Shown here one piece after another: positions 1 through 64,000 of a stretch of 64,000 nt of DNA. The first letter of the stretch is position 1, and each line of letters begins with the position of its first letter. This stretch comes from a virus. The translations under genes and the position numbers were made by a program. The stretch is from the IMG/VR virus record IMGVR_UViG_3300022748_000015, positions 32,001 through 96,000 of that record. One strand, given 5' to 3'. A model generated the notes under the pieces. The model was not told where the DNA came from. It saw only the letters and a list, made by a program, of their open reading frames with translations, and ran no database searches.

Positions 1-1
1 T

Positions 2-2110
2 TTTAAAGCTGGAATACATGATATTGCAGTTGGCCTAGGAGGGCTCACAACTAATCTAACTGCAGCAATTACTGACCCTGGAAATGTGAAGCTTCTTGGG
101 CAGGTGATGCACAACATAGCTGGTGATCTCCCTCTAATCGGTAAGATCCTAGGTAGCGTATATGGTGTATTTCTCTCTATTCTGGATGCATCACATCCTC
201 TTGTAACTGACTTCCTAAAGTTCTTAAACACTAAGGTCAAAGGTCTTGACGAGTGGATGAAGACTGAAGAAGGCAAGAAGAAGATGAAAGACTTCTTCGC
301 TGGATCTGAGCGCATCATGAAGGATCTAGGTACTATCTTCGAAAATACTCTTGGTGGTATCGGTGCCATTATTGGAGCTAACTTCGAGCCAGGGTCTGGT
401 GGAGATATTATGCTCCAGTGGCTTAAGAAAGTAACCGGCAACTGGGCCGCTATGGATGACACTGTTAAGGGTAAAAATGCTCTTAAGCAGTATTTCATTG
501 ACACAGCTAATAATTCAACAAAAATTCTTGATGCTGTCGGTGCGCTTGTAAAAAACTTCCTTGCCCTTGGTGCTAATCCAAATATTGGAAAAACCTTCGA
601 GGCGCTATCTAATCCTGATGCTGTAAAAGCTGCTCAGAATATTGGTACATCTTTAGTTGATGCTGGACCATCACTAGGGAAACTTGTAGCAGATCTTACC
701 ATCTTTATTGATAAGATGACAGACAGTAAGGCTATTAGTAATTTCTTTGACACTATTGATGGTGCAGTCAGAGGTTTGAATGATCTTTTCAAAAATCCTG
801 CTATTGATAATTTCTTCAAGCTTCTAGGGCAAATTCACGGAGTAATCTTTGGAATTGTTGGAATTTCTAAGGTAGCTGGCTTTGGCTTTAAGGTCATGGG
901 AGATACTTATAAAGCATTCGGCGATGCTGTTGGTGCTGTACCTAAATTCTTCCAATCAACTAAGATCGGAATACAGGACACTAGTAATGCTCTAGGTATG
1001 ATCCGCTGGCCTGAAAAGAATAAGCTAGCTGATGCCTTTGCTATTGGAAAATCTGGTGGAAGTTTTAAGCAAGGATTAACTAGCCTTGGAAATGAACTAG
1101 ATAGCCAGATGAGCAGAATGGTTGGCACAACTAAAACTGCATTCGGAAACATGGGGCAGAGCACTAATATATTTACTAGTGCTATTGGCAAGGCTGGGCT
1201 ATTCTTAATGGCTAACCCTATGGTTGCCGCCATTGGTCTTATTGTTGGTGCAATGGTTCTGCTATACAACAATAGTAAAGAGTTCCGCGACTTTGTTGAT
1301 ACTGCATTTAAACAGATCGGTCAAATATTCAGCGACACATGGGGTGCCATCCAAGCTGCTCTCAAGCCGGCTATGGATGCTTTCGATGAGCTATTTAAGA
1401 CCCTAGGTATAGATACTGCTGGAGCTAAGGGAAGTCCACTAGTTGTATTCTTTGAGGCTATTGTGAATATAGTTAAGGTAGTTATTGCTGCACTAGCTGC
1501 TGTAGTTACTTATTTAGTAGGTCAATTTGCTAGAGGCATAACTGCAACAGTATCCATCTTCAGCGGGTTTATCAAGATCATTAAGGGAATTACCGACCTC
1601 ATCGGGGCTTTCTTTAAGGCTCTGACAACTGGCAAGTGGGATGATTTTGCAAAGGCTGCTGATAAGGCTTTCCAGGGTATGAAAGCCGGAGCAATGCAGA
1701 TTTTTGCTGGTATTGTTAATTTCTTTATTGATGGTATCAATAATGGAATCAAACTTGCTAACGATATCAGCAAGAATATCTCTACTGCTACCGGTGGAGC
1801 TGTTAAGCTTGGAACTATACCACTAGTACCTAAATGGGTACCAAAGATGGCAAAGGGTGGAACAGTTCTACCGTCTCCAGGTGGATCGCTCATTAACGTA
1901 GCTGAAGCTGGCCGCCCTGAGCGTATTGAACCTTTGGATTCCAATGGCCTTTCAAACCGTGATAAAGCCTTAATCGACTTCCTATCTGGCGGTGCAGCTG
2001 GAAAGTCGATTCAAATGAATATATATCCATCAGCTGGTATGGATGAACGTGAGCTAGCTGCTGCAGTATCACGCCAGCTGGCCTTCGAACTCCGTAAGGG
2101 TGGAATCTAA
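2..2110 (+). CDS. Tape measure protein, C-terminal part (5' end lies outside the window)
   Basis: Frame is open from nt 2 (FKAGIHDIAVGLGG...) into the 86..2110 ORF. Long Ala/Gly/Ile-rich amphipathic helical protein, ends ...PKMAKGGTV...VAEAGRPE (typical TMP C-terminus), and is followed directly by Dit and hub genes. Confidence 0.9.
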   Translation, partial: FKAGIHDIAVGLGGLTTNLTAAITDPGNVKLLGQVMHNIAGDLPLIGKILGSVYGVFLSILDASHPLVTDFLKFLNTKVKGLDEWMKTEEGKKKMKDFFAGSERIMKDLGTIFENTLGGIGAIIGANFEPGSGGDIMLQWLKKVTGNWAAMDDTVKGKNALKQYFIDTANNSTKILDAVGALVKNFLALGANPNIGKTFEALSNPDAVKAAQNIGTSLVDAGPSLGKLVADLTIFIDKMTDSKAISNFFDTIDGAVRGLNDLFKNPAIDNFFKLLGQIHGVIFGIVGISKVAGFGFKVMGDTYKAFGDAVGAVPKFFQSTKIGIQDTSNALGMIRWPEKNKLADAFAIGKSGGSFKQGLTSLGNELDSQMSRMVGTTKTAFGNMGQSTNIFTSAIGKAGLFLMANPMVAAIGLIVGAMVLLYNNSKEFRDFVDTAFKQIGQIFSDTWGAIQAALKPAMDAFDELFKTLGIDTAGAKGSPLVVFFEAIVNIVKVVIAALAAVVTYLVGQFARGITATVSIFSGFIKIIKGITDLIGAFFKALTTGKWDDFAKAADKAFQGMKAGAMQIFAGIVNFFIDGINNGIKLANDISKNISTATGGAVKLGTIPLVPKWVPKMAKGGTVLPSPGGSLINVAEAGRPERIEPLDSNGLSNRDKALIDFLSGGAAGKSIQMNIYPSAGMDERELAAAVSRQLAFELRKGGI

Positions 2111-3057
2111 TGGTTGATTTAACCAATGTAAATCCAGTAACCCAGTCAGAAGAAAATAAGGCTGTAAATAGAGGTCTTACAAAAGCCCCCTACCCATACG
2201 TAACGGGATTAGAGTTAAAGGGAGATATCTCTCTAGGTAACTTAACCCTAAATACTATCGATGAGAATGGTGTTGTGTGGGTATGCACCGACCTTGAGGG
2301 TTGGTGGCAACATCCGGAACCAGTATTTAATGACCTACCACGTGGTCTTGGTGATGGTTCATACGATGTCAGAGGTCGCTATTCGGCTAGAGTTATTACT
2401 TTGAATGGTGTATTCCTGACTCCAGACGCCTCGTATGTACAAGCTGCCAGAGATAAGCTCGCTATGGCTGCCAACCTTGTATATTCTGGTGCATGGCTTG
2501 TTGCCAAAGAAGGTCCAGATAAGGCCGCCTGGGTCCGCCTAAGTGGTCAACCAAAGATTACTACTGTAAATGCACGTGGTCGCACCGAGTTCACCATCGG
2601 GCTTAAAGCCGGTGATCCGATTAAGTATGAATGGTTTGGAGCAGCTGACCTATACGACGATACTCCTGCACCATTGTATGCAAAGAACACCTCTGCAGGG
2701 CATACGGGATCCGTAACTGTAATTAACAAAGGAAATGTAAAAGTACCAGTTTCTTTTGAAATCAATGGGACTCTAACTTCTAGCGCATCATCCCCTGCAA
2801 AGATAAAAAATATTACTCGCAATGAAACGATAGAAATTGTGTCTGCCCAGGGCGGGAGCGATGTACTATCTGTCGATACCTACAACCGAGAAGTTCTTTT
2901 CAATGATTCCGCGTTAAATGCACGATCGAGAGTTGGCATTCTAGCTGAGTGGATCTATCTAGATCCGGGTGAAAATATTCTAACTTTTGAAGATACCAGT
3001 AATTCTGGTAGCTCGGCCGTATGCAATATTTTCTTCAGATCCGGCTGGATTGCTTAG
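2110..3057 (+). CDS. Distal tail protein (Dit)-like minor tail protein
   Basis: Immediately after TMP. Has LEGWW, RGLGDGSY and a YL.PGEN...RSGWI end, as in siphovirus Dit proteins. Confidence 0.8.
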   Translation: MVDLTNVNPVTQSEENKAVNRGLTKAPYPYVTGLELKGDISLGNLTLNTIDENGVVWVCTDLEGWWQHPEPVFNDLPRGLGDGSYDVRGRYSARVITLNGVFLTPDASYVQAARDKLAMAANLVYSGAWLVAKEGPDKAAWVRLSGQPKITTVNARGRTEFTIGLKAGDPIKYEWFGAADLYDDTPAPLYAKNTSAGHTGSVTVINKGNVKVPVSFEINGTLTSSASSPAKIKNITRNETIEIVSAQGGSDVLSVDTYNREVLFNDSALNARSRVGILAEWIYLDPGENILTFEDTSNSGSSAVCNIFFRSGWIA

Positions 3058-3107
3058 TGGTACAATATATCTAGAGACAAATACTGAACTAGATAGTTAA
3101 GGACGAA

Positions 3108-5171
3108 ATGCCATCTCAGCGGGATAATGTATCAATCTATAGGTATTTCCTATATGATTTGATATCTAATACCTTCCTTGCCGAGGTCCCTTTCAAAGGT
3201 GTATCTTACGGAAGAGCCCTAAAAGAAGCTGGAAGCTTTAGCGGCTCGATTCCTGTCGTAGATGATACTGCAAGTTTAGATCTTTACAACTCGACAATGC
3301 CAGGTAAGACGGCACTATTTATCGTAAGAAACGATACATGTGTGTGGGGTGGTATGGTTTGGTCCCGTAGCTATAACATAGTAACCCGTTCATTGAGTGT
3401 AAATGCCAGCGAATTTACTAGCTACCTCCACCACCGGGTTATCTGGCAAACTTGGTCGGATGCTTATCCTTGTACTATTACCATAAATAATGGTATTGGC
3501 TCTGTAGTTCTAACCAATGGTACCTATGAGTTTGCTGCTAATATGCCTGTAGCCCTGAGCTTCAGCAATGAGAATGCCATGAAGTATGGTGGCTTCTATA
3601 GTATTGTAAGCTCCCCTGCTCCAACCACTACATCCTTCTCGTTTGATGCATCTAAGTGGTTTAATCCAGATCTAAATGATGGTCTCGGTGGAGAGGATAC
3701 TATCCCGAATCTAGTAGACCTAGAGTGCACCACCGAGGTGCGAGCGGATACATACCACTACATGCGAGAAATGCTAGAAGAGTTGATGATCGACTTTTCT
3801 AACCTAAACTTTGCAACCATTGATATAGAACCAGGAATCTCTAGAAAGTTTGTAGTTCAGTCTGTAAATAGAATCAACAATAAGGCTACCTTCACTGTAG
3901 ATGACAACCACTGGCTAGTTGCTGGTCAGAAGATGAAAGTGACTAACGTCGGTAGCGGGTTCGATGGCATCTACAATGTATCTTCCATACCTGCAGGAAA
4001 CCAAATCACTATTGAAAGTCCAGGATCGGATCTTGCAGTAAGCGCTGTTCCAGCTAGAACTGCTTCAATTATTGCTAAAGAAGTTTCAGAGACCTACGCA
4101 GTAGTCCTAACTACTAGCTCCGCTCATGGGTTCAATACCGATGACGTTGTAGATATTTCTGGTGTAGATACCTTTATTGATGGTACATACCTAATAGACA
4201 CTGTTACAGCAGACACATTCACCATCACAACCCCTGCAACTATTACCAAGAAAACAGCAGTTGTTGGTGGTATGGCCTACGTTAAGCCACTAGTGATTTA
4301 TGGTGAATACGGAAGCTTCTCTAAAAACTCCAATATTGGCTTAAAATTCTCTAATCTAGGCTATAGCGGATACAATACTACGAATGCAGCAATTCGAGGA
4401 TACACTCTAACCTCTGCTGGTGAATACCTGGATGCGTTTTCTAGCAGACTTAATGGATTTGAATATCGAATTGACTGTGACTACGATAAAAATACAAATT
4501 CCTTCTCTAAGACCTTTATATTTCTACCATACAAGCCTCAGTCGTATACTGACTACATAGATAGTCTTCCTAACGGTAAATTACCACTAGGCCAGTCAGT
4601 ACCTCCTTCTGCATTAGGTGCGGATAAGATTGTCTTCGAGCATCCTGGAAATATTTTGGATGCAGCCATGGAGGAAAGTGCTGAAGACGGTGCTACCCGT
4701 GTTTGGTACAGCGGAGCTGATAGTAGCCTAGGTGCAGATGCTAGCCAGCCTTATTCTGGAGCTTCAGCTAACGACTACTTAGGCGGGCTTGATTTCCCAT
4801 GGCCGATTCTTGACTCAGTTCAGAAGCCGCCAGTACAAAATCTCGGTGAGCAGAGCTTATATGACTATGCTCAGTCATACCTATATGACTCGTTGCCTCC
4901 AATATCAACTTTCACTATCTCGGTGAATGGGTCTATATCACCTGAAGTAGGTACATATAAGCCAGGTGATTGGTGCTCGATTCGACTTGATGATCCGTTT
5001 GTTCAGGAAAGACTAAATAGTCACCTAGAGCCACGTACTGATATTTTAGTTCGCAAGATTGACTCCTATACGGTATCTGTCCCGGATACTCCTACTTTCC
5101 CCGAGAAGGTAGACTTACAACTAGTTACGGAAGCGCAGGTGGACAAGGTTGGGTCTTCGAAGACGGCGTAA
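3108..5171 (+). CDS. Baseplate hub / Tal-like minor tail protein with inserted beta-rich domains
   Basis: Follows Dit. N-terminus YRYFLYDLISNTFLAEVPF...GSFSGSI...VWGG.VWSR and C-terminal Y.PGDWC resemble actinophage hub proteins. Confidence 0.75.
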   Translation: MPSQRDNVSIYRYFLYDLISNTFLAEVPFKGVSYGRALKEAGSFSGSIPVVDDTASLDLYNSTMPGKTALFIVRNDTCVWGGMVWSRSYNIVTRSLSVNASEFTSYLHHRVIWQTWSDAYPCTITINNGIGSVVLTNGTYEFAANMPVALSFSNENAMKYGGFYSIVSSPAPTTTSFSFDASKWFNPDLNDGLGGEDTIPNLVDLECTTEVRADTYHYMREMLEELMIDFSNLNFATIDIEPGISRKFVVQSVNRINNKATFTVDDNHWLVAGQKMKVTNVGSGFDGIYNVSSIPAGNQITIESPGSDLAVSAVPARTASIIAKEVSETYAVVLTTSSAHGFNTDDVVDISGVDTFIDGTYLIDTVTADTFTITTPATITKKTAVVGGMAYVKPLVIYGEYGSFSKNSNIGLKFSNLGYSGYNTTNAAIRGYTLTSAGEYLDAFSSRLNGFEYRIDCDYDKNTNSFSKTFIFLPYKPQSYTDYIDSLPNGKLPLGQSVPPSALGADKIVFEHPGNILDAAMEESAEDGATRVWYSGADSSLGADASQPYSGASANDYLGGLDFPWPILDSVQKPPVQNLGEQSLYDYAQSYLYDSLPPISTFTISVNGSISPEVGTYKPGDWCSIRLDDPFVQERLNSHLEPRTDILVRKIDSYTVSVPDTPTFPEKVDLQLVTEAQVDKVGSSKTA

Positions 5172-8100
5172 AAAGCTCACTACAGTAATTACTAGCATTG
5201 ATCGCAGACTAAGGTCTATGGAGTCATATACGATTCCAACTCGTATTGCTAGAAAGACAATTACCGCAGCCGAGATTGCTGATGGTGTTATTCCACCGTC
5301 AGACCCCAAGGATTCTGGTGCTACTGGATCAACTTCCGGAACTTCTGCGCCCACAGAATTTGCTGTAATTTCGGCAGCAACCTATTCTGCAAAAAACCTT
5401 ACTGGAAGTGCCGACTGGGTAGAGGTCACTACTGCAACACCCCATGGGTATGCGAAGGGTGATAAGGTCACTATCTTCGGTCTAAATAATAATTTAGTAA
5501 ATGCTGATGGTACTTTCACGGTGTCCGAGCAGATTTCCGATACTGTATTTAGATACAGCCCCTCTTTGAATGGGTTCTATTCTTCAGTAGTTACATTAGC
5601 TACCTCGGCTACTGTCACCCAAAGATCGAGAACTACTGCTGTAGCCACTCTTAAACTCTCTTCTACTTCTCATGGCTTTAATGTCGGTGAGGTTGTCACT
5701 GTTTCGGCAGTTGATGATGCTTACAATGGAACCTTCTTTATTGCTTCTGTTTCTGGTGATACCATCACCTATAAGTTCGAGTCAGAGACTACTTCATCAG
5801 AAGCCACTACAACCTCCACCGGATCTGTAAATGCTGTAACTCACAAGTTTGCCATCATTGGTGATACTTGGATTGATACATCAGCAACTCCTAGTTCATA
5901 TAAGGTCTGGAATGGTCTTAAATGGACCGATTCGTCTAATGTTCCTGCAGGAACCATCGTAAATGATGGTGTAGCACCATCAGCACCGACTGGATTATCC
6001 GCCACGCAAAATGGTTACTATGATGAATCTAGCGGTGGCCCAAAAATTGCTATCTCCCTTAAGTGGAATGCCCCAACTACTAATGCTGACAATACTCCAT
6101 TAAGGGATCTCGGTGGTTATAAGGTATTTTATAAATATGCTGCCGGAGTAGTTGATACTGGGTCAGCGGGAGATGGTAGTACTAACACTACAACTCTAAA
6201 TTCAGATGGAACTCTCACTGGTACTTTTTCATACGCTGCCAATGAGCGGGGATCGGCTAGCACTGTTACCCTGACAACTAGTGCTGGTACTATACAACCT
6301 AGTACTTACTCTATTGCTGCGGGTGCCTCTGGAAATCTTTCTTGGACAGTTTCAGGTCTGTCTGATGCTCAGGAAGTTACCGTATCATGGAGTACTTCAG
6401 TAAATGGCTACGGGGATATAACTGGAACAACTGGATCTACTAATGTAGTTAGTAAAAACAACTATCCAGCTGCTGACTGGCGTTATGATATTTTTGGTAA
6501 TACGTCTATAACAGATACGACTAACCCTACTGCAGCAGACCCGGTTGGTGGCGGACCCGCAGCTGCGGCTACTGATTGGAACGTTGCTGGAGAAGTATCT
6601 GCTGAAGTAGCCTCATATGTAATCAGAGATATAAACGTATCATCTAGTGTGATTTTTGCAGTACAAGCATTTGATTCATCGAAGCTTAACTATTCAATTA
6701 AATCGGATGAGCTAACTGTCTCTACAGGCAAGCCAGCACTAGTTTTAGGTCCATTATCTAAGCCAGATGTAGTAGTCCGACTAGGAACTGCAACTATTAC
6801 ATGGAATGGTAGTGATTCCGGTGGCAATGCTACCCCTCCATCACTTGACCACGTAGAAGTCCATATAGGATCTACTTCAGGATTTACTCCTGGCGATAGC
6901 ACATACAAAGGTGCAATCACGGCTACGGGGGCGGCTACAGGTAACTTTATTGTAGTTGATGGCCTAGCATATAATTCTCAATGGTATGCAAAGTTTGTAG
7001 CAGTTTCCACTACTGGTGTTAAAGCTTCTCCTTCACCAGCCAGTGATCTTTTCACTATCACTCCTCTAGTCGATACAGACCTGATTGCCAATACACTAAC
7101 TACTTGGCCTTTTGCTGGAAAAGTTGTTAGCGCTGGGTCATTAGCCGATGGGTCAATTAATGCATCATCCCTCCTTGGTCCAAATGTAGTTACTCAGGCG
7201 GCTATTTCAGCAAATGCTATCGGTGCAGATCAAATTGCAGCTGGTGCCATTATTGCTGGAAAAATTGGTGCCAATGCGATCACGGCAAACACTATTGCAG
7301 CTGGCGCTATTACGGCTGGAAAAATTGATGCAAATGCTATTACGGCAGATAACATTCAGGCTGGTGCAATTAGTGCATCTAAAATAACAGCAGATGCTAT
7401 TGATGGAAAAATTATCACTGGTGCTACTGTTCGTACTGCAGCAGCAGGTGCTAGGGTTCTTTTAGATTCTTCTGGATTCTATGCCTATAATTCTGGTGGT
7501 ACTCAGACATTCAAAATTGACTCATCTACTGGAACCGTAACAATTGGAAGCTATGCTCCTGCTACATCTAATGATTTGGCTGGAAAGATTAGTAATGGTG
7601 GTGCAGCAGCAGATGTCAATAATCCTGCATACACTACTACAATTACTGGCACAAAAATTACACCTAATTCGGTAACTGCAAGTCAAATAAATGCTGATTC
7701 TGTTGCAGCAGCTGTAGTAACTGCAAATACTGTCACTTCTCAGGTAATGTCTGGATCCAAGTATGTAGAGTTTAGCGGCGCAGGCGGAACTGACATTGTT
7801 CGTCTAGGGTATGGCACCGGTTCCTATGCGGGTGCTCCTGGTGTAGCTATTATTGCTGGTGGCACGTACGTAGGCTGGGCTGGAAGCTGGGGTAGTGGTG
7901 ATTTAGAGGTTGGTACCAACTATTACGACTGCTACTTAGACTTCTTTAGATCAGATAATAGCATTATTATGCGTGGACAGACTGTAACTCTATCCGCAAG
8001 CCCTCTCTCTACTGGTGTTACAGGGTATATGAATCTCGATTCTTTGCGCCTAACGCAGACTGGTGCAATGACTGTTAAATCAAGCAACTCTTCAGCCTTT

Positions 8101-8568
8101 AGGGTTGAAAGTCTTGGTGGTGCATATCATATGTCATTGAATGCTGCTGTTGGTGGTGTTGCTGATTACGCTCGACTCTATGTAGATCCAAAGAACACCG
8201 CTCGAGTTGGGTTACAGGTAGAAGGTGTTATCAATCACTATGGAACAGTAAACCTATCCAGCCGTAGATTCAAGGAAGATATAAAACCATATGAATCTAA
8301 AAAAGCAAATGATTTAGTTTTGGATGTCGGGCTAGTTACTTATAAATATCTAAATAAAGATGGAACCTCCAACCCTGAAGCTGCCTCTCAGCTAGGTGTT
8401 ATTGCCGAGGAAATTCTAGATCTTGGGCTAGATAATGTAGTATTGTTTGATGATGATGGTGTAACTCCTAAGGGAGTTGATTACACTAAGTTTGGGCTTC
8501 TACTTATTCCAGTAGTACGTGACCTAAAAGCTCAGATTTTAGAATTGCAGAATAGATTAGGAGCCTAA
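5149..8568 (+). CDS. Central tail fibre/spike with Fn3-like domains and C-terminal intramolecular chaperone (Peptidase S74)
   Basis: PSAPTGLSAT...LKWNAP Fn3 signature; (I.AGAITA.KI) coil repeats; C-terminal SSRRFKEDIK...LGVIAEE...VDY...LK..I..L chaperone motif. Confidence 0.85.
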   Translation: MGLRRRRKKLTTVITSIDRRLRSMESYTIPTRIARKTITAAEIADGVIPPSDPKDSGATGSTSGTSAPTEFAVISAATYSAKNLTGSADWVEVTTATPHGYAKGDKVTIFGLNNNLVNADGTFTVSEQISDTVFRYSPSLNGFYSSVVTLATSATVTQRSRTTAVATLKLSSTSHGFNVGEVVTVSAVDDAYNGTFFIASVSGDTITYKFESETTSSEATTTSTGSVNAVTHKFAIIGDTWIDTSATPSSYKVWNGLKWTDSSNVPAGTIVNDGVAPSAPTGLSATQNGYYDESSGGPKIAISLKWNAPTTNADNTPLRDLGGYKVFYKYAAGVVDTGSAGDGSTNTTTLNSDGTLTGTFSYAANERGSASTVTLTTSAGTIQPSTYSIAAGASGNLSWTVSGLSDAQEVTVSWSTSVNGYGDITGTTGSTNVVSKNNYPAADWRYDIFGNTSITDTTNPTAADPVGGGPAAAATDWNVAGEVSAEVASYVIRDINVSSSVIFAVQAFDSSKLNYSIKSDELTVSTGKPALVLGPLSKPDVVVRLGTATITWNGSDSGGNATPPSLDHVEVHIGSTSGFTPGDSTYKGAITATGAATGNFIVVDGLAYNSQWYAKFVAVSTTGVKASPSPASDLFTITPLVDTDLIANTLTTWPFAGKVVSAGSLADGSINASSLLGPNVVTQAAISANAIGADQIAAGAIIAGKIGANAITANTIAAGAITAGKIDANAITADNIQAGAISASKITADAIDGKIITGATVRTAAAGARVLLDSSGFYAYNSGGTQTFKIDSSTGTVTIGSYAPATSNDLAGKISNGGAAADVNNPAYTTTITGTKITPNSVTASQINADSVAAAVVTANTVTSQVMSGSKYVEFSGAGGTDIVRLGYGTGSYAGAPGVAIIAGGTYVGWAGSWGSGDLEVGTNYYDCYLDFFRSDNSIIMRGQTVTLSASPLSTGVTGYMNLDSLRLTQTGAMTVKSSNSSAFRVESLGGAYHMSLNAAVGGVADYARLYVDPKNTARVGLQVEGVINHYGTVNLSSRRFKEDIKPYESKKANDLVLDVGLVTYKYLNKDGTSNPEAASQLGVIAEEILDLGLDNVVLFDDDGVTPKGVDYTKFGLLLIPVVRDLKAQILELQNRLGA

Positions 8569-8569
8569 T

Positions 8570-8917
8570 ATGGCATGGGATTTTAGAGCAGTAGAGGAGA
8601 CTCCGGCTGATTCGGTAGGGGTTTGGGTCCCTATGGGGTTGAAGATCGTTAAAGCCTTAGTTGATGATGCCGGAGTTGATGTTGTTGTAGTAGATACAAC
8701 CATAGATGATGCCTTATCAAATGCTGGCCCCGGGTTCTCGGCTGAATATTACCTAGCTGTTAAAGAACTATTTTCTAGACAATTAGATCAAATTTTTACG
8801 CTAGGCGACGGAGGAAACATTAACTTCGCTCTAGCCGGTATTTATGGCAGAAAACTCGAGCAATGTCTAGCAACGGCTAAATATTTAAGTGAAGGGGCAC
8901 CTACAGCTAATGTCTAA
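8570..8917 (+). CDS. Hypothetical protein (possible fibre assembly accessory)
   Basis: 115-aa ORF starting 1 nt after the fibre stop, with GGAG RBS. Function inferred from position only. Confidence 0.6.
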   Translation: MAWDFRAVEETPADSVGVWVPMGLKIVKALVDDAGVDVVVVDTTIDDALSNAGPGFSAEYYLAVKELFSRQLDQIFTLGDGGNINFALAGIYGRKLEQCLATAKYLSEGAPTANV

Positions 8918-9089
8918 TAATAAATTTAGTGAATCCATTGAACTAGAGCTGGAAGCTACTAGAAAGCTTTTAGACCTAACTAGAGAACGCTTGGCAGCCG
9001 CGATTTTTACAATTACGGAATTAGAAACACTACTAGAGCTATCTAGATCTGCATCCGTAGATACTACTAATACATCTAATGGTAATTAG
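8910..9089 (+). CDS. Small coiled-coil hypothetical protein
   Basis: Likely start is ATG 8910 overlapping the previous stop (track start 8889). Heptad pattern LEATRKLLDLTRERLAAAIFTITELETLL. Confidence 0.55.
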   Translation: MSNNKFSESIELELEATRKLLDLTRERLAAAIFTITELETLLELSRSASVDTTNTSNGN

Positions 9090-9125
9090 TTATAAAATAT
9101 ATGTAAGTAGATTTTAGAGAGACAT

Positions 9126-9596
9126 ATGTTAGAAGTTAAAGACGGATCAAGAACTTTACAGTTCAACGGACATTTATTGGCAGAATCATCCTCTTTTCGT
9201 AGAGGGTCCACTCGTTGGATTGAGTTTAAGCTTTATAAGACTGAGAGTGGTTCATACATCCTAAGCCGCATCGGGGTATCTTTAGTGTTCCATGCCCCTG
9301 TGTGCCAACTAGTGAAACGATATGGGCTAACTGAGGTTGACTACCAAGATATCAATTCAAATTCAATTCCGTGTATAGAATGCGATCCAGATGAGAGCGC
9401 CTCTCTAGTCTTCCCTGAAAAGGATCGCTACTGGGCTCAGGTGAGCGACTCGCCGATTGCTGTTTTAGATGCTTTATATAAATATGACGATGGCGGTGCT
9501 CGCTATTTGACTAATGTAGCTCAGAGATTATTGGAGGATGCTTCTAAGGTTGATGATGCAATTCTTCATGTATACAAGGTAGAAATTATTCCATAA
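9126..9596 (+). CDS. Conserved-looking actinophage hypothetical protein
   Basis: 156-aa ORF with GAGA RBS and C..C motif. No function recognised. Confidence 0.6.
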   Translation: MLEVKDGSRTLQFNGHLLAESSSFRRGSTRWIEFKLYKTESGSYILSRIGVSLVFHAPVCQLVKRYGLTEVDYQDINSNSIPCIECDPDESASLVFPEKDRYWAQVSDSPIAVLDALYKYDDGGARYLTNVAQRLLEDASKVDDAILHVYKVEIIP

Positions 9597-9601
9597 TCAG
9601 C

Positions 9602-9630
9602 TTGCATTATTAAAAACTGTCTAGTACAGT
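9602..9630 (+). promoter_or_regulatory. SigA/sigma70-type promoter upstream of polA
   Basis: TTGCAT-17 nt-TACAGT, 28 nt before the polA ATG. Confidence 0.55.
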
Positions 9631-9658
9631 AAAGTGAAGTAAAGACGTAAGGACAATA

Positions 9659-11473
9659 ATGGCTGGATTAGACGGCATCAAACTCGAGTTAGTTAACTCA
9701 GTTGATAAGGCTCAGGAATTTTTACATTGGCTGGGGGAACGCCGTCCGCACAACGCTATAGCAATTGACACGGAAACCGGGGAACTCCCTGGTAATCACA
9801 AGGATCATGCGCTCTCTCCTTGGCATGGCCGTCTGCGCCTAGTTCAGGTTGGGGATGGCATGACTGGGTGGTCTATTCCCTGGGATAACTGGAAGGGCGT
9901 ATTCTACGAGGCAATGAATAAATTTGATGGACCCCTTGTCTGTCACAATATTGCCTTCGAAGCTAAGTGGTTTGAGATTCAATCTGAATGGAAAATGCCT
10001 TGGCATCGCTCCCATGACACTATGATTATGGCTCAGCTGCTTGATCCTCTAGGCTCTGGTGCTCTAAAAGTTTTAACTAAGCAGTATGTAGATGCAAATG
10101 CTGCACGTATGCAAGACCTACTTAGCGATGGTATGGCTAAAAATGGCTGGACCTGGGGTACCGTCCCCGTAGAATATCAACCATATTGGGCATATGGTGC
10201 TCTTGACCCCATCTTAACCATGCGCCTGTGGGAGCAGTTTTGGGAGAAATGCGGCCCTGGTCGTCCGTACTCTCAAGCGTATGAGCTTGAGATGAATACT
10301 CGCCGTATCGTTACTCGCATGGAGCTGAATGGCGCTCGACTTGATCTCAACTATTCCAAGAAAAAGTATCAAGAACTTATTGACTATACTGAACAGGTGA
10401 AGCAATGGGGGCAGGATAGCTACAATGCTTCCATTACTAGTAATGCTCAACTTGTTCGTGTATTTGAACGACTTGGTGCCGAGATCACTCAATTAACACC
10501 GTCTGGAAATAAGTCCGCATCTGCTGATCAGCTAAAAATGCTTGCTCGTGATGGTTCTCCAGAAGTCAAGCAGCTTGCCGAGACTGTACTTAAGCAGCGT
10601 AAGGCTGACAAGCTTGCATCTACCTACTTCTCGAATTTCATCAATGATAATGTCAATGGGTTCGTGCATCCATCTGTAAAGACCATGGGTGCTCGTACCG
10701 GGCGTATGTCGATTCAGAATCCAGCACTTCAGACTCTGCCAAAGGGTGATGACACTGTTCGTCGTGCATTCCTACCTAAAGATGACGATCACGTGATTAT
10801 TACCTCGGACCTTGATCAGGTCGAGTTCCGTATGTTTGCATCTCTGTCTCAAGACCAGAATCTAATTAGCCTATTCAATAATGCTGATGCATCTGGTTCT
10901 GACCCATTCACCGAGATTGGTCGTGAGGTCTACAATGATCCCACCATGGTCAAATCAGATAAGCGCCGAGGACTTATCAAGGGAGTTGTCTACGGACGTC
11001 TCTACGGGGCTGGAGTGGCTAAACAGGCCCTAACTGCAGGTGTTCCAGAAGAGCAAATGCGTGCTGTATCTGATGCTTTTGACCGCAACTACCCTGGTAT
11101 GGCACTTTTCCAGAAGAAGGTTGAAGATACTGGAATGCGCCGCCTCAAGAATGAAGGTCAGGGTTATGTCCATACCTGGACTGGACGTCGCCTACCTTGC
11201 GACGAGGACCGTGTATATACGCTTACTAACTACCTAATTCAGGGCGGTGCAGCTGAGATCTTTAAATCAAACCTAGTGAAGTTAGATCAAGCTGATCTGA
11301 CTGAGCTACTTATTGTTCCGGTGCATGACGAAATTGTTCTAAATGCTCCACGTAAAGATGCAGAGGAAGTTAAGAAACTTGTCCAGGAATGCATGACCAC
11401 ACGCGAGGGTTGGGCTGTACCATTAACAGCTGATGCTGACGGGCCTCTAGAAAACTGGGGTCAAAAATACTAA
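9659..11473 (+). CDS. polA: DNA polymerase family A (3'-5' exonuclease + polymerase, no 5'-3' exonuclease domain)
   Basis: ExoI IDTETG, ExoII HNIAFE, ExoIII YGALD; TGRMS; motif A DLDQVEFR; motif B KGVVYGRLYG; motif C VHDEIV. Confidence 0.95.
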   Translation: MAGLDGIKLELVNSVDKAQEFLHWLGERRPHNAIAIDTETGELPGNHKDHALSPWHGRLRLVQVGDGMTGWSIPWDNWKGVFYEAMNKFDGPLVCHNIAFEAKWFEIQSEWKMPWHRSHDTMIMAQLLDPLGSGALKVLTKQYVDANAARMQDLLSDGMAKNGWTWGTVPVEYQPYWAYGALDPILTMRLWEQFWEKCGPGRPYSQAYELEMNTRRIVTRMELNGARLDLNYSKKKYQELIDYTEQVKQWGQDSYNASITSNAQLVRVFERLGAEITQLTPSGNKSASADQLKMLARDGSPEVKQLAETVLKQRKADKLASTYFSNFINDNVNGFVHPSVKTMGARTGRMSIQNPALQTLPKGDDTVRRAFLPKDDDHVIITSDLDQVEFRMFASLSQDQNLISLFNNADASGSDPFTEIGREVYNDPTMVKSDKRRGLIKGVVYGRLYGAGVAKQALTAGVPEEQMRAVSDAFDRNYPGMALFQKKVEDTGMRRLKNEGQGYVHTWTGRRLPCDEDRVYTLTNYLIQGGAAEIFKSNLVKLDQADLTELLIVPVHDEIVLNAPRKDAEEVKKLVQECMTTREGWAVPLTADADGPLENWGQKY

Positions 11474-11949
11474 TGGAGATTCAAATGAAATACGTATTAG
11501 CCGTTGACCCGGGTAAGGCTACTGGAATGGCTTTCTTTACTCGTGAACCAGGTCAAGATCCTGTGTTGGTCTGGTCTGGAGAATATCAACAAGAAGAGTA
11601 TGCTAAGCCAATTCGTCAAACACTAGGTGAAGTAATTATGTCTGGCAATTCTATAGACATTGTTTGCGAACGATTCACTATCAATGCCCAGACTGTGCGT
11701 AATTCTCAAGCTCCGTTCTCATTGGAGCAGATTGGCATCCTTAAGCAGTGCATGATGGATATTGGTATGGCTCCAGATGATATTAATTTCCAGAGTCCAG
11801 CTAACGCTAAGGCTATGTTCACTAACGAGAAGCTGAAGAAGCTGGGATATTGGCATAAAGGTGGGGAAGGACACGCACTTGACGCAATCCGTCATGGTCT
11901 GCTACACTTGGTCAGCAACGGTTGGAAACCAATTAATTTGCTAAATTAA
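11473..11949 (+). CDS. ruvC: RuvC-like Holliday junction resolvase
   Basis: VLAVDPGKATG, VCERF and HALDAIRH acidic catalytic motifs of the RNase H fold. Confidence 0.8.
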   Translation: MEIQMKYVLAVDPGKATGMAFFTREPGQDPVLVWSGEYQQEEYAKPIRQTLGEVIMSGNSIDIVCERFTINAQTVRNSQAPFSLEQIGILKQCMMDIGMAPDDINFQSPANAKAMFTNEKLKKLGYWHKGGEGHALDAIRHGLLHLVSNGWKPINLLN

Positions 11950-11955
11950 AAAGTT

Positions 11956-11996
11956 ATTATCAGAAAAAGTTGTTGCATTTACTTTTTTCTGATAAT
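11956..11996. promoter_or_regulatory. Inverted repeat overlapping an extended -10 promoter of the helicase operon
   Basis: ATTATCAGAAAAAGT-10 nt-ACTTTTTTCTGATAAT; contains TTGCAT and TG-a-TAATAT. Confidence 0.5.
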
Positions 11997-12026
11997 ATAT
12001 AAATACGAAACGACGAAAGGAATCAA

Positions 12027-13841
12027 ATGAGTGTCTTTGTAGAACTCGATGATTCTGGTGAGCACATCATCATTAACGCTGAGTGGCGTTTAAAAGAACT
12101 GTGCAAGAGTCTTCCTGGTGCTTCTTGGAGTGCTAAGGAGTCTATCTGGCGTATTCCGGCATCCTGGGCTGGTTGTCTAGCTCTACGTTCTACCTTTAAG
12201 TCTGATCTGGTCCTAGGACCTCACCTTACTGAGTGGGCAAAGCACGAGAAAACTACTCGAGTTGACCCGTCTAATGATCTACGTGATGTGGATGTTATGG
12301 AGGAGGGCGATCAGGATCTTTTCCCTCATCAGCGTGCTGGCGTAAAGTTCCTCTCTACGGCTCGTAGAGCCCTTCTAGCAGACGAACCAGGACTTGGTAA
12401 GACTGCTCAGGCTATTCGCTCCCTAAAGGCCATGCATGACCAGGGGGAGGCTGTTTTTCCTGCTCTCATTGTCTGCCCGAACACCCTTAAGAAGAACTGG
12501 GAACGTGAGTTCGATAAGTGGTGGCCTGGGGTTAATGTGACCGTTATTGGTGGAACTGCAACAAAGCGTCGTGCCTTGTTTGATCAGGACTCCGATGTGG
12601 TTGTAGTGAACTGGGAGTCTCTGCGCAGCCATTCTCGCCTATCACCATATGGCTCGATTTCTTTAGCTCGTTGTATCGAGTGTAAGGGCCACGATTCCCG
12701 TATCACTCCAAACCGCTGTGAAGTTCACCAACGTGAGCTAAATACCATTGGTTTCAAGGCTGTAATTGCTGACGAGATTCACCGTTCAAAAGATCCAAAG
12801 TCAAAGCAGACCCGTGCTCTTTGGGCCGCTACTGGCGATGCGGATATCCGCTTTGCGCTTACCGGTACTCCTATTGCTAAGGATGTTGTTGATCTTTGGC
12901 CTATTCTTCACTGGATTTCTCCAGAAGAATGGCCTAGTCGTACCAAGTGGATTGACCGCATGATTGATACCATGCTCAATGCTTTTGGTGGCATGATGGT
13001 TCTAGGTGTGAAGCCTCACATGGAGCAGGAGTTCTATGCTGCTATTAACCCACGCATGCGACGCATGCTGAAGGCTAAGGTACTTCCTTGGCTTCCAGAG
13101 GTTATCAATGACCGCCGTGATGTCGAGATGGGTGCTAAGCAGCAAAAGGCTTACAATCAGATGCTAGACAATATGATTGCATTGATCGAAAAGGAAGACG
13201 GGACTGTTGGGGATGCTGTTGTAGCTCCTAACCCGCTTACTCAAATGCTGCGCCTTCTCCAGCTCGCTAGCTCATACGCTGATGTGACTATTGATCCTGT
13301 TAGCGGTGAAGAAGTTGTAGTTTTGTCAGACCCATCGTGTAAGGTTGATGCTCTGATGGATGACATGAAGAATGGTGACTTCGGTGATGATAGCGTAGCT
13401 GTCTGTGCCGTATCTCGCCAGCTCATCGATCTCCTTAGCGCACGCCTAACTAAGGAGGGTATCGCTCATGGTCTGATTACTGGAGCAATCGATGCTGATG
13501 AACGTCAACGTCATATCGATGAGTTCCAGTCTGGCAAGACTAAGTGGATTCTATTTACTGCCCAGGCTGGCGGTGTGGGTGTTACCTTGACAACTGCACG
13601 CAGACTTGTTATGCTACAAAGACCATGGTCACTTGTCGACTATAAGCAGGCTCTTGACCGTGTACACCGTATTGGTTCTGAAATCCATGATTCCGTAATC
13701 ATTACAGACTACGTAACTGAAAATACTGTTGAAGAGCGTGTAATTCAGGCTCTAGACACCAAGGCTGACAACTTTGAGCAGATTGTGCGTGACAAGGATG
13801 CACTTCTCAAAATGCTTAAGGAAAGCAAGGGAAAGAAATAG
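12027..13841 (+). CDS. SNF2-family (SF2) DNA helicase
   Basis: LLADEPGLGKT, ADEIH, LTGTP, QALDRVHRIG motifs. Confidence 0.93.
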   Translation: MSVFVELDDSGEHIIINAEWRLKELCKSLPGASWSAKESIWRIPASWAGCLALRSTFKSDLVLGPHLTEWAKHEKTTRVDPSNDLRDVDVMEEGDQDLFPHQRAGVKFLSTARRALLADEPGLGKTAQAIRSLKAMHDQGEAVFPALIVCPNTLKKNWEREFDKWWPGVNVTVIGGTATKRRALFDQDSDVVVVNWESLRSHSRLSPYGSISLARCIECKGHDSRITPNRCEVHQRELNTIGFKAVIADEIHRSKDPKSKQTRALWAATGDADIRFALTGTPIAKDVVDLWPILHWISPEEWPSRTKWIDRMIDTMLNAFGGMMVLGVKPHMEQEFYAAINPRMRRMLKAKVLPWLPEVINDRRDVEMGAKQQKAYNQMLDNMIALIEKEDGTVGDAVVAPNPLTQMLRLLQLASSYADVTIDPVSGEEVVVLSDPSCKVDALMDDMKNGDFGDDSVAVCAVSRQLIDLLSARLTKEGIAHGLITGAIDADERQRHIDEFQSGKTKWILFTAQAGGVGVTLTTARRLVMLQRPWSLVDYKQALDRVHRIGSEIHDSVIITDYVTENTVEERVIQALDTKADNFEQIVRDKDALLKMLKESKGKK

Positions 13842-14404
13842 TGACTCTCCTTAACTCGATGCCGTGTAGTTTTTGTGGAGAATATTTTGTTCCAGGCGGG
13901 GCACTATATTCTCACGAGAAAGCCTGCGCTAATGGTGGAGCTAAAAGAAGACGTAGAACTAAATATCGAGAAATATTTTTTGCTAATAATGGTCCTGGGC
14001 CCTATACTTGCAGTTTTTGTGAAAAGCCTGCAATATTTGATGAGGTAATAGTTCATCACCAGGATCACGACGAGACAAATAATGATTTGACAAATCTAAA
14101 AGCTTGTCATAGGATTTGCCATAATAGCCATCATTTTAAAGATCTTTGGTCGGAAAAATCTGATGAACTATTAGCCAGTAAAACTAGAGGGCATAGAGTC
14201 CCTCATAGTGAAGAAACAAAACGGCGCATGAGTGCTGAAAATAAGACAAAAGGATATAGACCTAAACCAGAAGCAATAGCTAAAGCAGCTGAAGTAAATA
14301 GAGGAACCCCTCGTTCTGCTGAAACTAGAGCAAAAATAAGTGAAGGTCATAAGAGAAGAAAAGCAGCTAAGGCTGCTCAGGAGGTGATGCCACATGACGA
14401 TTGA
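13841..14404 (+). mobile_element. Free-standing HNH endonuclease with NUMOD3 repeats (probable homing endonuclease)
   Basis: CSFC...VHHQDHDETNNDLTNLKACHRICHNSHH HNH core; HSEETKRRMS and RSAETRAKIS NUMOD3 motifs. AT-rich, overlaps both neighbours. Confidence 0.85.
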
Positions 14405-15337
14405 ATCTGTACGAATTAGTAATTCCGAGATCCAAACGTTTAAGTGAAGGACTGTCGTCGTCGTTGGTGGCTGACTTACTATCGTCGCCTTAAGCCAAAG
14501 CTACAAAACTATACTGGAGCTCTTGCTCTAGGTTCTCGTATCCACGAGGCACTAGATCGCTACTACACCTCCGGTATGGAGCGTGATCTTCTTGAGATCC
14601 ACGCTGAGCTTGTCAAGGAAGATATCGATAAGCTAAACAAGGAATACCGTGATACTACAGAGCTTGAAACAGAAGCTGAGCTCGGTCGTGTAATGCTCGA
14701 GGGGTACCTTGAGTGGATTGAGCTCGAAGGTATCGATGCAGAGCTCGAGATGATCTCTACTGAAGAGATTATCGAGCGTCCAATGCTTGACGGTAAGGTT
14801 ATCCTACAAGGTAAGATCGATATGCGTGTCCGCCGTAAGATTGACGGTGTACGTATGTTCCGTGACTTCAAGACCGTTGGTGGCTCATTCGCTGAGTTTG
14901 GGTCTATTGCTCACATGAACGAGCAGGTTCTAACCTACATGACCTTGGAAGAGGCTCAGAACCAGAACGGTGAACGTTCCGAGGGCGGTATATTTACAAT
15001 GCTTCGTAAGGTTAAGCGTGGTGCTTATGCAAAGCCACCATTCTATGACCAGATCGAAGTTCGCCACAATCGTTTTGCACTACGCTCGTTCTACCAGCGC
15101 CTAGAGGGTGTCCTGGAAGACATGATGCGAGTTCGTGAGGGTCTCGATGCTGGCGAAAGCCATTATAAGCTTGCCTACCCAAAGCCTTCTCGTGAATGCA
15201 AGTGGAAGTGCCAATTCTTCGCTATTTGCCCGCTTATTGACGACGGTTCTGCCGCCGAAGCAGCAATTAGTGATGCGTTTGAGTCATCCGACCCATACGG
15301 TTATTACGGAATCGAAGAGAAGAAAGGAAGTGAGTAA
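14394..15337 (+). CDS. PD-(D/E)XK Cas4/AddB-like exonuclease, interrupted by a 5-nt coding gap at 14445-14449
   Basis: GGAGG RBS then ATG 14394 gives MTIESVRISNSEIQTFK*. The body DCRRRWW...GKID...DFKT...CKWKCQFFAIC continues in another frame from 14450 (track start GTG 14444, no RBS). One N-terminal plus three C-terminal Cys fit an Fe-S staple. Confidence 0.8.
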
Positions 15338-15339
15338 GA

Positions 15340-16107
15340 ATGTCGGAAGTCGATCGCAGTCTAACAATTATGGTTTATGGCGAATCGAAGGTTGGTAAGT
15401 CAACCTTTGCCGTTACAGCACCTTACCCACGCCTAATGCTTGACGTAGAGGGTGGACACCGCTTCCTCCCTATCAATGTAAAGTATTGGGATCCAATTCG
15501 CGAAGAGCCGCCTCAGGCGGACGGTACTTGGGACACTGTTGTGGTCCAGGTTCGCGACTATGAAGTCGTTATGAAGGCCTTCCAGTGGCTTCAGAGCGGC
15601 AAGCACCAGTTCAAGTCTTTGATCATCGACTCGATCTCTGAGTTGCAGGTCAAGTGCATGGACAACATTGCAGGAACCGAACAGATGAAGATGCAGCAGT
15701 GGGGAGAGCTTCTCCGCCACATGGGTGCCCTACTTCGTGACCTTCGCGACCTTACAATGCATCCAACTCAGCCGCTAGAAGCTGTAGTCCTAACCGCAAT
15801 GGCACGTAAGGGTCAGGATGGCGTATATCGTCCCTACCTACAGGGCCAGCTTGCAATCCAGGCTCCCTACTTCTACGACATTCTTGGCGCAATCACCGTG
15901 GAGCAGGTACCAAACCCTGACCCACTACAGCCACCGTATAAGGTGCGACGCATGTATGTAGAGCGTACGCCTGACTATGAGGCTGGAGAGCGTGTCCAGG
16001 GCCGTCTAGGTAAGGTAGTTGAGCAGGGAGACCTTGGCGTCGAACGTATGCTCGATATCGTCTTCGGTGAAAAGAAGACACCAGCAACAAAGAAAACAAC
16101 TAACTAG
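15340..16107 (+). CDS. AAA_24 / Sak4-like ATPase (ssDNA annealing recombinase)
   Basis: Walker A GESKVGKST, Walker B IIDSISE; sits between exonuclease and SSB, the usual recombination triad. Confidence 0.8.
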   Translation: MSEVDRSLTIMVYGESKVGKSTFAVTAPYPRLMLDVEGGHRFLPINVKYWDPIREEPPQADGTWDTVVVQVRDYEVVMKAFQWLQSGKHQFKSLIIDSISELQVKCMDNIAGTEQMKMQQWGELLRHMGALLRDLRDLTMHPTQPLEAVVLTAMARKGQDGVYRPYLQGQLAIQAPYFYDILGAITVEQVPNPDPLQPPYKVRRMYVERTPDYEAGERVQGRLGKVVEQGDLGVERMLDIVFGEKKTPATKKTTN

Positions 16108-16125
16108 TAAAAGGAAAATGATACT

Positions 16126-16701
16126 ATGTCTCTAAATTGGAGCGATCTCATCAAGGAAGCCGGAGAGGCTACCAACAGCTTCGAGCCACTGCCAGACGGT
16201 GACTACGAGTTCAAGGTGGTAGAGGCTAAGGCCACCACCTCACAGTCGGGTAAGGTAATGTTCAAGACTACCAACGAGGTAATTAGCGGTCCATACGCTA
16301 AGCGTCGCGTCTGGGACAACCTTGTTATCTCGCCAGAGAACAGCAAGGCTCTTGGAATGTTCTTCATGAAGATGGGTGCCCTTGGTCTTAACAAGGACTT
16401 CTTCAACGCAAACCCAACCAACGCTCAGATCGAGCAGGCTCTATTTGGTCGTGGTTTCCGTGGAACTCTTGCTACCCGTACCTACAATGGCAACCAGAGC
16501 AACGAGATCAGCAAGTACTTTGCTGCTCCTGCCGTAGCTCAGGCTGCTTTCTCAGCTCCAGCTGCTCCAGCACCTGCTGCAGCACCTGCACCGGCTCCAG
16601 CAGCCCCTGTAGCTGCAGCACCAGCTCCGGCTGCTGCTCCTGCTCCAGCACCGGCCCCTGCCCCTGCTGCCCCTGTAACCTCGGACGACACTCCGTTCTA
16701 A
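16126..16701 (+). CDS. ssb: Single-stranded DNA-binding protein (DUF669 type) with Pro/Ala-rich tail
   Basis: FEPLPDGDY.FKVVEA...SGKVM..., ~50-aa (AP)-rich linker and acidic DDTPF end. Confidence 0.8.
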   Translation: MSLNWSDLIKEAGEATNSFEPLPDGDYEFKVVEAKATTSQSGKVMFKTTNEVISGPYAKRRVWDNLVISPENSKALGMFFMKMGALGLNKDFFNANPTNAQIEQALFGRGFRGTLATRTYNGNQSNEISKYFAAPAVAQAAFSAPAAPAPAAAPAPAPAAPVAAAPAPAAAPAPAPAPAPAAPVTSDDTPF

Positions 16702-16712
16702 ATTACAAAATA

Positions 16713-16746
16713 GAGGAGGCGGGGCACATCGTGTCCCGCCTTCTTT
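16713..16746 (+). terminator. Intrinsic terminator after ssb
   Basis: GAGGAGGCGGGGCAC-ATC-GTGTCCCGCCTTCTT hairpin followed by T/A tract. Confidence 0.6.
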
Positions 16747-16758
16747 ATAGGAGATTTA

Positions 16759-17760
16759 ATGCGAATCCTTTTTACTGGCATGGCTTCATCCCATGTTAAA
16801 GAATCTTCAAATACTACGTTCTTTGGAACCATGTTCCAGGTTGCAAAGCAATTCTCTGACTCTGTAGATATACTTCCACCTAGTGTTGAGTGGACATCAG
16901 AGATACTAGATAAGTACGATGCTGTCTTTGTTGGTGTAATACCTCCAACAAGCCCTAGTGCTAATAAACTCTATGGTGCTCTTAATGTTATATCTCTACT
17001 TGCTGATTCAAAGAAGCTGTTCTTTGTAGTTGACCACCCGCAGGTGTGGCAATTTAAGTCGAGCATTTCATCTGTATCGAAGAATATTGATTCGATTTTT
17101 ACACCGTTCTATAGAACTAAGTCTGAGTATAGATCAGCTGTGCTTAAAAAAGATAAATTTGAAGGTGCTATAAAGTTATTGTCATCCACTAATTGGCCTA
17201 CCACTATCTACCCGGAACTCCCCTGGAGAAATTCGGAACTTTTACATGAGTTTTTACCGTGGGTCTCTCCGGAAAACCTAGTTGGAGTCAATCTAGATGC
17301 TCACCTGCTCTCGGAGGAGCCAACTATAGAGCTATCAAGAACAAGTTCCTGGTCTGTGGAATATCCAAATACATCCTGGGTACAAAAGATTAGTAAGCTA
17401 ACTACCTACCCTCTAGAAAAGGCTAAGGCATCTATAAGAACTACAGATGAGGATGTTATGTCTTGTATCTCGTCTAGTGCTGGCCTAGTTCTTCCCGCTC
17501 AGGATAGAGGTGTTGGGACTTGGTGGTCTTACCGGATACTTCAAGCTTTGGACTCAGCCACTCCAGTAATTACAGAGTGGAAAGAGTCTAGAACAATTTC
17601 CGACTCTTGGGCAGTACTAATTGGGGAAGTAGAAGATATGGATTTGGCTGATAGAATTGCGTTAGCTATGTCTCAACGAAGAAGTTATATGGATTCAATT
17701 CCCTCGAAGCAAGAATCCACCAACCTACTAGAGGCTCTAGTAAAGACAAATAAGGAATAA
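16759..17760 (+). CDS. Putative GT-B fold glycosyltransferase (T4 beta-glucosyltransferase/CgeB-like pattern)
   Basis: MRILFTGM, KYDAVFVG, LFFVVDH, and ISSSAGLVL...YRILQALDSATPVITE parallel the order of motifs in T4 BGT and CgeB-type GT-B enzymes. By-eye similarity only. Confidence 0.45.
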   Translation: MRILFTGMASSHVKESSNTTFFGTMFQVAKQFSDSVDILPPSVEWTSEILDKYDAVFVGVIPPTSPSANKLYGALNVISLLADSKKLFFVVDHPQVWQFKSSISSVSKNIDSIFTPFYRTKSEYRSAVLKKDKFEGAIKLLSSTNWPTTIYPELPWRNSELLHEFLPWVSPENLVGVNLDAHLLSEEPTIELSRTSSWSVEYPNTSWVQKISKLTTYPLEKAKASIRTTDEDVMSCISSSAGLVLPAQDRGVGTWWSYRILQALDSATPVITEWKESRTISDSWAVLIGEVEDMDLADRIALAMSQRRSYMDSIPSKQESTNLLEALVKTNKE

Positions 17761-17762
17761 AG

Positions 17763-18191
17763 ATGCCAGATGTAAACTACGAATGGATTAGACAGCAGCT
17801 TCAAGATGCTAAAGCTAAGGTTGGATCCGGAAATGCTGTCTTGGAATTATTGGCTGTGTGGGAAAAGCAAACTAAACTCAGCCCTAATTTAGCTAAAGAG
17901 GCAGTTGAACTATTCTCTAAGCTTGCCCTAGGTCATGCTATTAACGCAGTTGAAGAAAAAACTGATGAAGTTTGGATTCCTCTGCAGCCGGGCCAGATTC
18001 GAGTTGGCGATGAGGTACGTGTATTTAATGATGCTTTCTCTGATGAAGCAGGGACTGTTCACAATGGTAGACGTGGTAAGGTAGTTGCTGTGCGTTATGG
18101 TGACGTAATCTTCACATCTACCGATGCTAAGGAACCTAAGTTAAATGGTGTTCACTATTCACCATACAAACTAGAGAAGCGAGTAAAATAA
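17763..18191 (+). CDS. Hypothetical protein with C-terminal SH3/KOW-like domain
   Basis: IRVGDEVRV...GRRGKVVAVRYGDVI pattern. Confidence 0.6.
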   Translation: MPDVNYEWIRQQLQDAKAKVGSGNAVLELLAVWEKQTKLSPNLAKEAVELFSKLALGHAINAVEEKTDEVWIPLQPGQIRVGDEVRVFNDAFSDEAGTVHNGRRGKVVAVRYGDVIFTSTDAKEPKLNGVHYSPYKLEKRVK

Positions 18192-18424
18192 TGCGTGTTG
18201 CTTTTGAACTAAAGTTTAGTGCCGATACCTTGGAGTCAGCTAAAGCTACAGCTTATGAAGAGGTCGCTAAGTTTCTAAATATCACGGAGTCTGCTGTTGC
18301 AGATTCTGTTGATTTAGAGCTCAAGGTTGGGATTCCTGACCCTGAGAAAAACCTGTATTCTGGCCATTTTGTTATTACAGCCTATGGTTCGCTAAAAAAG
18401 ACACTTTTACATCCAGGTTTATAG
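18191..18424 (+). CDS. Hypothetical protein
   Basis: 77-aa ORF coupled to the previous stop (TAATG). Confidence 0.6.
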   Translation: MRVAFELKFSADTLESAKATAYEEVAKFLNITESAVADSVDLELKVGIPDPEKNLYSGHFVITAYGSLKKTLLHPGL

Positions 18425-18435
18425 CAAAAAATTAA

Positions 18436-18477
18436 ATAATGGCATATTCATTTATATGGATATGCCGTTATTTTTTA
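18436..18477 (+). terminator. Intrinsic terminator
   Basis: AATAATGGCATATTCAT-TTAT-ATGGATATGCCGTTATT hairpin plus T run. Confidence 0.65.
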
Positions 18478-18478
18478 T

Positions 18479-18507
18479 TTGACTTTTTCATCTTTATAGC
18501 CTAAAAT
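18479..18507 (+). promoter_or_regulatory. Near-consensus SigA/sigma70 promoter upstream of the hypothetical-whiB pair
   Basis: TTGACT-17 nt-TAAAAT. Confidence 0.65.
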
Positions 18508-18530
18508 CCAATAGTTAGTGATATAGACTA

Positions 18531-18881
18531 TTGCATATGAAAGATTCTCGCATAGGTGAGTCCCTGTGGTTCTCATGGGAAGGTGATGGGTACCACCCTT
18601 CATCCGATGAGGCTATGGTCTACTACACTGAAGGTCACGTTGATCTTGATAATGATATTGTTAAAAAAGCTTTGGCCTCTTCTCTGCAAAGAGATGGTTT
18701 AGTTCATTCACTTAATCTTGGATTTTCTGCAGTAGAAGCTGCAGATTTTTCATATCTATATATTGGTATATTGGATAGTGAAATGTTCCCATCTATATGT
18801 AAAGAATCAGGCGAAACTGAATATGGGGATCTACTAGATTCAGTAGTTGAAGCAACTCTAGTAGAGGTTATTACTGAATGA
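18531..18881 (+). CDS. Acidic hypothetical protein
   Basis: 116-aa ORF downstream of the promoter, coupled to whiB by ATGA overlap. Confidence 0.6.
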   Translation: MHMKDSRIGESLWFSWEGDGYHPSSDEAMVYYTEGHVDLDNDIVKKALASSLQRDGLVHSLNLGFSAVEAADFSYLYIGILDSEMFPSICKESGETEYGDLLDSVVEATLVEVITE

Positions 18882-19336
18882 TTTTTGATTCACCAGAGTG
18901 GCATGAAGACGCCGAATGTGCAAAAACTTCTAATGAAGAATATAAAGATAACTTTTTTTCAAATAAGTCTTCTCAGCAAAATCCAGCTCTAAGACTGTGC
19001 CAACAATGTCCTGTTAGGCAAGAATGCCTAAAGTGGGGTCTAGAGACTAAGCAAACCTGGGGCATTTGGGGCGGTCTAAACTACAAAAAAATTAGACGCA
19101 CTCTCTCCATAAACTGGGAGGGGCAGGAGATGCGCCATAAAAGATTTCCTCTTTGCCCTAACTGCAATGCTAAAACCTCTAGCTTAGCTACAAAAACTGT
19201 AGATAGACCTACCGCTGGTCGTTGGTCAACAATGAAGGTAGTCGAGTGTGTTGATTGCAAATTTAGTTGGCAAAGCAGAACTAGTGCAAATGCTGTAGAA
19301 GCATACCATTCGCAGCAAACTAGGAAGAAGCGCTAA
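18878..19336 (+). CDS. whiB: WhiB-family transcription factor with extra C-terminal Zn ribbon
   Basis: WHEDAEC...FF...CQQCPVRQEC...WGIWGGL, then CPNC...CVDC. Confidence 0.9.
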   Translation: MIFDSPEWHEDAECAKTSNEEYKDNFFSNKSSQQNPALRLCQQCPVRQECLKWGLETKQTWGIWGGLNYKKIRRTLSINWEGQEMRHKRFPLCPNCNAKTSSLATKTVDRPTAGRWSTMKVVECVDCKFSWQSRTSANAVEAYHSQQTRKKR

Positions 19337-20411
19337 TAGTATAGAACTTTAGATTATTTACTAGTCTATCGTTAGTTGGTTCTAGATCTACTGCAACCCT
19401 ACCGTAGCTAGCTGCATATCGATATTCACCTAAATTATATGCTGATATTGCAGCTAAATCATATGGCAGTGATCCCCAGGCGAAATCCTCGCAGAGGTAG
19501 TCAAGTGGTTTTTCTTTTGTTTCTAGTGCCTTAATTGCAGCAAAATAGCATAGTTGCCAGTCCTGCTGATTGTAGGCATGCTGAGCTAACTCAACCAGAG
19601 CTTCTCTACGTCCAGGTGCTTCTGCAGTAGCTTTTTCTAGCCAGTCTCTAGTATGTTCTTTATCTATTTTTGCTAAAAATCTCATTGAAGCAGCTCGTTC
19701 TGCTGGCCAAGTTGCACTAGGAATACTTAGATGACGAATGAACTCAGCTTTAGCTTCTTCATATTGTCCATAAAAATAAAGCTCACGGGCATAGTAGAAG
19801 GCACTGCGATCATCATTAGGTGACTCGGTAACTGCTAATTTAAGTAGCGGTAGGTATTGAGAGCGGCTCTTAGTTGGATCAGCTCGATGATGTAGAACAA
19901 CCTTCGGAACGGTCACTCTATTTTCTGGACCATCGCCCTCCCAATAGAGAGTCTCGTGACAAGGTTGACGCCAGCGATATCCAAAACGTGAGTGTACTTT
20001 ATCTGCATAGAACTGGATTCCAGGTGTCACCCCATCTTCTTTCCAGTTCCAGATATAGTCATAAGCAATACGTTGAATGTTACCATTATGCTCATCCCAG
20101 GCTTCCTGAATAGCCTCTACCCAACCGGGCTGAAGGTACTCATCTAGGTCGATACTGAGACAAACATCAATATCAGCTGGGATAAGACTAAGAGCAGTAT
20201 TGCGAGGCACATCAAAACGCCAAGGTCTTTGAGTAATTGAATATACCACCGCACCACGTTCACGCAGCCTTTCTACGGTTCCATCAGTTGAGCCAGTATC
20301 GCAGACTAAAACTAGATCTGCTCCTTCATTGGCATCCATAAACTTATCTACATGCTTAATCTCATTGAGGGAGATAGCGTAAACGCAAGTTTTTACTTTA
20401 TTCTTTTTCAT
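19320..20411 (-). CDS. GT2 glycosyltransferase with C-terminal TPR repeats
   Basis: VYAISLNE, DTGSTDGT, PWRFD..RN.AL, SIDLDE (DxD), HET; helical TPR-like C-terminus (FYYAREL...A). Confidence 0.85.
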   Translation of the reverse strand: MKKNKVKTCVYAISLNEIKHVDKFMDANEGADLVLVCDTGSTDGTVERLRERGAVVYSITQRPWRFDVPRNTALSLIPADIDVCLSIDLDEYLQPGWVEAIQEAWDEHNGNIQRIAYDYIWNWKEDGVTPGIQFYADKVHSRFGYRWRQPCHETLYWEGDGPENRVTVPKVVLHHRADPTKSRSQYLPLLKLAVTESPNDDRSAFYYARELYFYGQYEEAKAEFIRHLSIPSATWPAERAASMRFLAKIDKEHTRDWLEKATAEAPGRREALVELAQHAYNQQDWQLCYFAAIKALETKEKPLDYLCEDFAWGSLPYDLAAISAYNLGEYRYAASYGRVAVDLEPTNDRLVNNLKFYTISASS

Positions 20412-21438
20412 ACCAGTCCATATTTGCTAGTAGTCGTTTATTTGTTGGATCAAACTCTAGTGCTTGTTTTCCATACTTTATAGCTTCAGATTTATTTCCT
20501 AAATAGTAACAAGATAGGGCTGCTATATCGTAAGGACCTGATCCCCAGGCTTCTTCACTATATGTAAAACCGTCTCTTCTATCTTCTACTGATATGCAGT
20601 AATCTGCTGAAAATAGGGCTTCAGCATGTTCACCTATTGCAGAGAAAAACTTAGCAGCTTCATAGAGAGTTTCTCGTTCCATACCATCATCTATGGCTGC
20701 TTTAAACCATTTACGAGCCATATCAATATCACCTATAGCAAAGTAATTACTTGCAATATTTCTAGCTATATATGATTTAACTACTCCACCATCTTTGCAA
20801 GCAAAGTAGCTCTCATATCTCCAATGAATTGCTGATTGCATATCGCCAATAGTTTGGTAATCATTGGCTAAGAAGTAGCGAGTCCTCCAGTCCGAATCGC
20901 CTTCTAAAATCTTCTTGTGAAGAAGATTTAAGTAGCTGCGTCTACTTTTCTGCGTATCCTGCCATTCATCTAAAAAGATAGAATCAGACCAAATTGCTTT
21001 TTCAGGTATAGCCCAGGATAAGGTCTCATGTACCGGGCCTACCCATTTACATCCGTGACGTGCATGTATTTTAGAGTGCCACTGCCACTGACCACCGTTA
21101 TGGCGATATTTGTGGTTAAGTGTGGTTGCGTCATTTTTCCAGGCCACCTCTAGCATTTCTCGCCACCCAGGGAGCAATACTTCATCTATGTCTAGAGAAA
21201 TTGCTACATCTATATCCTTAGGTAAAAGATTTAGAGCAGCATTTTTTGCATCATCAAATCGCCATGGAGATACTTTTATTTTGTAGGTAGTTATTCCCAA
21301 TTCTTCAGCATATTCTGCAGTTCCATCAGAAGATCCAGTGTCCGCTAAAAGAATGTAGTCAGCCTCGGCGGCTGACTCAAACCATCGGTCTAAGAACTGC
21401 TTCTCATTTAGGGCTATTGAATATACCGCTACACGCAT
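20398..21438 (-). CDS. GT2 glycosyltransferase with C-terminal TPR repeats (paralog)
   Basis: VYSIALNE, DTGSSDGT, PWRFD, SLDIDE, VHET; same architecture as the neighbour, shared YDIAAL/YDLAAI tail. Confidence 0.85.
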   Translation of the reverse strand: MRVAVYSIALNEKQFLDRWFESAAEADYILLADTGSSDGTAEYAEELGITTYKIKVSPWRFDDAKNAALNLLPKDIDVAISLDIDEVLLPGWREMLEVAWKNDATTLNHKYRHNGGQWQWHSKIHARHGCKWVGPVHETLSWAIPEKAIWSDSIFLDEWQDTQKSRRSYLNLLHKKILEGDSDWRTRYFLANDYQTIGDMQSAIHWRYESYFACKDGGVVKSYIARNIASNYFAIGDIDMARKWFKAAIDDGMERETLYEAAKFFSAIGEHAEALFSADYCISVEDRRDGFTYSEEAWGSGPYDIAALSCYYLGNKSEAIKYGKQALEFDPTNKRLLANMDWYEKE

Positions 21439-21440
21439 GA

Positions 21441-22664
21441 TTACTTAGTTGGAAGTACGCTAATGAATTCTCGTGGATCGAAGTCTCCACCAAATACCAT
21501 AGTAAGTAGTCCTGGATTTGATTCATGCCCAGCACGATCACGGAACCACTCAGATCCTGGGTCTGTAGTTGGACACTGAAGCCATAGGCGGTCGCTTACG
21601 TCCATGGTACGGAAGTTATGGTAATGGCCAGATACCCAGATGTCGGCGAGCCCAAGAGCGGTCTGCCCGAGGGATTGACCGGATAGATATTTTTCAATAC
21701 CATTTTGGCTGCTCTGGTGTCCGTGGAAAATTCCAAGGTGGACTCCGCAAATCTCGGTCACTAGTGTCTGGTGCCCCGAGGAAGGGAAACGGAACTGGAT
21801 ATGCTGTAGGGCAGGGTTCTCGGCACAGGCATCTTGAACAGCAGAGGCAATCTCTACGTTCCAACCATCAGCCGGATCTGCAGCTACTTGGCGAGTAACC
21901 TCGTCGTGGTTTCCATTAATCACTGGAACAATCATATGCTCGGCTAGAGGAGCCAGAGCCTTAATCTGAGCCATAAGAAGACGACGTGCAACACGCACCT
22001 GTTCGGTCAAGCCTAGGTCAGATGCAGCAAGACCCTGTAGACGTCCATTCTGAGATACGTTACCTTCAACGTGATCTCCAGGAAGTCCCAGGGTTATGGT
22101 TCCAAGATCTAGGCCCATCTTTTGATAGCCCTTGAATCTATTCACTGCTTTTTCAGTTAAATCTAGAACACGATCAATAGATTGCTGAGACCCGCCGTTG
22201 CTAGTCTTTTTTCCAATCTGCTGATCGCTAGGGAATGCTGCAAATGATCCCTTGCCGGTAGCTTGCTTAATCCCTGCTGCTGGACGCCACTTCTTAATCT
22301 CATCAATGAGCTTCTCGGCATCTAGGTTATCCTCGTAAATAGTCCCCGCTGGCAGTAGGTTGACTCGTACGGACTCTAGGAATTCTCCATCATACTTCTG
22401 CCACTTTCCTCGTCTCATGGACGCTACGGTCCATTCACGGGGATCCAGACCAAAGTCCTCTAGTACTGCAGTAGCATCTTGGACTTCTGATGTAGGGGCT
22501 GGCTTAGATATGACAAAACCGCCCTTGGCGGTATCGATATCCATGCGAGGACGCCAATCTTCAGGAATATTCATCGCTTTAATGTCTGAACCCTGCGGAC
22601 CAGCTGAAGCTAATTTTTCTAATTTTTCTGAGAAACCCATGTTTAGTTGGCTCTCTTTCCGCAA
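21441..22664 (-). CDS. Calcineurin-like metallophosphoesterase (Mre11-like family common in actinophages)
   Basis: SDQQIG, GDHVEG, GNHDE, HGH, GHYH motifs. Confidence 0.85.
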   Translation of the reverse strand: MRKESQLNMGFSEKLEKLASAGPQGSDIKAMNIPEDWRPRMDIDTAKGGFVISKPAPTSEVQDATAVLEDFGLDPREWTVASMRRGKWQKYDGEFLESVRVNLLPAGTIYEDNLDAEKLIDEIKKWRPAAGIKQATGKGSFAAFPSDQQIGKKTSNGGSQQSIDRVLDLTEKAVNRFKGYQKMGLDLGTITLGLPGDHVEGNVSQNGRLQGLAASDLGLTEQVRVARRLLMAQIKALAPLAEHMIVPVINGNHDEVTRQVAADPADGWNVEIASAVQDACAENPALQHIQFRFPSSGHQTLVTEICGVHLGIFHGHQSSQNGIEKYLSGQSLGQTALGLADIWVSGHYHNFRTMDVSDRLWLQCPTTDPGSEWFRDRAGHESNPGLLTMVFGGDFDPREFISVLPTK

Positions 22665-22906
22665 CCGCAGTCGCCTCGACGGTGTCGGTCTATGGTGCTA
22701 TTACTAATATCAAACCCCTCGCCTCGTAAGATGCGTCCTAGTTCAGCACTTGCTACATGGGTAGGATCTTCTTTACTAGTTTTTACAATTGCTAGTAGAT
22801 TTGCTTGATCCTGCTTTGAAAGTTTTGGATCAATAAATAGCTTTGCCAATACACACAGTTGATTTGATTGCGTGGATGCAGCTTGAAGCTTGTCTGACAG
22901 CGACAT
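22643..22906 (-). CDS. Small hypothetical protein (possible HTH, ends HRRGDCGC)
   Basis: Coupled upstream of the phosphoesterase; helical ELGRILRGEGFDISNSTIDRH segment. Confidence 0.6.
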   Translation of the reverse strand: MSLSDKLQAASTQSNQLCVLAKLFIDPKLSKQDQANLLAIVKTSKEDPTHVASAELGRILRGEGFDISNSTIDRHRRGDCGCGKRAN

Positions 22907-22961
22907 AGTTCTCCCTCGTACGTCTATAGTGTCATTAAGTAGTATAGTACTAAATTTTCAG

Positions 22962-23294
22962 TTAACTAGCTTTTCTTTGCCTTGGTTTTGAAGATACTGA
23001 AGTTGGTCTAGTTCTAGAGGTAATCATAAAATCTTTAATCAACTCTACTTCAGCCGATGTCTTGATACTGTGAGCTTCAATTATATTAACTCTATCGGCT
23101 AATGAGCTACCGCCATTCTCCCAGAGTTGGTGTTCAACTCGGTCTAGACGCTCTGCAAGGGTTCGTCCTTTGCTATCAACTCCAATAGAGTCGCTAATCT
23201 TTCTTACAAAGCGGTAGATGGCTACAAGCCCTCCGACGATGACGCCGATTGCGGTAATTACCGCGGCGATTGTTAGAATAATCTCTAGTTGCAT
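22962..23294 (-). CDS. Single-TM membrane protein (DUF2746-like/holin-associated type)
   Basis: N-terminal hydrophobic helix, then coiled coil with NGGSSL.DRV motif seen in actinophage lysis-region membrane proteins. Confidence 0.55.
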   Translation of the reverse strand: MQLEIILTIAAVITAIGVIVGGLVAIYRFVRKISDSIGVDSKGRTLAERLDRVEHQLWENGGSSLADRVNIIEAHSIKTSAEVELIKDFMITSRTRPTSVSSKPRQRKAS

Positions 23295-23435
23295 GGCCTA
23301 TAATGGATTCTACGGGGAGCGGTTAGATTCGTTCTTCTATTGTACCCTAGAAGGGTTTTCCTTATTTGACGGGCTGTTAGGTCGAGCCGTTGATGAGTTT
23401 GTTCAGTCAATCTGAATTATTTATTAATGCGTGAC

Positions 23436-23465
23436 TTGCAGCATCTTCGAGTATGGGTGTATGCT
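23436..23465 (+). promoter_or_regulatory. Putative promoter of primase gene
   Basis: TTGCAG-18 nt-TATGCT in the divergent intergenic region. Confidence 0.4.
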
Positions 23466-23521
23466 GTCAATAACTTTGGAGAGCATATGTATGTTTTTAA
23501 TGACGGAATGGTGGACAACTA

Positions 23522-26164
23522 ATGGCTAACTGGGAGTCTGCGGCTGGCCGCCTTGGCCCTGCTGCTGTATGGTACGCAAAAAATGGCTGGTATATCCTTC
23601 CCGTTCATGGCATCACGAAGGATGGACGTTGCACCTGTGGTAAGCCACACTCTGATCCACGTGAAATTGGTAAGCACCCAGCGCTTTATAACTGGAATAC
23701 CGAAGCTTCGAATGATCCGATTAAGGTCGCACAGTGGTGGGAAGAAAACCCCGACTACAACATCGGAGTATTCTGTAAGCCATCTGGCTTCTTCGCAATC
23801 GATATCGATCCACGCTCCGGCGGCGATGATTCTTTCCAGGTTCTAGAAGAGCGTTCTGAGGGCGCAATTATTGCCACTACTGAAGCTATTACCGGTGAAT
23901 ACACTGTTAAGGGCAAGGTAGTTCGTGGACGCCACCTTCTATATAAATGTGACCCAAACGAGAAGTTCCTGGGTAACCTTTCGAAAGAGGGGCTTGGTGG
24001 TATTGACATCAAGCACAATGGTTACATTCTTCTTTCCCCGTCTCGCCACTTCTCTGGCATGACATATGACTGGAAGCCAGGCCATGAGCCATGGAAGATG
24101 GAAGTATCTGAAGCTCCAGAAGAACTTTTAAACGCCCTTCGAGCAAAATCACTTCGTCGTTCGGGCGGAGCAACCACTACATATAAAGAGGGTGAGTGGG
24201 GCTGGCTTGGGGACTTAGAGTTTCGTGGAGAAAAGGTTGATGTCCAGGCAATCCTTGAAGAGGGGATTGATGAGGGTGGTCGTGCTGTTGGTGTCTACCA
24301 ACTCGCATGCGCTCTAGCAAATAAGTTTGGTACTAGCCCTGAATCACGCATGCTCATCGAGTCAATGATGATTCGATTTAATGGGGAGAAGATTCGTCCT
24401 CCAATGGAGCTTGAAGGTCAGAATTCGATTCTGATGCATACTCATCGAGCTATTGATTTTGTTGCCAATAACCCAAAGATTGATAAGTCTTGGCCTGGAA
24501 TTTCTGAATGGGTTGAGAATCAGGGTAAATCCTGGGCAGAATCTGCCCATGAAGAGGGTGTACCTGTATTCTTACCGGATGTGCCTACGGTAGTAGAGCC
24601 AACTCCTGCTGCAAATAATGTTGGAACTACTGTTACCGCCTTAGTTGAGAGCGGTATGTCTGTTACGGATGCCGCTAGTGGTGGAAATATGGACATTCCT
24701 AAGGATGCTGATGCTCTTGAAGCCGAGGGTGGAGGAACTCCAGGCCGTCGCACCCTTACTGATGTCGGTAACGGTCGTCGTATTATTGATACTTTTGGTT
24801 CCGCTCTTCGCTATACTCCAGGTCTTGGTTGGTTTCACTGGACTGGCAACTTCTGGAAGCCAGATGTAGAAGAGCTAGGCATTAATGAACTTGCTAAGCG
24901 AATCTCTCCCGTAATCGCCAGTGAGGTAGTTAACTACGGCGATGGCGATGAGCAAAAGAAGCAGGATATTGTTAACTGGGCTAAGCAGGCAAAATCTAAT
25001 AGCCGTATTGCAAATATGATTAATCAGGCAAACTCTGACACTCGAGTTCAGGTAAGCGTTGAGCAGTGGGATGGTTCGCACCACTTACTCGGCGTTATGA
25101 ATGGTGTTATTGATCTTAAGACTGGAGAGCTTCACAAGGGGCGTCCAGATCTTTATATCACTAAGCGTGCTCCTGTTTCTTATACTCCAGGACTTCGCAA
25201 TGTACGCTGGGAGCAGTTTATTGACTTCGCTACTGGTGGCGATAAGGAGCTTCAGGACTGGGTTCAGCGTGCAGTTGGCTACACCTTAACTGGCCTTAGC
25301 AACCAGGATGTTCTATTCCTTGTCTATGGTCCGGCTGGTTCTGGTAAAAATACTTTTGTCGAAACCATCGTTGAAGCACTCGGCACTGAGCAATATGCAG
25401 GAACCCTACCATCTGACCAACTTGCAGCTGGTAACGGTAATAACTCTTCTCAGCAGTACTATATGGCTGAGCTGCGTGGTAAGCGTATGATTTGGGTTGA
25501 TGAGTTGCCAGAGTCTGAGCGTATCAATGAGAACCAAATTAAGCAGATGACTGGTTCATCAACCATCTCTGCTCGTTCTCCCGGTGAGAAGCCGTTTACA
25601 TTTAAGGCTCAGGGTAAGCTATGGATTACCACTAACCACCGCCCTATCATTAATGATGATGCCATGTGGCGTCGTCTACGTCCAATTCCATGGTCAAAGG
25701 TAGCTGAGAAGCCTGATCCCGATTTAAAGGCCTATCTATCTGATCCTGATGGTGGTCTTCCAGCTGTTCTTTCATGGGCAGTAGAGGGTGCTATTAAATA
25801 CCTTGGTTCTTCAGAAAAAGATCCACTTGGTTGGTGTACTGCTGTTAAGGAAGCTGCAGAAGTTTATCGCAAGAACGAGGACCGAATTGGTATTTTTCTA
25901 GAAGAAGAGACTACTAAGTCTGAAGGCGCTGCAGTTTTAGTTGGAGATATTTACTATGTATACCGCTCGTGGAGCGATATGCGTGGTGAAAAGCCTATGA
26001 CTCAGATTGCATTCCAGCGTAAAATTTCTGACCGTGGTCTAGAAGTAGTTGGCCAGGGAGCTAGAGCAGAGATTCGTAACTATATGCGAACCCCGAAGGC
26101 TGTTCCTCAGCAGGTCAGCGAAGTCAACTGGAACGATATGACGCGTTTTGCAAAGAATATCTAA
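23522..26164 (+). CDS. Bifunctional primase-polymerase fused to D5/P4-type SF3 helicase
   Basis: Prim-Pol motifs YNIGV, IDIDPR, RHLLY, DIKHNGYI; D5_N region; Walker A GPAGSGKNT, WVDELPE, TTNHRP. Confidence 0.93.
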   Translation: MANWESAAGRLGPAAVWYAKNGWYILPVHGITKDGRCTCGKPHSDPREIGKHPALYNWNTEASNDPIKVAQWWEENPDYNIGVFCKPSGFFAIDIDPRSGGDDSFQVLEERSEGAIIATTEAITGEYTVKGKVVRGRHLLYKCDPNEKFLGNLSKEGLGGIDIKHNGYILLSPSRHFSGMTYDWKPGHEPWKMEVSEAPEELLNALRAKSLRRSGGATTTYKEGEWGWLGDLEFRGEKVDVQAILEEGIDEGGRAVGVYQLACALANKFGTSPESRMLIESMMIRFNGEKIRPPMELEGQNSILMHTHRAIDFVANNPKIDKSWPGISEWVENQGKSWAESAHEEGVPVFLPDVPTVVEPTPAANNVGTTVTALVESGMSVTDAASGGNMDIPKDADALEAEGGGTPGRRTLTDVGNGRRIIDTFGSALRYTPGLGWFHWTGNFWKPDVEELGINELAKRISPVIASEVVNYGDGDEQKKQDIVNWAKQAKSNSRIANMINQANSDTRVQVSVEQWDGSHHLLGVMNGVIDLKTGELHKGRPDLYITKRAPVSYTPGLRNVRWEQFIDFATGGDKELQDWVQRAVGYTLTGLSNQDVLFLVYGPAGSGKNTFVETIVEALGTEQYAGTLPSDQLAAGNGNNSSQQYYMAELRGKRMIWVDELPESERINENQIKQMTGSSTISARSPGEKPFTFKAQGKLWITTNHRPIINDDAMWRRLRPIPWSKVAEKPDPDLKAYLSDPDGGLPAVLSWAVEGAIKYLGSSEKDPLGWCTAVKEAAEVYRKNEDRIGIFLEEETTKSEGAAVLVGDIYYVYRSWSDMRGEKPMTQIAFQRKISDRGLEVVGQGARAEIRNYMRTPKAVPQQVSEVNWNDMTRFAKNI

Positions 26165-26255
26165 TATTTATGGTATAAGATAGAACTGTACCGGGAGAGG
26201 TATAGACGGGGACTAGGAGTTATTTCTAGTCCCCGCAGTCTTATTTAGGATAATA

Positions 26256-27014
26256 GTGAAAATTTGTATTGCAACACCTATGTATGGTGGTAATGCCAAG
26301 AGTGTATTCATTACGAGCCTTGCCAATCTAACAATAAGACTTGCTCAGCGTGGTCACTCCGTTGTACAGACCAACCTCACCAACGAAAGTCTTATAACTA
26401 GAGCTCGAAATACTCTTACTTATTCTTTCCTAACATCCGACTGTGATGCTCTGCTATTTATTGATGGTGATCATGGATTTGATGCTGATGATATTGTAAA
26501 AATGGTTGAATCTGGTAAAGATTTAATTGGTGCAATTTACCCTATGAAGTCAATCAACTGGCAGGCTGTTAGAAATGCAGCACTGCTTGGTAAAGAAAAT
26601 TTAGAAGAATATTCTGGAATCTTTGCTGTAAATATGTTAGACACATCTCAGCATTTTGATGCCAATGAGCCATTTAGAGTTATGGATATTGGTACCGGTA
26701 TGATGTTTATTACTCGTAAAGTATTTAATGATCTTAAGCCATTGTGCAAAACATATAAGAGTAATAGTTATGGAAGTACTATTCCTTTTGGTGAAGATGT
26801 TGTTGAGTATTTTACTACCGCTATCAATGAAAAAGAGATTCTTTTGTCAGAGGACTATGCCTTCTGTGCAATGTGGAGATCTCTAGGTAATGATGTTTGG
26901 GCCGCCCCCTGGGTGAAGATTTCTCACGCTGGCGAATATAGTTTTTCTGGTCAGTTTGCAAAAACTGTAGAACTTCAGGCTGCAATAGCTGAGCATAATA
27001 GTAAAAATAACTAA
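26256..27014 (+). CDS. GT-A fold glycosyltransferase-like protein
   Basis: IATPMYGG, SLITRARN, LLFIDGD (DxD), GTGMMFI, LSEDYAFC, ISHAG; widespread phage GT-A-like family. Confidence 0.7.
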   Translation: MKICIATPMYGGNAKSVFITSLANLTIRLAQRGHSVVQTNLTNESLITRARNTLTYSFLTSDCDALLFIDGDHGFDADDIVKMVESGKDLIGAIYPMKSINWQAVRNAALLGKENLEEYSGIFAVNMLDTSQHFDANEPFRVMDIGTGMMFITRKVFNDLKPLCKTYKSNSYGSTIPFGEDVVEYFTTAINEKEILLSEDYAFCAMWRSLGNDVWAAPWVKISHAGEYSFSGQFAKTVELQAAIAEHNSKNN

Positions 27015-27949
27015 TCCCTAGTTGTTATAACTTTTTTATTTTTAAAGTCAAGTCCAGCGAATACTCCAAACTCACTTAAAGTTCGTACGGAGCCTAATGC
27101 ATCTTCTCCAATTCTTTCTAATTCGAATATAGATTTGACTTCTAGGCGTGATTCTTTATCTAAAGTTGGCCAAAGGTCGGGCCAGTCTGCCCAGGCGTGG
27201 TGTCTTCTTGCTAAGTGGTAGGGCTGCCCGCTGTGATATAGATGCCATACTAAGTGATTTCTGGCAGTCACAATATTAAAACCGTGAGTAAATGCTCTGG
27301 CTGCAATAAGAATTTCTTCACCCCAGAAGGCTACTTTTTTATTAGGTTTAATTTTTGCAAAAGATCCATCAGTAAAAATCATGCCGCCAGCTACTGAAGA
27401 TGTGTATTGACACCCGGGTGGTGTTGTTATAGCTAACTGACTAGGTATAAATCCTAATTCAAAGGAGTCAATTCGTTCTTTAAAAGAGACTCGTGTATTT
27501 TTTTGTTCGAAGTGATCCTCTAATATTACACTTCCGTTTTCTATATACCTATAGTTAGGCGGGTACATAGTTATTAGTGGTTTTGCTATTCCAATATTTT
27601 CATACCATCTATAGTCTTGTATAGCAAGTTCATCCCAGTTCTTTTGGAATCGCATGTGTGCATCTGTTTGAAGATAGAAGTCTTCGTCTATATACAATTC
27701 ATTTGCCATATACCTAGATAGTTGTACTCCAATATTATCTGGAGCTATGCTTTCTATATACCTAATCTCTACATGCTCCGGTGTATTTACATGAGAAATT
27801 GATATAGAGTCTTGTTCTAGCGTGCAGTTGTGCACCCCAAAAACAATTTTATTATTTCCTGATGACATTTCTATGGCATTTTTTATTGTCTCAGGGAGCT
27901 CTAAATCCCTATAGGCGGGGAGCTGAACAAATATGCTATTAGTCACCAT
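27011..27949 (-). CDS. GT60-like (Skp1-Hyp/polypeptide alpha-GlcNAc transferase type) glycosyltransferase
   Basis: IFVQLPAYRD.E, LQTDAHMRF.KNWD, AGGMIF, FWGEEI...RAFTHGF, WHLY; matches the GT60 (PF11397) pattern IFVSIASYRD...QIDSHMRF...WD...F.GEE. Likely start 27949 (ATGGTGA overlap); track start 27964. Confidence 0.8.
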   Translation of the reverse strand: MVTNSIFVQLPAYRDLELPETIKNAIEMSSGNNKIVFGVHNCTLEQDSISISHVNTPEHVEIRYIESIAPDNIGVQLSRYMANELYIDEDFYLQTDAHMRFQKNWDELAIQDYRWYENIGIAKPLITMYPPNYRYIENGSVILEDHFEQKNTRVSFKERIDSFELGFIPSQLAITTPPGCQYTSSVAGGMIFTDGSFAKIKPNKKVAFWGEEILIAARAFTHGFNIVTARNHLVWHLYHSGQPYHLARRHHAWADWPDLWPTLDKESRLEVKSIFELERIGEDALGSVRTLSEFGVFAGLDFKNKKVITTRD

Positions 27950-28188
27950 TTGTTGGTTGGACATGTTGAATCTTTAAATTCTACTCTTGTAGGCATAAAG
28001 CATCCACACTGGGAACATTGGCTAGTGTAGTTCACAAATAGTGGGCAATCTCGGCAAATATCTAATCTAGCATTGCTGATGTCTTGGTCTATCTTCTCTA
28101 GAGATAGGATATCTGTTGATTTAGGTGATATCTCCGTACCCCGTGTGCTGACTACTTTCTCTTTATAGAGCTGCCAAGCACTAGGCAT
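27943..28188 (-). CDS. Small Cys-rich protein (DUF6171-like)
   Basis: RLDICRDCP...CSQCGCFM.......STCPTNKW. Confidence 0.7.
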   Translation of the reverse strand: MPSAWQLYKEKVVSTRGTEISPKSTDILSLEKIDQDISNARLDICRDCPLFVNYTSQCSQCGCFMPTRVEFKDSTCPTNKW

Positions 28189-28516
28189 TCTGTAGTACCT
28201 CTACAAATTTTGGATCACTAGAGTATGCTGCCACTAGCATTTCATTTTCATTTGCTATTTCTTGAACTAGTGCTACTGAATCTCCTAGCAAGAATGCAAA
28301 TTTAGTAGCCATAGGATTAATGTCTATTTCGGCTACTGGAGATCCATCCATATAGAATGTGCCTTCAGCATATGTAGACCCTACTACTACATCCAACCCA
28401 TCGCAGATAACTATTGAAGGATTTGATCTTAGGGTGTCATAAAATCCGTCGTTGAGCTCTACTATCTCTAAATTAAATGCAAATGCATTATCAATGATTA
28501 ATGAAAAAGTTGCCAT
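28181..28516 (-). CDS. Small hypothetical protein, family repeated at 32349 and 33407
   Basis: FSLIIDN...LRSNPSIV and a second FAFLLGD...YSSDPKFV unit; similar to IALVIDG...LLAQPTFV and IAVLIDN...FLANPTFV. Confidence 0.6.
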   Translation of the reverse strand: MATFSLIIDNAFAFNLEIVELNDGFYDTLRSNPSIVICDGLDVVVGSTYAEGTFYMDGSPVAEIDINPMATKFAFLLGDSVALVQEIANENEMLVAAYSSDPKFVEVLQNA

Positions 28517-28522
28517 AGCTAA

Positions 28523-30640
28523 TTATAATTCCTCTTCCATCATACTCGGATCAATAGAGAAGATTCCAAAGCGTGGTGGGAATGAAGGTGGTGTTGCTGT
28601 CGTTGTTGTAGTTGGAGCAGCAGTAGTGGTAGTTGGAGCGGCTGTAGTGGTAGTCCCTCCTACTCCACTTCCACCAGTACATTCGTAATATGCTGTTGAT
28701 CCGGTAGATCCATCAGAACACTTATAGTAAAACTGTTGTACATAACCGCTACCGCAGATAGTTCCTGTATATCCGTTTGTACTATACCCTACATAGAATA
28801 AATTACCATTCACTCTGCCATAACTAGGGCCACACGTCACCCCTGCGGTAGTGGTAGTGGTTGTAGTAGTAGTTGTAGTGGTAGTTGCTGCTCCTGACAT
28901 TGTTATTCCGGCTGAATTTGATGCCAGAGTTGCAAATGAAGAGCTTAATGCTGAGACAGACAAGCTATATGAATTGCCAGGAGATACTGCCCAGCTTACG
29001 CTTGTTCCACCATATCCAGATGATGAGTCTATAGTAACTCCCCCGGAACTCAAGGTGTATGAGTATAGTGCTGTTCCAGATGGTGGATTAGACCAACTAC
29101 CTGTAAGTGAGGTAGATGAGTTTTCAGTTAGAGTTACTGTAAATGGTGCTGATGCAGGAGTAGTTACACTCGCGGAGTTTGATGCTAGAACTGTAAAAGA
29201 TGAGCTTTTCGCTGAAACAGTTAGGGTATAGCTTGTTCCTCCGGCTACAGTCCATGAGCCAGAGGTAGCACTCGTAGCATTTCCAGACGCAATAGTCGTG
29301 CCTCCAGATGAGAGTACATAGTCATATATTGCAGTACCAGCTGGAGGATTTGACCAACTTCCACTAACTGATGTAGCAGAGTTAGCGGTTAAACTTACTG
29401 AAAATACTCCAGGTGGGTTTGTCGTGGTAGTTGTAGTAGTGGTAGTTGACCCTACTGTCGCTGTTCCAGAGAGAAGTACTACACCGCCAGCTCCAATTGC
29501 TTGAACTGTAAACGTATAGCTATGGCCCGAAACTAGTCCAGTAAAGTTATAGAAGTTAGCCGCTGAGTTTGAATAAGATGATCCATTGTAGGACACTCCG
29601 CCTGGATCTGTATTATCAACCAACGAGAAACTAAAATAGGATGTCCCCGTTGGGCCCATGGTCCATGTGGTATTTATTTGAGTATCTGAGGCTGCTACTG
29701 CTGTCACATTTAGACTACCTACTGTAGTCACGTAGGAACTGGAACCTTGATCACCAACACCGTTTATATTAGTTCCAACTACTGTAGCATAGTAGATACC
29801 ATCAGCAACTCCAGTAAATGTTGTACTAGTATCGGTAGCACCTATTCCAGAGGCGGTATATGCTAGAGCACCAGTATTACCGTTATATAGCTTGACTGCT
29901 ACTGCTGATAGCGGAGCACCTCCCTCGTGACCATAGAAATTCCAGGTTACGGATATAGTTCCGGCTGCAGTTACACTTGCATTTACAGCTGGGCCTGCTG
30001 GCTTAGAGGTAATTAGCGCTGAGTTTGACCAATCTGACTGTAAGGATAGTCCGTTAGCATTTCTAACTGCAACTACAAATGAAGTATTGTATCCAGGAAT
30101 TAGGCTATTTGCGGTTACTGGTGAAGAAGATCCTTCTCCAACCTTAACTGTTGAGTTTAGGCTTGAGTATACTTCATAAGTAGAAACAGTTTTACCACCA
30201 GTAGCTCGAGGAACGAATCCAACAGTAGCTCCCGGGTTTCCGTAACTTCTATCAGTACCGATATTAGTTGCTGTACCAATAATTGGAGCCTGAGGCACGG
30301 TTGTAGCCACTACTGCAGCCGAAGGTGCTGAAGGAGCTGAATCTCCGTTGGTCCAATAACCAATGGCTTTAATGGTATAAGTATAAGAAACACCACTCTG
30401 TAGTCCAGTAATATTGATTGGTGAAGTAGAGCTTATAGCTGTAAAATTTCCTGGACTAGATGTTGCTTGGTAGTAAAGTGTGGGACCGCTAGTCGGATCT
30501 GGAGTAAAACTTATATCAACTGATCCATTATTATATTGACGGTTAAGTCCTACGTCTGTAGCAGAGATATTTGTTGGAGCTTTTGGTGGAAGATATGTCC
30601 ACACATTTGCTGAAGCTCGTCCTCCCAGGAATGGCTTCAT
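28523..30640 (-). CDS. Multi-Fn3 putative fibre-tip/adhesin with poly-Thr tracts and conserved C-terminal tag
   Basis: Likely start MKPFLGGRASA at 30640, 2 nt after the upstream stop (track start 30715). About six Fn3-like repeats; T9, T13 and (T4AAP) tracts; ends PPSFPPRFGIFSIDPSMMEEEL. Confidence 0.75.
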   Translation of the reverse strand: MKPFLGGRASANVWTYLPPKAPTNISATDVGLNRQYNNGSVDISFTPDPTSGPTLYYQATSSPGNFTAISSTSPINITGLQSGVSYTYTIKAIGYWTNGDSAPSAPSAAVVATTVPQAPIIGTATNIGTDRSYGNPGATVGFVPRATGGKTVSTYEVYSSLNSTVKVGEGSSSPVTANSLIPGYNTSFVVAVRNANGLSLQSDWSNSALITSKPAGPAVNASVTAAGTISVTWNFYGHEGGAPLSAVAVKLYNGNTGALAYTASGIGATDTSTTFTGVADGIYYATVVGTNINGVGDQGSSSYVTTVGSLNVTAVAASDTQINTTWTMGPTGTSYFSFSLVDNTDPGGVSYNGSSYSNSAANFYNFTGLVSGHSYTFTVQAIGAGGVVLLSGTATVGSTTTTTTTTTNPPGVFSVSLTANSATSVSGSWSNPPAGTAIYDYVLSSGGTTIASGNATSATSGSWTVAGGTSYTLTVSAKSSSFTVLASNSASVTTPASAPFTVTLTENSSTSLTGSWSNPPSGTALYSYTLSSGGVTIDSSSGYGGTSVSWAVSPGNSYSLSVSALSSSFATLASNSAGITMSGAATTTTTTTTTTTTTAGVTCGPSYGRVNGNLFYVGYSTNGYTGTICGSGYVQQFYYKCSDGSTGSTAYYECTGGSGVGGTTTTAAPTTTTAAPTTTTTATPPSFPPRFGIFSIDPSMMEEEL
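28528..28591. repeat. 64-bp perfect repeat, copy 1 (copy 2 at 47509-47572)
   Basis: ATTCCTCTTCCATCATACTCGGATCAATAGAGAAGATTCCAAAGCGTGGTGGGAATGAAGGTGG read identical at both sites. Confidence 0.9.
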
Positions 30641-30642
30641 GA

Positions 30643-32040
30643 CTATGCCATCAAATCGCCAACAGCAATCCAGGAGTTGGTTCCTGGACGCTTGATAAGA
30701 GTTGCTGACGCCCAACGGGTGCGAATTCTAAGACCAGGAACTCCCTGGATTGTTACGTTTCCATTAGCTGGAGTTAGGGTTACAAAACCAGTTCCAGTAC
30801 TAATTACTGTAATTTGTGCACCAGTAGTAAATCCAACGGTTGCCTCATCGGGGACATATAGGTTGGTATCCGAACTACTTGATATCTCTACGATTTGACC
30901 ATCATCAGATAGCGCAAGTGTATAGCTAGTGGCTAGCTGATTAAACGAGTAGTGATACGAAACAGGTCCGGTTGGTCCAGTCACTCCAGGCCCTGTAGGT
31001 CCTGTTACGGTGGATGCTGGTCCGGTTGGTCCAGTCACTCCAGGCCCTGTAGGTCCTATTGCTCCTGCAGTTCCTTGAATTCCTTGCACACCCTGAGGTC
31101 CGGTTGGCCCCTGCACACCCTGAGACCCTGCGGTTCCAGTTGGACCAGTCGCTCCCTGGATTCCTGCACCAGTTGCGCCAGTAGGACCGGTTGGTCCCTT
31201 AGTTCCTGTTGGACCAGTAACCGAAGGTCCAGTTACAGAAGGTCCGGTAGCACCCGTTGGGCCGACTCCACCCTGCGGTCCAGTTGGTCCAGGATTACCC
31301 TGCACACCCTGGACACCTTGAGTACCTTGCGGCCCGGTTACACCGGTGGCACCTTGTATACCAGTTGGGCCAGTTACGGAAATACCTATAGGTCCGGTGG
31401 CTCCAGTAGGGCCCACTACATTTGAAGGAGCACCAGTCGGTCCAGTTGCACCGGTCTCACCCTGAGCACCTGTTGGTCCAGTTGGTCCTTTATCTCCAAC
31501 ATCTCCAGTACGAGCAAAGGTGATGTAGATACCAGCTGTATTTGAAATTGAAGTAACCGAGCCAGAAACATAGGCAATAGGTACTTCAAAATAGGTGTCA
31601 TGGTGGTAGTGATTGCCAACTATTGAATAGTAGATATAGTTTTCTGGAGCATTTATCTCCGAAATTTTAAAAGTTCCCTTGATGGCAGAAGATGAGTCAT
31701 CAATAGTTTGTAGGAAGCTTGAGATATCTGTATCAGATAGGTCGTACCAAGAAATATACATTTCTGTAGCACTAGTTAATAGATTATTGAAGCTTAGATT
31801 ACCGTGCCCTGGGTTTTCATCAATAACTGATGTTAGGTAGTGGTATTCATATGTTGCTCCACCAAAAGTACCCTGAGGACCTTGCGGTCCAGTCGCACCA
31901 GTTGGTCCAGTTACAGTAGAGTCAGCACCAATGGGACCTTGATCACCCTGAGGACCAGTTGGTCCCGTAGGACCATGAGCACCAACAATTACCGGCTCCC
32001 ATTGTCCGGAATCTTGGTTAAATTGCTTTAATTGGCTCAT
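30643..32040 (-). CDS. Collagen-like fibre protein with shared C-terminal beta domain
   Basis: (Gly-X-Y)n rich in GPT/GAT/GVQ; ends ...[17 protein letters not shown]...W...GDLMA. Confidence 0.85.
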
Positions 32041-32075
32041 AGTACGTCCATGCCTCGTGGGTGAGTAGGGTGCAG

Positions 32076-32097
32076 TCTTCTACTATTTTACCCTATT
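32076..32097 (-). promoter_or_regulatory. 22-bp repeated promoter-like element, copy 1
   Basis: Minus strand AATAGGGTAAAATAGTAGAAGA (TAAAAT -10), upstream of the 32040 start; identical at 38703-38724. Confidence 0.6.
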
Positions 32098-32365
32098 ATT
32101 CGGAAGCCTTAGGGGCCGTCCCCCAGTGCCCCTCTGGGCATGCTGCATTTGGCAGCTTAGTTTTGAGATTCATCATACAGCCGCATTTACGGCATTGTTT
32201 ACTGATTTTAAATAGAAATGGGCAGGTCAAGCATATAGCCATTCTCTGATCAGCTACTTCATCAGATACCCTACCTATGTCATCATTTAGTAGGTCCCAT
32301 GGTTTTGCTGCTCGCCTAAGTTGTTCGGGCGTAGGGAGCGGTGGAATCTCAGGTAGTTGGTTCAT
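32096..32365 (-). CDS. Small Cys-rich protein (DUF6171-like), paralog of 27943
   Basis: RMAICLTCP...CRKCGCMM.......ACPEGHW. Confidence 0.7.
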   Translation of the reverse strand: MNQLPEIPPLPTPEQLRRAAKPWDLLNDDIGRVSDEVADQRMAICLTCPFLFKISKQCRKCGCMMNLKTKLPNAACPEGHWGTAPKASE

Positions 32366-32699
32366 TTTCTATAAACTTCCCATCTACATATTTATAGTTG
32401 ATCTTGGCTTCTGAAGTATCTTCAGTAACCAGCACAAAAGTAGGTTGAGCTAGCAACATATCGGCCAAAAAATCCTGAGCTCTCATGACGTCAAATACTT
32501 GACCATCAATAACTAGAGCTATTGTATGGATAGTTGCATTCTCTGGCTCACTATTATGGGTATGGCTCTTGTCGTGACTATGACTATTACCACTATCGTG
32601 ACTGTGATTACTGGATAGCGAGTTCTTTATCTTCGTAAAAATAGATACTGAAGGCATTCCTGCCTCTGATGGTTTAGGTATTTTGTGCCTTGGCTTCAT
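32349..32699 (-). CDS. Small hypothetical protein with His-rich linker (repeated family)
   Basis: NHSHDSGNSHSHDKSHTH, then IALVIDGQV...LLAQPTFV. Confidence 0.6.
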   Translation of the reverse strand: MKPRHKIPKPSEAGMPSVSIFTKIKNSLSSNHSHDSGNSHSHDKSHTHNSEPENATIHTIALVIDGQVFDVMRAQDFLADMLLAQPTFVLVTEDTSEAKINYKYVDGKFIENEPTT

Positions 32700-33388
32700 T
32701 AGTTATATTCCTTGCGGTGCCACATTGTCTTTTTATAGTTAAAGTCAGCCATACGAGCCAACATTCCTCGGTAGTCAGCTTTCTTTTTAATATTTTCAGC
32801 CTTATCTACCATTACCCAGGATTCACGTTTAATTGGTATTAGCTGAGCTATTGGCGTACCTTCAGGAATTACTCCTTCAAAGTCTTCCTTTATAAAGAAG
32901 GGGATATTTCCAGCAGCAAAAAATTCATCGGAGTCCATTATTGCTGAAACGGTGTGAAATGGGAGCTCGTGTCGGTTTAGTGGATGAGTAACTAAGAGAC
33001 TAAACCCTTTAGGAGTTTTTATTCCCCAGAAACCGGAGAATGCCAGATGATTTGGAGCAAATCCAGGGGGTCGAGGTATAGTTGCACCTAACTCCTTAGG
33101 ACGCTCGTGAATAATCTCGCCTACTGGTGTTTTAGCATAAGAAAAATTAATTTCTCCAGAGTCGGACCTAGACACCTCTACATCAAAAGGAAATCTTAAT
33201 ACATACCCGCTCATCATGGAGTCAACAAATGGCATGCATTTCTTTAAACCAGCTGATTCTTCTTGATGCCCATCGCTAGTAAAGGTGCTTTCAGCATCTT
33301 TATACCAGGCGGGTATGGTCATTTTTGTGGGTACTGGTTTCCCGTAAGCTTCTTTGGCTTTATCAGTGAAGAATTTAATAAACTTCAT
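32699..33388 (-). CDS. DUF6065-like (dUTPase-like beta fold) protein
   Basis: IPAWYK, KKCMPF.D, W.IKTPKGFSLLVTHPLNR, IPEGTPIAQLIP.KRESW. Confidence 0.6.
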   Translation of the reverse strand: MKFIKFFTDKAKEAYGKPVPTKMTIPAWYKDAESTFTSDGHQEESAGLKKCMPFVDSMMSGYVLRFPFDVEVSRSDSGEINFSYAKTPVGEIIHERPKELGATIPRPPGFAPNHLAFSGFWGIKTPKGFSLLVTHPLNRHELPFHTVSAIMDSDEFFAAGNIPFFIKEDFEGVIPEGTPIAQLIPIKRESWVMVDKAENIKKKADYRGMLARMADFNYKKTMWHRKEYN

Positions 33389-33406
33389 AGATAAATAATA
33401 CTACAA

Positions 33407-33649
33407 TTATGCAGAAAATGTTCCGGTCTGAGGGTCATAGGTGTAGCCTACCTGAGCATCTCCCATGGCAACCTGAACAAATGTTGGGTTAGCTAGGAAT
33501 ACCGAGGCATTCTTACCATTAGTCTGTAGCATTTGATACACAACGTTGTCAATTAGAACAGCAATGTGAAATTGGTTCTCTCCAGGGGTAGCTTCTACTG
33601 GAGGAGCTGGACGCTCCAGAGCTGGAACTACTGGCAGTTGATCTGACAT
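33407..33649 (-). CDS. Small hypothetical protein (repeated family)
   Basis: IAVLIDNVV...FLANPTFVQV...GYTYDPQTGTFS; end resembles small fibre-assembly proteins. Confidence 0.6.
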   Translation of the reverse strand: MSDQLPVVPALERPAPPVEATPGENQFHIAVLIDNVVYQMLQTNGKNASVFLANPTFVQVAMGDAQVGYTYDPQTGTFSA

Positions 33650-33657
33650 TTTCTTCC

Positions 33658-34623
33658 TTAGTTTCTATCTATAGTTATTTTACTAATATTTGTAGTTTGG
33701 TTGTACGAGCTTGGAGCAATAGCTAATCCGAACTTAGTTGATTTTACAGAACCGGTAGCTGTATAGGTCATATCAGAACCTATCTGTGAAGTCATATTAG
33801 TATCTGAATATGCTTGGATTGTAATAACGTCTCCAAAAGTTTTAACTCTAAAAGCAGCCGATATTGCCGCGATCGCCTGGGACCATATCGAACTAACTAC
33901 TCCTGAGACACTATTTAAAATTTTAAAATACTGTGGGTAGCAGGTATTACATGAAGTGTAGTAACATGTGCTACAAACAGTTCGATAGCATGTGCTGCAA
34001 GAGTACCAAGCACTTGACCAACTATAGCAGTTGCAGTCATAGGGTGTTGTACTACACACGGTACTGTAATCTGCAGTACATGTTGGTGCTACATAATACC
34101 AAGCTACGCAGCCAACTCCGTACACTCGTACATCGCAACCGTATGCTCCTCCAGAGCAGTAATATGTCCCTGTTGCTCCATAACTACAGCTATAGCTGTA
34201 GCATGTTGAACATGTTGTACCACTTGCATATTGAGGAACACAGGAGCAGTCATATGGTTGGTCTGAACAGCTACAGCTATACCCAACTTGAGAGCAGTTA
34301 CAGTTTTCTGGTTGGCTAAAGCTTTGTACTCCCCACCAGTTACCGGAATCTGTGACCCATAGGGCAGCCATGGCCCCCTGACCACCTGCAATTAGTTCTA
34401 CCTTAGCGTTTTTTACACCCATATCTACTACTTGTAGAGGGTAGCTTGATGCAGAGGTAGATGTATTTAGTAGGTTATTTACAATGTTGAATGTTCCACT
34501 AAGGATATTCCACTTACTTCCATCAGTAGCAGCACCTGGTGTAGAGGTTGTATTTGCACGGATAAAAGTATCAACAAACTTCTTACGAAGAGAAGATGAT
34601 GATGCCGAGATATGTGGTCTCAT
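33658..34623 (-). CDS. Putative fibre-tip protein: beta-sandwich-like domain with 22-Cys insertion
   Basis: Likely start [11 protein letters not shown] at 34623 (TAATG overlap; track start 34692). DTFIRAN..PG..TDGSKW lectin-like N-terminus; Cys/Tyr/Ser/Thr-rich segment at 33940-34302. Confidence 0.7.
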   Translation of the reverse strand: MRPHISASSSSLRKKFVDTFIRANTTSTPGAATDGSKWNILSGTFNIVNNLLNTSTSASSYPLQVVDMGVKNAKVELIAGGQGAMAALWVTDSGNWWGVQSFSQPENCNCSQVGYSCSCSDQPYDCSCVPQYASGTTCSTCYSYSCSYGATGTYYCSGGAYGCDVRVYGVGCVAWYYVAPTCTADYSTVCSTTPYDCNCYSWSSAWYSCSTCYRTVCSTCYYTSCNTCYPQYFKILNSVSGVVSSIWSQAIAAISAAFRVKTFGDVITIQAYSDTNMTSQIGSDMTYTATGSVKSTKFGLAIAPSSYNQTTNISKITIDRN

Positions 34624-36757
34624 TACGCCACCGTATCTCCGAATAGTACCCATGTGTCGGCTGATCTCTTGTAAAGAGTGGCCGATGACCACTGAGCACG
34701 AGTATTATTTCCAGGAGTGTAGTTTAGGGTAACTCCAGAAGCTGCAACAACTGTAACCTGGCCAGCACCTGTCTGCATAAAGGTTATTGATGAGCCTACA
34801 GGGATTGATACCGAAGCATTAGTCGGTACTGTCACTGTAATTGTTGATGCATTATTGAATTCAGTGAAATATAGTGGATCAGTTGCGGCTAAGGTGTAGG
34901 TTGTTCCGGTCTGTGCATTCACCGGGTATGTTAGTGATGCCTTAGATGCTAGATCAGTAACAAGATTAGTTACCTGTGACTCAGCGATAACGAGCGTAGA
35001 TTGGTCTTTATTTTTCCAAAGACCAGTAGATGACTCATACTGAAGCAAATCGCCATTAGTTTTTGAAGTAATAAGTATATCGTGCAACTCGTCTAGTTCA
35101 AATCCATTCTGAGGGCGAATAAAAATTTCACCATTATTTGAGTTTGCACGAGTAACAATACCAATAAATACTAGGTGCGCCGGAGCAACTGGCTTATTTG
35201 CTAAACCATAAACAAGAGATCCATTAACTCCTAGCCATACAGGATCTCCAGCACTAGCTCCATTAGTATTTAATCCAGCAAGAAGACCTTCAGTAATTAC
35301 ATTTGCTACACCATTAATCGCAACGGTTGCATCAAGTAGACCCATAGTCTTGCTCGACGTAGCTTCACTTGCATTACTTGCTAGAGAAACAATCATGTTT
35401 GTTCCATCAGCAGAACTTACATAGACTGGCTGACCCTTATTGATTGCAGCCGCAGCTTTAACCTGGTGGCGAATTGACTCTGAGTAGTTAGCAATCCAAG
35501 TCGTGTTGTAGTCGGTACCATCAACCTTTGCAAGGATCTGCCCGGCAGTTCCGCCTGCAGCAACGCCAGGTCCGGCTGCACCTGTTGCTCCAGTATTTCC
35601 AGTTGATCCGGTTGGCCCGGTTACCGTGCTTGCAGCACCAGTAGGTCCTGTTATGCTAGGACCAGTAGCGCCAATTGGGCCTTGAGACCCTGTAGGGCCA
35701 GTAGGGCCATCAGTTCCATTAGTTCCTGCAGCACCAGTAGGTCCCGTGGCTCCTGGTGTACCATCTGCGCCAACATATCCATTAGCGCCTGCTGGTCCGG
35801 TTGGTCCGGGAACAGTAGAAGCAGCTCCAGTTGGTCCTGTTACGGAAATGCCAGCTGGTCCGGTTGCACCTGTTGGTCCTGCAACTGTTGAATCTGCACC
35901 TGTAGCACCTGTTGGGCCAGTCACGGAAGGACCCGTAGGACCTGAATCACCAGTTGCACCAGTAGGGCCAGTAGCACCAGGAAGTCCTGCATCGCCCGAA
36001 GCACCGGTTGGGCCGGTTGGTCCCATGCCTTCAATACCGCTAACACTAGTATCAAGCCATAACTGAGAAATATCAGAAGGTGCAGTAGCCTGAGTTATTA
36101 CACCCTGGTTTCCAGTTGATCCAGTTGGACCAGTTACAGAAGGTCCGGTTGCACCTGTAGGGCCAGTAGCACCAGTATCCCCCGTAACACCTTGAATGCC
36201 TTGAATACCTTGAATGCCTTGTACGCCCTGATCACCCTGAGCACCTCGAGCGCCAGTAGGTCCAGTTACATTTGAAGGAGCACCAGTTGGTCCAGTTACA
36301 GAAGGTCCGGTTGCACCTGTTGGTCCTGCAACTGTTGAATCTGCACCTGTAGCACCTGTTGGGCCAGTTGGTCCTACATCTCCTCTAGGCCCGATTTGAC
36401 CAGTTAATCCTTGGATACCTTGGATACCTTGGATACCTTGAATCCCCTGTACACCTCGCGATCCGGTCGGGCCGATACGTCCGATAGACCCGGTCTCACC
36501 CTGAGCACCAGTTGGTCCAGTTACACTAGGACCTGTTGCTCCAGTTGGACCTTGCTCTCCAGTTGATCCCGTAGGGCCGGTTACCGATGGTCCGGTTGGG
36601 CCAGGGATACTAGAGGCAGCTCCTGTAGGACCGGTGGGTCCACCGACTGCTTGAGTCGAGCGGGCTTCCCAGGTGTAGCCATTCCAAACCCATGACGAGC
36701 CTTCGAAGCTATAAATATCACCCTGCGACGGATCTAGTGGAAAAATAAAATCGGTCA

Positions 36758-36758
<1 letters not shown>
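34623..36758 (-). CDS. Collagen-like fibre protein with shared C-terminal beta domain
   Basis: Long GPT/GAT/GIQ triplets; internal I.KG.PVY...G.L domain; ends ...[30 protein letters not shown]. Confidence 0.85.
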
Positions 36759-38310
<1,552 letters not shown>

Positions 38311-38311
<1 letters not shown>

Positions 38312-38673
38312 TATCGAGTAACCTCCGGACGAACGACAAGATTGCCTTGAATAACTTTTGTTACTATCCCCGTAGAGGTTTCTTCTACTTCCAGATCATA
38401 AGTGTATTTACCTATTTCTAAGGCTTCAGTCTGGGATGGGCTAGCTATGATTAATATTGATCCGGCTGTTCCATTGATCTCGATACCACCGTTCTCAGTG
38501 GTCAACGTTAGAACTACCGACATAGACGAGGTTTTTTCACGAACTTGCATACGAGCTGTATATCCAGTAATGGTTATTGGCTTTTTTGCTGAGTTTTTGA
38601 CTGCAATTGACCGCAAAAGCGTAGCGCCTTGATCGACAATAATGTCGTAATAATTTGCGGTAGCACAGTGCAC
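38311..38673 (-). CDS. Small virion adaptor-like protein, paralog of 53699
   Basis: Y...DQGAT..R.I...[12 protein letters not shown]...LTTENGGI...Y.YDLE...QGN.VVR.EVTR shared with 53699..54061. Confidence 0.7.
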
Positions 38674-38702
38674 GGGGAAATCCTCTGAGAAATTGGCCTA
38701 TT

Positions 38703-38724
38703 TCTTCTACTATTTTACCCTATT
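38703..38724 (-). promoter_or_regulatory. 22-bp repeated promoter-like element, copy 2
   Basis: Identical to 32076-32097; upstream of the 38673 start. Confidence 0.6.
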
Positions 38725-38739
38725 GGAGCAAGATTGATA

Positions 38740-39426
38740 CTAGTAGATAGGGGTGCCGTTCTTAATACCCTGCTTCCATTCTGCCTGCTGTACAGCCTGC
38801 TGTTCACGCACCTTAGTGACCTCCTCGTCCCACTCCTTGATGCGCTCCTCCGAATACTCGGATTCGGCAAAATCCCAGAATGCTCCGATAGTGTGGCGAG
38901 TCCCTGTTAGAACTTCCTTAACCTGGTGTACATTGTTAATTCCCCCCGGGAATGTAATTAATTGACCCGATTTAGGTTTAATTGTTAAGCTGTGGTCTCT
39001 AAAATCGAGTTCTCCACCCTCGTAATCATCGTTTACATAGAGTAGGCAAACAAACTTACTTTTCTCCCATGCTGACCAGTTGCCATCCATATCGGTATTA
39101 TCCGAGTGGAACGGTGCAAAAGCTCCCTTTTCCCATTTTTGGGCATGGCTAGATACAGACTTAACTGGGCGCTGATGCGCATCTTCTACATACTCTTTAA
39201 GTCTTGATGCTAGGTTTCCTAGGTAATCCTTAGGCAATCCGTACTTCTCTAAAAGTGGTTCGTCGGGTAGAAGGCTCATCCCGTATGACTCGAAAAATGC
39301 CGACATTGTCCACGGTAGTTCAGGATCTTCGAAGTAGGATACGAGCTTTTGCTGGTCCTCTACCGGGATGAAGTCGTCGTAGCAGATGATATCTTCCTTT
39401 AAGAATCTTTTATTCTCGATGCTCAT
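38740..39426 (-). CDS. 2OG-Fe(II) oxygenase, prolyl 4-hydroxylase-like
   Basis: HSD...LLYVNDDYEGGEL...HQV...R. Confidence 0.9.
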   Translation of the reverse strand: MSIENKRFLKEDIICYDDFIPVEDQQKLVSYFEDPELPWTMSAFFESYGMSLLPDEPLLEKYGLPKDYLGNLASRLKEYVEDAHQRPVKSVSSHAQKWEKGAFAPFHSDNTDMDGNWSAWEKSKFVCLLYVNDDYEGGELDFRDHSLTIKPKSGQLITFPGGINNVHQVKEVLTGTRHTIGAFWDFAESEYSEERIKEWDEEVTKVREQQAVQQAEWKQGIKNGTPIY

Positions 39427-39886
39427 CGGTTGTCTCTCCTGTATATCCTAAGTTAGAAAGAAATCTTTCGTGGTCAAATCTTTGATTGTCTCTAGAAAAT
39501 ATCTTAGCAAACGTAAAAATTAGTTTATTAAAAGTTGGTTCTGGCGTCTCTAATTTAGCCGATTCTAGAGCTTTAGTAACCTCTAGGTAGTCATTTTTTA
39601 GGAACGTACATTCTCCGCCACGTGGGCGTTTAAGTATTTTTTCATGTGTAGTGCCGGTAGGCTCGTATAAAGTCACGGTTAGATATTCTTTCGCAAATCC
39701 CCAGTCGGAGTAGGCTGCATATCCTGTAGCTGCATCCAGGGCATTGTCATAGAAGTAGATAGATCTGACTGGATTCTCGCCATCTCTAGCTACGGTTAGC
39801 ATGTAGCCAGAAGCCACTTTATCTCTAACTTCTAACTTAAACTTTTCAACCATATCCAGGTTAACTGGATTTAAATCTCCAGACAT
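39410..39886 (-). CDS. Hypothetical protein
   Basis: 158-aa ORF coupled on both sides within the oxygenase run. Confidence 0.65.
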   Translation of the reverse strand: MSGDLNPVNLDMVEKFKLEVRDKVASGYMLTVARDGENPVRSIYFYDNALDAATGYAAYSDWGFAKEYLTVTLYEPTGTTHEKILKRPRGGECTFLKNDYLEVTKALESAKLETPEPTFNKLIFTFAKIFSRDNQRFDHERFLSNLGYTGETTDEHRE

Positions 39887-40536
39887 CAGCTGTCTTTTCT
39901 TAGTAGGAGCTTACTCTTCCAGTGATGAGTAATAAGCATTTTTCTACCTTTAGTAATTTCACACGACTGGTGGAGGTAGGGAAGGTTGGATGGAAACATT
40001 ACTATGCTTCCAGCCTTAGGTTTTAGCTTAAGGTCTATGGAAGGATCAACGAAATATAACTCTCCGCCTTCATAGTCATCATTCAAATAGACAACGATGG
40101 TGTATGCAATATCGTAGTTTTGCTCATTCCAGTCAATGTGCGGTCCCATGAACTGGCCTTCAGAGTATTTATTTATGCCAATCTTTGTATTTGGTAGCTT
40201 CATGGCTTCTAGCGCATACTCGAGCTGTTCGGGATCTATTCCGTATTTAAAGGCGTATTCAATAGCGCATATCCCCATGGAAGTGGCTATTGTTCCAAAA
40301 ATCCCGATGATTGCTTGCTTAGTGGTGAGGTCTGATTCTTCAGTTAAAAGATCTTTGACCATACTCTTTAAGTCACCATATCGATGTGACCCCTCTGAAT
40401 TAGCATACCAAGGCAGCCATGGGGTTAATGCAATACTATTAGTCTTTTCAATGTCATTGACTACTGATTCTATATTTGGAATTGCGTTCTCGAAATATAG
40501 GATATTGTTGTAAACCTCTTTATAGGCAATGCCCAC
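39886..40536 (-). CDS. 2OG-Fe(II) oxygenase, P4H-like
   Basis: HID...VVYLNDDYEGGELYF...HQS...K. Confidence 0.9.
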   Translation of the reverse strand: MGIAYKEVYNNILYFENAIPNIESVVNDIEKTNSIALTPWLPWYANSEGSHRYGDLKSMVKDLLTEESDLTTKQAIIGIFGTIATSMGICAIEYAFKYGIDPEQLEYALEAMKLPNTKIGINKYSEGQFMGPHIDWNEQNYDIAYTIVVYLNDDYEGGELYFVDPSIDLKLKPKAGSIVMFPSNLPYLHQSCEITKGRKMLITHHWKSKLLLRKDS

Positions 40537-40538
40537 AG

Positions 40539-41336
40539 TTATGCCTCTGGTGTTAAATACGGGTTTACAATTGGCTCGTACTGGGATCCTGCGTTAAAGA
40601 ACTTACGAGACTCTTCATCATGTTGATCATAGTCTGGGTGGAATACAAATCCAGGGAACATGTATTTATCTCCAGACTTCATGATGTGAACCTGATGCTT
40701 GTAGGGATGCGTAGACGGGAAGATCAATGCTGATCCAGCCTTTGGCTTACGCCAGAAGTCAATTAGACCTGAATCCTTAGCATCCTCGATATCTTCTTCT
40801 GGCTTCAGTAGGTCATTCTTTGGGTCGCGGAGATCATAGTCTCGAATGATGAATGAGATTTCCCCACCCTCGTAGTCTTCATTCAGATATAGAACAATAG
40901 AGTACTTCAAAGTACGGTCGCCAGCCTGGGCATCAAAGTGGGCCCCCATTGCACAGCCTGGTCGATACTTCATGATTCCTACGAAAGGAGATAGATTTGG
41001 CTCATAATCGAACTCTCGGTCTCTAAAGTAAGCTTCCGCTACCTTCTTAACACCTGAGCGAATCTGATCAATAATGTACTGAACATCTGCCTTATATTCC
41101 TCTGGAAGTTGGTCAACCAGATCAGGATTAAAATCTTTTTTACCACCAAAAGTGTGACCATCATTGCTATTTGATAGCCACTTACCCCACTTAGGGATGA
41201 CAGAGTAGACTTCCTCGACCGAATCAAGATCTTCAATCATCTTAATGAGTTTACGAGGGTCCTCGATTACGTTCTCGTATAGGAAAACCTCTTCATGAAG
41301 TTTCTCAGCTAGGTGCATTTCTTTATTCTCTGACAT
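40539..41336 (-). CDS. 2OG-Fe(II) oxygenase, P4H-like
   Basis: HFD...VLYLNEDYEGGEI...HQV...K. Confidence 0.9.
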   Translation of the reverse strand: MSENKEMHLAEKLHEEVFLYENVIEDPRKLIKMIEDLDSVEEVYSVIPKWGKWLSNSNDGHTFGGKKDFNPDLVDQLPEEYKADVQYIIDQIRSGVKKVAEAYFRDREFDYEPNLSPFVGIMKYRPGCAMGAHFDAQAGDRTLKYSIVLYLNEDYEGGEISFIIRDYDLRDPKNDLLKPEEDIEDAKDSGLIDFWRKPKAGSALIFPSTHPYKHQVHIMKSGDKYMFPGFVFHPDYDQHDEESRKFFNAGSQYEPIVNPYLTPEA

Positions 41337-41369
41337 GTATATAATCCTATCTTAAGTATCTATTTGTAA

Positions 41370-41963
41370 TTAAAAGTCCCAAAAGGCCATAATGGTGTAT
41401 CTAAATCCTGAGGTTACTTCCTTCACCCCGTGAATATTTTCAAAACCACCGGGAAAAACTAGTAAGTCATTCTTTTCCGGTTTTATCTCTAGGCCATGAT
41501 CTGGGAAGTAGATCTCCCCGCCTGAGTAGTCAGAATTAGCATATAGTATAGATACATATTTCAACTTACTAAACTCAGATACATTGCCCTTGTAGTCTGA
41601 ATTATCTGAGTGTGGGTCAGCTTGTCCACCTTTTGACCACCGCTGGGCTTGTACATAGGTATCTAGTACAGGGTGTTCAAAGATACTTTCTACAGTTGAT
41701 TTAAACTTTTTACTTAGGTTTAAAAAGTAATCCTTTGAAAGACCTCTAGACTCGAGGTTACTTTCCATATCTACTAAAGAGATTCCATAGGACTTATTGA
41801 ATGATGTCTCGCTCCAAGGAAGTTCATCATTTTTTAAAATATCCATAAGGATATCCAGCTCTTTTTCATCCAGGAAATCAGATATTCTAACTAGTCGATT
41901 AGTTTTAATACCCAACTTACTATCTAAAATAGGCTCATCTTTGTAGTAAGTTATAGTATTCAT
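41370..41963 (-). CDS. 2OG-Fe(II) oxygenase, P4H-like
   Basis: HSD...ILYANSDYSGGEIYF...HGV...R. Confidence 0.9.
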   Translation of the reverse strand: MNTITYYKDEPILDSKLGIKTNRLVRISDFLDEKELDILMDILKNDELPWSETSFNKSYGISLVDMESNLESRGLSKDYFLNLSKKFKSTVESIFEHPVLDTYVQAQRWSKGGQADPHSDNSDYKGNVSEFSKLKYVSILYANSDYSGGEIYFPDHGLEIKPEKNDLLVFPGGFENIHGVKEVTSGFRYTIMAFWDF

Positions 41964-42655
41964 TGAGGTTGACGTTCACCTGTGTGCTTGGCGATAGTCC
42001 AGAAAAATGGGCAAGTGTAGCGAATGCCTGATTCGATCTTCGTTACTCCATGGATGTAGTTCATATCACCAGGGAAGAAGTATGCAGCTCCACGCTTAGG
42101 CTTGAACTGAATTCCTTGGAGTGGGAAATACAACTCCCCACCCTCGTAGTCATCATTGATATAAAAGAGTCCAGCAATATCGTAGTAAGGGAAATCATTA
42201 GGGATACCGCGGTTAGGCTCTTCATGCAGTTCTTTGTCTGCATGGGGCATCTGCAACTGACCTGGAAGCCAGCGCACCATAGCCGGGCTAGTGGGGATTG
42301 CGTCAACCTGAAGGTACTTATCTACCTCAACCTTTAGGCGAGCTACCATTCCTTCAATAATCTTAGGAATCTCTTCACTAGTTTTACGGATCGTATCGTA
42401 TGTGGCTACTCGATCCTTCCAGTACTCTGAGTCATAGATTACGGTACCATCGTCATTGTAGTGAGTTTCAGTCACGTCCCAATATTCGTTATTACGAATG
42501 AAGGTATCTAAAGTAGTAATCTCTTCTTCAGTCATAAAGTTTTCTAGAGTAACAATGTTGTCAGGGGAGTTACCAAAGAATCCTGAAGGAGTTATAGAGA
42601 CTCGGTCATTCATCGCGTGTTGGTTATTGGAGTTTTCGAACTCGTTATTCTGCAT
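41960..42655 (-). CDS. 2OG-Fe(II) oxygenase, P4H-like
   Basis: HAD...FYINDDYEGGELYF...HGV...R. Confidence 0.9.
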   Translation of the reverse strand: MQNNEFENSNNQHAMNDRVSITPSGFFGNSPDNIVTLENFMTEEEITTLDTFIRNNEYWDVTETHYNDDGTVIYDSEYWKDRVATYDTIRKTSEEIPKIIEGMVARLKVEVDKYLQVDAIPTSPAMVRWLPGQLQMPHADKELHEEPNRGIPNDFPYYDIAGLFYINDDYEGGELYFPLQGIQFKPKRGAAYFFPGDMNYIHGVTKIESGIRYTCPFFWTIAKHTGERQPQ

Positions 42656-42668
42656 AGTTATATCCTAG

Positions 42669-43400
42669 TTATCCGTAAATTCTTCTAGTCCAGACGGAGT
42701 TCTTGTATACTCCACCATCTCGTACTCGATACTTGGTTGAGTTATCATGGTTACTCTTAACCATAGTCTTGTAGTCAGGAACCGAGATCTCTGACTCCCA
42801 GTCCTCACGCTTGAAAGGGATGAGCTGAGCATAAGGAGTTCCAGCTGGTAGAATTCCAGTCCAACCTTCCTTAATAAAGAAAGGCATGGTTCCTGGTAAA
42901 TTCACCTTATCATTGTCAATCACGCCATTAGTTGTCTGGAATGGTAGATCATACCGATTCAGTGGGTGAGTGTACAGAACGCTGTACCCCTCCGGAACTG
43001 ATACGGCCCAGTCAGCCCACCAAGCAAAGTGCTTCTCGTGATAACCCATGGGGTGGACAAACTGAGGTAGTGGGTCTCGGGGGCCGCAGAAATCTTGGTT
43101 CTGAGGGTCTAATACTTTTACTGCAATTTGATTATTTGAATCTAGATAGAACTCTAGGTCACATGGTGTTTTATAGACATATCCAGTCATCATTACATCC
43201 ATGATTGCTGGGCACGCCTTCCATGTAGGGATCTTCCCTTGCTGTGGGTGCTCCCATGGCTCGTTAGTCATTGGATTGATGGCAAACCGATCTGCTTTAC
43301 GATACCAGTCTGGAATGTTTTTAGATGTGGGTTCAGGTGTTGACTTACTGTCTTTTTTAAGCCACGGGCGGTTAGCAATAAATTTAATCTTGTTGCTCAA
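42669..43400 (-). CDS. DUF6065-like protein, paralog of 32699
   Basis: IPDWY, WKACPAI.D, W..SVPEGYSVLYTHPLNR, LPAGTPYAQLIPFKREDW. Confidence 0.6.
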   Translation of the reverse strand: MSNKIKFIANRPWLKKDSKSTPEPTSKNIPDWYRKADRFAINPMTNEPWEHPQQGKIPTWKACPAIMDVMMTGYVYKTPCDLEFYLDSNNQIAVKVLDPQNQDFCGPRDPLPQFVHPMGYHEKHFAWWADWAVSVPEGYSVLYTHPLNRYDLPFQTTNGVIDNDKVNLPGTMPFFIKEGWTGILPAGTPYAQLIPFKREDWESEISVPDYKTMVKSNHDNSTKYRVRDGGVYKNSVWTRRIYG

Positions 43401-44118
43401 TCGTGGCTCCTGTCACTGGGCATGTAATGGTCTTCAATTTAATCGATTTAGTTTCGTGTTTTCCGACGACTTCACCCTTGTAGTTCAAAGCATCTCGATA
43501 CATTTTTGACCAGTCCCCGACACCATTTTTGATTTCTGCAGCATCTCCGTACTTGGTTACTTCTTCCCAGTACGCACGGTCAAGGAATTTATCTGAAATC
43601 TCTAGTTGATAGTCGCCCTCTAAGGCTCCTAAAGAGATAGGGAGAACTGCAGCAACTGGAGTTCCAGCCGGGATGAATACTTCAATGTTTGGTTCCGTTA
43701 GACGCCAACCCAGAGGTAGTTCTGGCATATAGAATGAAGTACTAATCAGGGTTGTATAGCATTGAGCACCACGAATGAACTGATTTGGAACAGGCATCGA
43801 TAGAAGGGTAGTGTTCTGATCAGTTTTAAACACTAAACCTGATCTGAAGCTAATAGTCGCATTTCCGCGGCCAGTGTATACATACTCTTCCCCCTCGAGG
43901 ACTTTGATGTGGGTGTCAGTAGTATCGGTAATTCCATCCCAGATGAAGCGAATATCCTTAGGGAACGATATTCCCCAGCCTAGTTTATTAGTCAGACTTA
44001 CAGGGAAGCACATATATGCGTGCTTATCTGCAGTCTCGTCCATCCAGTCTCGTCTAGCGGTTAATGGTTCAATGTTTGCTACATTGTTTCCAGCCTTGGT
44101 TACAGTAATAGTCTTCAC
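43384..44118 (-). CDS. DUF6065-like protein
   Basis: R.WMD...HAYMCFPV...N..GW, IPAGTPVAAVLPI. Confidence 0.6.
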   Translation of the reverse strand: MKTITVTKAGNNVANIEPLTARRDWMDETADKHAYMCFPVSLTNKLGWGISFPKDIRFIWDGITDTTDTHIKVLEGEEYVYTGRGNATISFRSGLVFKTDQNTTLLSMPVPNQFIRGAQCYTTLISTSFYMPELPLGWRLTEPNIEVFIPAGTPVAAVLPISLGALEGDYQLEISDKFLDRAYWEEVTKYGDAAEIKNGVGDWSKMYRDALNYKGEVVGKHETKSIKLKTITCPVTGATIEQQD

Positions 44119-44876
44119 TAGTTACCAGTCTCCTCGTAGAACTTAGGGTTGTGGAACTTCTCTGAGAAGTCAAGCATGGTAACCATCGAATATTTGACAC
44201 CAGAGATTACTGGCATTGCACGATGCGGGTACATGAAGTTTGAAGGGAAGATATAAGTCTCTCCAGCCTTTGGTTTAATGGTTGCACCCTGTAGACGGAA
44301 GAACAATTCTCCACCTTCATAGTCATCATTAGGAAAGCTAACTAGAGATACTACGCAGTTGTATGAGTAGCCGTGGTCGTGGTGCTCCTGGAAGTGCTGA
44401 CCTTCTCCATAACGAACGTAGTTAGTTGCTTCCCAGTATCGAAGCTCTCCTACGTTGTATCGGCGGGTATAGTCCTTAACAGCTTGGAGTTGGCGATAGT
44501 TGACATCATCTGCCAACTCTTGTAGTGCTAGTCCAGCTTCTGACTTATCGTTGATAATGTCTGACTTTTTGTATTTAAAATCTACGCAATCACGGTATTC
44601 TGGCATTCGCATGGCATAGCCAACCATAGCCTCGGCGTATGAGTAGTTATTGCTTGGATCAGCTAGCACTGTTTCCAGTCGCTCGATGATATTCATATCC
44701 TTTGGTAGGACATCTCGATATACCCAAATTCCTGACCCAGGGGCAACCTCTTCGCAGGATGTCCAGGTTTTCTCTTCGATGTTATACCAAGCTTTTAGAC
44801 GTTCTTCTACTGTCTTCTGCTCTTGCTTACCTAGCTCTTCTATTTTCGCTGAGGTACTTACTATCTCTGGTTGCAT
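44118..44876 (-). CDS. 2OG-Fe(II) oxygenase, P4H-like
   Basis: HHD...PNDDYEGGELFF...HRA...K. Confidence 0.9.
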   Translation of the reverse strand: MQPEIVSTSAKIEELGKQEQKTVEERLKAWYNIEEKTWTSCEEVAPGSGIWVYRDVLPKDMNIIERLETVLADPSNNYSYAEAMVGYAMRMPEYRDCVDFKYKKSDIINDKSEAGLALQELADDVNYRQLQAVKDYTRRYNVGELRYWEATNYVRYGEGQHFQEHHDHGYSYNCVVSLVSFPNDDYEGGELFFRLQGATIKPKAGETYIFPSNFMYPHRAMPVISGVKYSMVTMLDFSEKFHNPKFYEETGN

Positions 44877-45610
44877 TAGTATTTCAACTCATATTCCGTA
44901 ATTACATGTGGTACTCGACGATTAACATTATCACGATCATTGTAGTCGCTCATGATGACTATAGCGTACTTGGTTCCGTCGATCATATCTTCAGAGGCAT
45001 GCTCATAGATAAAGATAGACGGGAATACTACAATATCTCCTGCTTTAGGCTTAATCTTCAAGCCATCCATTCGAGGGAAATAAATCTCTCCGCCTTCATA
45101 GTCATCATTCAAATAGATAACGATAGATACAGTACTGACATAGGTTGGACCATGGTCAGCGTGAATCTTAAAGTGGGTACCCTTACCGGGATACTTTACA
45201 AAATTAAATGCCTCGAATGACTGCATCCCTACACCCCAGTAGCGCCCGTAGTCTGATACGCAGCTATACATGCTCTGAAAAATTTCTTCATGCATATCCA
45301 GAAGCTCGGCATTCTGAGGAGTTCTAGGCCCTAAATCCTTCGAGCCAAACTTAAAGTCTAGGGCATTTCTAGCTGAAACATCCGCCTCAGCTGAGTTGGT
45401 AACCATGGCACCCTGCCATTTGTAGGGTCCTGACCCATCTAGCTTATTTTCGAGGGTTTGAATAAACTTTGCGCATTGCTCTGGTGTATAGGCGCCTCTA
45501 TAGATATTTATACCTAGAGCTGGATTTAGTACGGTAACGTTACCATACTGTCGATCTGGCATTCTATTAGATGAGGTCTCTGATCTATCTTTAGTGAACC
45601 AATCATTCAT
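44876..45610 (-). CDS. 2OG-Fe(II) oxygenase, P4H-like
   Basis: HAD...IYLNDDYEGGEIYF...HAS...K. Confidence 0.9.
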   Translation of the reverse strand: MNDWFTKDRSETSSNRMPDRQYGNVTVLNPALGINIYRGAYTPEQCAKFIQTLENKLDGSGPYKWQGAMVTNSAEADVSARNALDFKFGSKDLGPRTPQNAELLDMHEEIFQSMYSCVSDYGRYWGVGMQSFEAFNFVKYPGKGTHFKIHADHGPTYVSTVSIVIYLNDDYEGGEIYFPRMDGLKIKPKAGDIVVFPSIFIYEHASEDMIDGTKYAIVIMSDYNDRDNVNRRVPHVITEYELKY

Positions 45611-45626
45611 AGATCCAGTCTATACC

Positions 45627-46625
45627 TTATTCTAAAATAATTGGCTCTAAAAGTCTAAAATCTTCTGCGTGTCTAGGTATACCTAAGTTGTTATAGTTTG
45701 GATTATATTCGCAAATTCTATGATCCATCCCTGACATTTTGCAATACTCTTCTACGGACTCTTTAGGGATGTCTCCATATATGCCTGTAAGTCTCCCTGA
45801 TAGTAATAGATTTAGTTTCAACATTGAATCATCTGATTGTTTCCAGAAAGCATCTTTATTCATATCTGACCACGGGCGGTGGGTAGTCATTCTAGAGTGG
45901 ATCTCGTCTGGGTACTCTTTGTATGTATTGTGGTAATAAAGGATTCTTGGTGTTGAATAGAAACGCCACCCGCGGCACCATGCTTGGATGGTTACATAAA
46001 TCTCTTCACCGTGATAACACATATCCGGGTCTAGCGGGACTTCATCTACAAACTCTTTAGGTGCAAATACCCAGCTGAGCTGTAGGTAGTAGTCTTCATG
46101 AACCGAACTATCCTCCGGAACTAGCTGAGTTCCCGGGAAACTATGGCCTGGAATATATCCTTCAGTTATGAATGGTCTATAGCTATTTTTTACTCGTCCT
46201 GCTCTAGAAGTATAGCTAATGCTCCAGTCTGAATTCATCTCGTACTCTGGCCCAGAGACCGTGAGTAGCGCTTTAGGATTTATTTCTTTTGCTTTTTCGT
46301 ATTCCTCTAGAACTATAGTGTCCCAGCCTTCGGCAAATAAGTTGTGCCCGCAGGTATAGAGAATATAGTCATATTCTTCAGATACTTCTGTTGTCTTATC
46401 CCTAGACCAAAGTACCCCTCTATATTTTGAGAGATCGTATTTTCTATAGACTAGCTGACCCTCAGGGATGAAACTTAGGTCTGCATGAAGCTCTGGCTTA
46501 CTTTGCTCCGATACAATCGAGAATATTAGATTCCCTGGCTTAGCTGCCTTCTCATAGCAATCTCTAACTGACTCAGCTAGTTGACGCTCGCGATAGGCGA
46601 TCATTGAGACAAGTATTTTTGTCAT
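45627..46625 (-). CDS. GT60-like glycosyltransferase (paralog of 27011)
   Basis: ILVSMIAYRE, TCGHNLFAEGWD (D..H motif diverged), LSWVF, YHGEEIYV..QAWCRGWRFY.P, YH. Confidence 0.7.
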   Translation of the reverse strand: MTKILVSMIAYRERQLAESVRDCYEKAAKPGNLIFSIVSEQSKPELHADLSFIPEGQLVYRKYDLSKYRGVLWSRDKTTEVSEEYDYILYTCGHNLFAEGWDTIVLEEYEKAKEINPKALLTVSGPEYEMNSDWSISYTSRAGRVKNSYRPFITEGYIPGHSFPGTQLVPEDSSVHEDYYLQLSWVFAPKEFVDEVPLDPDMCYHGEEIYVTIQAWCRGWRFYSTPRILYYHNTYKEYPDEIHSRMTTHRPWSDMNKDAFWKQSDDSMLKLNLLLSGRLTGIYGDIPKESVEEYCKMSGMDHRICEYNPNYNNLGIPRHAEDFRLLEPIILE

Positions 46626-47416
46626 AGAGGTATATATCCTTCAACATTCTTAATAAAGTCTATACCTACAACAGTGCATTGCTGACATCCAGGACATTCC
46701 TTATTACCTTCCGGTAAGTCGTTAAAGTATGGCCCATGCCCGGAATGCTCGTAATATCTTATGTCACCATCGAGCTTATACTTCTTCATAGCCTCTGCGT
46801 ACTGGATATTTCCTTCTTCGGAGTAGCAATCAATGTCATAAATCCAGTGGTCTTTAGTTGCATAATTAGCAAAAAGAACTGTTACGTAAGCTTCTTCATC
46901 GTCTACTGGATATCTAGGCCGAGTATGTACCTGCTGTTGGCCCATAAAAAAGATTCCGCTATTATTTTGCTCCTCGAAACGCTCACCATCAATTGAGAGC
47001 CCCCAGCTCGGAACTCGATGTGATTCCACGCAAATATCCGCTGTGTATTGAGTAGCTGGTTGATCCATGTGCTCCCAGATGTATGGGGTTATTCCCTTAT
47101 ATTGCTGGTATCTGGCTACCCAAACTATTTTTAGTCTAAGTTCTGGTAATCCCCATTGTTCTTTTCCTAGATTCTCTAGGTACTCCCAGACCTCTGGTGG
47201 AAAGTCTACCTCTGTATGCCATCTACCGAGGATGTTGTGATACGGAGTTGCATTAGGTTTATTTTCTGAACCTGGTCCCCAGTTTGCTTGTTCATCAATA
47301 GTTGTTTTTACCTTATTCAAAATATCTTTAGTAAATACATTTTCTAGATAAAAAGCTGGCTTGCCTTCTGGAAGCTTCCATTTAATGTTTGGACTAGTAT
47401 CAGCGTGTATAGGCAC
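46622..47416 (-). CDS. Divergent 2OG-Fe(II) oxygenase-like protein
   Basis: EHMDQPATQYTADICV...W.LSIDG...FMGQQQVHTRP; HxD...H pattern of a different phage 2OG family; Cys-containing tail. Confidence 0.6.
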   Translation of the reverse strand: MPIHADTSPNIKWKLPEGKPAFYLENVFTKDILNKVKTTIDEQANWGPGSENKPNATPYHNILGRWHTEVDFPPEVWEYLENLGKEQWGLPELRLKIVWVARYQQYKGITPYIWEHMDQPATQYTADICVESHRVPSWGLSIDGERFEEQNNSGIFFMGQQQVHTRPRYPVDDEEAYVTVLFANYATKDHWIYDIDCYSEEGNIQYAEAMKKYKLDGDIRYYEHSGHGPYFNDLPEGNKECPGCQQCTVVGIDFIKNVEGYIPL

Positions 47417-47440
47417 AATCTCTCCTGGGAATGCTAAAAG

Positions 47441-47470
47441 AGGAGCAGATTTCTCTGCCCCTCTTCTAGG
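47441..47470 (-). terminator. Intrinsic terminator after the (PPFF)n gene
   Basis: Minus strand AGAGGGGCAGA-GAAA-TCTGCTCCTCT followed by T run. Confidence 0.6.
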
Positions 47471-47482
47471 TTATATCTTTTT

Positions 47483-48448
47483 TTATTCTTCGTCTTCTTC
47501 GACTTCAGATTCCTCTTCCATCATACTCGGATCAATAGAGAAGATTCCAAAGCGTGGTGGGAATGAAGGTGGGAAGAACGGTGGGAAGAACGGTGGGAAG
47601 AACGGTGGGAAGAAAGGTGGGAAGAAGGGGAAGTAAGGGAAGAAAGGTGGGAAGAACGGTGGGAAGAATGGGAAGTAAGGAGGGAAGAACGGTGGGAAGA
47701 ACGGTGGGAAGAACGGTGGGAAGAATGGGAAGTAAGGAGGGAAGAACGGTGGGAAGAACGGTGGGAAGAACGGTGGTGTAGTAGAGATAGTATTAGTGGT
47801 TACAGTAGCCGAGTTACCATTTGCGTTAGTGGCATAGAGGCTAAAGTACTCATTTGTTCCACCTGGAACGGGGGTATCGTAGTATACAGCGCTAGTAGGA
47901 GTGCCGCTATTGGCTAGGGACCCTACTCCGATGACGATAGGAGTATTTGGGGCTAGCGATGGAACCAGCGTAGTTTGAGTAATAGCTGAACCACCAGTTG
48001 CTCCTACAGTCCAAGCAATTCGGTCAGAGTCAGCACTTGGCGAGCTTAGGGCTGGCGACTGAGGAGCTTGAGGAACAGTAGTAACTGCAACTGAAGATGA
48101 TGTTACTGCATTAGAATTTCCAGCAGCATTCTTTGCAACTACAGAGAATGTATATGAAACTCCAGAAGCAAGACCTTCAAACACAAACGGTGCACCACCA
48201 GTAGGTAGTGTAGTTGTATTCTTAGTTACAGTTGCTGGGGTTGAAGTGATGTCATAGCTTGTTGCTGCTGGAGATAGTGCTGGAAGGGTCCATACTAGGT
48301 TTACAGCACCACCCTGACCATTAGTTCCGGTAGCTACAGCAAGGTATGGTCGGTTAGTTCCAACGTTAGTTGCAGTTGTGATTGTTACATCATTAGGCTG
48401 TAGGAAGTCATTCTGTGACTGTGAGTGTCTACCAGCTCTTTTTGCCAT
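47483..48448 (-). CDS. Two-Fn3 putative fibre-tip protein with 76-aa (PPFF)n repeat and conserved C-terminal tag
   Basis: Fn3-like W..PA...Y.I...GL.SG.SYTF.V.A.N; then PPFF repeats; ends PPSFPPRFGIFSIDPSMMEEESEVEEDEE. Confidence 0.8.
   Translation of the reverse strand: MAKRAGRHSQSQNDFLQPNDVTITTATNVGTNRPYLAVATGTNGQGGAVNLVWTLPALSPAATSYDITSTPATVTKNTTTLPTGGAPFVFEGLASGVSYTFSVVAKNAAGNSNAVTSSSVAVTTVPQAPQSPALSSPSADSDRIAWTVGATGGSAITQTTLVPSLAPNTPIVIGVGSLANSGTPTSAVYYDTPVPGGTNEYFSLYATNANGNSATVTTNTISTTPPFFPPFFPPFFPPYFPFFPPFFPPFFPPFFPPYFPFFPPFFPPFFPYFPFFPPFFPPFFPPFFPPFFPPSFPPRFGIFSIDPSMMEEESEVEEDEE
47509..47572. repeat. 64-bp perfect repeat, copy 2
   Basis: Identical to 28528-28591. Confidence 0.9.
47549..47776. 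repeat. Coding tandem repeat, 12-bp unit GGGAAGAACGGT with 9-bp variants
   Basis: Encodes 12 exact PPFF tetrads plus PPYF/PFF/PYF variants on the minus strand. Confidence 0.95.
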
Positions 48449-48465
48449 TTCTTAATTCTCTCCTA

Positions 48466-51400
48466 TTAAGCTGACAGGTCTCCGTAGACCAACCAGGTGT
48501 TTGCTGCACGCTTTAGTAGTGTAGCAGATGACCACTGAGTGCGAAGCTTCAGACCTGGAGTAGCATTTACGGTAACTCCACCGGCACCAGCAATTGTTAC
48601 CTGACCTGTTGAAGTCTGAATAATATCAATTGTAGTGCCTACTGGGAAGTTCAATGTTGAGTCCAGAGGAATAGTTAGAGTAGTGGCTGATGTATTAGCA
48701 ACTTCAATGATTGTGTCACGCTCAGTTAGTGCGCTTAGGGTGTATGAAGCGCTCTTACCCGAGATAGTAGTAATTGAAGGAACGCCAGCAACAGTTTGAA
48801 CTGACCCATCTGAGAATGTAACTCCACCGGAAGCGAGGCTGATTGTCTTGTTGGTGAGGGTCTGAGTTCCAGTTAGGGTTGCAACCACTGCAGTATCAAT
48901 ACCGATAGTCACAGCGCTTGAACCGTTGTATGAAGTTCCGGTTAGGCCGCTGTTGATGGTAAGAGTGTTTAGGTTACTTCCTAGGGTGATACCTGAGATG
49001 GTTGATGCTGCAAGCTTAGAAACTGCGATAGCAGCTGAGTCTGAAATATCGCCATTAACAATGGTCCCGTCCAGGATCATTGCTGAAGTAACAGTTCCAG
49101 TTGGGAGGGTTACAGTTCCTGTAAAGGTTGGACTGGCCGTTGGAGCCTTTGAATCAATCTGAGTCTGGACTGCCGAGGTTACGCCATCAAGATATTGGAG
49201 CTCGGTGTTTGAGACATTTCCAATAGTTGCAGATGTTGCCTGCAGAGCACCAATCTTTAGAGTGTCATAGGTAACTCCAGTGAAGTCGACTACGCTATCT
49301 GTTGGTTCGGTTGCTCCAGATACTAGCTTCCATACTCCATCGGAGGCATCGCGGACAAGACCAGTGTGTGGGTGGTTAGAGCTGTTGGTTCCACCATTAC
49401 CGTAGGCACCATAAATACCTATATCTAAAATATCAGCTGAATACTGCGAGTCAGCTAGGTAGATAAGTGAGTCAGCTACTGCAAGGTTAGTACTATTTAC
49501 AATAGTTTGGGTTCCGGTGACCGTTAGGTTAGCAGTAGTTAGGTCAGTTGCATTAACTGTAGGGGCAACAAGAGTTCCAGTGAAGGTTGGGCTAGCTAGG
49601 TTAGCCTTAAGATCCAAAGCAGTCTGAGTTGCAGTAGATACTGGCTTATTGGCATCCGATGTATTATCTACGTTAGCAAGACCAACCATTGACTTGGTAA
49701 TTCCGGAAACGGTACCGGTAAAGGTTGGGTTTGAAGTAGGTGCCTTAGAATCCAACTGAGTTTGGATTGAAGATGTTACTCCATCTACATATCCGATCTC
49801 GGCGGCAGATACTGTACCGATAGATGTAGTTGCAGGAAGAACTACAGTTCCAGTAAGTGTTGCGTTGGCAAGTGGTGCCTTTAGGTCAAGTGCAGCCTGC
49901 TGAGCAGTTGATACAGGCTTGCCAGCATCCGAAGTGTTATCTACGTTGCCGAGTCCTACCATAGCCTTAGTTACACCGGAAACGGTTCCTGTGAAGGTTG
50001 GTGACTCGATCGGTGCGTAAGTTGCTGCAATAGAGGCTGTGCTTAGCTTTGAATCAAGCTGAGCTTGAATGCTTGAAGTAACACCATCTACATAGCCTAG
50101 CTCGGTTGCAGATACGTTTCCGATAGAGGTTGCTGCTGGTAGAACTACAGTACCGGTAAAGGTTGGGTTTGAAGTAGGTGCCTTCAAATCTAGGGCAGAT
50201 TGGGTTGCTGTAGAGATTGACTTATTAGCATCTGAGGTGTTGTCAACATTAGATAAACCAACCATTGCTTTGGTAATACCGGAGGTTGTTCCGGTAAATG
50301 TGGCATTGGCAGTCGGGGCCTTGCTATCAAGCTGAGCCTGAATACCTGAGGTAACACCATCTACGTAACTAATCTCTGACGCTGACACATTGCCAATTGA
50401 GGTAGTGGCAGGGAGAACGACAGTTCCAGTTAGAGTCGGGGAGTTAATGTCTGCCTTGAGAGCTATCGAGTTGTTGATAGTGGTTTGGTCGGCAGTTGTT
50501 AGAAGGAGTGCAGTATTAGCAATACCATGTACGTTGGTAGTCGTAGTGTTGTGGGTGTCGATGTCTGACTTAGTTGCAAGTGCTGCAGTATTTGCGATAC
50601 CGTGCACGTTTGTGGTGTCTAGGTTGTGGGTATCGATGTCTGAGAGCATCGCTAGATCGGCAGTATTAGCGATACCATGTACATTTGTAGTATCGCTTGT
50701 GTGTGCATAAAGAGTTGATGAAACAACTAGGTCGGCAACATTAGCAATACCATGGACCTCGGTGGTTTGGGCCATGTGATATGCCATCATATTGTTGGCA
50801 TAGTTCTCTAGCTGAGCTGTTAGATCGGTAATCTCTGTAGAGGTTGTTCCAGCATATGGAAGAGCAGTCCAGTGGGAGGTACCATTACCGATCTTGAACT
50901 TACCGGTATTTGACTCTAGAACGAAGCTGCTTGCCTCAGGTACTGCATTAGCAGAAGTCAGGTTGGCGGCAGTGTCTACAACAAGAGTTGCCTTAGTTGC
51001 AATGTTATTAGCAACAGTAGTGGAGAAGTTAGGGTCATCTCCAAGAGCTGCGGCCAGTTCATTTAAGGTATTTAGTAGGTTTGGTGATGAATCTACTAGC
51101 GCAGAGATGGCTGAGTCAGCGTAAGCCTTTGCTGCTGATTCAGCAGTATCTGCCTTGGTCTGAGCGCCAGTCTTAGTTTCGAGGGCAGCAGTGTTTGCAA
51201 TACCGTGAATATTAAGAATTGAAGAGTTGTGGGCATATAGCTCTGAATCTGTATATGACTCTGCAGTGGAAACTCCAACATCTACCCTATTCTGAGCACC
51301 AGTCTTAGTCTCTAGTTCGTTTGTATCAGCGATGCCGTGAACGTTAGTGTGTGAGCTGCTGTGTGCTGAGACTGTATTTGCAAGGTCAGCAATTAATGCA

Positions 51401-51576
51401 TCAACCTGACTAGGTAGATCGGTTGCATATCCGAGATCAGCCCAAGCGAGGCCGGCTCGACCAATTTTAAACTTGCCAGAGTCTGACTCAAAGCCGACTT
51501 CACCATCAGAAAGGGTAGGGTTAGTTGAGGTCCAGTTAGCGGCAGTACCGCGTCTAAGCTGAATCTTAATTGCCAT
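48466..51576 (-). CDS. Long tail fibre with Mtd_N-like N-terminus and shared C-terminal beta domain
   Basis: IQLRRGTAANW...L.DGEVGFE.D.GKFKIG; six H-x7-HGI repeats; repeated PTFTGTV...YVDGVTS.IQ.QLDSK; ends PGLKLRTQWSSATLLKRAANTWLVYGDLSA. Confidence 0.85.
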   Translation of the reverse strand: MAIKIQLRRGTAANWTSTNPTLSDGEVGFESDSGKFKIGRAGLAWADLGYATDLPSQVDALIADLANTVSAHSSSHTNVHGIADTNELETKTGAQNRVDVGVSTAESYTDSELYAHNSSILNIHGIANTAALETKTGAQTKADTAESAAKAYADSAISALVDSSPNLLNTLNELAAALGDDPNFSTTVANNIATKATLVVDTAANLTSANAVPEASSFVLESNTGKFKIGNGTSHWTALPYAGTTSTEITDLTAQLENYANNMMAYHMAQTTEVHGIANVADLVVSSTLYAHTSDTTNVHGIANTADLAMLSDIDTHNLDTTNVHGIANTAALATKSDIDTHNTTTTNVHGIANTALLLTTADQTTINNSIALKADINSPTLTGTVVLPATTSIGNVSASEISYVDGVTSGIQAQLDSKAPTANATFTGTTSGITKAMVGLSNVDNTSDANKSISTATQSALDLKAPTSNPTFTGTVVLPAATSIGNVSATELGYVDGVTSSIQAQLDSKLSTASIAATYAPIESPTFTGTVSGVTKAMVGLGNVDNTSDAGKPVSTAQQAALDLKAPLANATLTGTVVLPATTSIGTVSAAEIGYVDGVTSSIQTQLDSKAPTSNPTFTGTVSGITKSMVGLANVDNTSDANKPVSTATQTALDLKANLASPTFTGTLVAPTVNATDLTTANLTVTGTQTIVNSTNLAVADSLIYLADSQYSADILDIGIYGAYGNGGTNSSNHPHTGLVRDASDGVWKLVSGATEPTDSVVDFTGVTYDTLKIGALQATSATIGNVSNTELQYLDGVTSAVQTQIDSKAPTASPTFTGTVTLPTGTVTSAMILDGTIVNGDISDSAAIAVSKLAASTISGITLGSNLNTLTINSGLTGTSYNGSSAVTIGIDTAVVATLTGTQTLTNKTISLASGGVTFSDGSVQTVAGVPSITTISGKSASYTLSALTERDTIIEVANTSATTLTIPLDSTLNFPVGTTIDIIQTSTGQVTIAGAGGVTVNATPGLKLRTQWSSATLLKRAANTWLVYGDLSA

Positions 51577-51974
51577 TAGAAGCTACTTTCGTTTCCACCA
51601 TCATAGGTAAAGTTGTAGGTAGTAGTGGTAGAGGTTCCACCATCAATTGTACCAGTTACTGAAGACACGTTGTATAGTCCAGCATCTGCAGAAATAAGCC
51701 CGAAATCGGACAGTAGGCTGATCAAACTAATATTTACCCAGGAGGTAGTGGTTTGGTCGTAGAGAAGGACATCTCCGCCTGCAGGTGAGGGTGCCTGAAC
51801 ATCTGTAAGGGTTGACATTGCTGCAGATGGCCCGCTAGAAGCAGACCAGGAACTGCCATCAAAGGTATATACCTTTTTGTCTGTAGTTAGAAAAAAGAGG
51901 TCGCCAGTTAAACCTGCCGCAGGTAGAACTGGCCCATGTGGCAGGTTTACTGGCGTTAAAAACTTTCTTGACAA
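51576..51974 (-). CDS. Small virion structural protein
   Basis: G.TGDLFF.T.DKKVY.FDGSSW and LTDVQ...GDVLLYD...WVN fibre-type motifs; N-terminus MSRKFLT shared with neighbour. Confidence 0.65.
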   Translation of the reverse strand: MSRKFLTPVNLPHGPVLPAAGLTGDLFFLTTDKKVYTFDGSSWSASSGPSAAMSTLTDVQAPSPAGGDVLLYDQTTTSWVNISLISLLSDFGLISADAGLYNVSSVTGTIDGGTSTTTTYNFTYDGGNESSF

Positions 51975-52001
51975 AGTTTTTCCTCTTTATTTAAAGGCTT
52001 A

Positions 52002-53372
52002 TTAGCCGATTACTACAACTTGATATGCACCAGCTGCAACAGTAGCTGCTGAAACCCATGAAAGAGTTGCAACAGTAGTGCTGGTACGAACTACATCTAC
52101 TTCAACCTGATCATATGATACGGCATCAAATACCTGAACTAGTACGTTGCGGGTACCTAGTCCGTGAGTCACGGTCCATGAAACAACATTACTAGACGGC
52201 ACTAGTTCCGCATTTGCTTCGGTGTGCTTAGTAGTAGGAGCAGCAGCCGAGATAGCTCCAGATACAGTATTATCTACATACTGCTTGGTTGCAGCCATTA
52301 AGTTAGATGTCGGATCGCTTGCAAGAGTTAGGTCACCAGTCATGGTGTCGCCATTCTTAGCAACCTTATTAGCAATAGCATTGGTAACAGAGGTTGCGAA
52401 GCTTGGGTCATCAGCAATTGCTGCTGCAAGTTCATTGAGAGTGTTAAGAAGATCCGGAGCACCAGCGACTAATCCTGCTACTGCAGAGTCAATGCGATCC
52501 TTAACAGTATTTCCAGTTGAGCCATTAACAGTTGCATCACCAATAAGACCGCCTACATAACCGTGAGAAGCGATCTCATTGCCTGCCGACGCGGCTGTAA
52601 TATAGGCAGTACCATCAGCATTAAGAACGATATTTCCAGTAGTGGAAACAATGTCTACGGTTCCGGGAGTAGTTATGTCTACTGCATAACCTGAATGTAC
52701 GGTTAGTTTTCCAGAACTATTATCAACGCTAACAAAGTTATTAGCCCCGCCTGCTCCACCAGCTGATTGGAAGTAGGTATCCCCGGTGAAGGTCTTATTA
52801 GAAAGATTCTGAATATCAGAAGTTCCAACAACATCACCAGTTACTCCGTGAACTCCAGAGGAAGATCCAGTGTGGGTATCTAGGTGTCCTTGTACGGTGC
52901 TTGCAGAACCTGCAGCATCGTAGTTTACAGCTAGACCATCAGCGTAGTTCTGAGCTGCAGTTTGGGCAGCTGATGCTGCTCCAGCTACGTCATAGTTGAC
53001 AGCAAGACCATTGGCATATGATTTAGCAGCTGCTTCAGCAGAAGCCGCTGAGCCCACTGCATCGTAGTTACCTGCGAGTGAATCTGCATATCCTTCAGCT
53101 GCAGTCTGAGCCGCTGCTGCAGCACCCTTAGCATCATAGGTGTTTGCTAGATCAAGAGCTGTGATTGCTGCATTGATAGCATCTGAAACGCTTCCACCCT
53201 GAGCAAGGGTTAGCCAAGAGGTGCCATTGAAGTAGCGAAGAGTGTTGTCACCAGTGTTGTAATAGATTTGACCAGCTACAGGTGACTGAGGAGCAATAGC
53301 CAGGTTTTGGATTCTGGCATTCAGCAGCTCATTCTTATTAAGATTGAGCCCCGTTAGGAATTGACGTGACAT
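52002..53372 (-). CDS. Fibre/whisker-like virion structural protein
   Basis: [17 protein letters not shown]; Ala-rich A..YAD.LA..YD repeats; [19 protein letters not shown]; K.GDTMTG.L; W.VTHGLGT C-terminal domain. Confidence 0.7.
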
Positions 53373-53381
53373 TATGTTTCC

Positions 53382-53699
53382 TTATGAGAGATGAGCTTTT
53401 CCAGAAATTGCCTCTGAAAAAGATATGGTTAGTTGAGTTTCATTGATATGTGTCACTGTTCCTTCTATCTGCGATTCCCCACTGTCAAAGACAGTCACAT
53501 TTGGAAAGAAGTTTAAATTGTGCAGTACAGTCCAGATTGTTGCCGGAGTGCTTTGTAGATGCCTATAAGAAACTAGGGGTACAATTTCACTGGCAGCAAT
53601 ACCGTTAGTTCCAGCTGGACCTTGGGGTCCGGGGGCGGAGACTATGATTTGGCGAACATATTTACCGGATGCGACACTACTCGCTACATCTCCAGCCAT
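53382..53699 (-). CDS. Small virion protein with short collagen stub
   Basis: PGPQGPAG then H.QSTPA..W.V.HNL..FPNVTVFD domain. Confidence 0.65.
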   Translation of the reverse strand: MAGDVASSVASGKYVRQIIVSAPGPQGPAGTNGIAASEIVPLVSYRHLQSTPATIWTVLHNLNFFPNVTVFDSGESQIEGTVTHINETQLTISFSEAISGKAHLS

Positions 53700-54061
53700 T
53701 ATCTGGTCACCTCTGCTCTAACTACAAAATTTCCCTGAATCAGTTTGTATACATAAAGCTCGGAGTTTGGGGCAACTAGCTCTAGATCGTAAACGTACTT
53801 ATCTTCAGGTATGGTTGCCATATCTTCATCAGAAACATAAAGTTCAATGTTTCCATTTGAAGCTCCTAAACTGATCCCACCATTTTCAGTTGTTAGGTCA
53901 AGGATTATTACATCGCTATCGCTTGTTTTTCTCACCTGCATGCGGGCTGTGTATCCTCTAAGTAGGATAGGCTTTTTTGCAGGGTCTCTCCATAGGATAG
54001 TGCGTGAAAAAGTAGAGCCTTGGTCAGCAACCATATTGTATAGTCCAGCTGGTGTGCTCAT
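53699..54061 (-). CDS. Small virion adaptor-like protein, paralog of 38311
   Basis: DQGSTF.RTI.W...GYTARMQVR...YVYDLEL...QGNFVVRAEVTR; first gene of the minus-strand island. Confidence 0.7.
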   Translation of the reverse strand: MSTPAGLYNMVADQGSTFSRTILWRDPAKKPILLRGYTARMQVRKTSDSDVIILDLTTENGGISLGASNGNIELYVSDEDMATIPEDKYVYDLELVAPNSELYVYKLIQGNFVVRAEVTR

Positions 54062-54176
54062 ATATTTCTTCCGCAGGAGAGTAGGATTTGGCTATTCTTA
54101 TTTTACATCATGGATAAAACTTTAATTTTGAGGTAAAATACGTGTATGGCTTTTAAAAACCCCCTAGAGGTCCCTA

Positions 54177-54428
54177 ATGACTAGCGTATCTACCTTAGAA
54201 ATTGTAGAGACTGAAAATCAGATTCAGCTTGATGATGAAGGCAACGAAGTCTTTGCTCACTATGCTGAGAAAGTCTCGACCACTGCTGGATATGTCTTAG
54301 GTACCCCTGTTCAAGCCATCTGTGGCAAGGTTTTTGTGCCATTCCGCAATCCGGATAAGCTCCGAATTTGTTCAGCTTGCAAAGAGATTATGGATGCACT
54401 ATTCTTGAATAATGACGAAAATCAGTAG
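54177..54428 (+). CDS. DUF3039 domain protein (actinobacterial)
   Basis: FAHY...GTPVQAICGKVFVP......IC..CKEI. Confidence 0.8.
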   Translation: MTSVSTLEIVETENQIQLDDEGNEVFAHYAEKVSTTAGYVLGTPVQAICGKVFVPFRNPDKLRICSACKEIMDALFLNNDENQ

Positions 54429-54519
54429 TTGATTTTTGTCCTATACTGGATTAACTAATGGTCCTGGCGTCCTCAAAAAACGTCAGGATTTCTCATCTCC
54501 TATTGAAAGAAAATCAAAA

Positions 54520-54741
54520 ATGGCCGTAACCGTTTATACTCTCCCCTCTTGCGTACAGTGCGACACAACAAAGAGATATTTAACAAATAACGGCATTGAT
54601 TTCACTACTATTGACCTTAGCGTTGACTCTGATGCCGCTGATTATGTGAAGGGTCTTGGCTATCAAGCTGCTCCTGTTGTAGTTGCCGGAGATGCGCATT
54701 GGAGTGGTTTCCTCCCTGACCGACTAAACTCCCTGAAGTAG
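54520..54741 (+). CDS. nrdH: Glutaredoxin-like NrdH
   Basis: MAVTVYTLPSCVQC...GY.AAPVV...HWSGF.PD; likely start 54520 (track start 54436). Confidence 0.92.
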   Translation: MAVTVYTLPSCVQCDTTKRYLTNNGIDFTTIDLSVDSDAADYVKGLGYQAAPVVVAGDAHWSGFLPDRLNSLK

Positions 54742-55135
54742 CTCGTATGTACGACATCGTTTATTTCTCAAACGTGTCGGGGAATACTAAAAGATTTGTA
54801 AATAAATTAGGTTTTAACCTAATTCAGATACCCCTGCGCTGGGATGAAAAATCCCCCTTGACTGTAGAACGTGAATACGTTATAGTAAGTCCTACGTACG
54901 GTGGTGGAGCAGACAATAGAACTGTTCCTAAATCGGTGATTAATTTCTTGAATATAGAAAGTAATCGTGCTTTACTTAGAGGTGTTATAGGTACTGGAGA
55001 TTTCAACTTCGGTACTCACTTCTGTAAGGCTGCGGAGATTATTTCAGCAAAAACCGGAGTGCCTTTGCTGTATAAAGTTGAAATAACTGGCACACCAGAC
55101 GATGTAGAACAAGTAAAAGAGAGGCTAGAGCTGCT

Positions 55136-58221
<3,086 letters not shown>

Positions 58222-58228
58222 TCTTTAG

Positions 58229-58268
58229 AAAAAAAAGAGAACCCCTCCCGAAGGAGGGGTTTTCTTTT
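58229..58268. terminator. Bidirectional intrinsic terminator between nrdF and phoH
   Basis: A run, AACCCCTCC-CGAA-GGAGGGGTT, T run. Confidence 0.85.
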
Positions 58269-58276
58269 GCTTGGTT

Positions 58277-59575
58277 TTATTCGTCAAGGAGTCGAGTAAC
58301 CATCTCGGCAACCTGGCTTCGCTCTGAACGAGTTAGCTTGATGTGGGCAAATAGTTCTTCGCCCTTAAGCTTCTCAACAACAGAGGCGATTCCATCGTGA
58401 CGACCAACACGCAGGTTGTCACGCTGGGCAACATCGCTACTGATGAATACTCGAGTATTCTCTCCAGTACGGCTCAGAGCGGTGAGGAGTACGTTACGCT
58501 CCAGGTTTTGAGCCTCGTCAATAATTATGATGGTATCGGTGAAGGTACGACCACGAATATGGGTTAGAGGTAGCACCTCGATGATTCCACGATCAATTAC
58601 ATCCTCGATGACGTTCTTAGATGCAAATGCACTTAAGGCATCGAATACTGCTGCTGCCCATGGGTTCATCTTCTCCGCTTCAGAGCCCGGAAGGAATCCT
58701 AGTTCCTGACCACCAACAGCAAAGAGTGGGCGGAAGACAACTATCTTCTTATGAGTACGTTGCTCGATTACTGCTTCTAGTCCGGCAGCTAAGGCAAGCA
58801 TGCTCTTACCGGTTCCACCGCTACCGCTCATCGAGACAATACCAATAGAGTTATCAAGTAGCTGTGATAAGGCAATACGCTGCTGAGCTGATCTGCCGCG
58901 GACACCAAATGCTTCTAGGTCTTGGGGGACTAGCTCTACTCCACCTGAGGCAGTGATTCGTGCAATAGCAGATGATCTACCTGCCTTTAGAATCACTCCA
59001 GTGTGGACGGGGGTGTCTTTTAGTTCATCACTAACTCTAGAGGTTGGTAAAACTTTATTTTCGTATAGTGAATCAAGTATTTCTTTTTCAACATTTACTT
59101 GTACAACTCCGGTATAGCCAGAGTCTGGAAGAATATCTGCACGGTAATCTTCAGCAGTAATGTCTACAGCTGTAGATGCTAGTAGTCGCATTGGTAGATC
59201 TTTGCTTACTAGCACTACATCTTGACCTCTTTCACGTAGAGAGGCAGCTACTGTAATAATTGCAGTATCGTGGGAGCGATCATCTTTAATAGTTTCTGGA
59301 AGAAGTGATCTATCACCTGGATATACCTCAACTCGAAGGGTGCCTCCATCAGCATTAACTACAACACCATGCTTGAGATCACCTTTAGAGCCTCTTAGCT
59401 CTTCTAAAGACCTAAGGGCTTGACGAGCCGGATATCCGAGTTCGGGGTCATTTCTTTTATTTTCCAACTCTTTTAGGACGATTAGTGGTAAAACTACCTC
59501 GTGCTTTTCGAATGAAAAAATTGATTTTGGGTTTGCTAGCAGAACGCTAGTGTCGAGGACGTAGGTAGTAACCAC
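58277..59575 (-). CDS. phoH: PIN-PhoH fusion (PhoH2-type) protein
   Basis: PIN YVLDTSVLL...ELE...D..I...SKD; PhoH GSGGTGKS, RGRTF, IIDEAQN, L.R.GENT, QRD. Confidence 0.92.
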   Translation of the reverse strand: MVTTYVLDTSVLLANPKSIFSFEKHEVVLPLIVLKELENKRNDPELGYPARQALRSLEELRGSKGDLKHGVVVNADGGTLRVEVYPGDRSLLPETIKDDRSHDTAIITVAASLRERGQDVVLVSKDLPMRLLASTAVDITAEDYRADILPDSGYTGVVQVNVEKEILDSLYENKVLPTSRVSDELKDTPVHTGVILKAGRSSAIARITASGGVELVPQDLEAFGVRGRSAQQRIALSQLLDNSIGIVSMSGSGGTGKSMLALAAGLEAVIEQRTHKKIVVFRPLFAVGGQELGFLPGSEAEKMNPWAAAVFDALSAFASKNVIEDVIDRGIIEVLPLTHIRGRTFTDTIIIIDEAQNLERNVLLTALSRTGENTRVFISSDVAQRDNLRVGRHDGIASVVEKLKGEELFAHIKLTRSERSQVAEMVTRLLDE

Positions 59576-59634
59576 CGATGCTCTTCCTATTGGTAGAATT
59601 TACATGACAATACTAACAGCTTTATGGAGACACC

Positions 59635-59820
59635 TTGCCGACCTACGAATATAAGTGCAGCATAGACCCGGATCATAAATTCTCTGAGATTCGTGGAATT
59701 AATAGTGAACCTACAAGAGAGACTTGCGCTACTGAAGGGTGTGAAGGTAGACTAATTAGAGTATTTAGCGCACCTCCAATCACCTTTAAGGGTAGTGGAT
59801 TTCATGCTAAAAAAGGATAA
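59635..59820 (+). CDS. FmdB-family Zn-ribbon protein
   Basis: MPTYEYKC...C...C...L.RVFSAPPITFKGSGF. Confidence 0.8.
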   Translation: MPTYEYKCSIDPDHKFSEIRGINSEPTRETCATEGCEGRLIRVFSAPPITFKGSGFHAKKG

Positions 59821-59842
59821 CTAGAACTAGAAAAGAGCTCCG

Positions 59843-60172
59843 ATGCTAGATGACATTTATACAGATATGCCAGATTTTTCGGAGCTTGGGGTGCCTATGT
59901 GCGCTCAGACTGATCCTGAAATTTTTTTCCCGCGTGAGAATTATGACCAAAATGGGAAGTTTATATCTGCCGTATATGCCAATGTAACTGGGGCTAAAGA
60001 GCTATGCTCTAAGTGCCCTTATAAGATGGCTTGCTATGCCTATGCTATGAAGCAGCCATATATTGACGGTATCTGGGGTGGTACTACCGAAGCTGACCGT
60101 TCTAATACCCGTCGTCGCTTACGTCGTCGCGACAATATTCGTACTAAGCTAGCACAATTTGATGTAAAATAA
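59843..60172 (+). CDS. whiB: WhiB-family transcription factor
   Basis: CAQTDPEIFFP...AKELCSKCP....C..YA......GIWGGTTE..R. Confidence 0.92.
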   Translation: MLDDIYTDMPDFSELGVPMCAQTDPEIFFPRENYDQNGKFISAVYANVTGAKELCSKCPYKMACYAYAMKQPYIDGIWGGTTEADRSNTRRRLRRRDNIRTKLAQFDVK

Positions 60173-60228
60173 TAGTGTCCCTTGGGAGAGAGGACTTCCT
60201 TAATTACCTCTACTCCCGGGAGAACACT

Positions 60229-60546
60229 ATGAAGATGTTTTTGGACATCGTATACCGCATTATCGCGGTTTTCGTTGCTACAGCGTTAGCAACAATTGGT
60301 ACTGGATCGCTTGTCGGTGTAAGCATTGCACAATCTGCCCTTATGGCTGGTGCTGGTGCTGTAGCTGCTGTTATCGAGCGTCTTGCACGTGCATTTATGG
60401 ATGACGGTAAGTTGACCATGGAAGAAGTGAATGCAGCATTTAATGTCAAGGATCCAAAGAAGACTGCTGATGGACTTGGTGAACCTGAAGTTGCAGAAGT
60501 TAAGATCGATGGTCTTGATGATGCAGATCACGAGCCATACCAGTAA
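60229..60546 (+). CDS. Two-TM membrane protein, putative holin
   Basis: Likely start ATG 60229 after GGGAG (track 60175). Two hydrophobic helices, DGKLT.EEVN EF-hand-like motif, acidic tail. No endolysin in the window. Confidence 0.5.
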   Translation: MKMFLDIVYRIIAVFVATALATIGTGSLVGVSIAQSALMAGAGAVAAVIERLARAFMDDGKLTMEEVNAAFNVKDPKKTADGLGEPEVAEVKIDGLDDADHEPYQ

Positions 60547-60557
60547 ATAGATTTGCT

Positions 60558-60600
60558 AAATTAAACCCTCTGCTCTATAGTGAGTGGAGGGTTTAATTTT
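60558..60600 (+). terminator. Intrinsic terminator
   Basis: AAATTAAACCCTC...GAGGGTTTAATTT hairpin with T tail. Confidence 0.65.
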
Positions 60601-60611
60601 TAGGAGAGATT

Positions 60612-60845
60612 ATGGATTTTGAAGAATGGCTTCGAACGGGAATTGAAAATGGATGGTGTGGTCCAGCGGTTTGCCACACACATGACGGGCTTCCAACTAC
60701 AGTTGCAGAAGATGAAGAGTTTGAAGAATCTGATCCATGCATCCATATCGTTAGACTTTATGAAGATGAAGCTACTAAGATTGGTGTAGAAACAAACCAC
60801 GGACCCAGTGTGTGGCGAGCAACTAATCGCGGCATTGAGCTCTAA
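60612..60845 (+). CDS. Conserved small hypothetical protein
   Basis: GGAG RBS; FEEW...GIENGWC.PAVC.THDG.P...DPC.H.VRL. Confidence 0.7.
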   Translation: MDFEEWLRTGIENGWCGPAVCHTHDGLPTTVAEDEEFEESDPCIHIVRLYEDEATKIGVETNHGPSVWRATNRGIEL

Positions 60846-60865
60846 AAAAGAAAGAAGGAAAGACA

Positions 60866-61000
60866 ATGGCAAAGGGTAAAGGTGGCGCAAAGCCAGCAGC
60901 ACCAACTAAGGGAAGCACTGATCGTCCAAATCAGAAGGCATTCAAGAAGCACCCGAAGAAGTTTGATCCAATCAAGCGTCGTCTTGTAGCAGATAACTAA
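60866..61000 (+). CDS. 44-aa Lys/Arg-rich peptide (below the ORF-track cutoff)
   Basis: AAGGA RBS; MAKGKGGAKPAAPTKGSTDRPNQKAFKKHPKKFDPIKRRLVADN*. Confidence 0.6.
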   Translation: MAKGKGGAKPAAPTKGSTDRPNQKAFKKHPKKFDPIKRRLVADN

Positions 61001-61032
61001 TTAGTCGCTATAATTAACTTATAATTGAATAC

Positions 61033-61369
61033 GGGGATGATCGGATTCGACGGTCATTCGAAAAACTAGTGAAGCAAGCAGAGAAGCCTGTACCTCTTGA
61101 ATCGGGCAACCAAATAAATGCAAACTCACGTTCAGCATTCGCACTAGCTGCTTAGTAATAGGTAACTAGTACCCCTGACAAAGCACCAGTTCTAGGTGGG
61201 CAGTCAGGTTTTAAATAAGTAGAACAAACCCGCACCACGTCCATGCTGGAGACGTAAAACTGAAGCACCACAGGATGTGGCAGTTCGGTCCTGGAAATAT
61301 AAACTGCCTAAGCTTGTAGAAGAATAGTTTGTCTTTGATCGGACGGGGGTTCAATTCCCCCCATCTCCA
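61033..61369 (+). ncRNA. ssrA: tmRNA, tag (A)ANSRSAFALAA
   Basis: 5' GGGGATGATCGGATTCGAC; acceptor GGGGATG/CATCTCC with G3:U70; T arm GGGGGTTCAATTCCCCC; tag ORF 61120-61155. Confidence 0.95.
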
Positions 61370-61486
61370 CTATTCCGTACTCTGAAACACGACATATGGG
61401 CGTGGTAGGTAAATGGTCCAAGGTACGGTAGGACAAGTGCTAGAGGGAGCCTTCCGGACGGTGGGCGGACCTCTAGGGCTAAATAA

Positions 61487-61560
61487 TGCCCCTTAGCTCA
61501 ATTGGCAGAGCAGCGAGCCGTTAACTCGAAGGTTTGTTGGTTCGACTCCAACAGGGGCAG
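61487..61560 (+). tRNA. tRNA-Asn(GTT)
   Basis: TGCCCCT/AGGGGCA acceptor, D arm GCTC/GAGC, loop CCGTTAA, TTCGACTC T loop. Confidence 0.85.
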
Positions 61561-61743
61561 CGCAAGATAGAAATCTGAATAATTTCTATGACTGCTATCT
61601 GTATGCGAAACCGACCCTGGTGGAGCCATAGATGCAAACTGGTGAGGACATTCAGGTCCGGAGCCTGCAGCGACCATCTAGCATATAGAGCTCTTGGCGA
61701 TAGCTTCCAGCATGCAAAAAACTGGTGAGCACGAAGAGCGAAT

Positions 61744-61832
61744 GGAAGATTGCCGGAGCGGCCGAACGGAACAGTCTTGAAAACTGTCGTGGTTAATAGC
61801 CACCGTGGGTTCAAATCCCACATCTTCCTCCA
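61744..61832 (+). tRNA. tRNA-Ser(TGA), CCA encoded
   Basis: GGAAGAT/ATCTTCC, ACAGT-CTTGAAA-ACTGT, long variable arm. Confidence 0.92.
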
Positions 61833-61834
61833 CT

Positions 61835-61906
61835 TGTCCCATGGTGTAATCGGCAACACTACGGTTTTTGGTACCGTCATTCTAGGTTCGAGTCCTGGTG
61901 GGACAG
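61835..61906 (+). tRNA. tRNA-Gln(TTG)
   Basis: TGTCCCA/TGGGACA, ACGGT-TTTTGGT-ACCGT, GGTTCGAGTCC. Confidence 0.92.
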
Positions 61907-62152
61907 CAGTTAAAAATAAAAATAAGAATTTCTAACATTTCTAATAAAAGTGTGTTAGAGTATAGACAACAAGATTTCGACGGAAATCTTGGAGTATGGC
62001 TGAATAACCTGCAAAGCTATATGGGGCAGGTAAGGCAGTGGCGGATCTTAGCGGATCGTCTTAGCGGACAAACGTCATGTGGGCTCAAAAGCGGATCTAC
62101 TGGACCGTAATAGCTAGGCCCTGGTGGTAAAAAGCATTCCACCTATTCACAC

Positions 62153-62200
62153 TAAACACCCTGGAACAAGCTCGAAAGAGTGCCAGGGTGTTTTATTTTT
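62153..62200 (+). terminator. Intrinsic terminator
   Basis: AAACACCCTGG...CTC-GAAA-GAG...CCAGGGTGTTTT followed by T-rich tract. Confidence 0.7.
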
Positions 62201-62215
62201 AACTGTATTTTTAGT

Positions 62216-62244
62216 TTGACTTCATGAATAAGTTATGTTAATCT
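62216..62244 (+). promoter_or_regulatory. Near-consensus SigA/sigma70 promoter upstream of non-coding tract and tRNA-Gly
   Basis: TTGACT-17 nt-TAATCT. Confidence 0.6.
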
Positions 62245-62387
62245 AATCTACTAACCGTGATGATGTATTGCAGTCAGCATATCCCACGTCCCCTAAAAAG
62301 GAAATAACGTCGGAGGACCATTTTCGCGAATTGGTGTAGCGGTGACTATGAGAATGATATAAAATAAAAGTAGCTGGACGCAGCTAC

Positions 62388-62458
62388 GCGGATATTGCAT
62401 AATGGTAGTGCCTCATCCTTCCAAGTTGAAGGTGCGAGTTCGATTCTCGCTATCCGCT
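62388..62458 (+). tRNA. tRNA-Gly(TCC)
   Basis: GCGGATA/TATCCGC, loop CTTCCAA, GCGAGTTCGATTCTCGC, U73. Confidence 0.92.
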
Positions 62459-62639
62459 CGGTGCTTTGCACTTGGTTAAAATGCTACATGTACAGGTTTC
62501 GCAAGGAGCCACATCGCCATCTTCGCGGGATGGGTTAGGGGTGTGTAGGGATCGTGACCCTAGAAACTACGGAGTAATCGAGAAGGTTGTGCCAACAACT
62601 GAGGGGCTGGTTTCCGGTCTAGGTTATTTCATTGGCGAT

Positions 62640-62674
62640 TAAACTCCATGCCCGGGAAGGCGTGGAGTTTTTTC
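62640..62674 (+). terminator. Intrinsic terminator
   Basis: AAACTCCATGCC-CGGGAA-GGCGTGGAGTTT followed by T run. Confidence 0.75.
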
Positions 62675-62697
62675 TTTATCTGTAGTAATGTAGTCGC

Positions 62698-63126
62698 ATG
62701 ACAAAAATTCAAATTACTGCAACTAGTCCTGACTTTATGCCATCCTACGCAAAGCACGGTGATGCCGGTGCTGACCTTAAGTCAGCTATCGACTACGTAC
62801 TTCTTCCTGGAGAGCGCTTCCTAATCCCTACTGGAGTCTCGATTGCACTTCCAGATAACTATGTAGGTCTAGTGCACCCTCGCAGTGGTTTAGCTGTTCG
62901 TAATGGCGTTACTGTTCTTAATACCCCTGGAACCGTGGACTCCGGTTATCGTGGTGAAATTAAGGTTATTCTTTATAATGCTGGCGATGCTGATTTTGTT
63001 ATCCGTCGTGGAGATCGTATTGCTCAGCTAGTTATTCAAGAATTTGTATCTGCTGACTTTGAGTTGGTAGAGGTTCTCCCATCGTCAGATCGTGGCGAAG
63101 GTGGATTTGGTTCTACAGGAGTTTAG
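62698..63126 (+). CDS. dut: Trimeric dUTPase
   Basis: [39 protein letters not shown]. Confidence 0.97.
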
Positions 63127-63143
63127 CTGTAGACTGATGGACA

Positions 63144-63217
63144 CGAGGTTTAGCTCAGCTGGTTAGAGCCCCGAACTCATAATTCGGTCGTCGTGGGTTC
63201 AAGTCCCACAACCTCGA
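63144..63217 (+). tRNA. tRNA with CAT anticodon (elongator Met or Ile2; not initiator)
   Basis: CGAGGTT/AACCTCG fully paired, CCGAA-CTCATAA-TTCGG; lacks the initiator GGG/CCC stem. Confidence 0.88.
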
Positions 63218-63222
63218 CTCAC

Positions 63223-63307
63223 CCCTGCATGGTGGAATTGGTATACGCAGCTGACTTAAAATCAGCCGCCTTCGGGATTGCGAGTTCAAGTCTCGCTGCA
63301 GGGACCA
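63223..63307 (+). tRNA. tRNA-Leu(TAA), CCA encoded
   Basis: CCCTGCA/TGCAGGG, GCTGA-CTTAAAA-TCAGC, long variable arm, A73-CCA. Confidence 0.93.
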
Positions 63308-63326
63308 TAATAGTAGTGGAGGAATA

Positions 63327-63938
63327 ATGCGACTAACCCCTACAACAATAGATGGCCTGATTCTCGAGGAGCTAGAAGACGGTATCTATCTAATTAGAAA
63401 CTTTATTATTGATGAAGAGCATAACTATCTTTTAAATGTTTGCAAGTCTGCTCCTGAATCTGAGTGGGCTGATTCGTATATGGAAACTCTACGAGGAGAA
63501 GTGGAGTATCGCCACGGTAAAGAAGAATTGGCTAATATTCAAAACCATGTAAATGAGTTTTGGTTGGACAAATGTATCTCGGTCCCTGATCTAGACCTAA
63601 GCTTCAAACTTGCTGACAGATTGTATAAATTTTTAAGCAGTGCTGGTACGCTGCTAGTTAAACCTTTTATCAATGTACAACGCCAATATACAGGTGTTTC
63701 TTTAGCCGAGCACCACGATCAGGCTTACGACGAGAAGATAGCTTTTGCTAGTGTTTTATATCTCAATGAAGACTTTGTAGACGGAGAACTATACTTTCCT
63801 AACAAGGGTTTGAGCTATAGGTTTCCTGAGAAAAGCCTGGTTATTTTTGCTGCTGGCCCTGACTTTGTGCATGGAGTTAAGTCTGTCGGTGACGGTCCAA
63901 CTAGATATGTCATTACCTCTTTCGTGTGGAGTTCATAG
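63327..63938 (+). CDS. 2OG-Fe(II) oxygenase, P4H-like (ninth oxygenase in the window)
   Basis: HHD...VLYLNEDFVDGELYF...HGV...R. Confidence 0.88.
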   Translation: MRLTPTTIDGLILEELEDGIYLIRNFIIDEEHNYLLNVCKSAPESEWADSYMETLRGEVEYRHGKEELANIQNHVNEFWLDKCISVPDLDLSFKLADRLYKFLSSAGTLLVKPFINVQRQYTGVSLAEHHDQAYDEKIAFASVLYLNEDFVDGELYFPNKGLSYRFPEKSLVIFAAGPDFVHGVKSVGDGPTRYVITSFVWSS

Positions 63939-64000
63939 TTGAGCAGTATCCGCGTAGGTATAGTTGGCTGTGGTCAAGTAGGTGAAGAATTGCTGTCTCT
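63939..64000 (+). CDS. Partial NAD(P)-binding Rossmann oxidoreductase (runs off the window)
   Basis: TTG start abutting the previous stop: MSSIRVGIVGCGQVGEELLS, GxGxxG motif. Confidence 0.6.
   Translation, partial: MSSIRVGIVGCGQVGEELLS

Follow-up and report, generated by a model that had tools for sequence, protein, structure and literature searches.

Tandem arrays of phage dioxygenase genes were described in 2010, when Iyer et al. proposed secondary-metabolite roles for the Syn9 array, composed of ten dioxygenases together with a dUTPase-fold protein bearing a conserved Cys (PMC2938197). In mimivirus, virus-encoded hydroxylase and glycosyltransferase enzymes act on the viral collagen (PMC9546862), and PBCV-1 encodes a P4H, with no hydroxyproline found in its virions (PMC7019647). 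Phage glycosyltransferases are usually ascribed to the modification of DNA or of the cell surface (PMC10202952), and family GT60 consists of enzymes that transfer alpha-GlcNAc to polypeptides, with Thr-rich mucin domains as acceptors (PMC8724618). A sequence-only reading of the locus analysed here knew of no description of a hydroxylation and glycosylation pathway on phage fibres; the idea is not wholly undescribed, as both the dioxygenase arrays (PMC2938197) and the mimivirus enzymes (PMC9546862) precede it.

Gene content of the fibre island

The window (the whole stretch of 64,000 nucleotides) appears to come from an uncultured lake virus, a low-GC actinobacterial siphophage, because its primase is 50% identical to those of Microbacterium phages and 62% to that of Actinomycetia phage DSL-LC01, the genome carries two WhiB genes and a tape-measure gene, and its GC content is around 44%. 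The island described below would be its tail-fibre region, and contains three fibre-plus-tip cassettes, seven PF13640 oxygenases, one oxygenase missed by Pfam, two GT60 genes, and DUF6065 and DUF6171 genes, in the following order:

53699..54061, minus strand: phrog_1084-type protein, 120 aa, opening fibre module 1 (PHROG 1084, E 7e-24)
52002..53372, minus strand: fibre protein, 456 aa (tail-fibre PHROG matches; 46-residue block common to fibre A)
48466..51576, minus strand: fibre A, 1036 aa, Mtd_N at its start (PF18454, E 2.5e-15), shared C-terminal fibre domain
47483..48448, minus strand: tip A, Fn3 (fn3, E 1e-5), (PPFF)n tract of ~76 residues, PPRFG and acidic tail
46622..47416, minus strand: orf264, oxygenase without Pfam family, 2OG-Fe(II) double-stranded beta-helix fold (AF2 model, pLDDT 93)
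45627..46625, minus strand: GT60b, C-G-H replacing D-x-H (PF11397, E 8e-21)
44876..45610, minus strand: P4H7, prolyl-hydroxylase-like 2OG oxygenase, core paralogue (PF13640, E 1e-11; catalytic motifs kept)
44118..44876, minus strand: P4H6, core paralogue (PF13640, E 1e-12)
43384..44118, minus strand: DUF6065 protein, dUTPase-like beta fold plus C-terminal helices, invariant Cys (PF19541, E 3e-27)
42669..43400, minus strand: DUF6065-like paralogue, phrog_7084 (PHROG 7084, E 2e-33)
41960..42655, minus strand: P4H5 (PF13640)
41370..41963, minus strand: P4H4 (PF13640)
40539..41336, minus strand: P4H3 (PF13640)
39886..40536, minus strand: P4H2 (PF13640)
39410..39886, minus strand: conserved gene, 158 aa, also found inside related arrays
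38740..39426, minus strand: P4H1 (PF13640)
38311..38673, minus strand: second phrog_1084-type protein, opening fibre module 2 (PHROG 1084, E 8e-24)
36758..38311, minus strand: collagen-like protein, 517 aa (PF01391, E 9e-42)
34623..36758, minus strand: fibre B, collagen-like repeats (PF01391, E 1e-25), shared C-terminal fibre domain
33658..34623, minus strand: tip B, 321 aa (sequence and Cys count)
33407..33649, minus strand: small gene of cassette B (small-family motif)
32699..33388, minus strand: DUF6065-like gene of cassette B (paralogy with 42669-43400)
32349..32699, minus strand: small gene of cassette B (small-family motif)
32096..32365, minus strand: DUF6171 gene of cassette B (Pfam)
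30643..32040, minus strand: fibre C, collagen-like repeats (PF01391, E 3e-19), shared C-terminal fibre domain
28523..30640, minus strand: tip C, several Fn3 domains (fn3, E 4e-14; L012 orthologue)
28181..28516, minus strand: small-family gene of cassette C (sequence motif; place kept in L009, L017, L018, L019, L020)
27943..28188, minus strand: DUF6171 small Cys protein of cassette C (PF19668, E 7e-8; phrog_13558, E 3e-17)
27011..27964, minus strand: GT60a, intact D-A-H motif (PF11397, E 9e-36)

The ORF check returned every gene named in the sequence-only reading, all on the minus strand and at the positions listed, and Pfam, fold and paralogy tests agreed with the identities proposed for them. 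The two phrog_1084-type proteins are 48% identical, and the 456-aa fibre gene sits between small genes at 53382-53699 and 51576-51974. Paralogy comparison revealed a C-terminal domain common to fibres A, B, and C (E 2e-19 to 5e-21) and an Fn3 part common to tips A and C, and also paired GT60a with GT60b and the two DUF6171 genes with each other. One layout had been read three times over in the island; the core of fibre, tip and helper genes is indeed shared, but the full order of small gene, DUF6171, and GT60 is found in cassette C alone, as cassette A has neither small gene nor DUF6171 and cassette B has no GT60. This layout is not due to chance, since it was found again in hundreds of related viral contigs. 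No homologue of the tip or of DUF6065 was detected in 50,697 GenBank phage records, so that no cultured phage among these carries the module.

Judged from sequence, the general build of a tip consists of one or more Fn3 domains, a low-complexity stalk, and a variable end, with one small accessory tip gene after each fibre; from gene position and Fn3 content, the tips are presumably virion components. Tip A contains no Cys and has orthologues in >100 contigs. Tip B does have the 22 Cys attributed to it, within 321 residues, and neither PPFF tract nor Thr run; PPFF tracts are present in its L105 and L115 homologues. In tip C, the Fn3 domains are followed by two Thr runs (9 and 13 residues), a knot with six Cys, and T4AAP repeats, and its end (PPSFPPRFG...EEE) is shared with tip A, the last 64 nt of both genes being identical. 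For the tip starts 30640 and 34623, ATG positions and an orthologue opening with the same residues give support.

Hydroxylase arrays and diproline tips

The seven P4H-like oxygenases recognised earlier all matched PF13640 (starting at 38740, 39886, 40539, 41370, 41960, 44118, and 44876), and all copies present HxD, NDDYxGGE, H, and G-x-R/K, the motif comparison showing HxD...H...R/K retained in all eight PF13640 copies it counted. P4H7 and P4H6 have orthologues in 142 and 188 loci, respectively, and each of P4H7, P4H6, and P4H5 is represented by a single orthologue per locus (142-188 loci). The gene at 46622-47416, previously called a 2OG-like oxygenase, has no Pfam match, yet it shows the oxygenase fold and an invariant HxD...HxR, and Foldseek matches of its model include SptF, PBCV-1 vCPH (5c5t), and PHD2 (~E 1e-6). 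The AF2 model of the DUF6065 protein at 43384-44118 (pLDDT 91) aligned with dUTPases (VIA-align Z 11), and DUF6065 is not an oxygenase. The DUF6065-like genes at 32699-33388 and 42669-43400 share 32% identity (E 9e-42).

When viral contigs were searched with a DNA pattern encoding PPFFPPFFPP, at least 120 matched, and 80 of these loci were fetched. P4H genes were present in 52/80 and DUF6065 in 38/80, the order being fibre, then tip, then the P4H/DUF6065 array, with a comparison background of P4H in 2/70 loci containing unrelated GT60 genes. Searching from enzyme to substrate, a PPFF tip was found in 66 of the 77 loci picked by P4H7 homology; among the remaining 11, nine end just upstream of the array, and two have an Fn3 tip under the PPFF-motif count. 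In loci selected by the fibre, blind to tip and enzymes, a P4H gene lay within four genes of 41/42 PPFF tips vs 9/29 other tips. The expected co-occurrence of hydroxylases with Pro-rich tips was also seen for two or more P4H genes just downstream, these being present behind 93/107 Pro-Pro/aromatic tips and 1/19 aromatic tips without Pro-Pro, such as (VFGF)n, (FGFTP)n, or (YSFTP)n (p 3e-12, with an odds ratio of 120). The associations are not phylogenetically independent; collapse by fibre-domain identity gave 27/32 vs 0/5 at 80% (p 6e-4) and 11/15 vs 0/5 at 70% (p 0.008), and at 60% the link weakened to p 0.085. Within one cluster of near-identical fibres, an array stood behind 71/78 tips with Pro-Pro vs 1/13 without it.

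The hydroxylases could, however, act on the (Gly-Pro-Thr)n fibres of the island instead of the PPFF tip, as animal, Bacillus, and mimivirus enzymes do on collagen. The island encodes three collagen-like proteins, 38311-38673 and the collagen gene at 36758-38311 come right after the array, a collagen gene after the array is also found in the closest relatives (L212, L214), and P4H2 has as its nearest solved sequences the collagen-type P4H of Bacillus anthracis, which comes first, P3H1, and PiuC-type hydroxylases. Nevertheless, collagen repeats were found in 0/112 fibres preceding arrays of at least two P4H genes, and collagen genes in 20/183 loci with arrays vs 19/92 without (odds ratio 0.47). 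Among the fibre-selected loci, the corresponding figures were 5/49 vs 7/29 for collagen and 47/49 vs 9/29 for PP repeats. Cassettes B and C, whose fibres are collagen-like, have no adjacent P4H either, and we consider a collagen substrate very unlikely.

Another explanation is that the oxygenase array and its dUTPase-fold partner make or tailor a small molecule or a non-ribosomal/ribosomal peptide metabolite, or modify a host protein, with the adjacency to the tip resulting from a hypervariable island. The secondary-metabolite roles given to the Syn9 array (PMC2938197) would fit this, as would the cultured-phage matches of the P4H copies, which are cyanophage "2OG-Fe(II) oxygenase/PiuC" genes of unknown role, and the DUF6065 relatives of haloarchaeal viruses, located among nucleotide-metabolism genes. 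Such a role is nonetheless improbable, given that presence and size of the array follow the diproline content of the adjoining tip even behind near-identical fibres, that the order tip-then-array is fixed in >100 contigs, and that the searches of the island ORFs turned up no gene for a halogenase, NRPS, ATP-grasp protein, or transporter.

GT60 transferases and cysteine-rich tips

Both GT60-like genes proposed before were recovered with PF11397 (27011-27964 and 45627-46625). Orthologues of GT60a (36-57% identity) keep the same cassette order, fibre, tip, small gene, DUF6171, GT60, in about ten contigs (L009 and L012-L021), and Thr runs of at least five were present in 8/10 tips of these cassettes vs 0.94% of 4059 ORFs. 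The claim that GT60 accompanies Thr-rich tips holds for this cassette type but not for poly-Thr proteins in general, since the reverse survey found GT60 adjacent in 1/80.

It may be asked whether GT60 acts on something other than the tips, for instance polymers of the host cell wall, as in superinfection exclusion, or a different phage protein, its position beside the tip reflecting operon packaging. The 1/80 figure and the presence of GT60 relatives in at least 541 viral stretches of varied context point that way, and phage glycosyltransferases are commonly credited with DNA or cell-surface modification (PMC10202952). On the other side, the GT60a-type gene always closes its cassette behind tips mostly bearing Thr runs, S/T-rich neighbours were found at 17/70 distant GT60 loci vs a 1% per-ORF rate, and the characterised GT60 enzymes are polypeptide transferases (PMC8724618). 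We give these other targets little credit.

GT60b presents a different case. Its TCGH is kept in the L354 and L393 orthologues, also located after an orf264 homologue, and in both contigs the orf264-GT60b pair lies behind PPFF tips. Phage contig L024 contains a GT60-P4H fusion, and in L062 the genes stand in the row GT60-P4H-GT60-DUF6065. The Skp1 hydroxyproline GlcNAc-transferase is a GT60 family member, and an equivalent hydroxyproline-then-GlcNAc step had been proposed for the island. This step fared badly: GT60 genes were beside 4/105 PPFF tips and in 0/77 loci selected by hydroxylase, and GT60b lacks the Asp of D-x-H. Because of this rare pairing and the C-G-H motif, hydroxyproline glycosylation by GT60b is a poorly supported, minority option at best. 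The broader proposal that enzymes match their adjacent substrates is supported by comparative genomics for the hydroxylase arrays, which track Pro-Pro/aromatic tips, and for the GT60a-type cassette behind Thr-run tips, but not for GT60 beside PPFF.

Regarding the remaining helper genes, the small family and its homologues in L009, L013, and L017 share the motif "h-h-h-D-G/N-x-V ... S/A-N/Q-P-T/S-h-V". DUF6171 was found within four genes of 21/49 tips with at least four Cys in their last 80 residues vs 5/98 other tips (p 5e-8), and by this count it accompanies Cys-rich tip ends. A radical-SAM/SPASM enzyme joins DUF6171 in some relatives.

Proposed pathway and comparison with known systems

Because tip and enzymes are paired in hundreds of related phage fragments, the phage is likely to carry out chemical modification of its own fibres. 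We lean towards a fibre island in which each fibre is followed by a tip, and this by enzymes whose most likely task is to modify the tip inside the infected cell, ahead of assembly. From the gene identities, folds, catalytic motifs, and the way tip type varies with enzyme set across genomes, we infer the following chemistry. The PF13640 oxygenases, orf264, and the DUF6065 partners would hydroxylate prolines in tip A's (PPFF)n stalk, and different stalk positions or different steps may fall to the several ancient P4H paralogues. GT60a would decorate the Thr runs of tip C with HexNAc, which the precedent of its family suggests to be GlcNAc taken from UDP-GlcNAc, and the DUF6171 proteins would serve the Cys-rich knots of tips B and C, with the radical-SAM/SPASM enzyme as an addition in some relatives. 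Finally, GT60b may glycosylate the hydroxylated stalk, the weakest step.

Among the known systems, PBCV-1 likewise encodes a P4H, and no hydroxyproline was found in its virions (PMC7019647), which counts against stalk hydroxylation. The Syn9 array is comparable in composition, its ten dioxygenases and dUTPase-fold, conserved-Cys protein being paralleled here by an oxygenase array and a dUTPase-like DUF6065 with an invariant Cys.

The virus and its fibre island

The window comes from a 124.8 kb IMG/VR virus record with an estimated completeness of 73%, of which it covers bases 32001-96000. It encodes tape-measure and minor tail proteins, a PolA-type polymerase, a helicase, a ribonucleotide reductase, and PhoH, as well as two WhiB proteins, and its primase is ~50% identical to those of Microbacterium phages Pumpernickel and A3Wally and 62% identical to that of Actinomycetia phage DSL-LC01. 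Its GC content (~44%) is similar to that of cultured phages of freshwater 'Ca. Nanopelagicales' (PMC10202952). We read the phage as a large siphophage and infer a low-GC freshwater actinobacterium as its host.

All 31 ORFs at 27011-54061 are on the minus strand and closely packed, and the gene labels of the sequence-only reading were borne out by Pfam, with two GT60 (PF11397), seven PF13640, one DUF6065, and two DUF6171 genes, fn3 domains in both tip A and tip C, three proteins with Collagen, and a fibre A that begins with Mtd_N. The gene labelled there as a 2OG-like oxygenase (46622-47416, orf264) gave no Pfam match but has a predicted 2OG-oxygenase fold. The genes discussed below are as follows.

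Features of the island
47483-48448, minus: tip A, Fn3 domain and (PPFF)n repeat
46622-47416, minus: orf264, oxygenase
45627-46625, minus: GT60b, glycosyltransferase
38740-45610, minus: P4H1 to P4H7, seven PF13640 oxygenase genes
43384-44118, minus: DUF6065 gene
42669-43400 and 32699-33388, minus: DUF6065-like genes
33658-34623, minus: tip B, 22 Cys
32096-32365 and 27943-28188, minus: DUF6171 genes
28523-30640, minus: tip C, Fn3 domain and Thr runs
27011-27964, minus: GT60a, glycosyltransferase

The division of the island into three cassettes, each with a fibre gene followed by a tip gene and helper genes, is supported by paralogy within the window: a C-terminal domain is common to all three fibres, the Fn3 part is common to tips A and C, and the DUF6171, DUF6065-like, and GT60 genes are each present as a pair. 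An alternative division is into two modules that each begin with a phrog_1084-type gene; these two genes (53699-54061 and 38311-38673) are 48% identical. Promoter and terminator scans returned fewer sites than shuffled sequence did, and cassette boundaries were not found with them; a DNA-level search of GenBank phages with 38000-48500 gave no match.

Tips A and C share an identical stretch of ~64 nt at their ends (47509-47572 and 28528-28591), encoding PPSFPPRFGIFSIDPSMMEEE, with differing flanks, which suggests either a recent gene conversion or a common docking or processing tag. In the closest relatives, the tips finish with PPRFG(Y)SIDPRELD and an acidic tail; many other tips end at PPxFK.

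Hydroxylase arrays and Pro-Pro/aromatic tips

Six of the seven island copies of PF13640 scored 39.6-58.2 against a cut-off of 27 bits, and the remaining one (41960-42655) scored 26.4 with hmmscan and 28.2 in a six-frame search. The motifs HxD and NDDYxGGE, a distal His, and G-x-R/K could be aligned in these seven and in an eighth copy at 63327-63938, and the putative iron triad HxD...H and basic residue for 2-oxoglutarate are present in all eight. The solved structures nearest to P4H2 in sequence were the B. anthracis P4H, P3H1, and PiuC-type hydroxylases (E from 5e-4 to 2e-2), with vCPH of virus PBCV-1 (5c5t) among the weak matches. Together with orf264, the seven genes lie within 8.7 kb, at pairwise identities of 23-46%. 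In 142-188 loci, P4H7, P4H6, and P4H5 are each represented by one orthologue per locus, yet they are only ~25-35% identical to one another and are therefore old paralogues with separate conserved roles rather than recent duplicates. The model of orf264, built with 16 homologues from related contigs added, showed a 2OG-oxygenase fold (pLDDT 93) with an invariant HxD...HxR, and matched SptF, the PBCV-1 prolyl hydroxylase (5c5t), and PHD2. Outside the island, PF13640 genes are found on the plus strand at 63327-63938 (the eighth copy) and at G000:C1:99779-100054, one of them directly after a canonical dUTPase gene (62698-63126).

The co-occurrence of hydroxylase genes with Pro-rich tips, expected from the sequence-only reading, was found in related contigs from three starting points: the substrate pattern, enzyme homology, and the fibre domain. 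A degenerate DNA pattern for PPFFPPFFPP matched at least 120 viral contigs, and the 80 loci fetched, many of them short, contained P4H genes in 52 cases, DUF6065 in 38, and a fibre with the shared C-terminal domain in 44, in the order fibre, tip, array; around unrelated GT60 genes, P4H was present in only 2 of 70 loci. Loci picked by homology to P4H7 had a PPFF tip in 66 of 77 cases, and the other 11 comprise nine that end no more than ~1.5 kb upstream of the array and two with an Fn3 tip below the motif count. When loci were selected by the fibre domain, blind to both tip and enzymes, P4H genes lay within four genes of 41/42 PPFF tips versus 9/29 other tips. The exceptions with an array but no literal PPFF have (G/S/A)PPxFF repeats, whereas tips lacking an array have aromatic repeats without Pro-Pro, namely (VFGF)n, (FGFTP)n, and (YSFTP)n.

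For scoring, 142 non-identical tips were used, and an array was defined as at least two P4H genes among the next eight genes. Arrays followed 93 of the 107 Pro-Pro (PP)/aromatic tips versus 1 of the 19 aromatic tips without PP (odds ratio ~120, p 3e-12), with a median of 4 P4H and 2 DUF6065-type genes behind the PP/aromatic tips. Since the scored tips are related units, they were also collapsed by fibre-domain identity.

Array occurrence after collapse by fibre-domain identity
80% identity: array in 27/32 PP clusters vs 0/5 no-PP clusters, p 6e-4
70% identity: array in 11/15 PP clusters vs 0/5 no-PP clusters, p 0.008
60% identity: array in 6/10 PP clusters vs 0/4 no-PP clusters, p 0.085

Within a single cluster of 91 members with near-identical fibres, at least two P4H genes accompanied 71 of 78 PP tips, and at most one accompanied 12 of 13 no-PP tips. 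A short (PPYF)n tip type is accompanied by a single P4H gene and a single DUF6065-like gene, perhaps the minimal unit. In a comparison of whole records, P4H genes were present in 5/5 versus 0/5 cases, a count given less weight because the L012 contig ends at the fibre and all the records are fragments. The best-supported reading of these associations is that the hydroxylase array would act on the Pro-Pro/aromatic stalk of the tip.

Collagen, as an alternative substrate of the hydroxylases, is disfavoured by synteny. None of the 112 fibres preceding an array had collagen repeats, and collagen genes were, if anything, rarer in loci with arrays, both over all loci (20/183 with an array vs 19/92 without) and over fibre-selected loci (5/49 vs 7/29).

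Homologous Fn3 tips with Phe/Gly-type repeats lacking diproline, and no array, were seen in the viral loci L352, L353, L355, L363, L400, L408, L413, and L416; these repeats recall FG repeats, and some such loci retain only a DUF6065-like gene. The PPFF pattern was also searched in 596 Gb of prokaryote genomes, where it gave 63 stretches, and all 63 loci were fetched. Neither a PPFF ORF nor a family of the module was present in 49 of them (the pattern being in another frame or a single occurrence), six had an isolated short PPFF ORF, and eight had parts of the same phage module, in MAGs of unrelated phyla. Parts of the fibre/PPFF tip/P4H module were observed on MAG contigs in L301, L318, L331, L335, L342, L345, and L351, from bins assigned to Verrucomicrobiales, Gammaproteobacteria, Acidibacter, Cyclobacteriaceae, and Chitinophagaceae. 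The contigs are probably phage contigs that were mis-binned, and they give no clue to the host because the bins belong to unrelated phyla.

DUF6065, DUF6171, and GT60 genes

The model of DUF6065 (pLDDT 91) showed a dUTPase-like fold with additional C-terminal helices, by which a hidden cupin or oxygenase was rejected. Comparison with known structures reached Z 11, with 13 chains at Z of at least 8, all of them dUTPases or dUTPase-like domains, and a Foldseek E of 1e-4, and residue C37 was invariant among 46 sequences. The PF00692 profile did not match 43384-44118, the structural alignments were at 7-16% identity, and the five dUTPase motifs were judged, by eye only, to be absent; the canonical dUTPase of this genome is encoded elsewhere (62698-63126). 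The DUF6065-like paralogue is a member of phrog_7084, with relatives in haloarchaeal tailed viruses beside thymidylate synthase and DNA polymerase genes, a neighbourhood that fits the dUTPase-like fold and suggests no obvious role in fibres. Such homologues occur in ~50 haloarchaeal tailed viruses, such as L430, Halorubrum virus HSTV-2 (KC117376.1 28132-29001). DUF6065 persists beside (FxFTP)n tips from which the hydroxylases have been lost, so its target may be something other than proline.

DUF6171 was found behind 21/49 tips with Cys-rich ends versus 5/98 others (p 5e-8), and its distribution in the window fits this link, being present for tips B (22 Cys) and C (6 Cys) and absent for tip A (0 Cys). 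In two related loci, a radical-SAM and SPASM enzyme (PF04055 2e-10, PF13186 7e-10) lies between DUF6171 and GT60 (L013:2120-3154, L017:1865-2914), in both cases behind Cys-rich tips, which suggests a thioether-type cross-linking of the Cys knot of the tip. Some related tips have a Hint/intein-like C-terminal domain right after the repeat (for example L231:2550-3959, L134:6071-7393, and L416:10352-11665). The domain starts with Cys or Ser followed by x-x-x-D-T-L-I, its Pfam matches are sub-threshold (Intein_splicing 3e-6, Hint_2 3e-3), and it suggests that the stalk end is self-cleaved.

Both GT60 proteins exceeded the curated PF11397 cut-off of 21 bits (GT60a 124.4, GT60b 75.3). The GT27 and GT60 families are defined by the metal-binding motif D-x-H, and the Skp1 hydroxyproline transferase (Gnt1) belongs to GT60. 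The motif is intact as D-A-H in GT60a, whereas GT60b has C-G-H at this position, kept as TCGH in its orthologues in loci L354 and L393, where the gene likewise stands behind the orf264 oxygenase and a PPFF tip. A sequence search of the PDB with GT60a returned no GT60 structure and nothing useful.

The closest relatives of GT60a (loci L009 and L012-L021, 36-57% identity) keep the order fibre, tip, small gene, DUF6171, GT60. Thr runs of 5-21 residues were present in 8/10 tips of GT60a-type cassettes versus 0.94% of 4059 ORFs, and in these tips PPFF-type and Thr tracts take the same position, flanked by the Fn3 domain on one side and a small Cys-rich end on the other. The converse search, with a pattern of at least 12 Thr codons in viral contigs, found GT60 in only one of 80 loci, that one on the contig of L017, so that a Thr-run tip can be predicted from GT60a, but not GT60 from a Thr run. 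GT60 was within four genes of only 4/105 PPFF tips, which leaves hydroxyproline glycosylation as an optional extra at most. Of the earlier proposal that enzymes match their adjacent tips, the part concerning P4H arrays and Pro-Pro/aromatic tips stood, as did the pairing of GT60a-type cassettes with Thr-run tips; a general GT60 pairing is weakened by the rarity of GT60 beside PPFF tips, the C-G-H copy, and poly-Thr loci mostly without GT60. Overall, its observation is confirmed and its interpretation partly supported. From sequence comparison, an action of GT60a on Thr-rich tips is plausible, and the case for GT60b acting on hydroxyproline is weak.

Two further loci lend some indirect support to hydroxyproline glycosylation: L024:1773-3428 encodes a GT60-P4H fusion of 551 aa (PF11397 4e-74, PF13640 6e-16) directly after a major capsid gene, and L062:40-5810 contains a row of GT60, P4H, GT60, DUF6065, a gene of unknown function, and a NodU/CmcH-type carbamoyltransferase, possibly a version of the system that decorates glycans. 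Distant GT60 proteins (~415 aa, loci L023-L091) form a large separate group of phage contigs, with neighbours that include very Cys-rich proteins (500-1000 aa, 26-34 Cys) and others containing TP linkers; a neighbour with at least 20 Cys was present in 31/70 of these loci and an S/T-rich one in 17/70. The window also has, at 19320-21438 on the minus strand, two paralogous GT2 glycosyltransferases fused to TPR repeats, with a sub-threshold match to the peptide-substrate-binding TPR domain of P4H (PF23558, E from 1e-3 to 2e-3). This pair may share the theme of protein glycosylation, and plus-strand replication genes stand between it and the island.

A possible tailoring system and its known counterparts

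A wider reading, to which we would give somewhat less than even credence, is that phage receptor-binding appendages bear a modular tailoring system like that of ribosomal peptide natural products, in which a small Fn3 protein would present a low-complexity stalk and a variable end, with its own enzyme set beside each element. P4H-type oxygenases and their dUTPase-fold DUF6065 partners would serve Pro-Pro/aromatic polymers, GT60 would serve poly-Thr, DUF6171, alone or together with a radical-SAM/SPASM enzyme, would serve Cys knots, and the Hint-type domain would carry out C-terminal processing. If true, the virion would carry a polymer that is hydroxylated, glycosylated, or cross-linked, a kind of virion chemistry hitherto undescribed, and many orphan phage 2OG oxygenases would gain a function. 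Phage genomes with several 2OG-Fe(II) oxygenase genes have been on record since at least 2010, without a known substrate for the enzymes; the Pro-Pro/aromatic repeat of the fibre accessory protein is a clonable candidate, for which repeats without Pro-Pro, with the enzymes missing, offer natural 'controls'. The window, in which PPFF, poly-Thr, and Cys-knot tip chemistries stand side by side in one phage, adds evidence that each of them goes with helper genes of its own. Confirmation would add prolyl hydroxylation and, in some phages, O-HexNAc glycosylation to the few virion-protein modifications that phages are known to encode, with relevance to host recognition, particle stability, and adhesion in abundant freshwater phages, and would make a compact hydroxylase set and a bacterial-type GT60 usable in protein engineering.

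Full-text literature searching turned up no account of prolyl-hydroxylated virion proteins in phages or of fibre proteins with PPFF repeats, and no homologue of the tip or of DUF6065 was found in GenBank phages. Some mycobacteriophages use their own glycosyltransferases to add O-linked glycans to structural proteins, the targets being capsid and tail-tube proteins, with no part played by hydroxylases (Freeman et al. 2023, cited in PMC11256854). Those glycosyltransferase families differ from GT60, and none of these phages carries the genes found here.

The Skp1 pathway of Dictyostelium and Toxoplasma (PhyA plus Gnt1) uses the same two enzyme families as the window in a cytoplasmic setting, but its substrate is one Pro of Skp1 and its role is oxygen sensing, whereas the candidates in the window are long repeats on fibre accessory proteins. 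Also unlike that pathway, GT60b, the GT60 that stands beside the hydroxylases, lacks the D of D-x-H. Members of GT60 are polypeptide alpha-GlcNAc transferases with Thr-rich mucin domains as acceptors (PMC8724618).

Mimivirus L230 (with R699) is a collagen lysyl hydroxylase/glucosyltransferase acting on the collagen proteins of the virus itself; it has PLOD-type domains, and it hydroxylates Lys and then adds glucose in Gly-X-Y collagen (PMC9546862). The GT60-P4H fusion of L024 parallels its architecture of hydroxylase plus glycosyltransferase. In contrast to L230, the enzymes of the window are of the P4H type and GT60, with PPFF and poly-Thr tracts as their candidate substrates and no association with collagen.

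A small P4H-type oxygenase, vCPH (5c5t), is encoded by PBCV-1 and hydroxylates Pro-rich repeat peptides in vitro, although hydroxyproline was not found in PBCV-1 virions (PMC7019647). The likeness lies in virus-encoded P4H-type enzymes and in the match of the orf264 model fold to 5c5t; the difference is that PBCV-1, a eukaryotic virus, has a single enzyme with no synteny to a substrate, whereas the window has 7-8 paralogues coupled to one repeat protein.

Finally, Synechococcus phage Syn9 carries a tandem array of classical 2OG-Fe(II) dioxygenases and a dUTPase-fold protein with a conserved Cys, along with two tryptophan halogenases and a member of the JmjC/MINA clade; its authors identified no substrate protein and suggested secondary metabolites (Iyer et al. 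2010, PMC2938197). As in Syn9, the window has many divergent 2OG dioxygenases in tandem and a dUTPase-fold protein with an invariant Cys (DUF6065). The Pfam search of the island ORFs gave no match to JmjC/MINA or tryptophan halogenase, and the array of the window, unlike that of Syn9, is without halogenases and is tied to a Pro-Pro/aromatic repeat protein of the fibre module, its candidate substrate.

Follow-up and report, generated by a model that had tools for sequence, protein, structure and literature searches.

A perfect 64-nt repeat at the ends of two fibre-tip genes in a lake actinobacterial phage: probable footprint of a recently copied C-terminal cassette

Two genes for fibre-tip proteins in a lake actinobacterial phage end in the same stretch of 64 nucleotides, and this repeat is most readily understood as the footprint of a recent, non-reciprocal copying event within one genome. 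The donor would be the gene of an fn3-(PPFF)n protein (P0001) and the recipient a distant paralog (P0002), into whose terminal slot a C-terminal cassette was carried; we put the probability of this reading at about 0.7. The window analyzed here is a 64,000-nt stretch, positions 32,001 to 96,000 of the IMG/VR record IMGVR_UViG_3300022748_000015. The full record is 124,826 nt long, is estimated to represent 73% of the virus, and encodes a tape-measure protein, PolA, a primase-helicase and two WhiB proteins, which together identify it as a large tailed phage of Actinobacteria. The features on which the argument turns are as follows, in window coordinates.

47509..47572, minus strand: tag copy A, the degenerate last two PPFF units (PPSFPPRF) followed by GIFSIDPSMMEEE; residues 293-313 of the 321 in P0001
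28528..28591, minus strand: tag copy B, identical to copy A over the 64 nt; P0002 residues 684-704 of 705, then Leu and the stop
47483..48448, minus strand: P0001, 321 aa, with a conserved N-terminus, two fn3 domains, about 19 PPFF-type units, the tag and an acidic SEVEEDEE end
28523..30640, minus strand: P0002, 705 aa, with a two-fn3 head homologous to that of P0001, more fn3 repeats, Thr runs, a Cys-containing domain, TTTTAAP repeats and the tag
47549..47776, minus strand: (PPFF)n array of P0001 (repeat D5), ending in the family-wide terminator FPPRF, which is the first part of the tag
47434..47469, minus strand: hairpin with a 16-bp stem, directly after the P0001 stop and before the oxygenase gene; terminator-like or stabilizing
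46622..47416, minus strand: oxy264, a divergent 2OG-Fe(II) oxygenase of 264 aa with HxD...HxR and no Pfam match
45627..46625, minus strand: GT60a (PF11397), with CGH in place of the DxH metal motif
38740..45610, minus strand: battery of P4H-like 2OG oxygenases and DUF6065-like genes, syntenic with the PPFF gene
27011..28516, minus strand: genes after P0002, namely a 111-aa protein, DUF6171 and GT60b (canonical DxH)
48466..51576, minus strand: 1036-aa fibre with an Mtd_N start, its stop 17 nt before P0001; its C-terminal domain is common to other fibres
30643..32040, minus strand: 465-aa collagen-like fibre, its stop 2 nt before the P0002 start; same C-terminal domain as the 1036-aa fibre

The identity of the two copies, which had been noticed when the DNA was first annotated, holds at all 64 positions. 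They form a direct repeat (family D19) with a spacing of 18,981 nt, the full virus record contains these two copies and no others, and chance can practically be discounted as the source of a repeated 64-mer within 64 kb. Each copy sits, in frame, at the 3' end of its gene and encodes PPSFPPRFGIFSIDPSMMEEE, with the nucleotide identity extending one base into the codon after the tag. The sequences on either side are different. Ahead of the repeat, where P0001 has a PPFF array and P0002 a TTTTAAP/Thr run, they are unrelated; downstream, P0001 continues with SEVEEDEE and a stop while P0002 adds a single L before its stop. The tag itself is a composite: eight residues, PPSF-PPRF, that are no more than the terminator of a PPFF array, and then a linear motif of 13 residues, G-I-F-S-I-D-P-S-M-M-E-E-E. 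The hairpin that follows P0001 falls outside the repeat; the 148-nt region around it folds with z = -3.8.

The first-pass annotation described the two carriers as otherwise divergent, which is correct for the flanks of the tag but not for the N-terminal heads. Residues 5-211 of P0001 align collinearly with residues 6-197 of P0002 at 31% identity, and the P0002 head is 35-45% identical to members of the PPFF family; judged from these alignments, the two proteins are distant paralogs. The true start of P0002 is the ATG at 30640, 2 bases past the stop of the upstream fibre gene, and its orthologs begin at the same MKPF. The contrast that calls for an explanation is thus between 31% amino acid identity in the heads and 100% nucleotide identity over the last 21 codons. 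An AF2 monomer model of P0001 places the fn3 part at pLDDT >90 and the array and tag below 50 (31-46), values compatible with a disordered linear motif, though they say nothing about partners. It had also been remarked that a GT60-like gene lies close behind both tip genes. Such genes are indeed present downstream, but as the second and third gene rather than the adjacent one. The adjacent genes encode the 264-aa and 111-aa proteins, which were considered as a shared partner pair and set aside since they have no similarity to each other.

P0001 belongs to a large, undescribed family. At least 485 homologs were found in metagenomes (E<=0.01), together with 59 loci in IMG/VR, and they share an architecture of conserved N-terminus, two fn3 domains, a (PPFF)n array, usually an FPPRF or basic-aromatic junction, and then a hypervariable C-terminal slot. 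The N-terminal residues N13, D14, F15, L16 and P18 are invariant (..S-x-x-N-D-F-L-x-P..). Slot contents were scored among 119 listed homologs, P0001 itself left out. Hint-like regions of >100 aa occupy the slot in 66 of them, Cys-rich tails in 18, tails of <=12 residues in 16 and S[IV]DP/acidic tails in 8; the short tails are of a basic/aromatic type. Three more carry an S-S-x-R-x-K tail, or four if P0101 is counted, a protein that the script binned as being without a PPFF array.

The question of what precedes the tag elsewhere, raised in the first-pass annotation, has a consistent answer. A degenerate DNA scan of metagenomes yielded six further fn3-PPFF orthologs with FPPRF-[GA]-x-x-S-[IV]-D-P, among them tails reading PPRF-G-G-Y-S-I-D-P-R-E-L-D.., PPRF-A-I-Y-S-V-D-P-D-E.. 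and PPRF-A-I-S-S-I-D-P-R-E-L-D... In each case S[IV]DP follows the FPPRF of a PPFF array, and F-P-P-R-F, S, D and P are invariant across the aligned tails. On this comparison of sequences, the tag represents a class of tail that is conserved in the PPFF family and native to it. The P0001 context is moreover independently confirmed by P0003, a 98% identical protein encoded on four other contigs, which has this tail behind an array of just two or three PPFF units and so also shows that array length is unstable. P0002 differs from P0001 in two features of the family. Though both proteins possess the conserved N-terminus and two fn3 domains, P0001 ends its array of about 19 units in FPPRF, while P0002 has only the two units that lie inside the copied cassette; and the P4H-like battery with DUF6065 follows P0001 but not P0002, behind which lie the genes for the 111-aa protein, DUF6171 and GT60b.

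Several other searches returned little. No relatives were found among INPHARED phages with DNA, protein or 21-aa queries, and viral contigs scanned with back-translated FGIFSIDPSMMEE gave no match. Searches with the C-terminal region of P0002 and a P0002 pattern scan produced nothing, probably because they were swamped by Thr words. A tail profile run against 1.84 billion representatives recovered only P0003 and a chance IFSIDPN repeat protein, the HMMER composition filter probably hiding PPFF proteins, and a tail query of the ESM Atlas gave no usable match. The literature searched contained nothing on PPFF phage proteins, on DUF6065 or DUF6171, or on PF11397 in phages.

The case for recent copying comes from the codons. 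All 21 are identical between copies A and B, whereas orthologous tags from other phages use the same codon at only 4-5 of the 12 positions at which they share the window's residue. Codons evidently drift in orthologous tags, so selection on the peptide alone does not preserve them, and the perfect agreement within this genome must stem from recent common DNA ancestry of both copies. The direction of transfer is indicated by the orthologs of P0002 (P0124-P0127, 54-61% identity), which begin with MKPF, continue through Thr/Ala/Pro linkers and end without the tag, in a Cys tail (C..INLSNC.ACGG..GGVCA) instead; the cassette would accordingly have moved from the PPFF gene into its paralog. Recent transfer, one of the explanations first offered for the repeat, is supported by these two observations. 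In outline, PPSF-PPRF and the 13-residue motif would have been copied together into the terminal slot of P0002, a position that we read as recombination-prone and that is occupied elsewhere in the family by Hint domains, Cys-rich tails or short basic/aromatic ones. Since both breakpoints lie in non-homologous sequence, this was not textbook homologous gene conversion. Excision of the intervening 19 kb through recombination between the direct repeats is possible on paper. Besides these breakpoints, two findings weigh against the copying interpretation: the Thr-run/tag junction of P0002 was seen in none of the other contigs searched, only the P0001 context recurring, and slot contents match in about half of the informative genomes, which could reflect selection rather than recombination alone.

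That second finding comes from a survey of 15 related records, fetched or assembled, in which four other lineages have a second, larger fibre protein with the slot content of the same genome's PPFF protein. In these larger partners the N-terminus and the C-domain are of the fibre type, and joined to them are mucin-like linkers (TP/AP/TTAA), small Cys domains and a short stretch of PPFF. The shared modules are a Hint region in G006 (186 codons, 84% amino acid identity, pS 0.67, pN 0.09, pN/pS ~0.14), Cys knots in G010 (52% identity) and in L038, which is G015 (40%), and tails ending F-RGY in G004. As the G006 pair shows, a copy of this kind can be old, with purifying selection maintaining it in both genes, and the divergence of that pair to pS 0.67 gives no sign of the ongoing homogenization that had been proposed as an alternative to recent transfer. 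Slot contents are mismatched in G003, G011, G012 and G014, ambiguous in G002, and in G001 consist of two different Cys tails. An obligatory matching rule was rejected on this tally of five matched genomes against about five unmatched. We read these records as showing that intragenomic slot copying is common but not obligatory, with selection for matched ends possible and not required by the data.

Such selection nevertheless deserves separate consideration. Both tips might need the same terminal module to engage a common partner, be it a docking site on virion or fibre, an assembly factor or the other tip, with recombination supplying the matching ends and selection keeping them. Matched ends occur in five lineages and involve four module types, rare ones included; the G006 Hint pair has stayed of one type under purifying selection while its synonymous divergence came near saturation; and in the window both proteins follow fibres with a common C-terminal domain and have homologous heads. 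We hold this to be a possibility of the minor sort, as about as many genomes are mismatched (the four above, perhaps G002, and G001 with its unlike Cys tails), a self-cleaving Hint is hard to square with a mature docking module, and no partner emerged from the analysis. A C-terminal pro-piece is a more doubtful proposition still. Here the tail would be removed in maturation, at the Asp-Pro bond or by a protease, leaving a mature end near FPPRF, and its role would lie in folding, in solubility of the hydrophobic array or in timing. Hint, the commonest slot content, starts right after FPPRF or F-K/R junctions, and some short tails end where Hint cleavage would (...PYFPYFRGY as compared with ...PYFPYFKGYK|C). 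Asp-Pro is the most labile peptide bond, and the D-P pair is invariant across divergent tags. Against removal, the stretch past D-P is just 6-20 residues long and there is no self-processing domain; the tag is without the S-x-x-R-x-K motif of S74 type that is found in other family tails; and Cys-rich tails do not suit a removable piece. Ranking the functions that the tail may have, we would place a modification or recognition motif ahead of a shared docking or assembly peptide, and a removable pro-piece last.

Two further explanations would do away with a copied protein tag altogether, and we regard both as very improbable. The contig comes from a metagenome assembly and might be a chimera mis-joined at a short shared word, so that the two contexts would not belong to one genome; that P0002 with the tag was seen in no other contig searched fits this suspicion. 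A mis-join cannot, however, create a repeat, as both contexts must exist for there to be two occurrences, and the two copies with the 19 kb between them can be traversed only along one linear path. Both copies are in frame with natural stops, the P0001 context is present in the four other contigs, and five other assemblies contain analogous pairs, which speaks for real biology. The repeat might alternatively be a nucleic-acid element (an RNA structure, a DGR repeat, an invertase crossover site, a retrohoming site or a site for programmed 19-kb excision) rather than a protein tag. Its perfect DNA identity would suit such a role, as would the Mtd_N domain of the neighboring fibre, a domain named after the DGR target protein, but the peptide is conserved across phages that use different codons. 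The RNA-structure version was rejected because the 64 nt have no special fold: shuffled sequences fold as well, both for the repeat by itself (z -0.69) and for the repeat in its P0002 setting (z 0.37). The DGR version finds no support, given the absence of an RVT_1 match in the ~73%-complete record, whose missing part might still encode an RT, and repeats that are identical, without adenine-specific differences; nor does the invertase (Gin/Cin type) version, given the absence of a Resolvase family match in the record and repeats that are direct, inverted pairs being absent.

What the copied tail might do is best approached through the enzymes encoded behind it. An ortholog of the P4H-like gene at 44876-45610, with further oxygenases and DUF6065, lies behind the PPFF gene in 56 of the 59 viral loci, whatever the tail type, and the remaining 3 loci end at or near the PPFF gene. 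The battery therefore goes with the array and not with the tag, and the tag is not its general recruiter. The distribution of the two genes nearest the tail is narrower. Homologs of oxy264 directly after the PPFF gene occur only in loci with PPRF tails, namely L010, L022, L023 and L033 (PPRFMRIL or PPRFMRII) and L081/L082, L087 and L088 (S[IV]DP); the locus L006, with the tail PPRFGGGVIFE, is an exception that lacks this gene. GT60a (PF11397, E = 8e-21) has orthologs only in the window, L087 and L088, all of them S[IV]DP loci, while L081/L082 combine an S-I-D-P tail with a truncated oxygenase (202 aa) and no GT60a. All three GT60a orthologs have CGH instead of the DxH that the paralog GT60b keeps. 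The idea of a recognition peptide for modifying enzymes, put forward in the first-pass annotation, thus does not hold for the hydroxylase battery in general; the tail-linked distribution of oxy264 and GT60a fits it but is confounded by phylogeny, as all the enzyme-bearing loci belong to one close clade (P4H 68-72% identical), and the co-occurrence may be inherited rather than functional. It is suggestive, not decisive. GT60b presents a different picture. Its set with the 111-aa protein and DUF6171 is found behind Thr-rich fibre proteins in other phages too, and GT60b itself comes after such proteins, whichever tail they have, in the window, G006 and G010; on this arrangement of genes it more likely serves the Thr runs.

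The predicted structure of oxy264 (pLDDT 88) is a 2OG-oxygenase fold with HxD...HxR conserved. Its structural neighbors include the Trichoplax PHD (Z 12.4), PBCV-1 vCPH (12.3, with 5c5t among the matches), the Pseudomonas P4H (11.6) and DdPhyA 6t8m (Z 11.3, rmsd 3.3, 155 residues aligned), though these prolyl hydroxylases (Z 12.4-11.3) tie with AlkB-type and other oxygenases and the ties to PhyA are structural only. A predicted complex of the oxygenase with the 45-aa tail scored 0.03, which gives no verdict either way. PhyA is of interest here because the GT60 family includes Gnt1, which adds GlcNAc to the hydroxyproline that PhyA makes on Skp1, as well as a T. cruzi Thr-GlcNAc transferase (PMC6939170, PMC3515798). 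The resemblance to the Skp1 pathway of Dictyostelium and Toxoplasma (PMC3515798, PMC6939170) is that genes for a PHD-like 2OG oxygenase and a GT60 lie beside one for a protein with a near-C-terminal Pro and an acidic run, the proline of Skp1-like proteins standing in DFT-P-EEEE, loosely like the SID-P-SMMEEE of the tag. The differences are several: the substrate is an SCF subunit in the one case and a phage fibre protein in the other, oxy264 is not assignable to the PhyA subfamily, and GT60a has CGH and not DxH. With these reservations, the tail is a tentative candidate for a disordered acceptor or enzyme-recognition motif for hydroxylation and GlcNAc addition, and this is the most testable function that can be proposed for it. 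In such a scheme oxy264 would hydroxylate the invariant Pro of S-[IV]-D-P, which is followed by acidic residues, and GT60a would then glycosylate the hydroxylated Pro, as PhyA and Gnt1 do on Skp1. The copied tag would bring a second fibre-tip protein under the same modification. By analogy, and with a good deal of doubt, one may go further and see in the tail a portable acceptor tag of a phage-encoded, Skp1-like cytoplasmic pathway, in which moves of the cassette would re-route which virion appendages get modified.

Other systems offer partial likenesses. In tailed phages such as the T-even, lambdoid and P2/Mu groups, mosaic tail-fibre genes exchange C-terminal segments by recombination. The swaps seen here are likewise C-terminal, with ends that vary faster than the N-terminal attachment parts and breakpoints at linker or repeat boundaries. 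They differ in that donor and recipient of the tag are in the same genome, that the piece is a 21-residue tail predicted to be disordered rather than a folded receptor-binding domain, and that what fills the slot switches between modules of very unlike chemistry (Hint, Cys knot, acidic tag). The tail-fibre C-termini of Mu and P1 are invertible through Gin/Cin, and there too alternative fibre ends are connected through a short repeat within the fibre genes, but those repeats are inverted, lie at a constant/variable junction and need an invertase, whereas the tag repeats are direct and at the 3' end. Hint/Hedgehog-type autoprocessing domains and the peptidase S74 chaperone (endosialidase, T5 fibres) are self-cleaving C-terminal modules that sit at the extreme C-terminus of fibre proteins, and members of the PPFF family have a true Hint (PF14890/PF07591/PF13403) or S-S-I-R-F-K-like tails. 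Neither P0001 nor P0002 has a Hint Pfam match, and only 13-21 residues follow FPPRF in place of a Hint fold of ~150 aa. The S74 motif is also missing, F-S-I-D-P-S-M being without Arg or Lys, while P0084, P0101, P0112 and P0118 carry S-S-x-[RK]-x-K. The prolyl 4-hydroxylase of the chlorovirus PBCV-1 acts on that virus's own Pro-rich repeats. PBCV-1 shares with this phage the pairing of virus-encoded P4H-like enzymes with Pro-rich repeat proteins, a relation that concerns the repeat array and not the terminal tag. RiPP leader and follower peptides are similar as short conserved peptides beside tailoring-enzyme genes whose grafting would confer recognition; here, by contrast, the carriers are structural-type proteins of 321 and 705 aa with folded fn3 domains, and neither a RiPP recognition element nor a protease or cyclase turned up.

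If the repeat is only a recombination footprint, it is an ordinary case of fibre mosaicism. If the tail is a transferable modification or docking tag, it would help to explain how appendages are decorated and would provide a small engineering handle. Should the portable acceptor tag prove true, it would be the first tag system for hydroxyproline glycosylation in a bacterial virus, and some of the orphan 2OG oxygenases and GT60 enzymes encoded by lake actinophages would acquire a function. Either way, these orphan phage enzymes gain a concrete and cheap question, namely whether oxy264, with or without GT60a, modifies the S-I-D-P tail. For the phages themselves, the picture is of an abundant, unannotated family of lake-phage fibre proteins whose terminal slot turns over fast between Hint domains, Cys knots and short linear tails, and of genomes that copy the content of this slot between their own fibre genes.

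Over half of the proteins in the PPFF family (listed homologs P0004-P0122) have a Hint domain as their C-terminal end, starting directly after FPPRF or F-K/R junctions. Two further loci belong to the same set of observations on the tails:

L028:9989-11302, PPFF-family protein
G003 71967-73226, PPFF-family protein

In a subset of the Hint domains Cys1 is replaced by Ser or Ala, and some short-tailed family members end at the exact point that Hint cleavage would leave (...PYFPYFRGY). In other tails (P0084, P0101, P0112 and P0118) some 15 residues come after an S-S-I-R-F-K or S-S-I-K-L-K sequence. These resemble the Ser/Lys cleavage motif of the peptidase S74 intramolecular chaperones but, unlike them, come without a chaperone domain.

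The repeat array itself also varies. P0003, a relative of the window's tip protein P0001 from four other contigs, is 98% identical to it and has the same tail, yet it carries two or three PPFF units, whereas P0001 has about 19 (47549-47776); array length is thus unstable between close relatives.

Tip proteins are found in a recurrent gene order, in which a fibre whose C-terminal domain (..W..GDL.A) is shared among the fibres is followed by the tip protein, a small protein of about 110-150 aa and the 4-Cys protein DUF6171:

27011-34692, cassette in the window
47483-51576, cassette in the window
L025, L027 and L050, loci of related phages

Other phages have no separate gene for the fibre C-domain: it is joined straight onto the mucin-like tip. 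In a related phage, the mucin-like fibre at L038:54-2465 (803 aa) has a PASTA domain (E = 1.3e-10), a hint that it binds peptidoglycan. A 1238-aa protein of phage G004 (45805-49521) has at least six repeats of a Cys-rich unit of about 90 aa (..WYCTTS..NCAGCS..SGSGYSTAC..RTRTRTCP..) and ends in a PPFF array and then F-RGY, as does the fn3-PPFF protein of the same phage.

Between P0001 and the oxygenase, GT60a and P4H genes stands a hairpin that a simple terminator scan did not call, because its T-run sits within the stem:

47434-47469, minus strand, hairpin with a 16-bp stem, directly 3' of the P0001 stop

The orthologs of GT60a are 62% identical:

45627-46625, GT60a in the window
L087:2379-3398, ortholog
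L088:1096-2127, ortholog

All have Cys-Gly-His where the paralog GT60b and its orthologs have Asp-x-His. Being conserved, the change is probably functional, and the metal or donor chemistry of GT60a may be different.

Two WhiB-family genes scored above the Pfam cut-off:

18899-19090 (G000:C1:50899-51090), WhiB-family gene
59897-60103 (G000:C1:91897-92103), WhiB-family gene

Together they point to an actinobacterial host.
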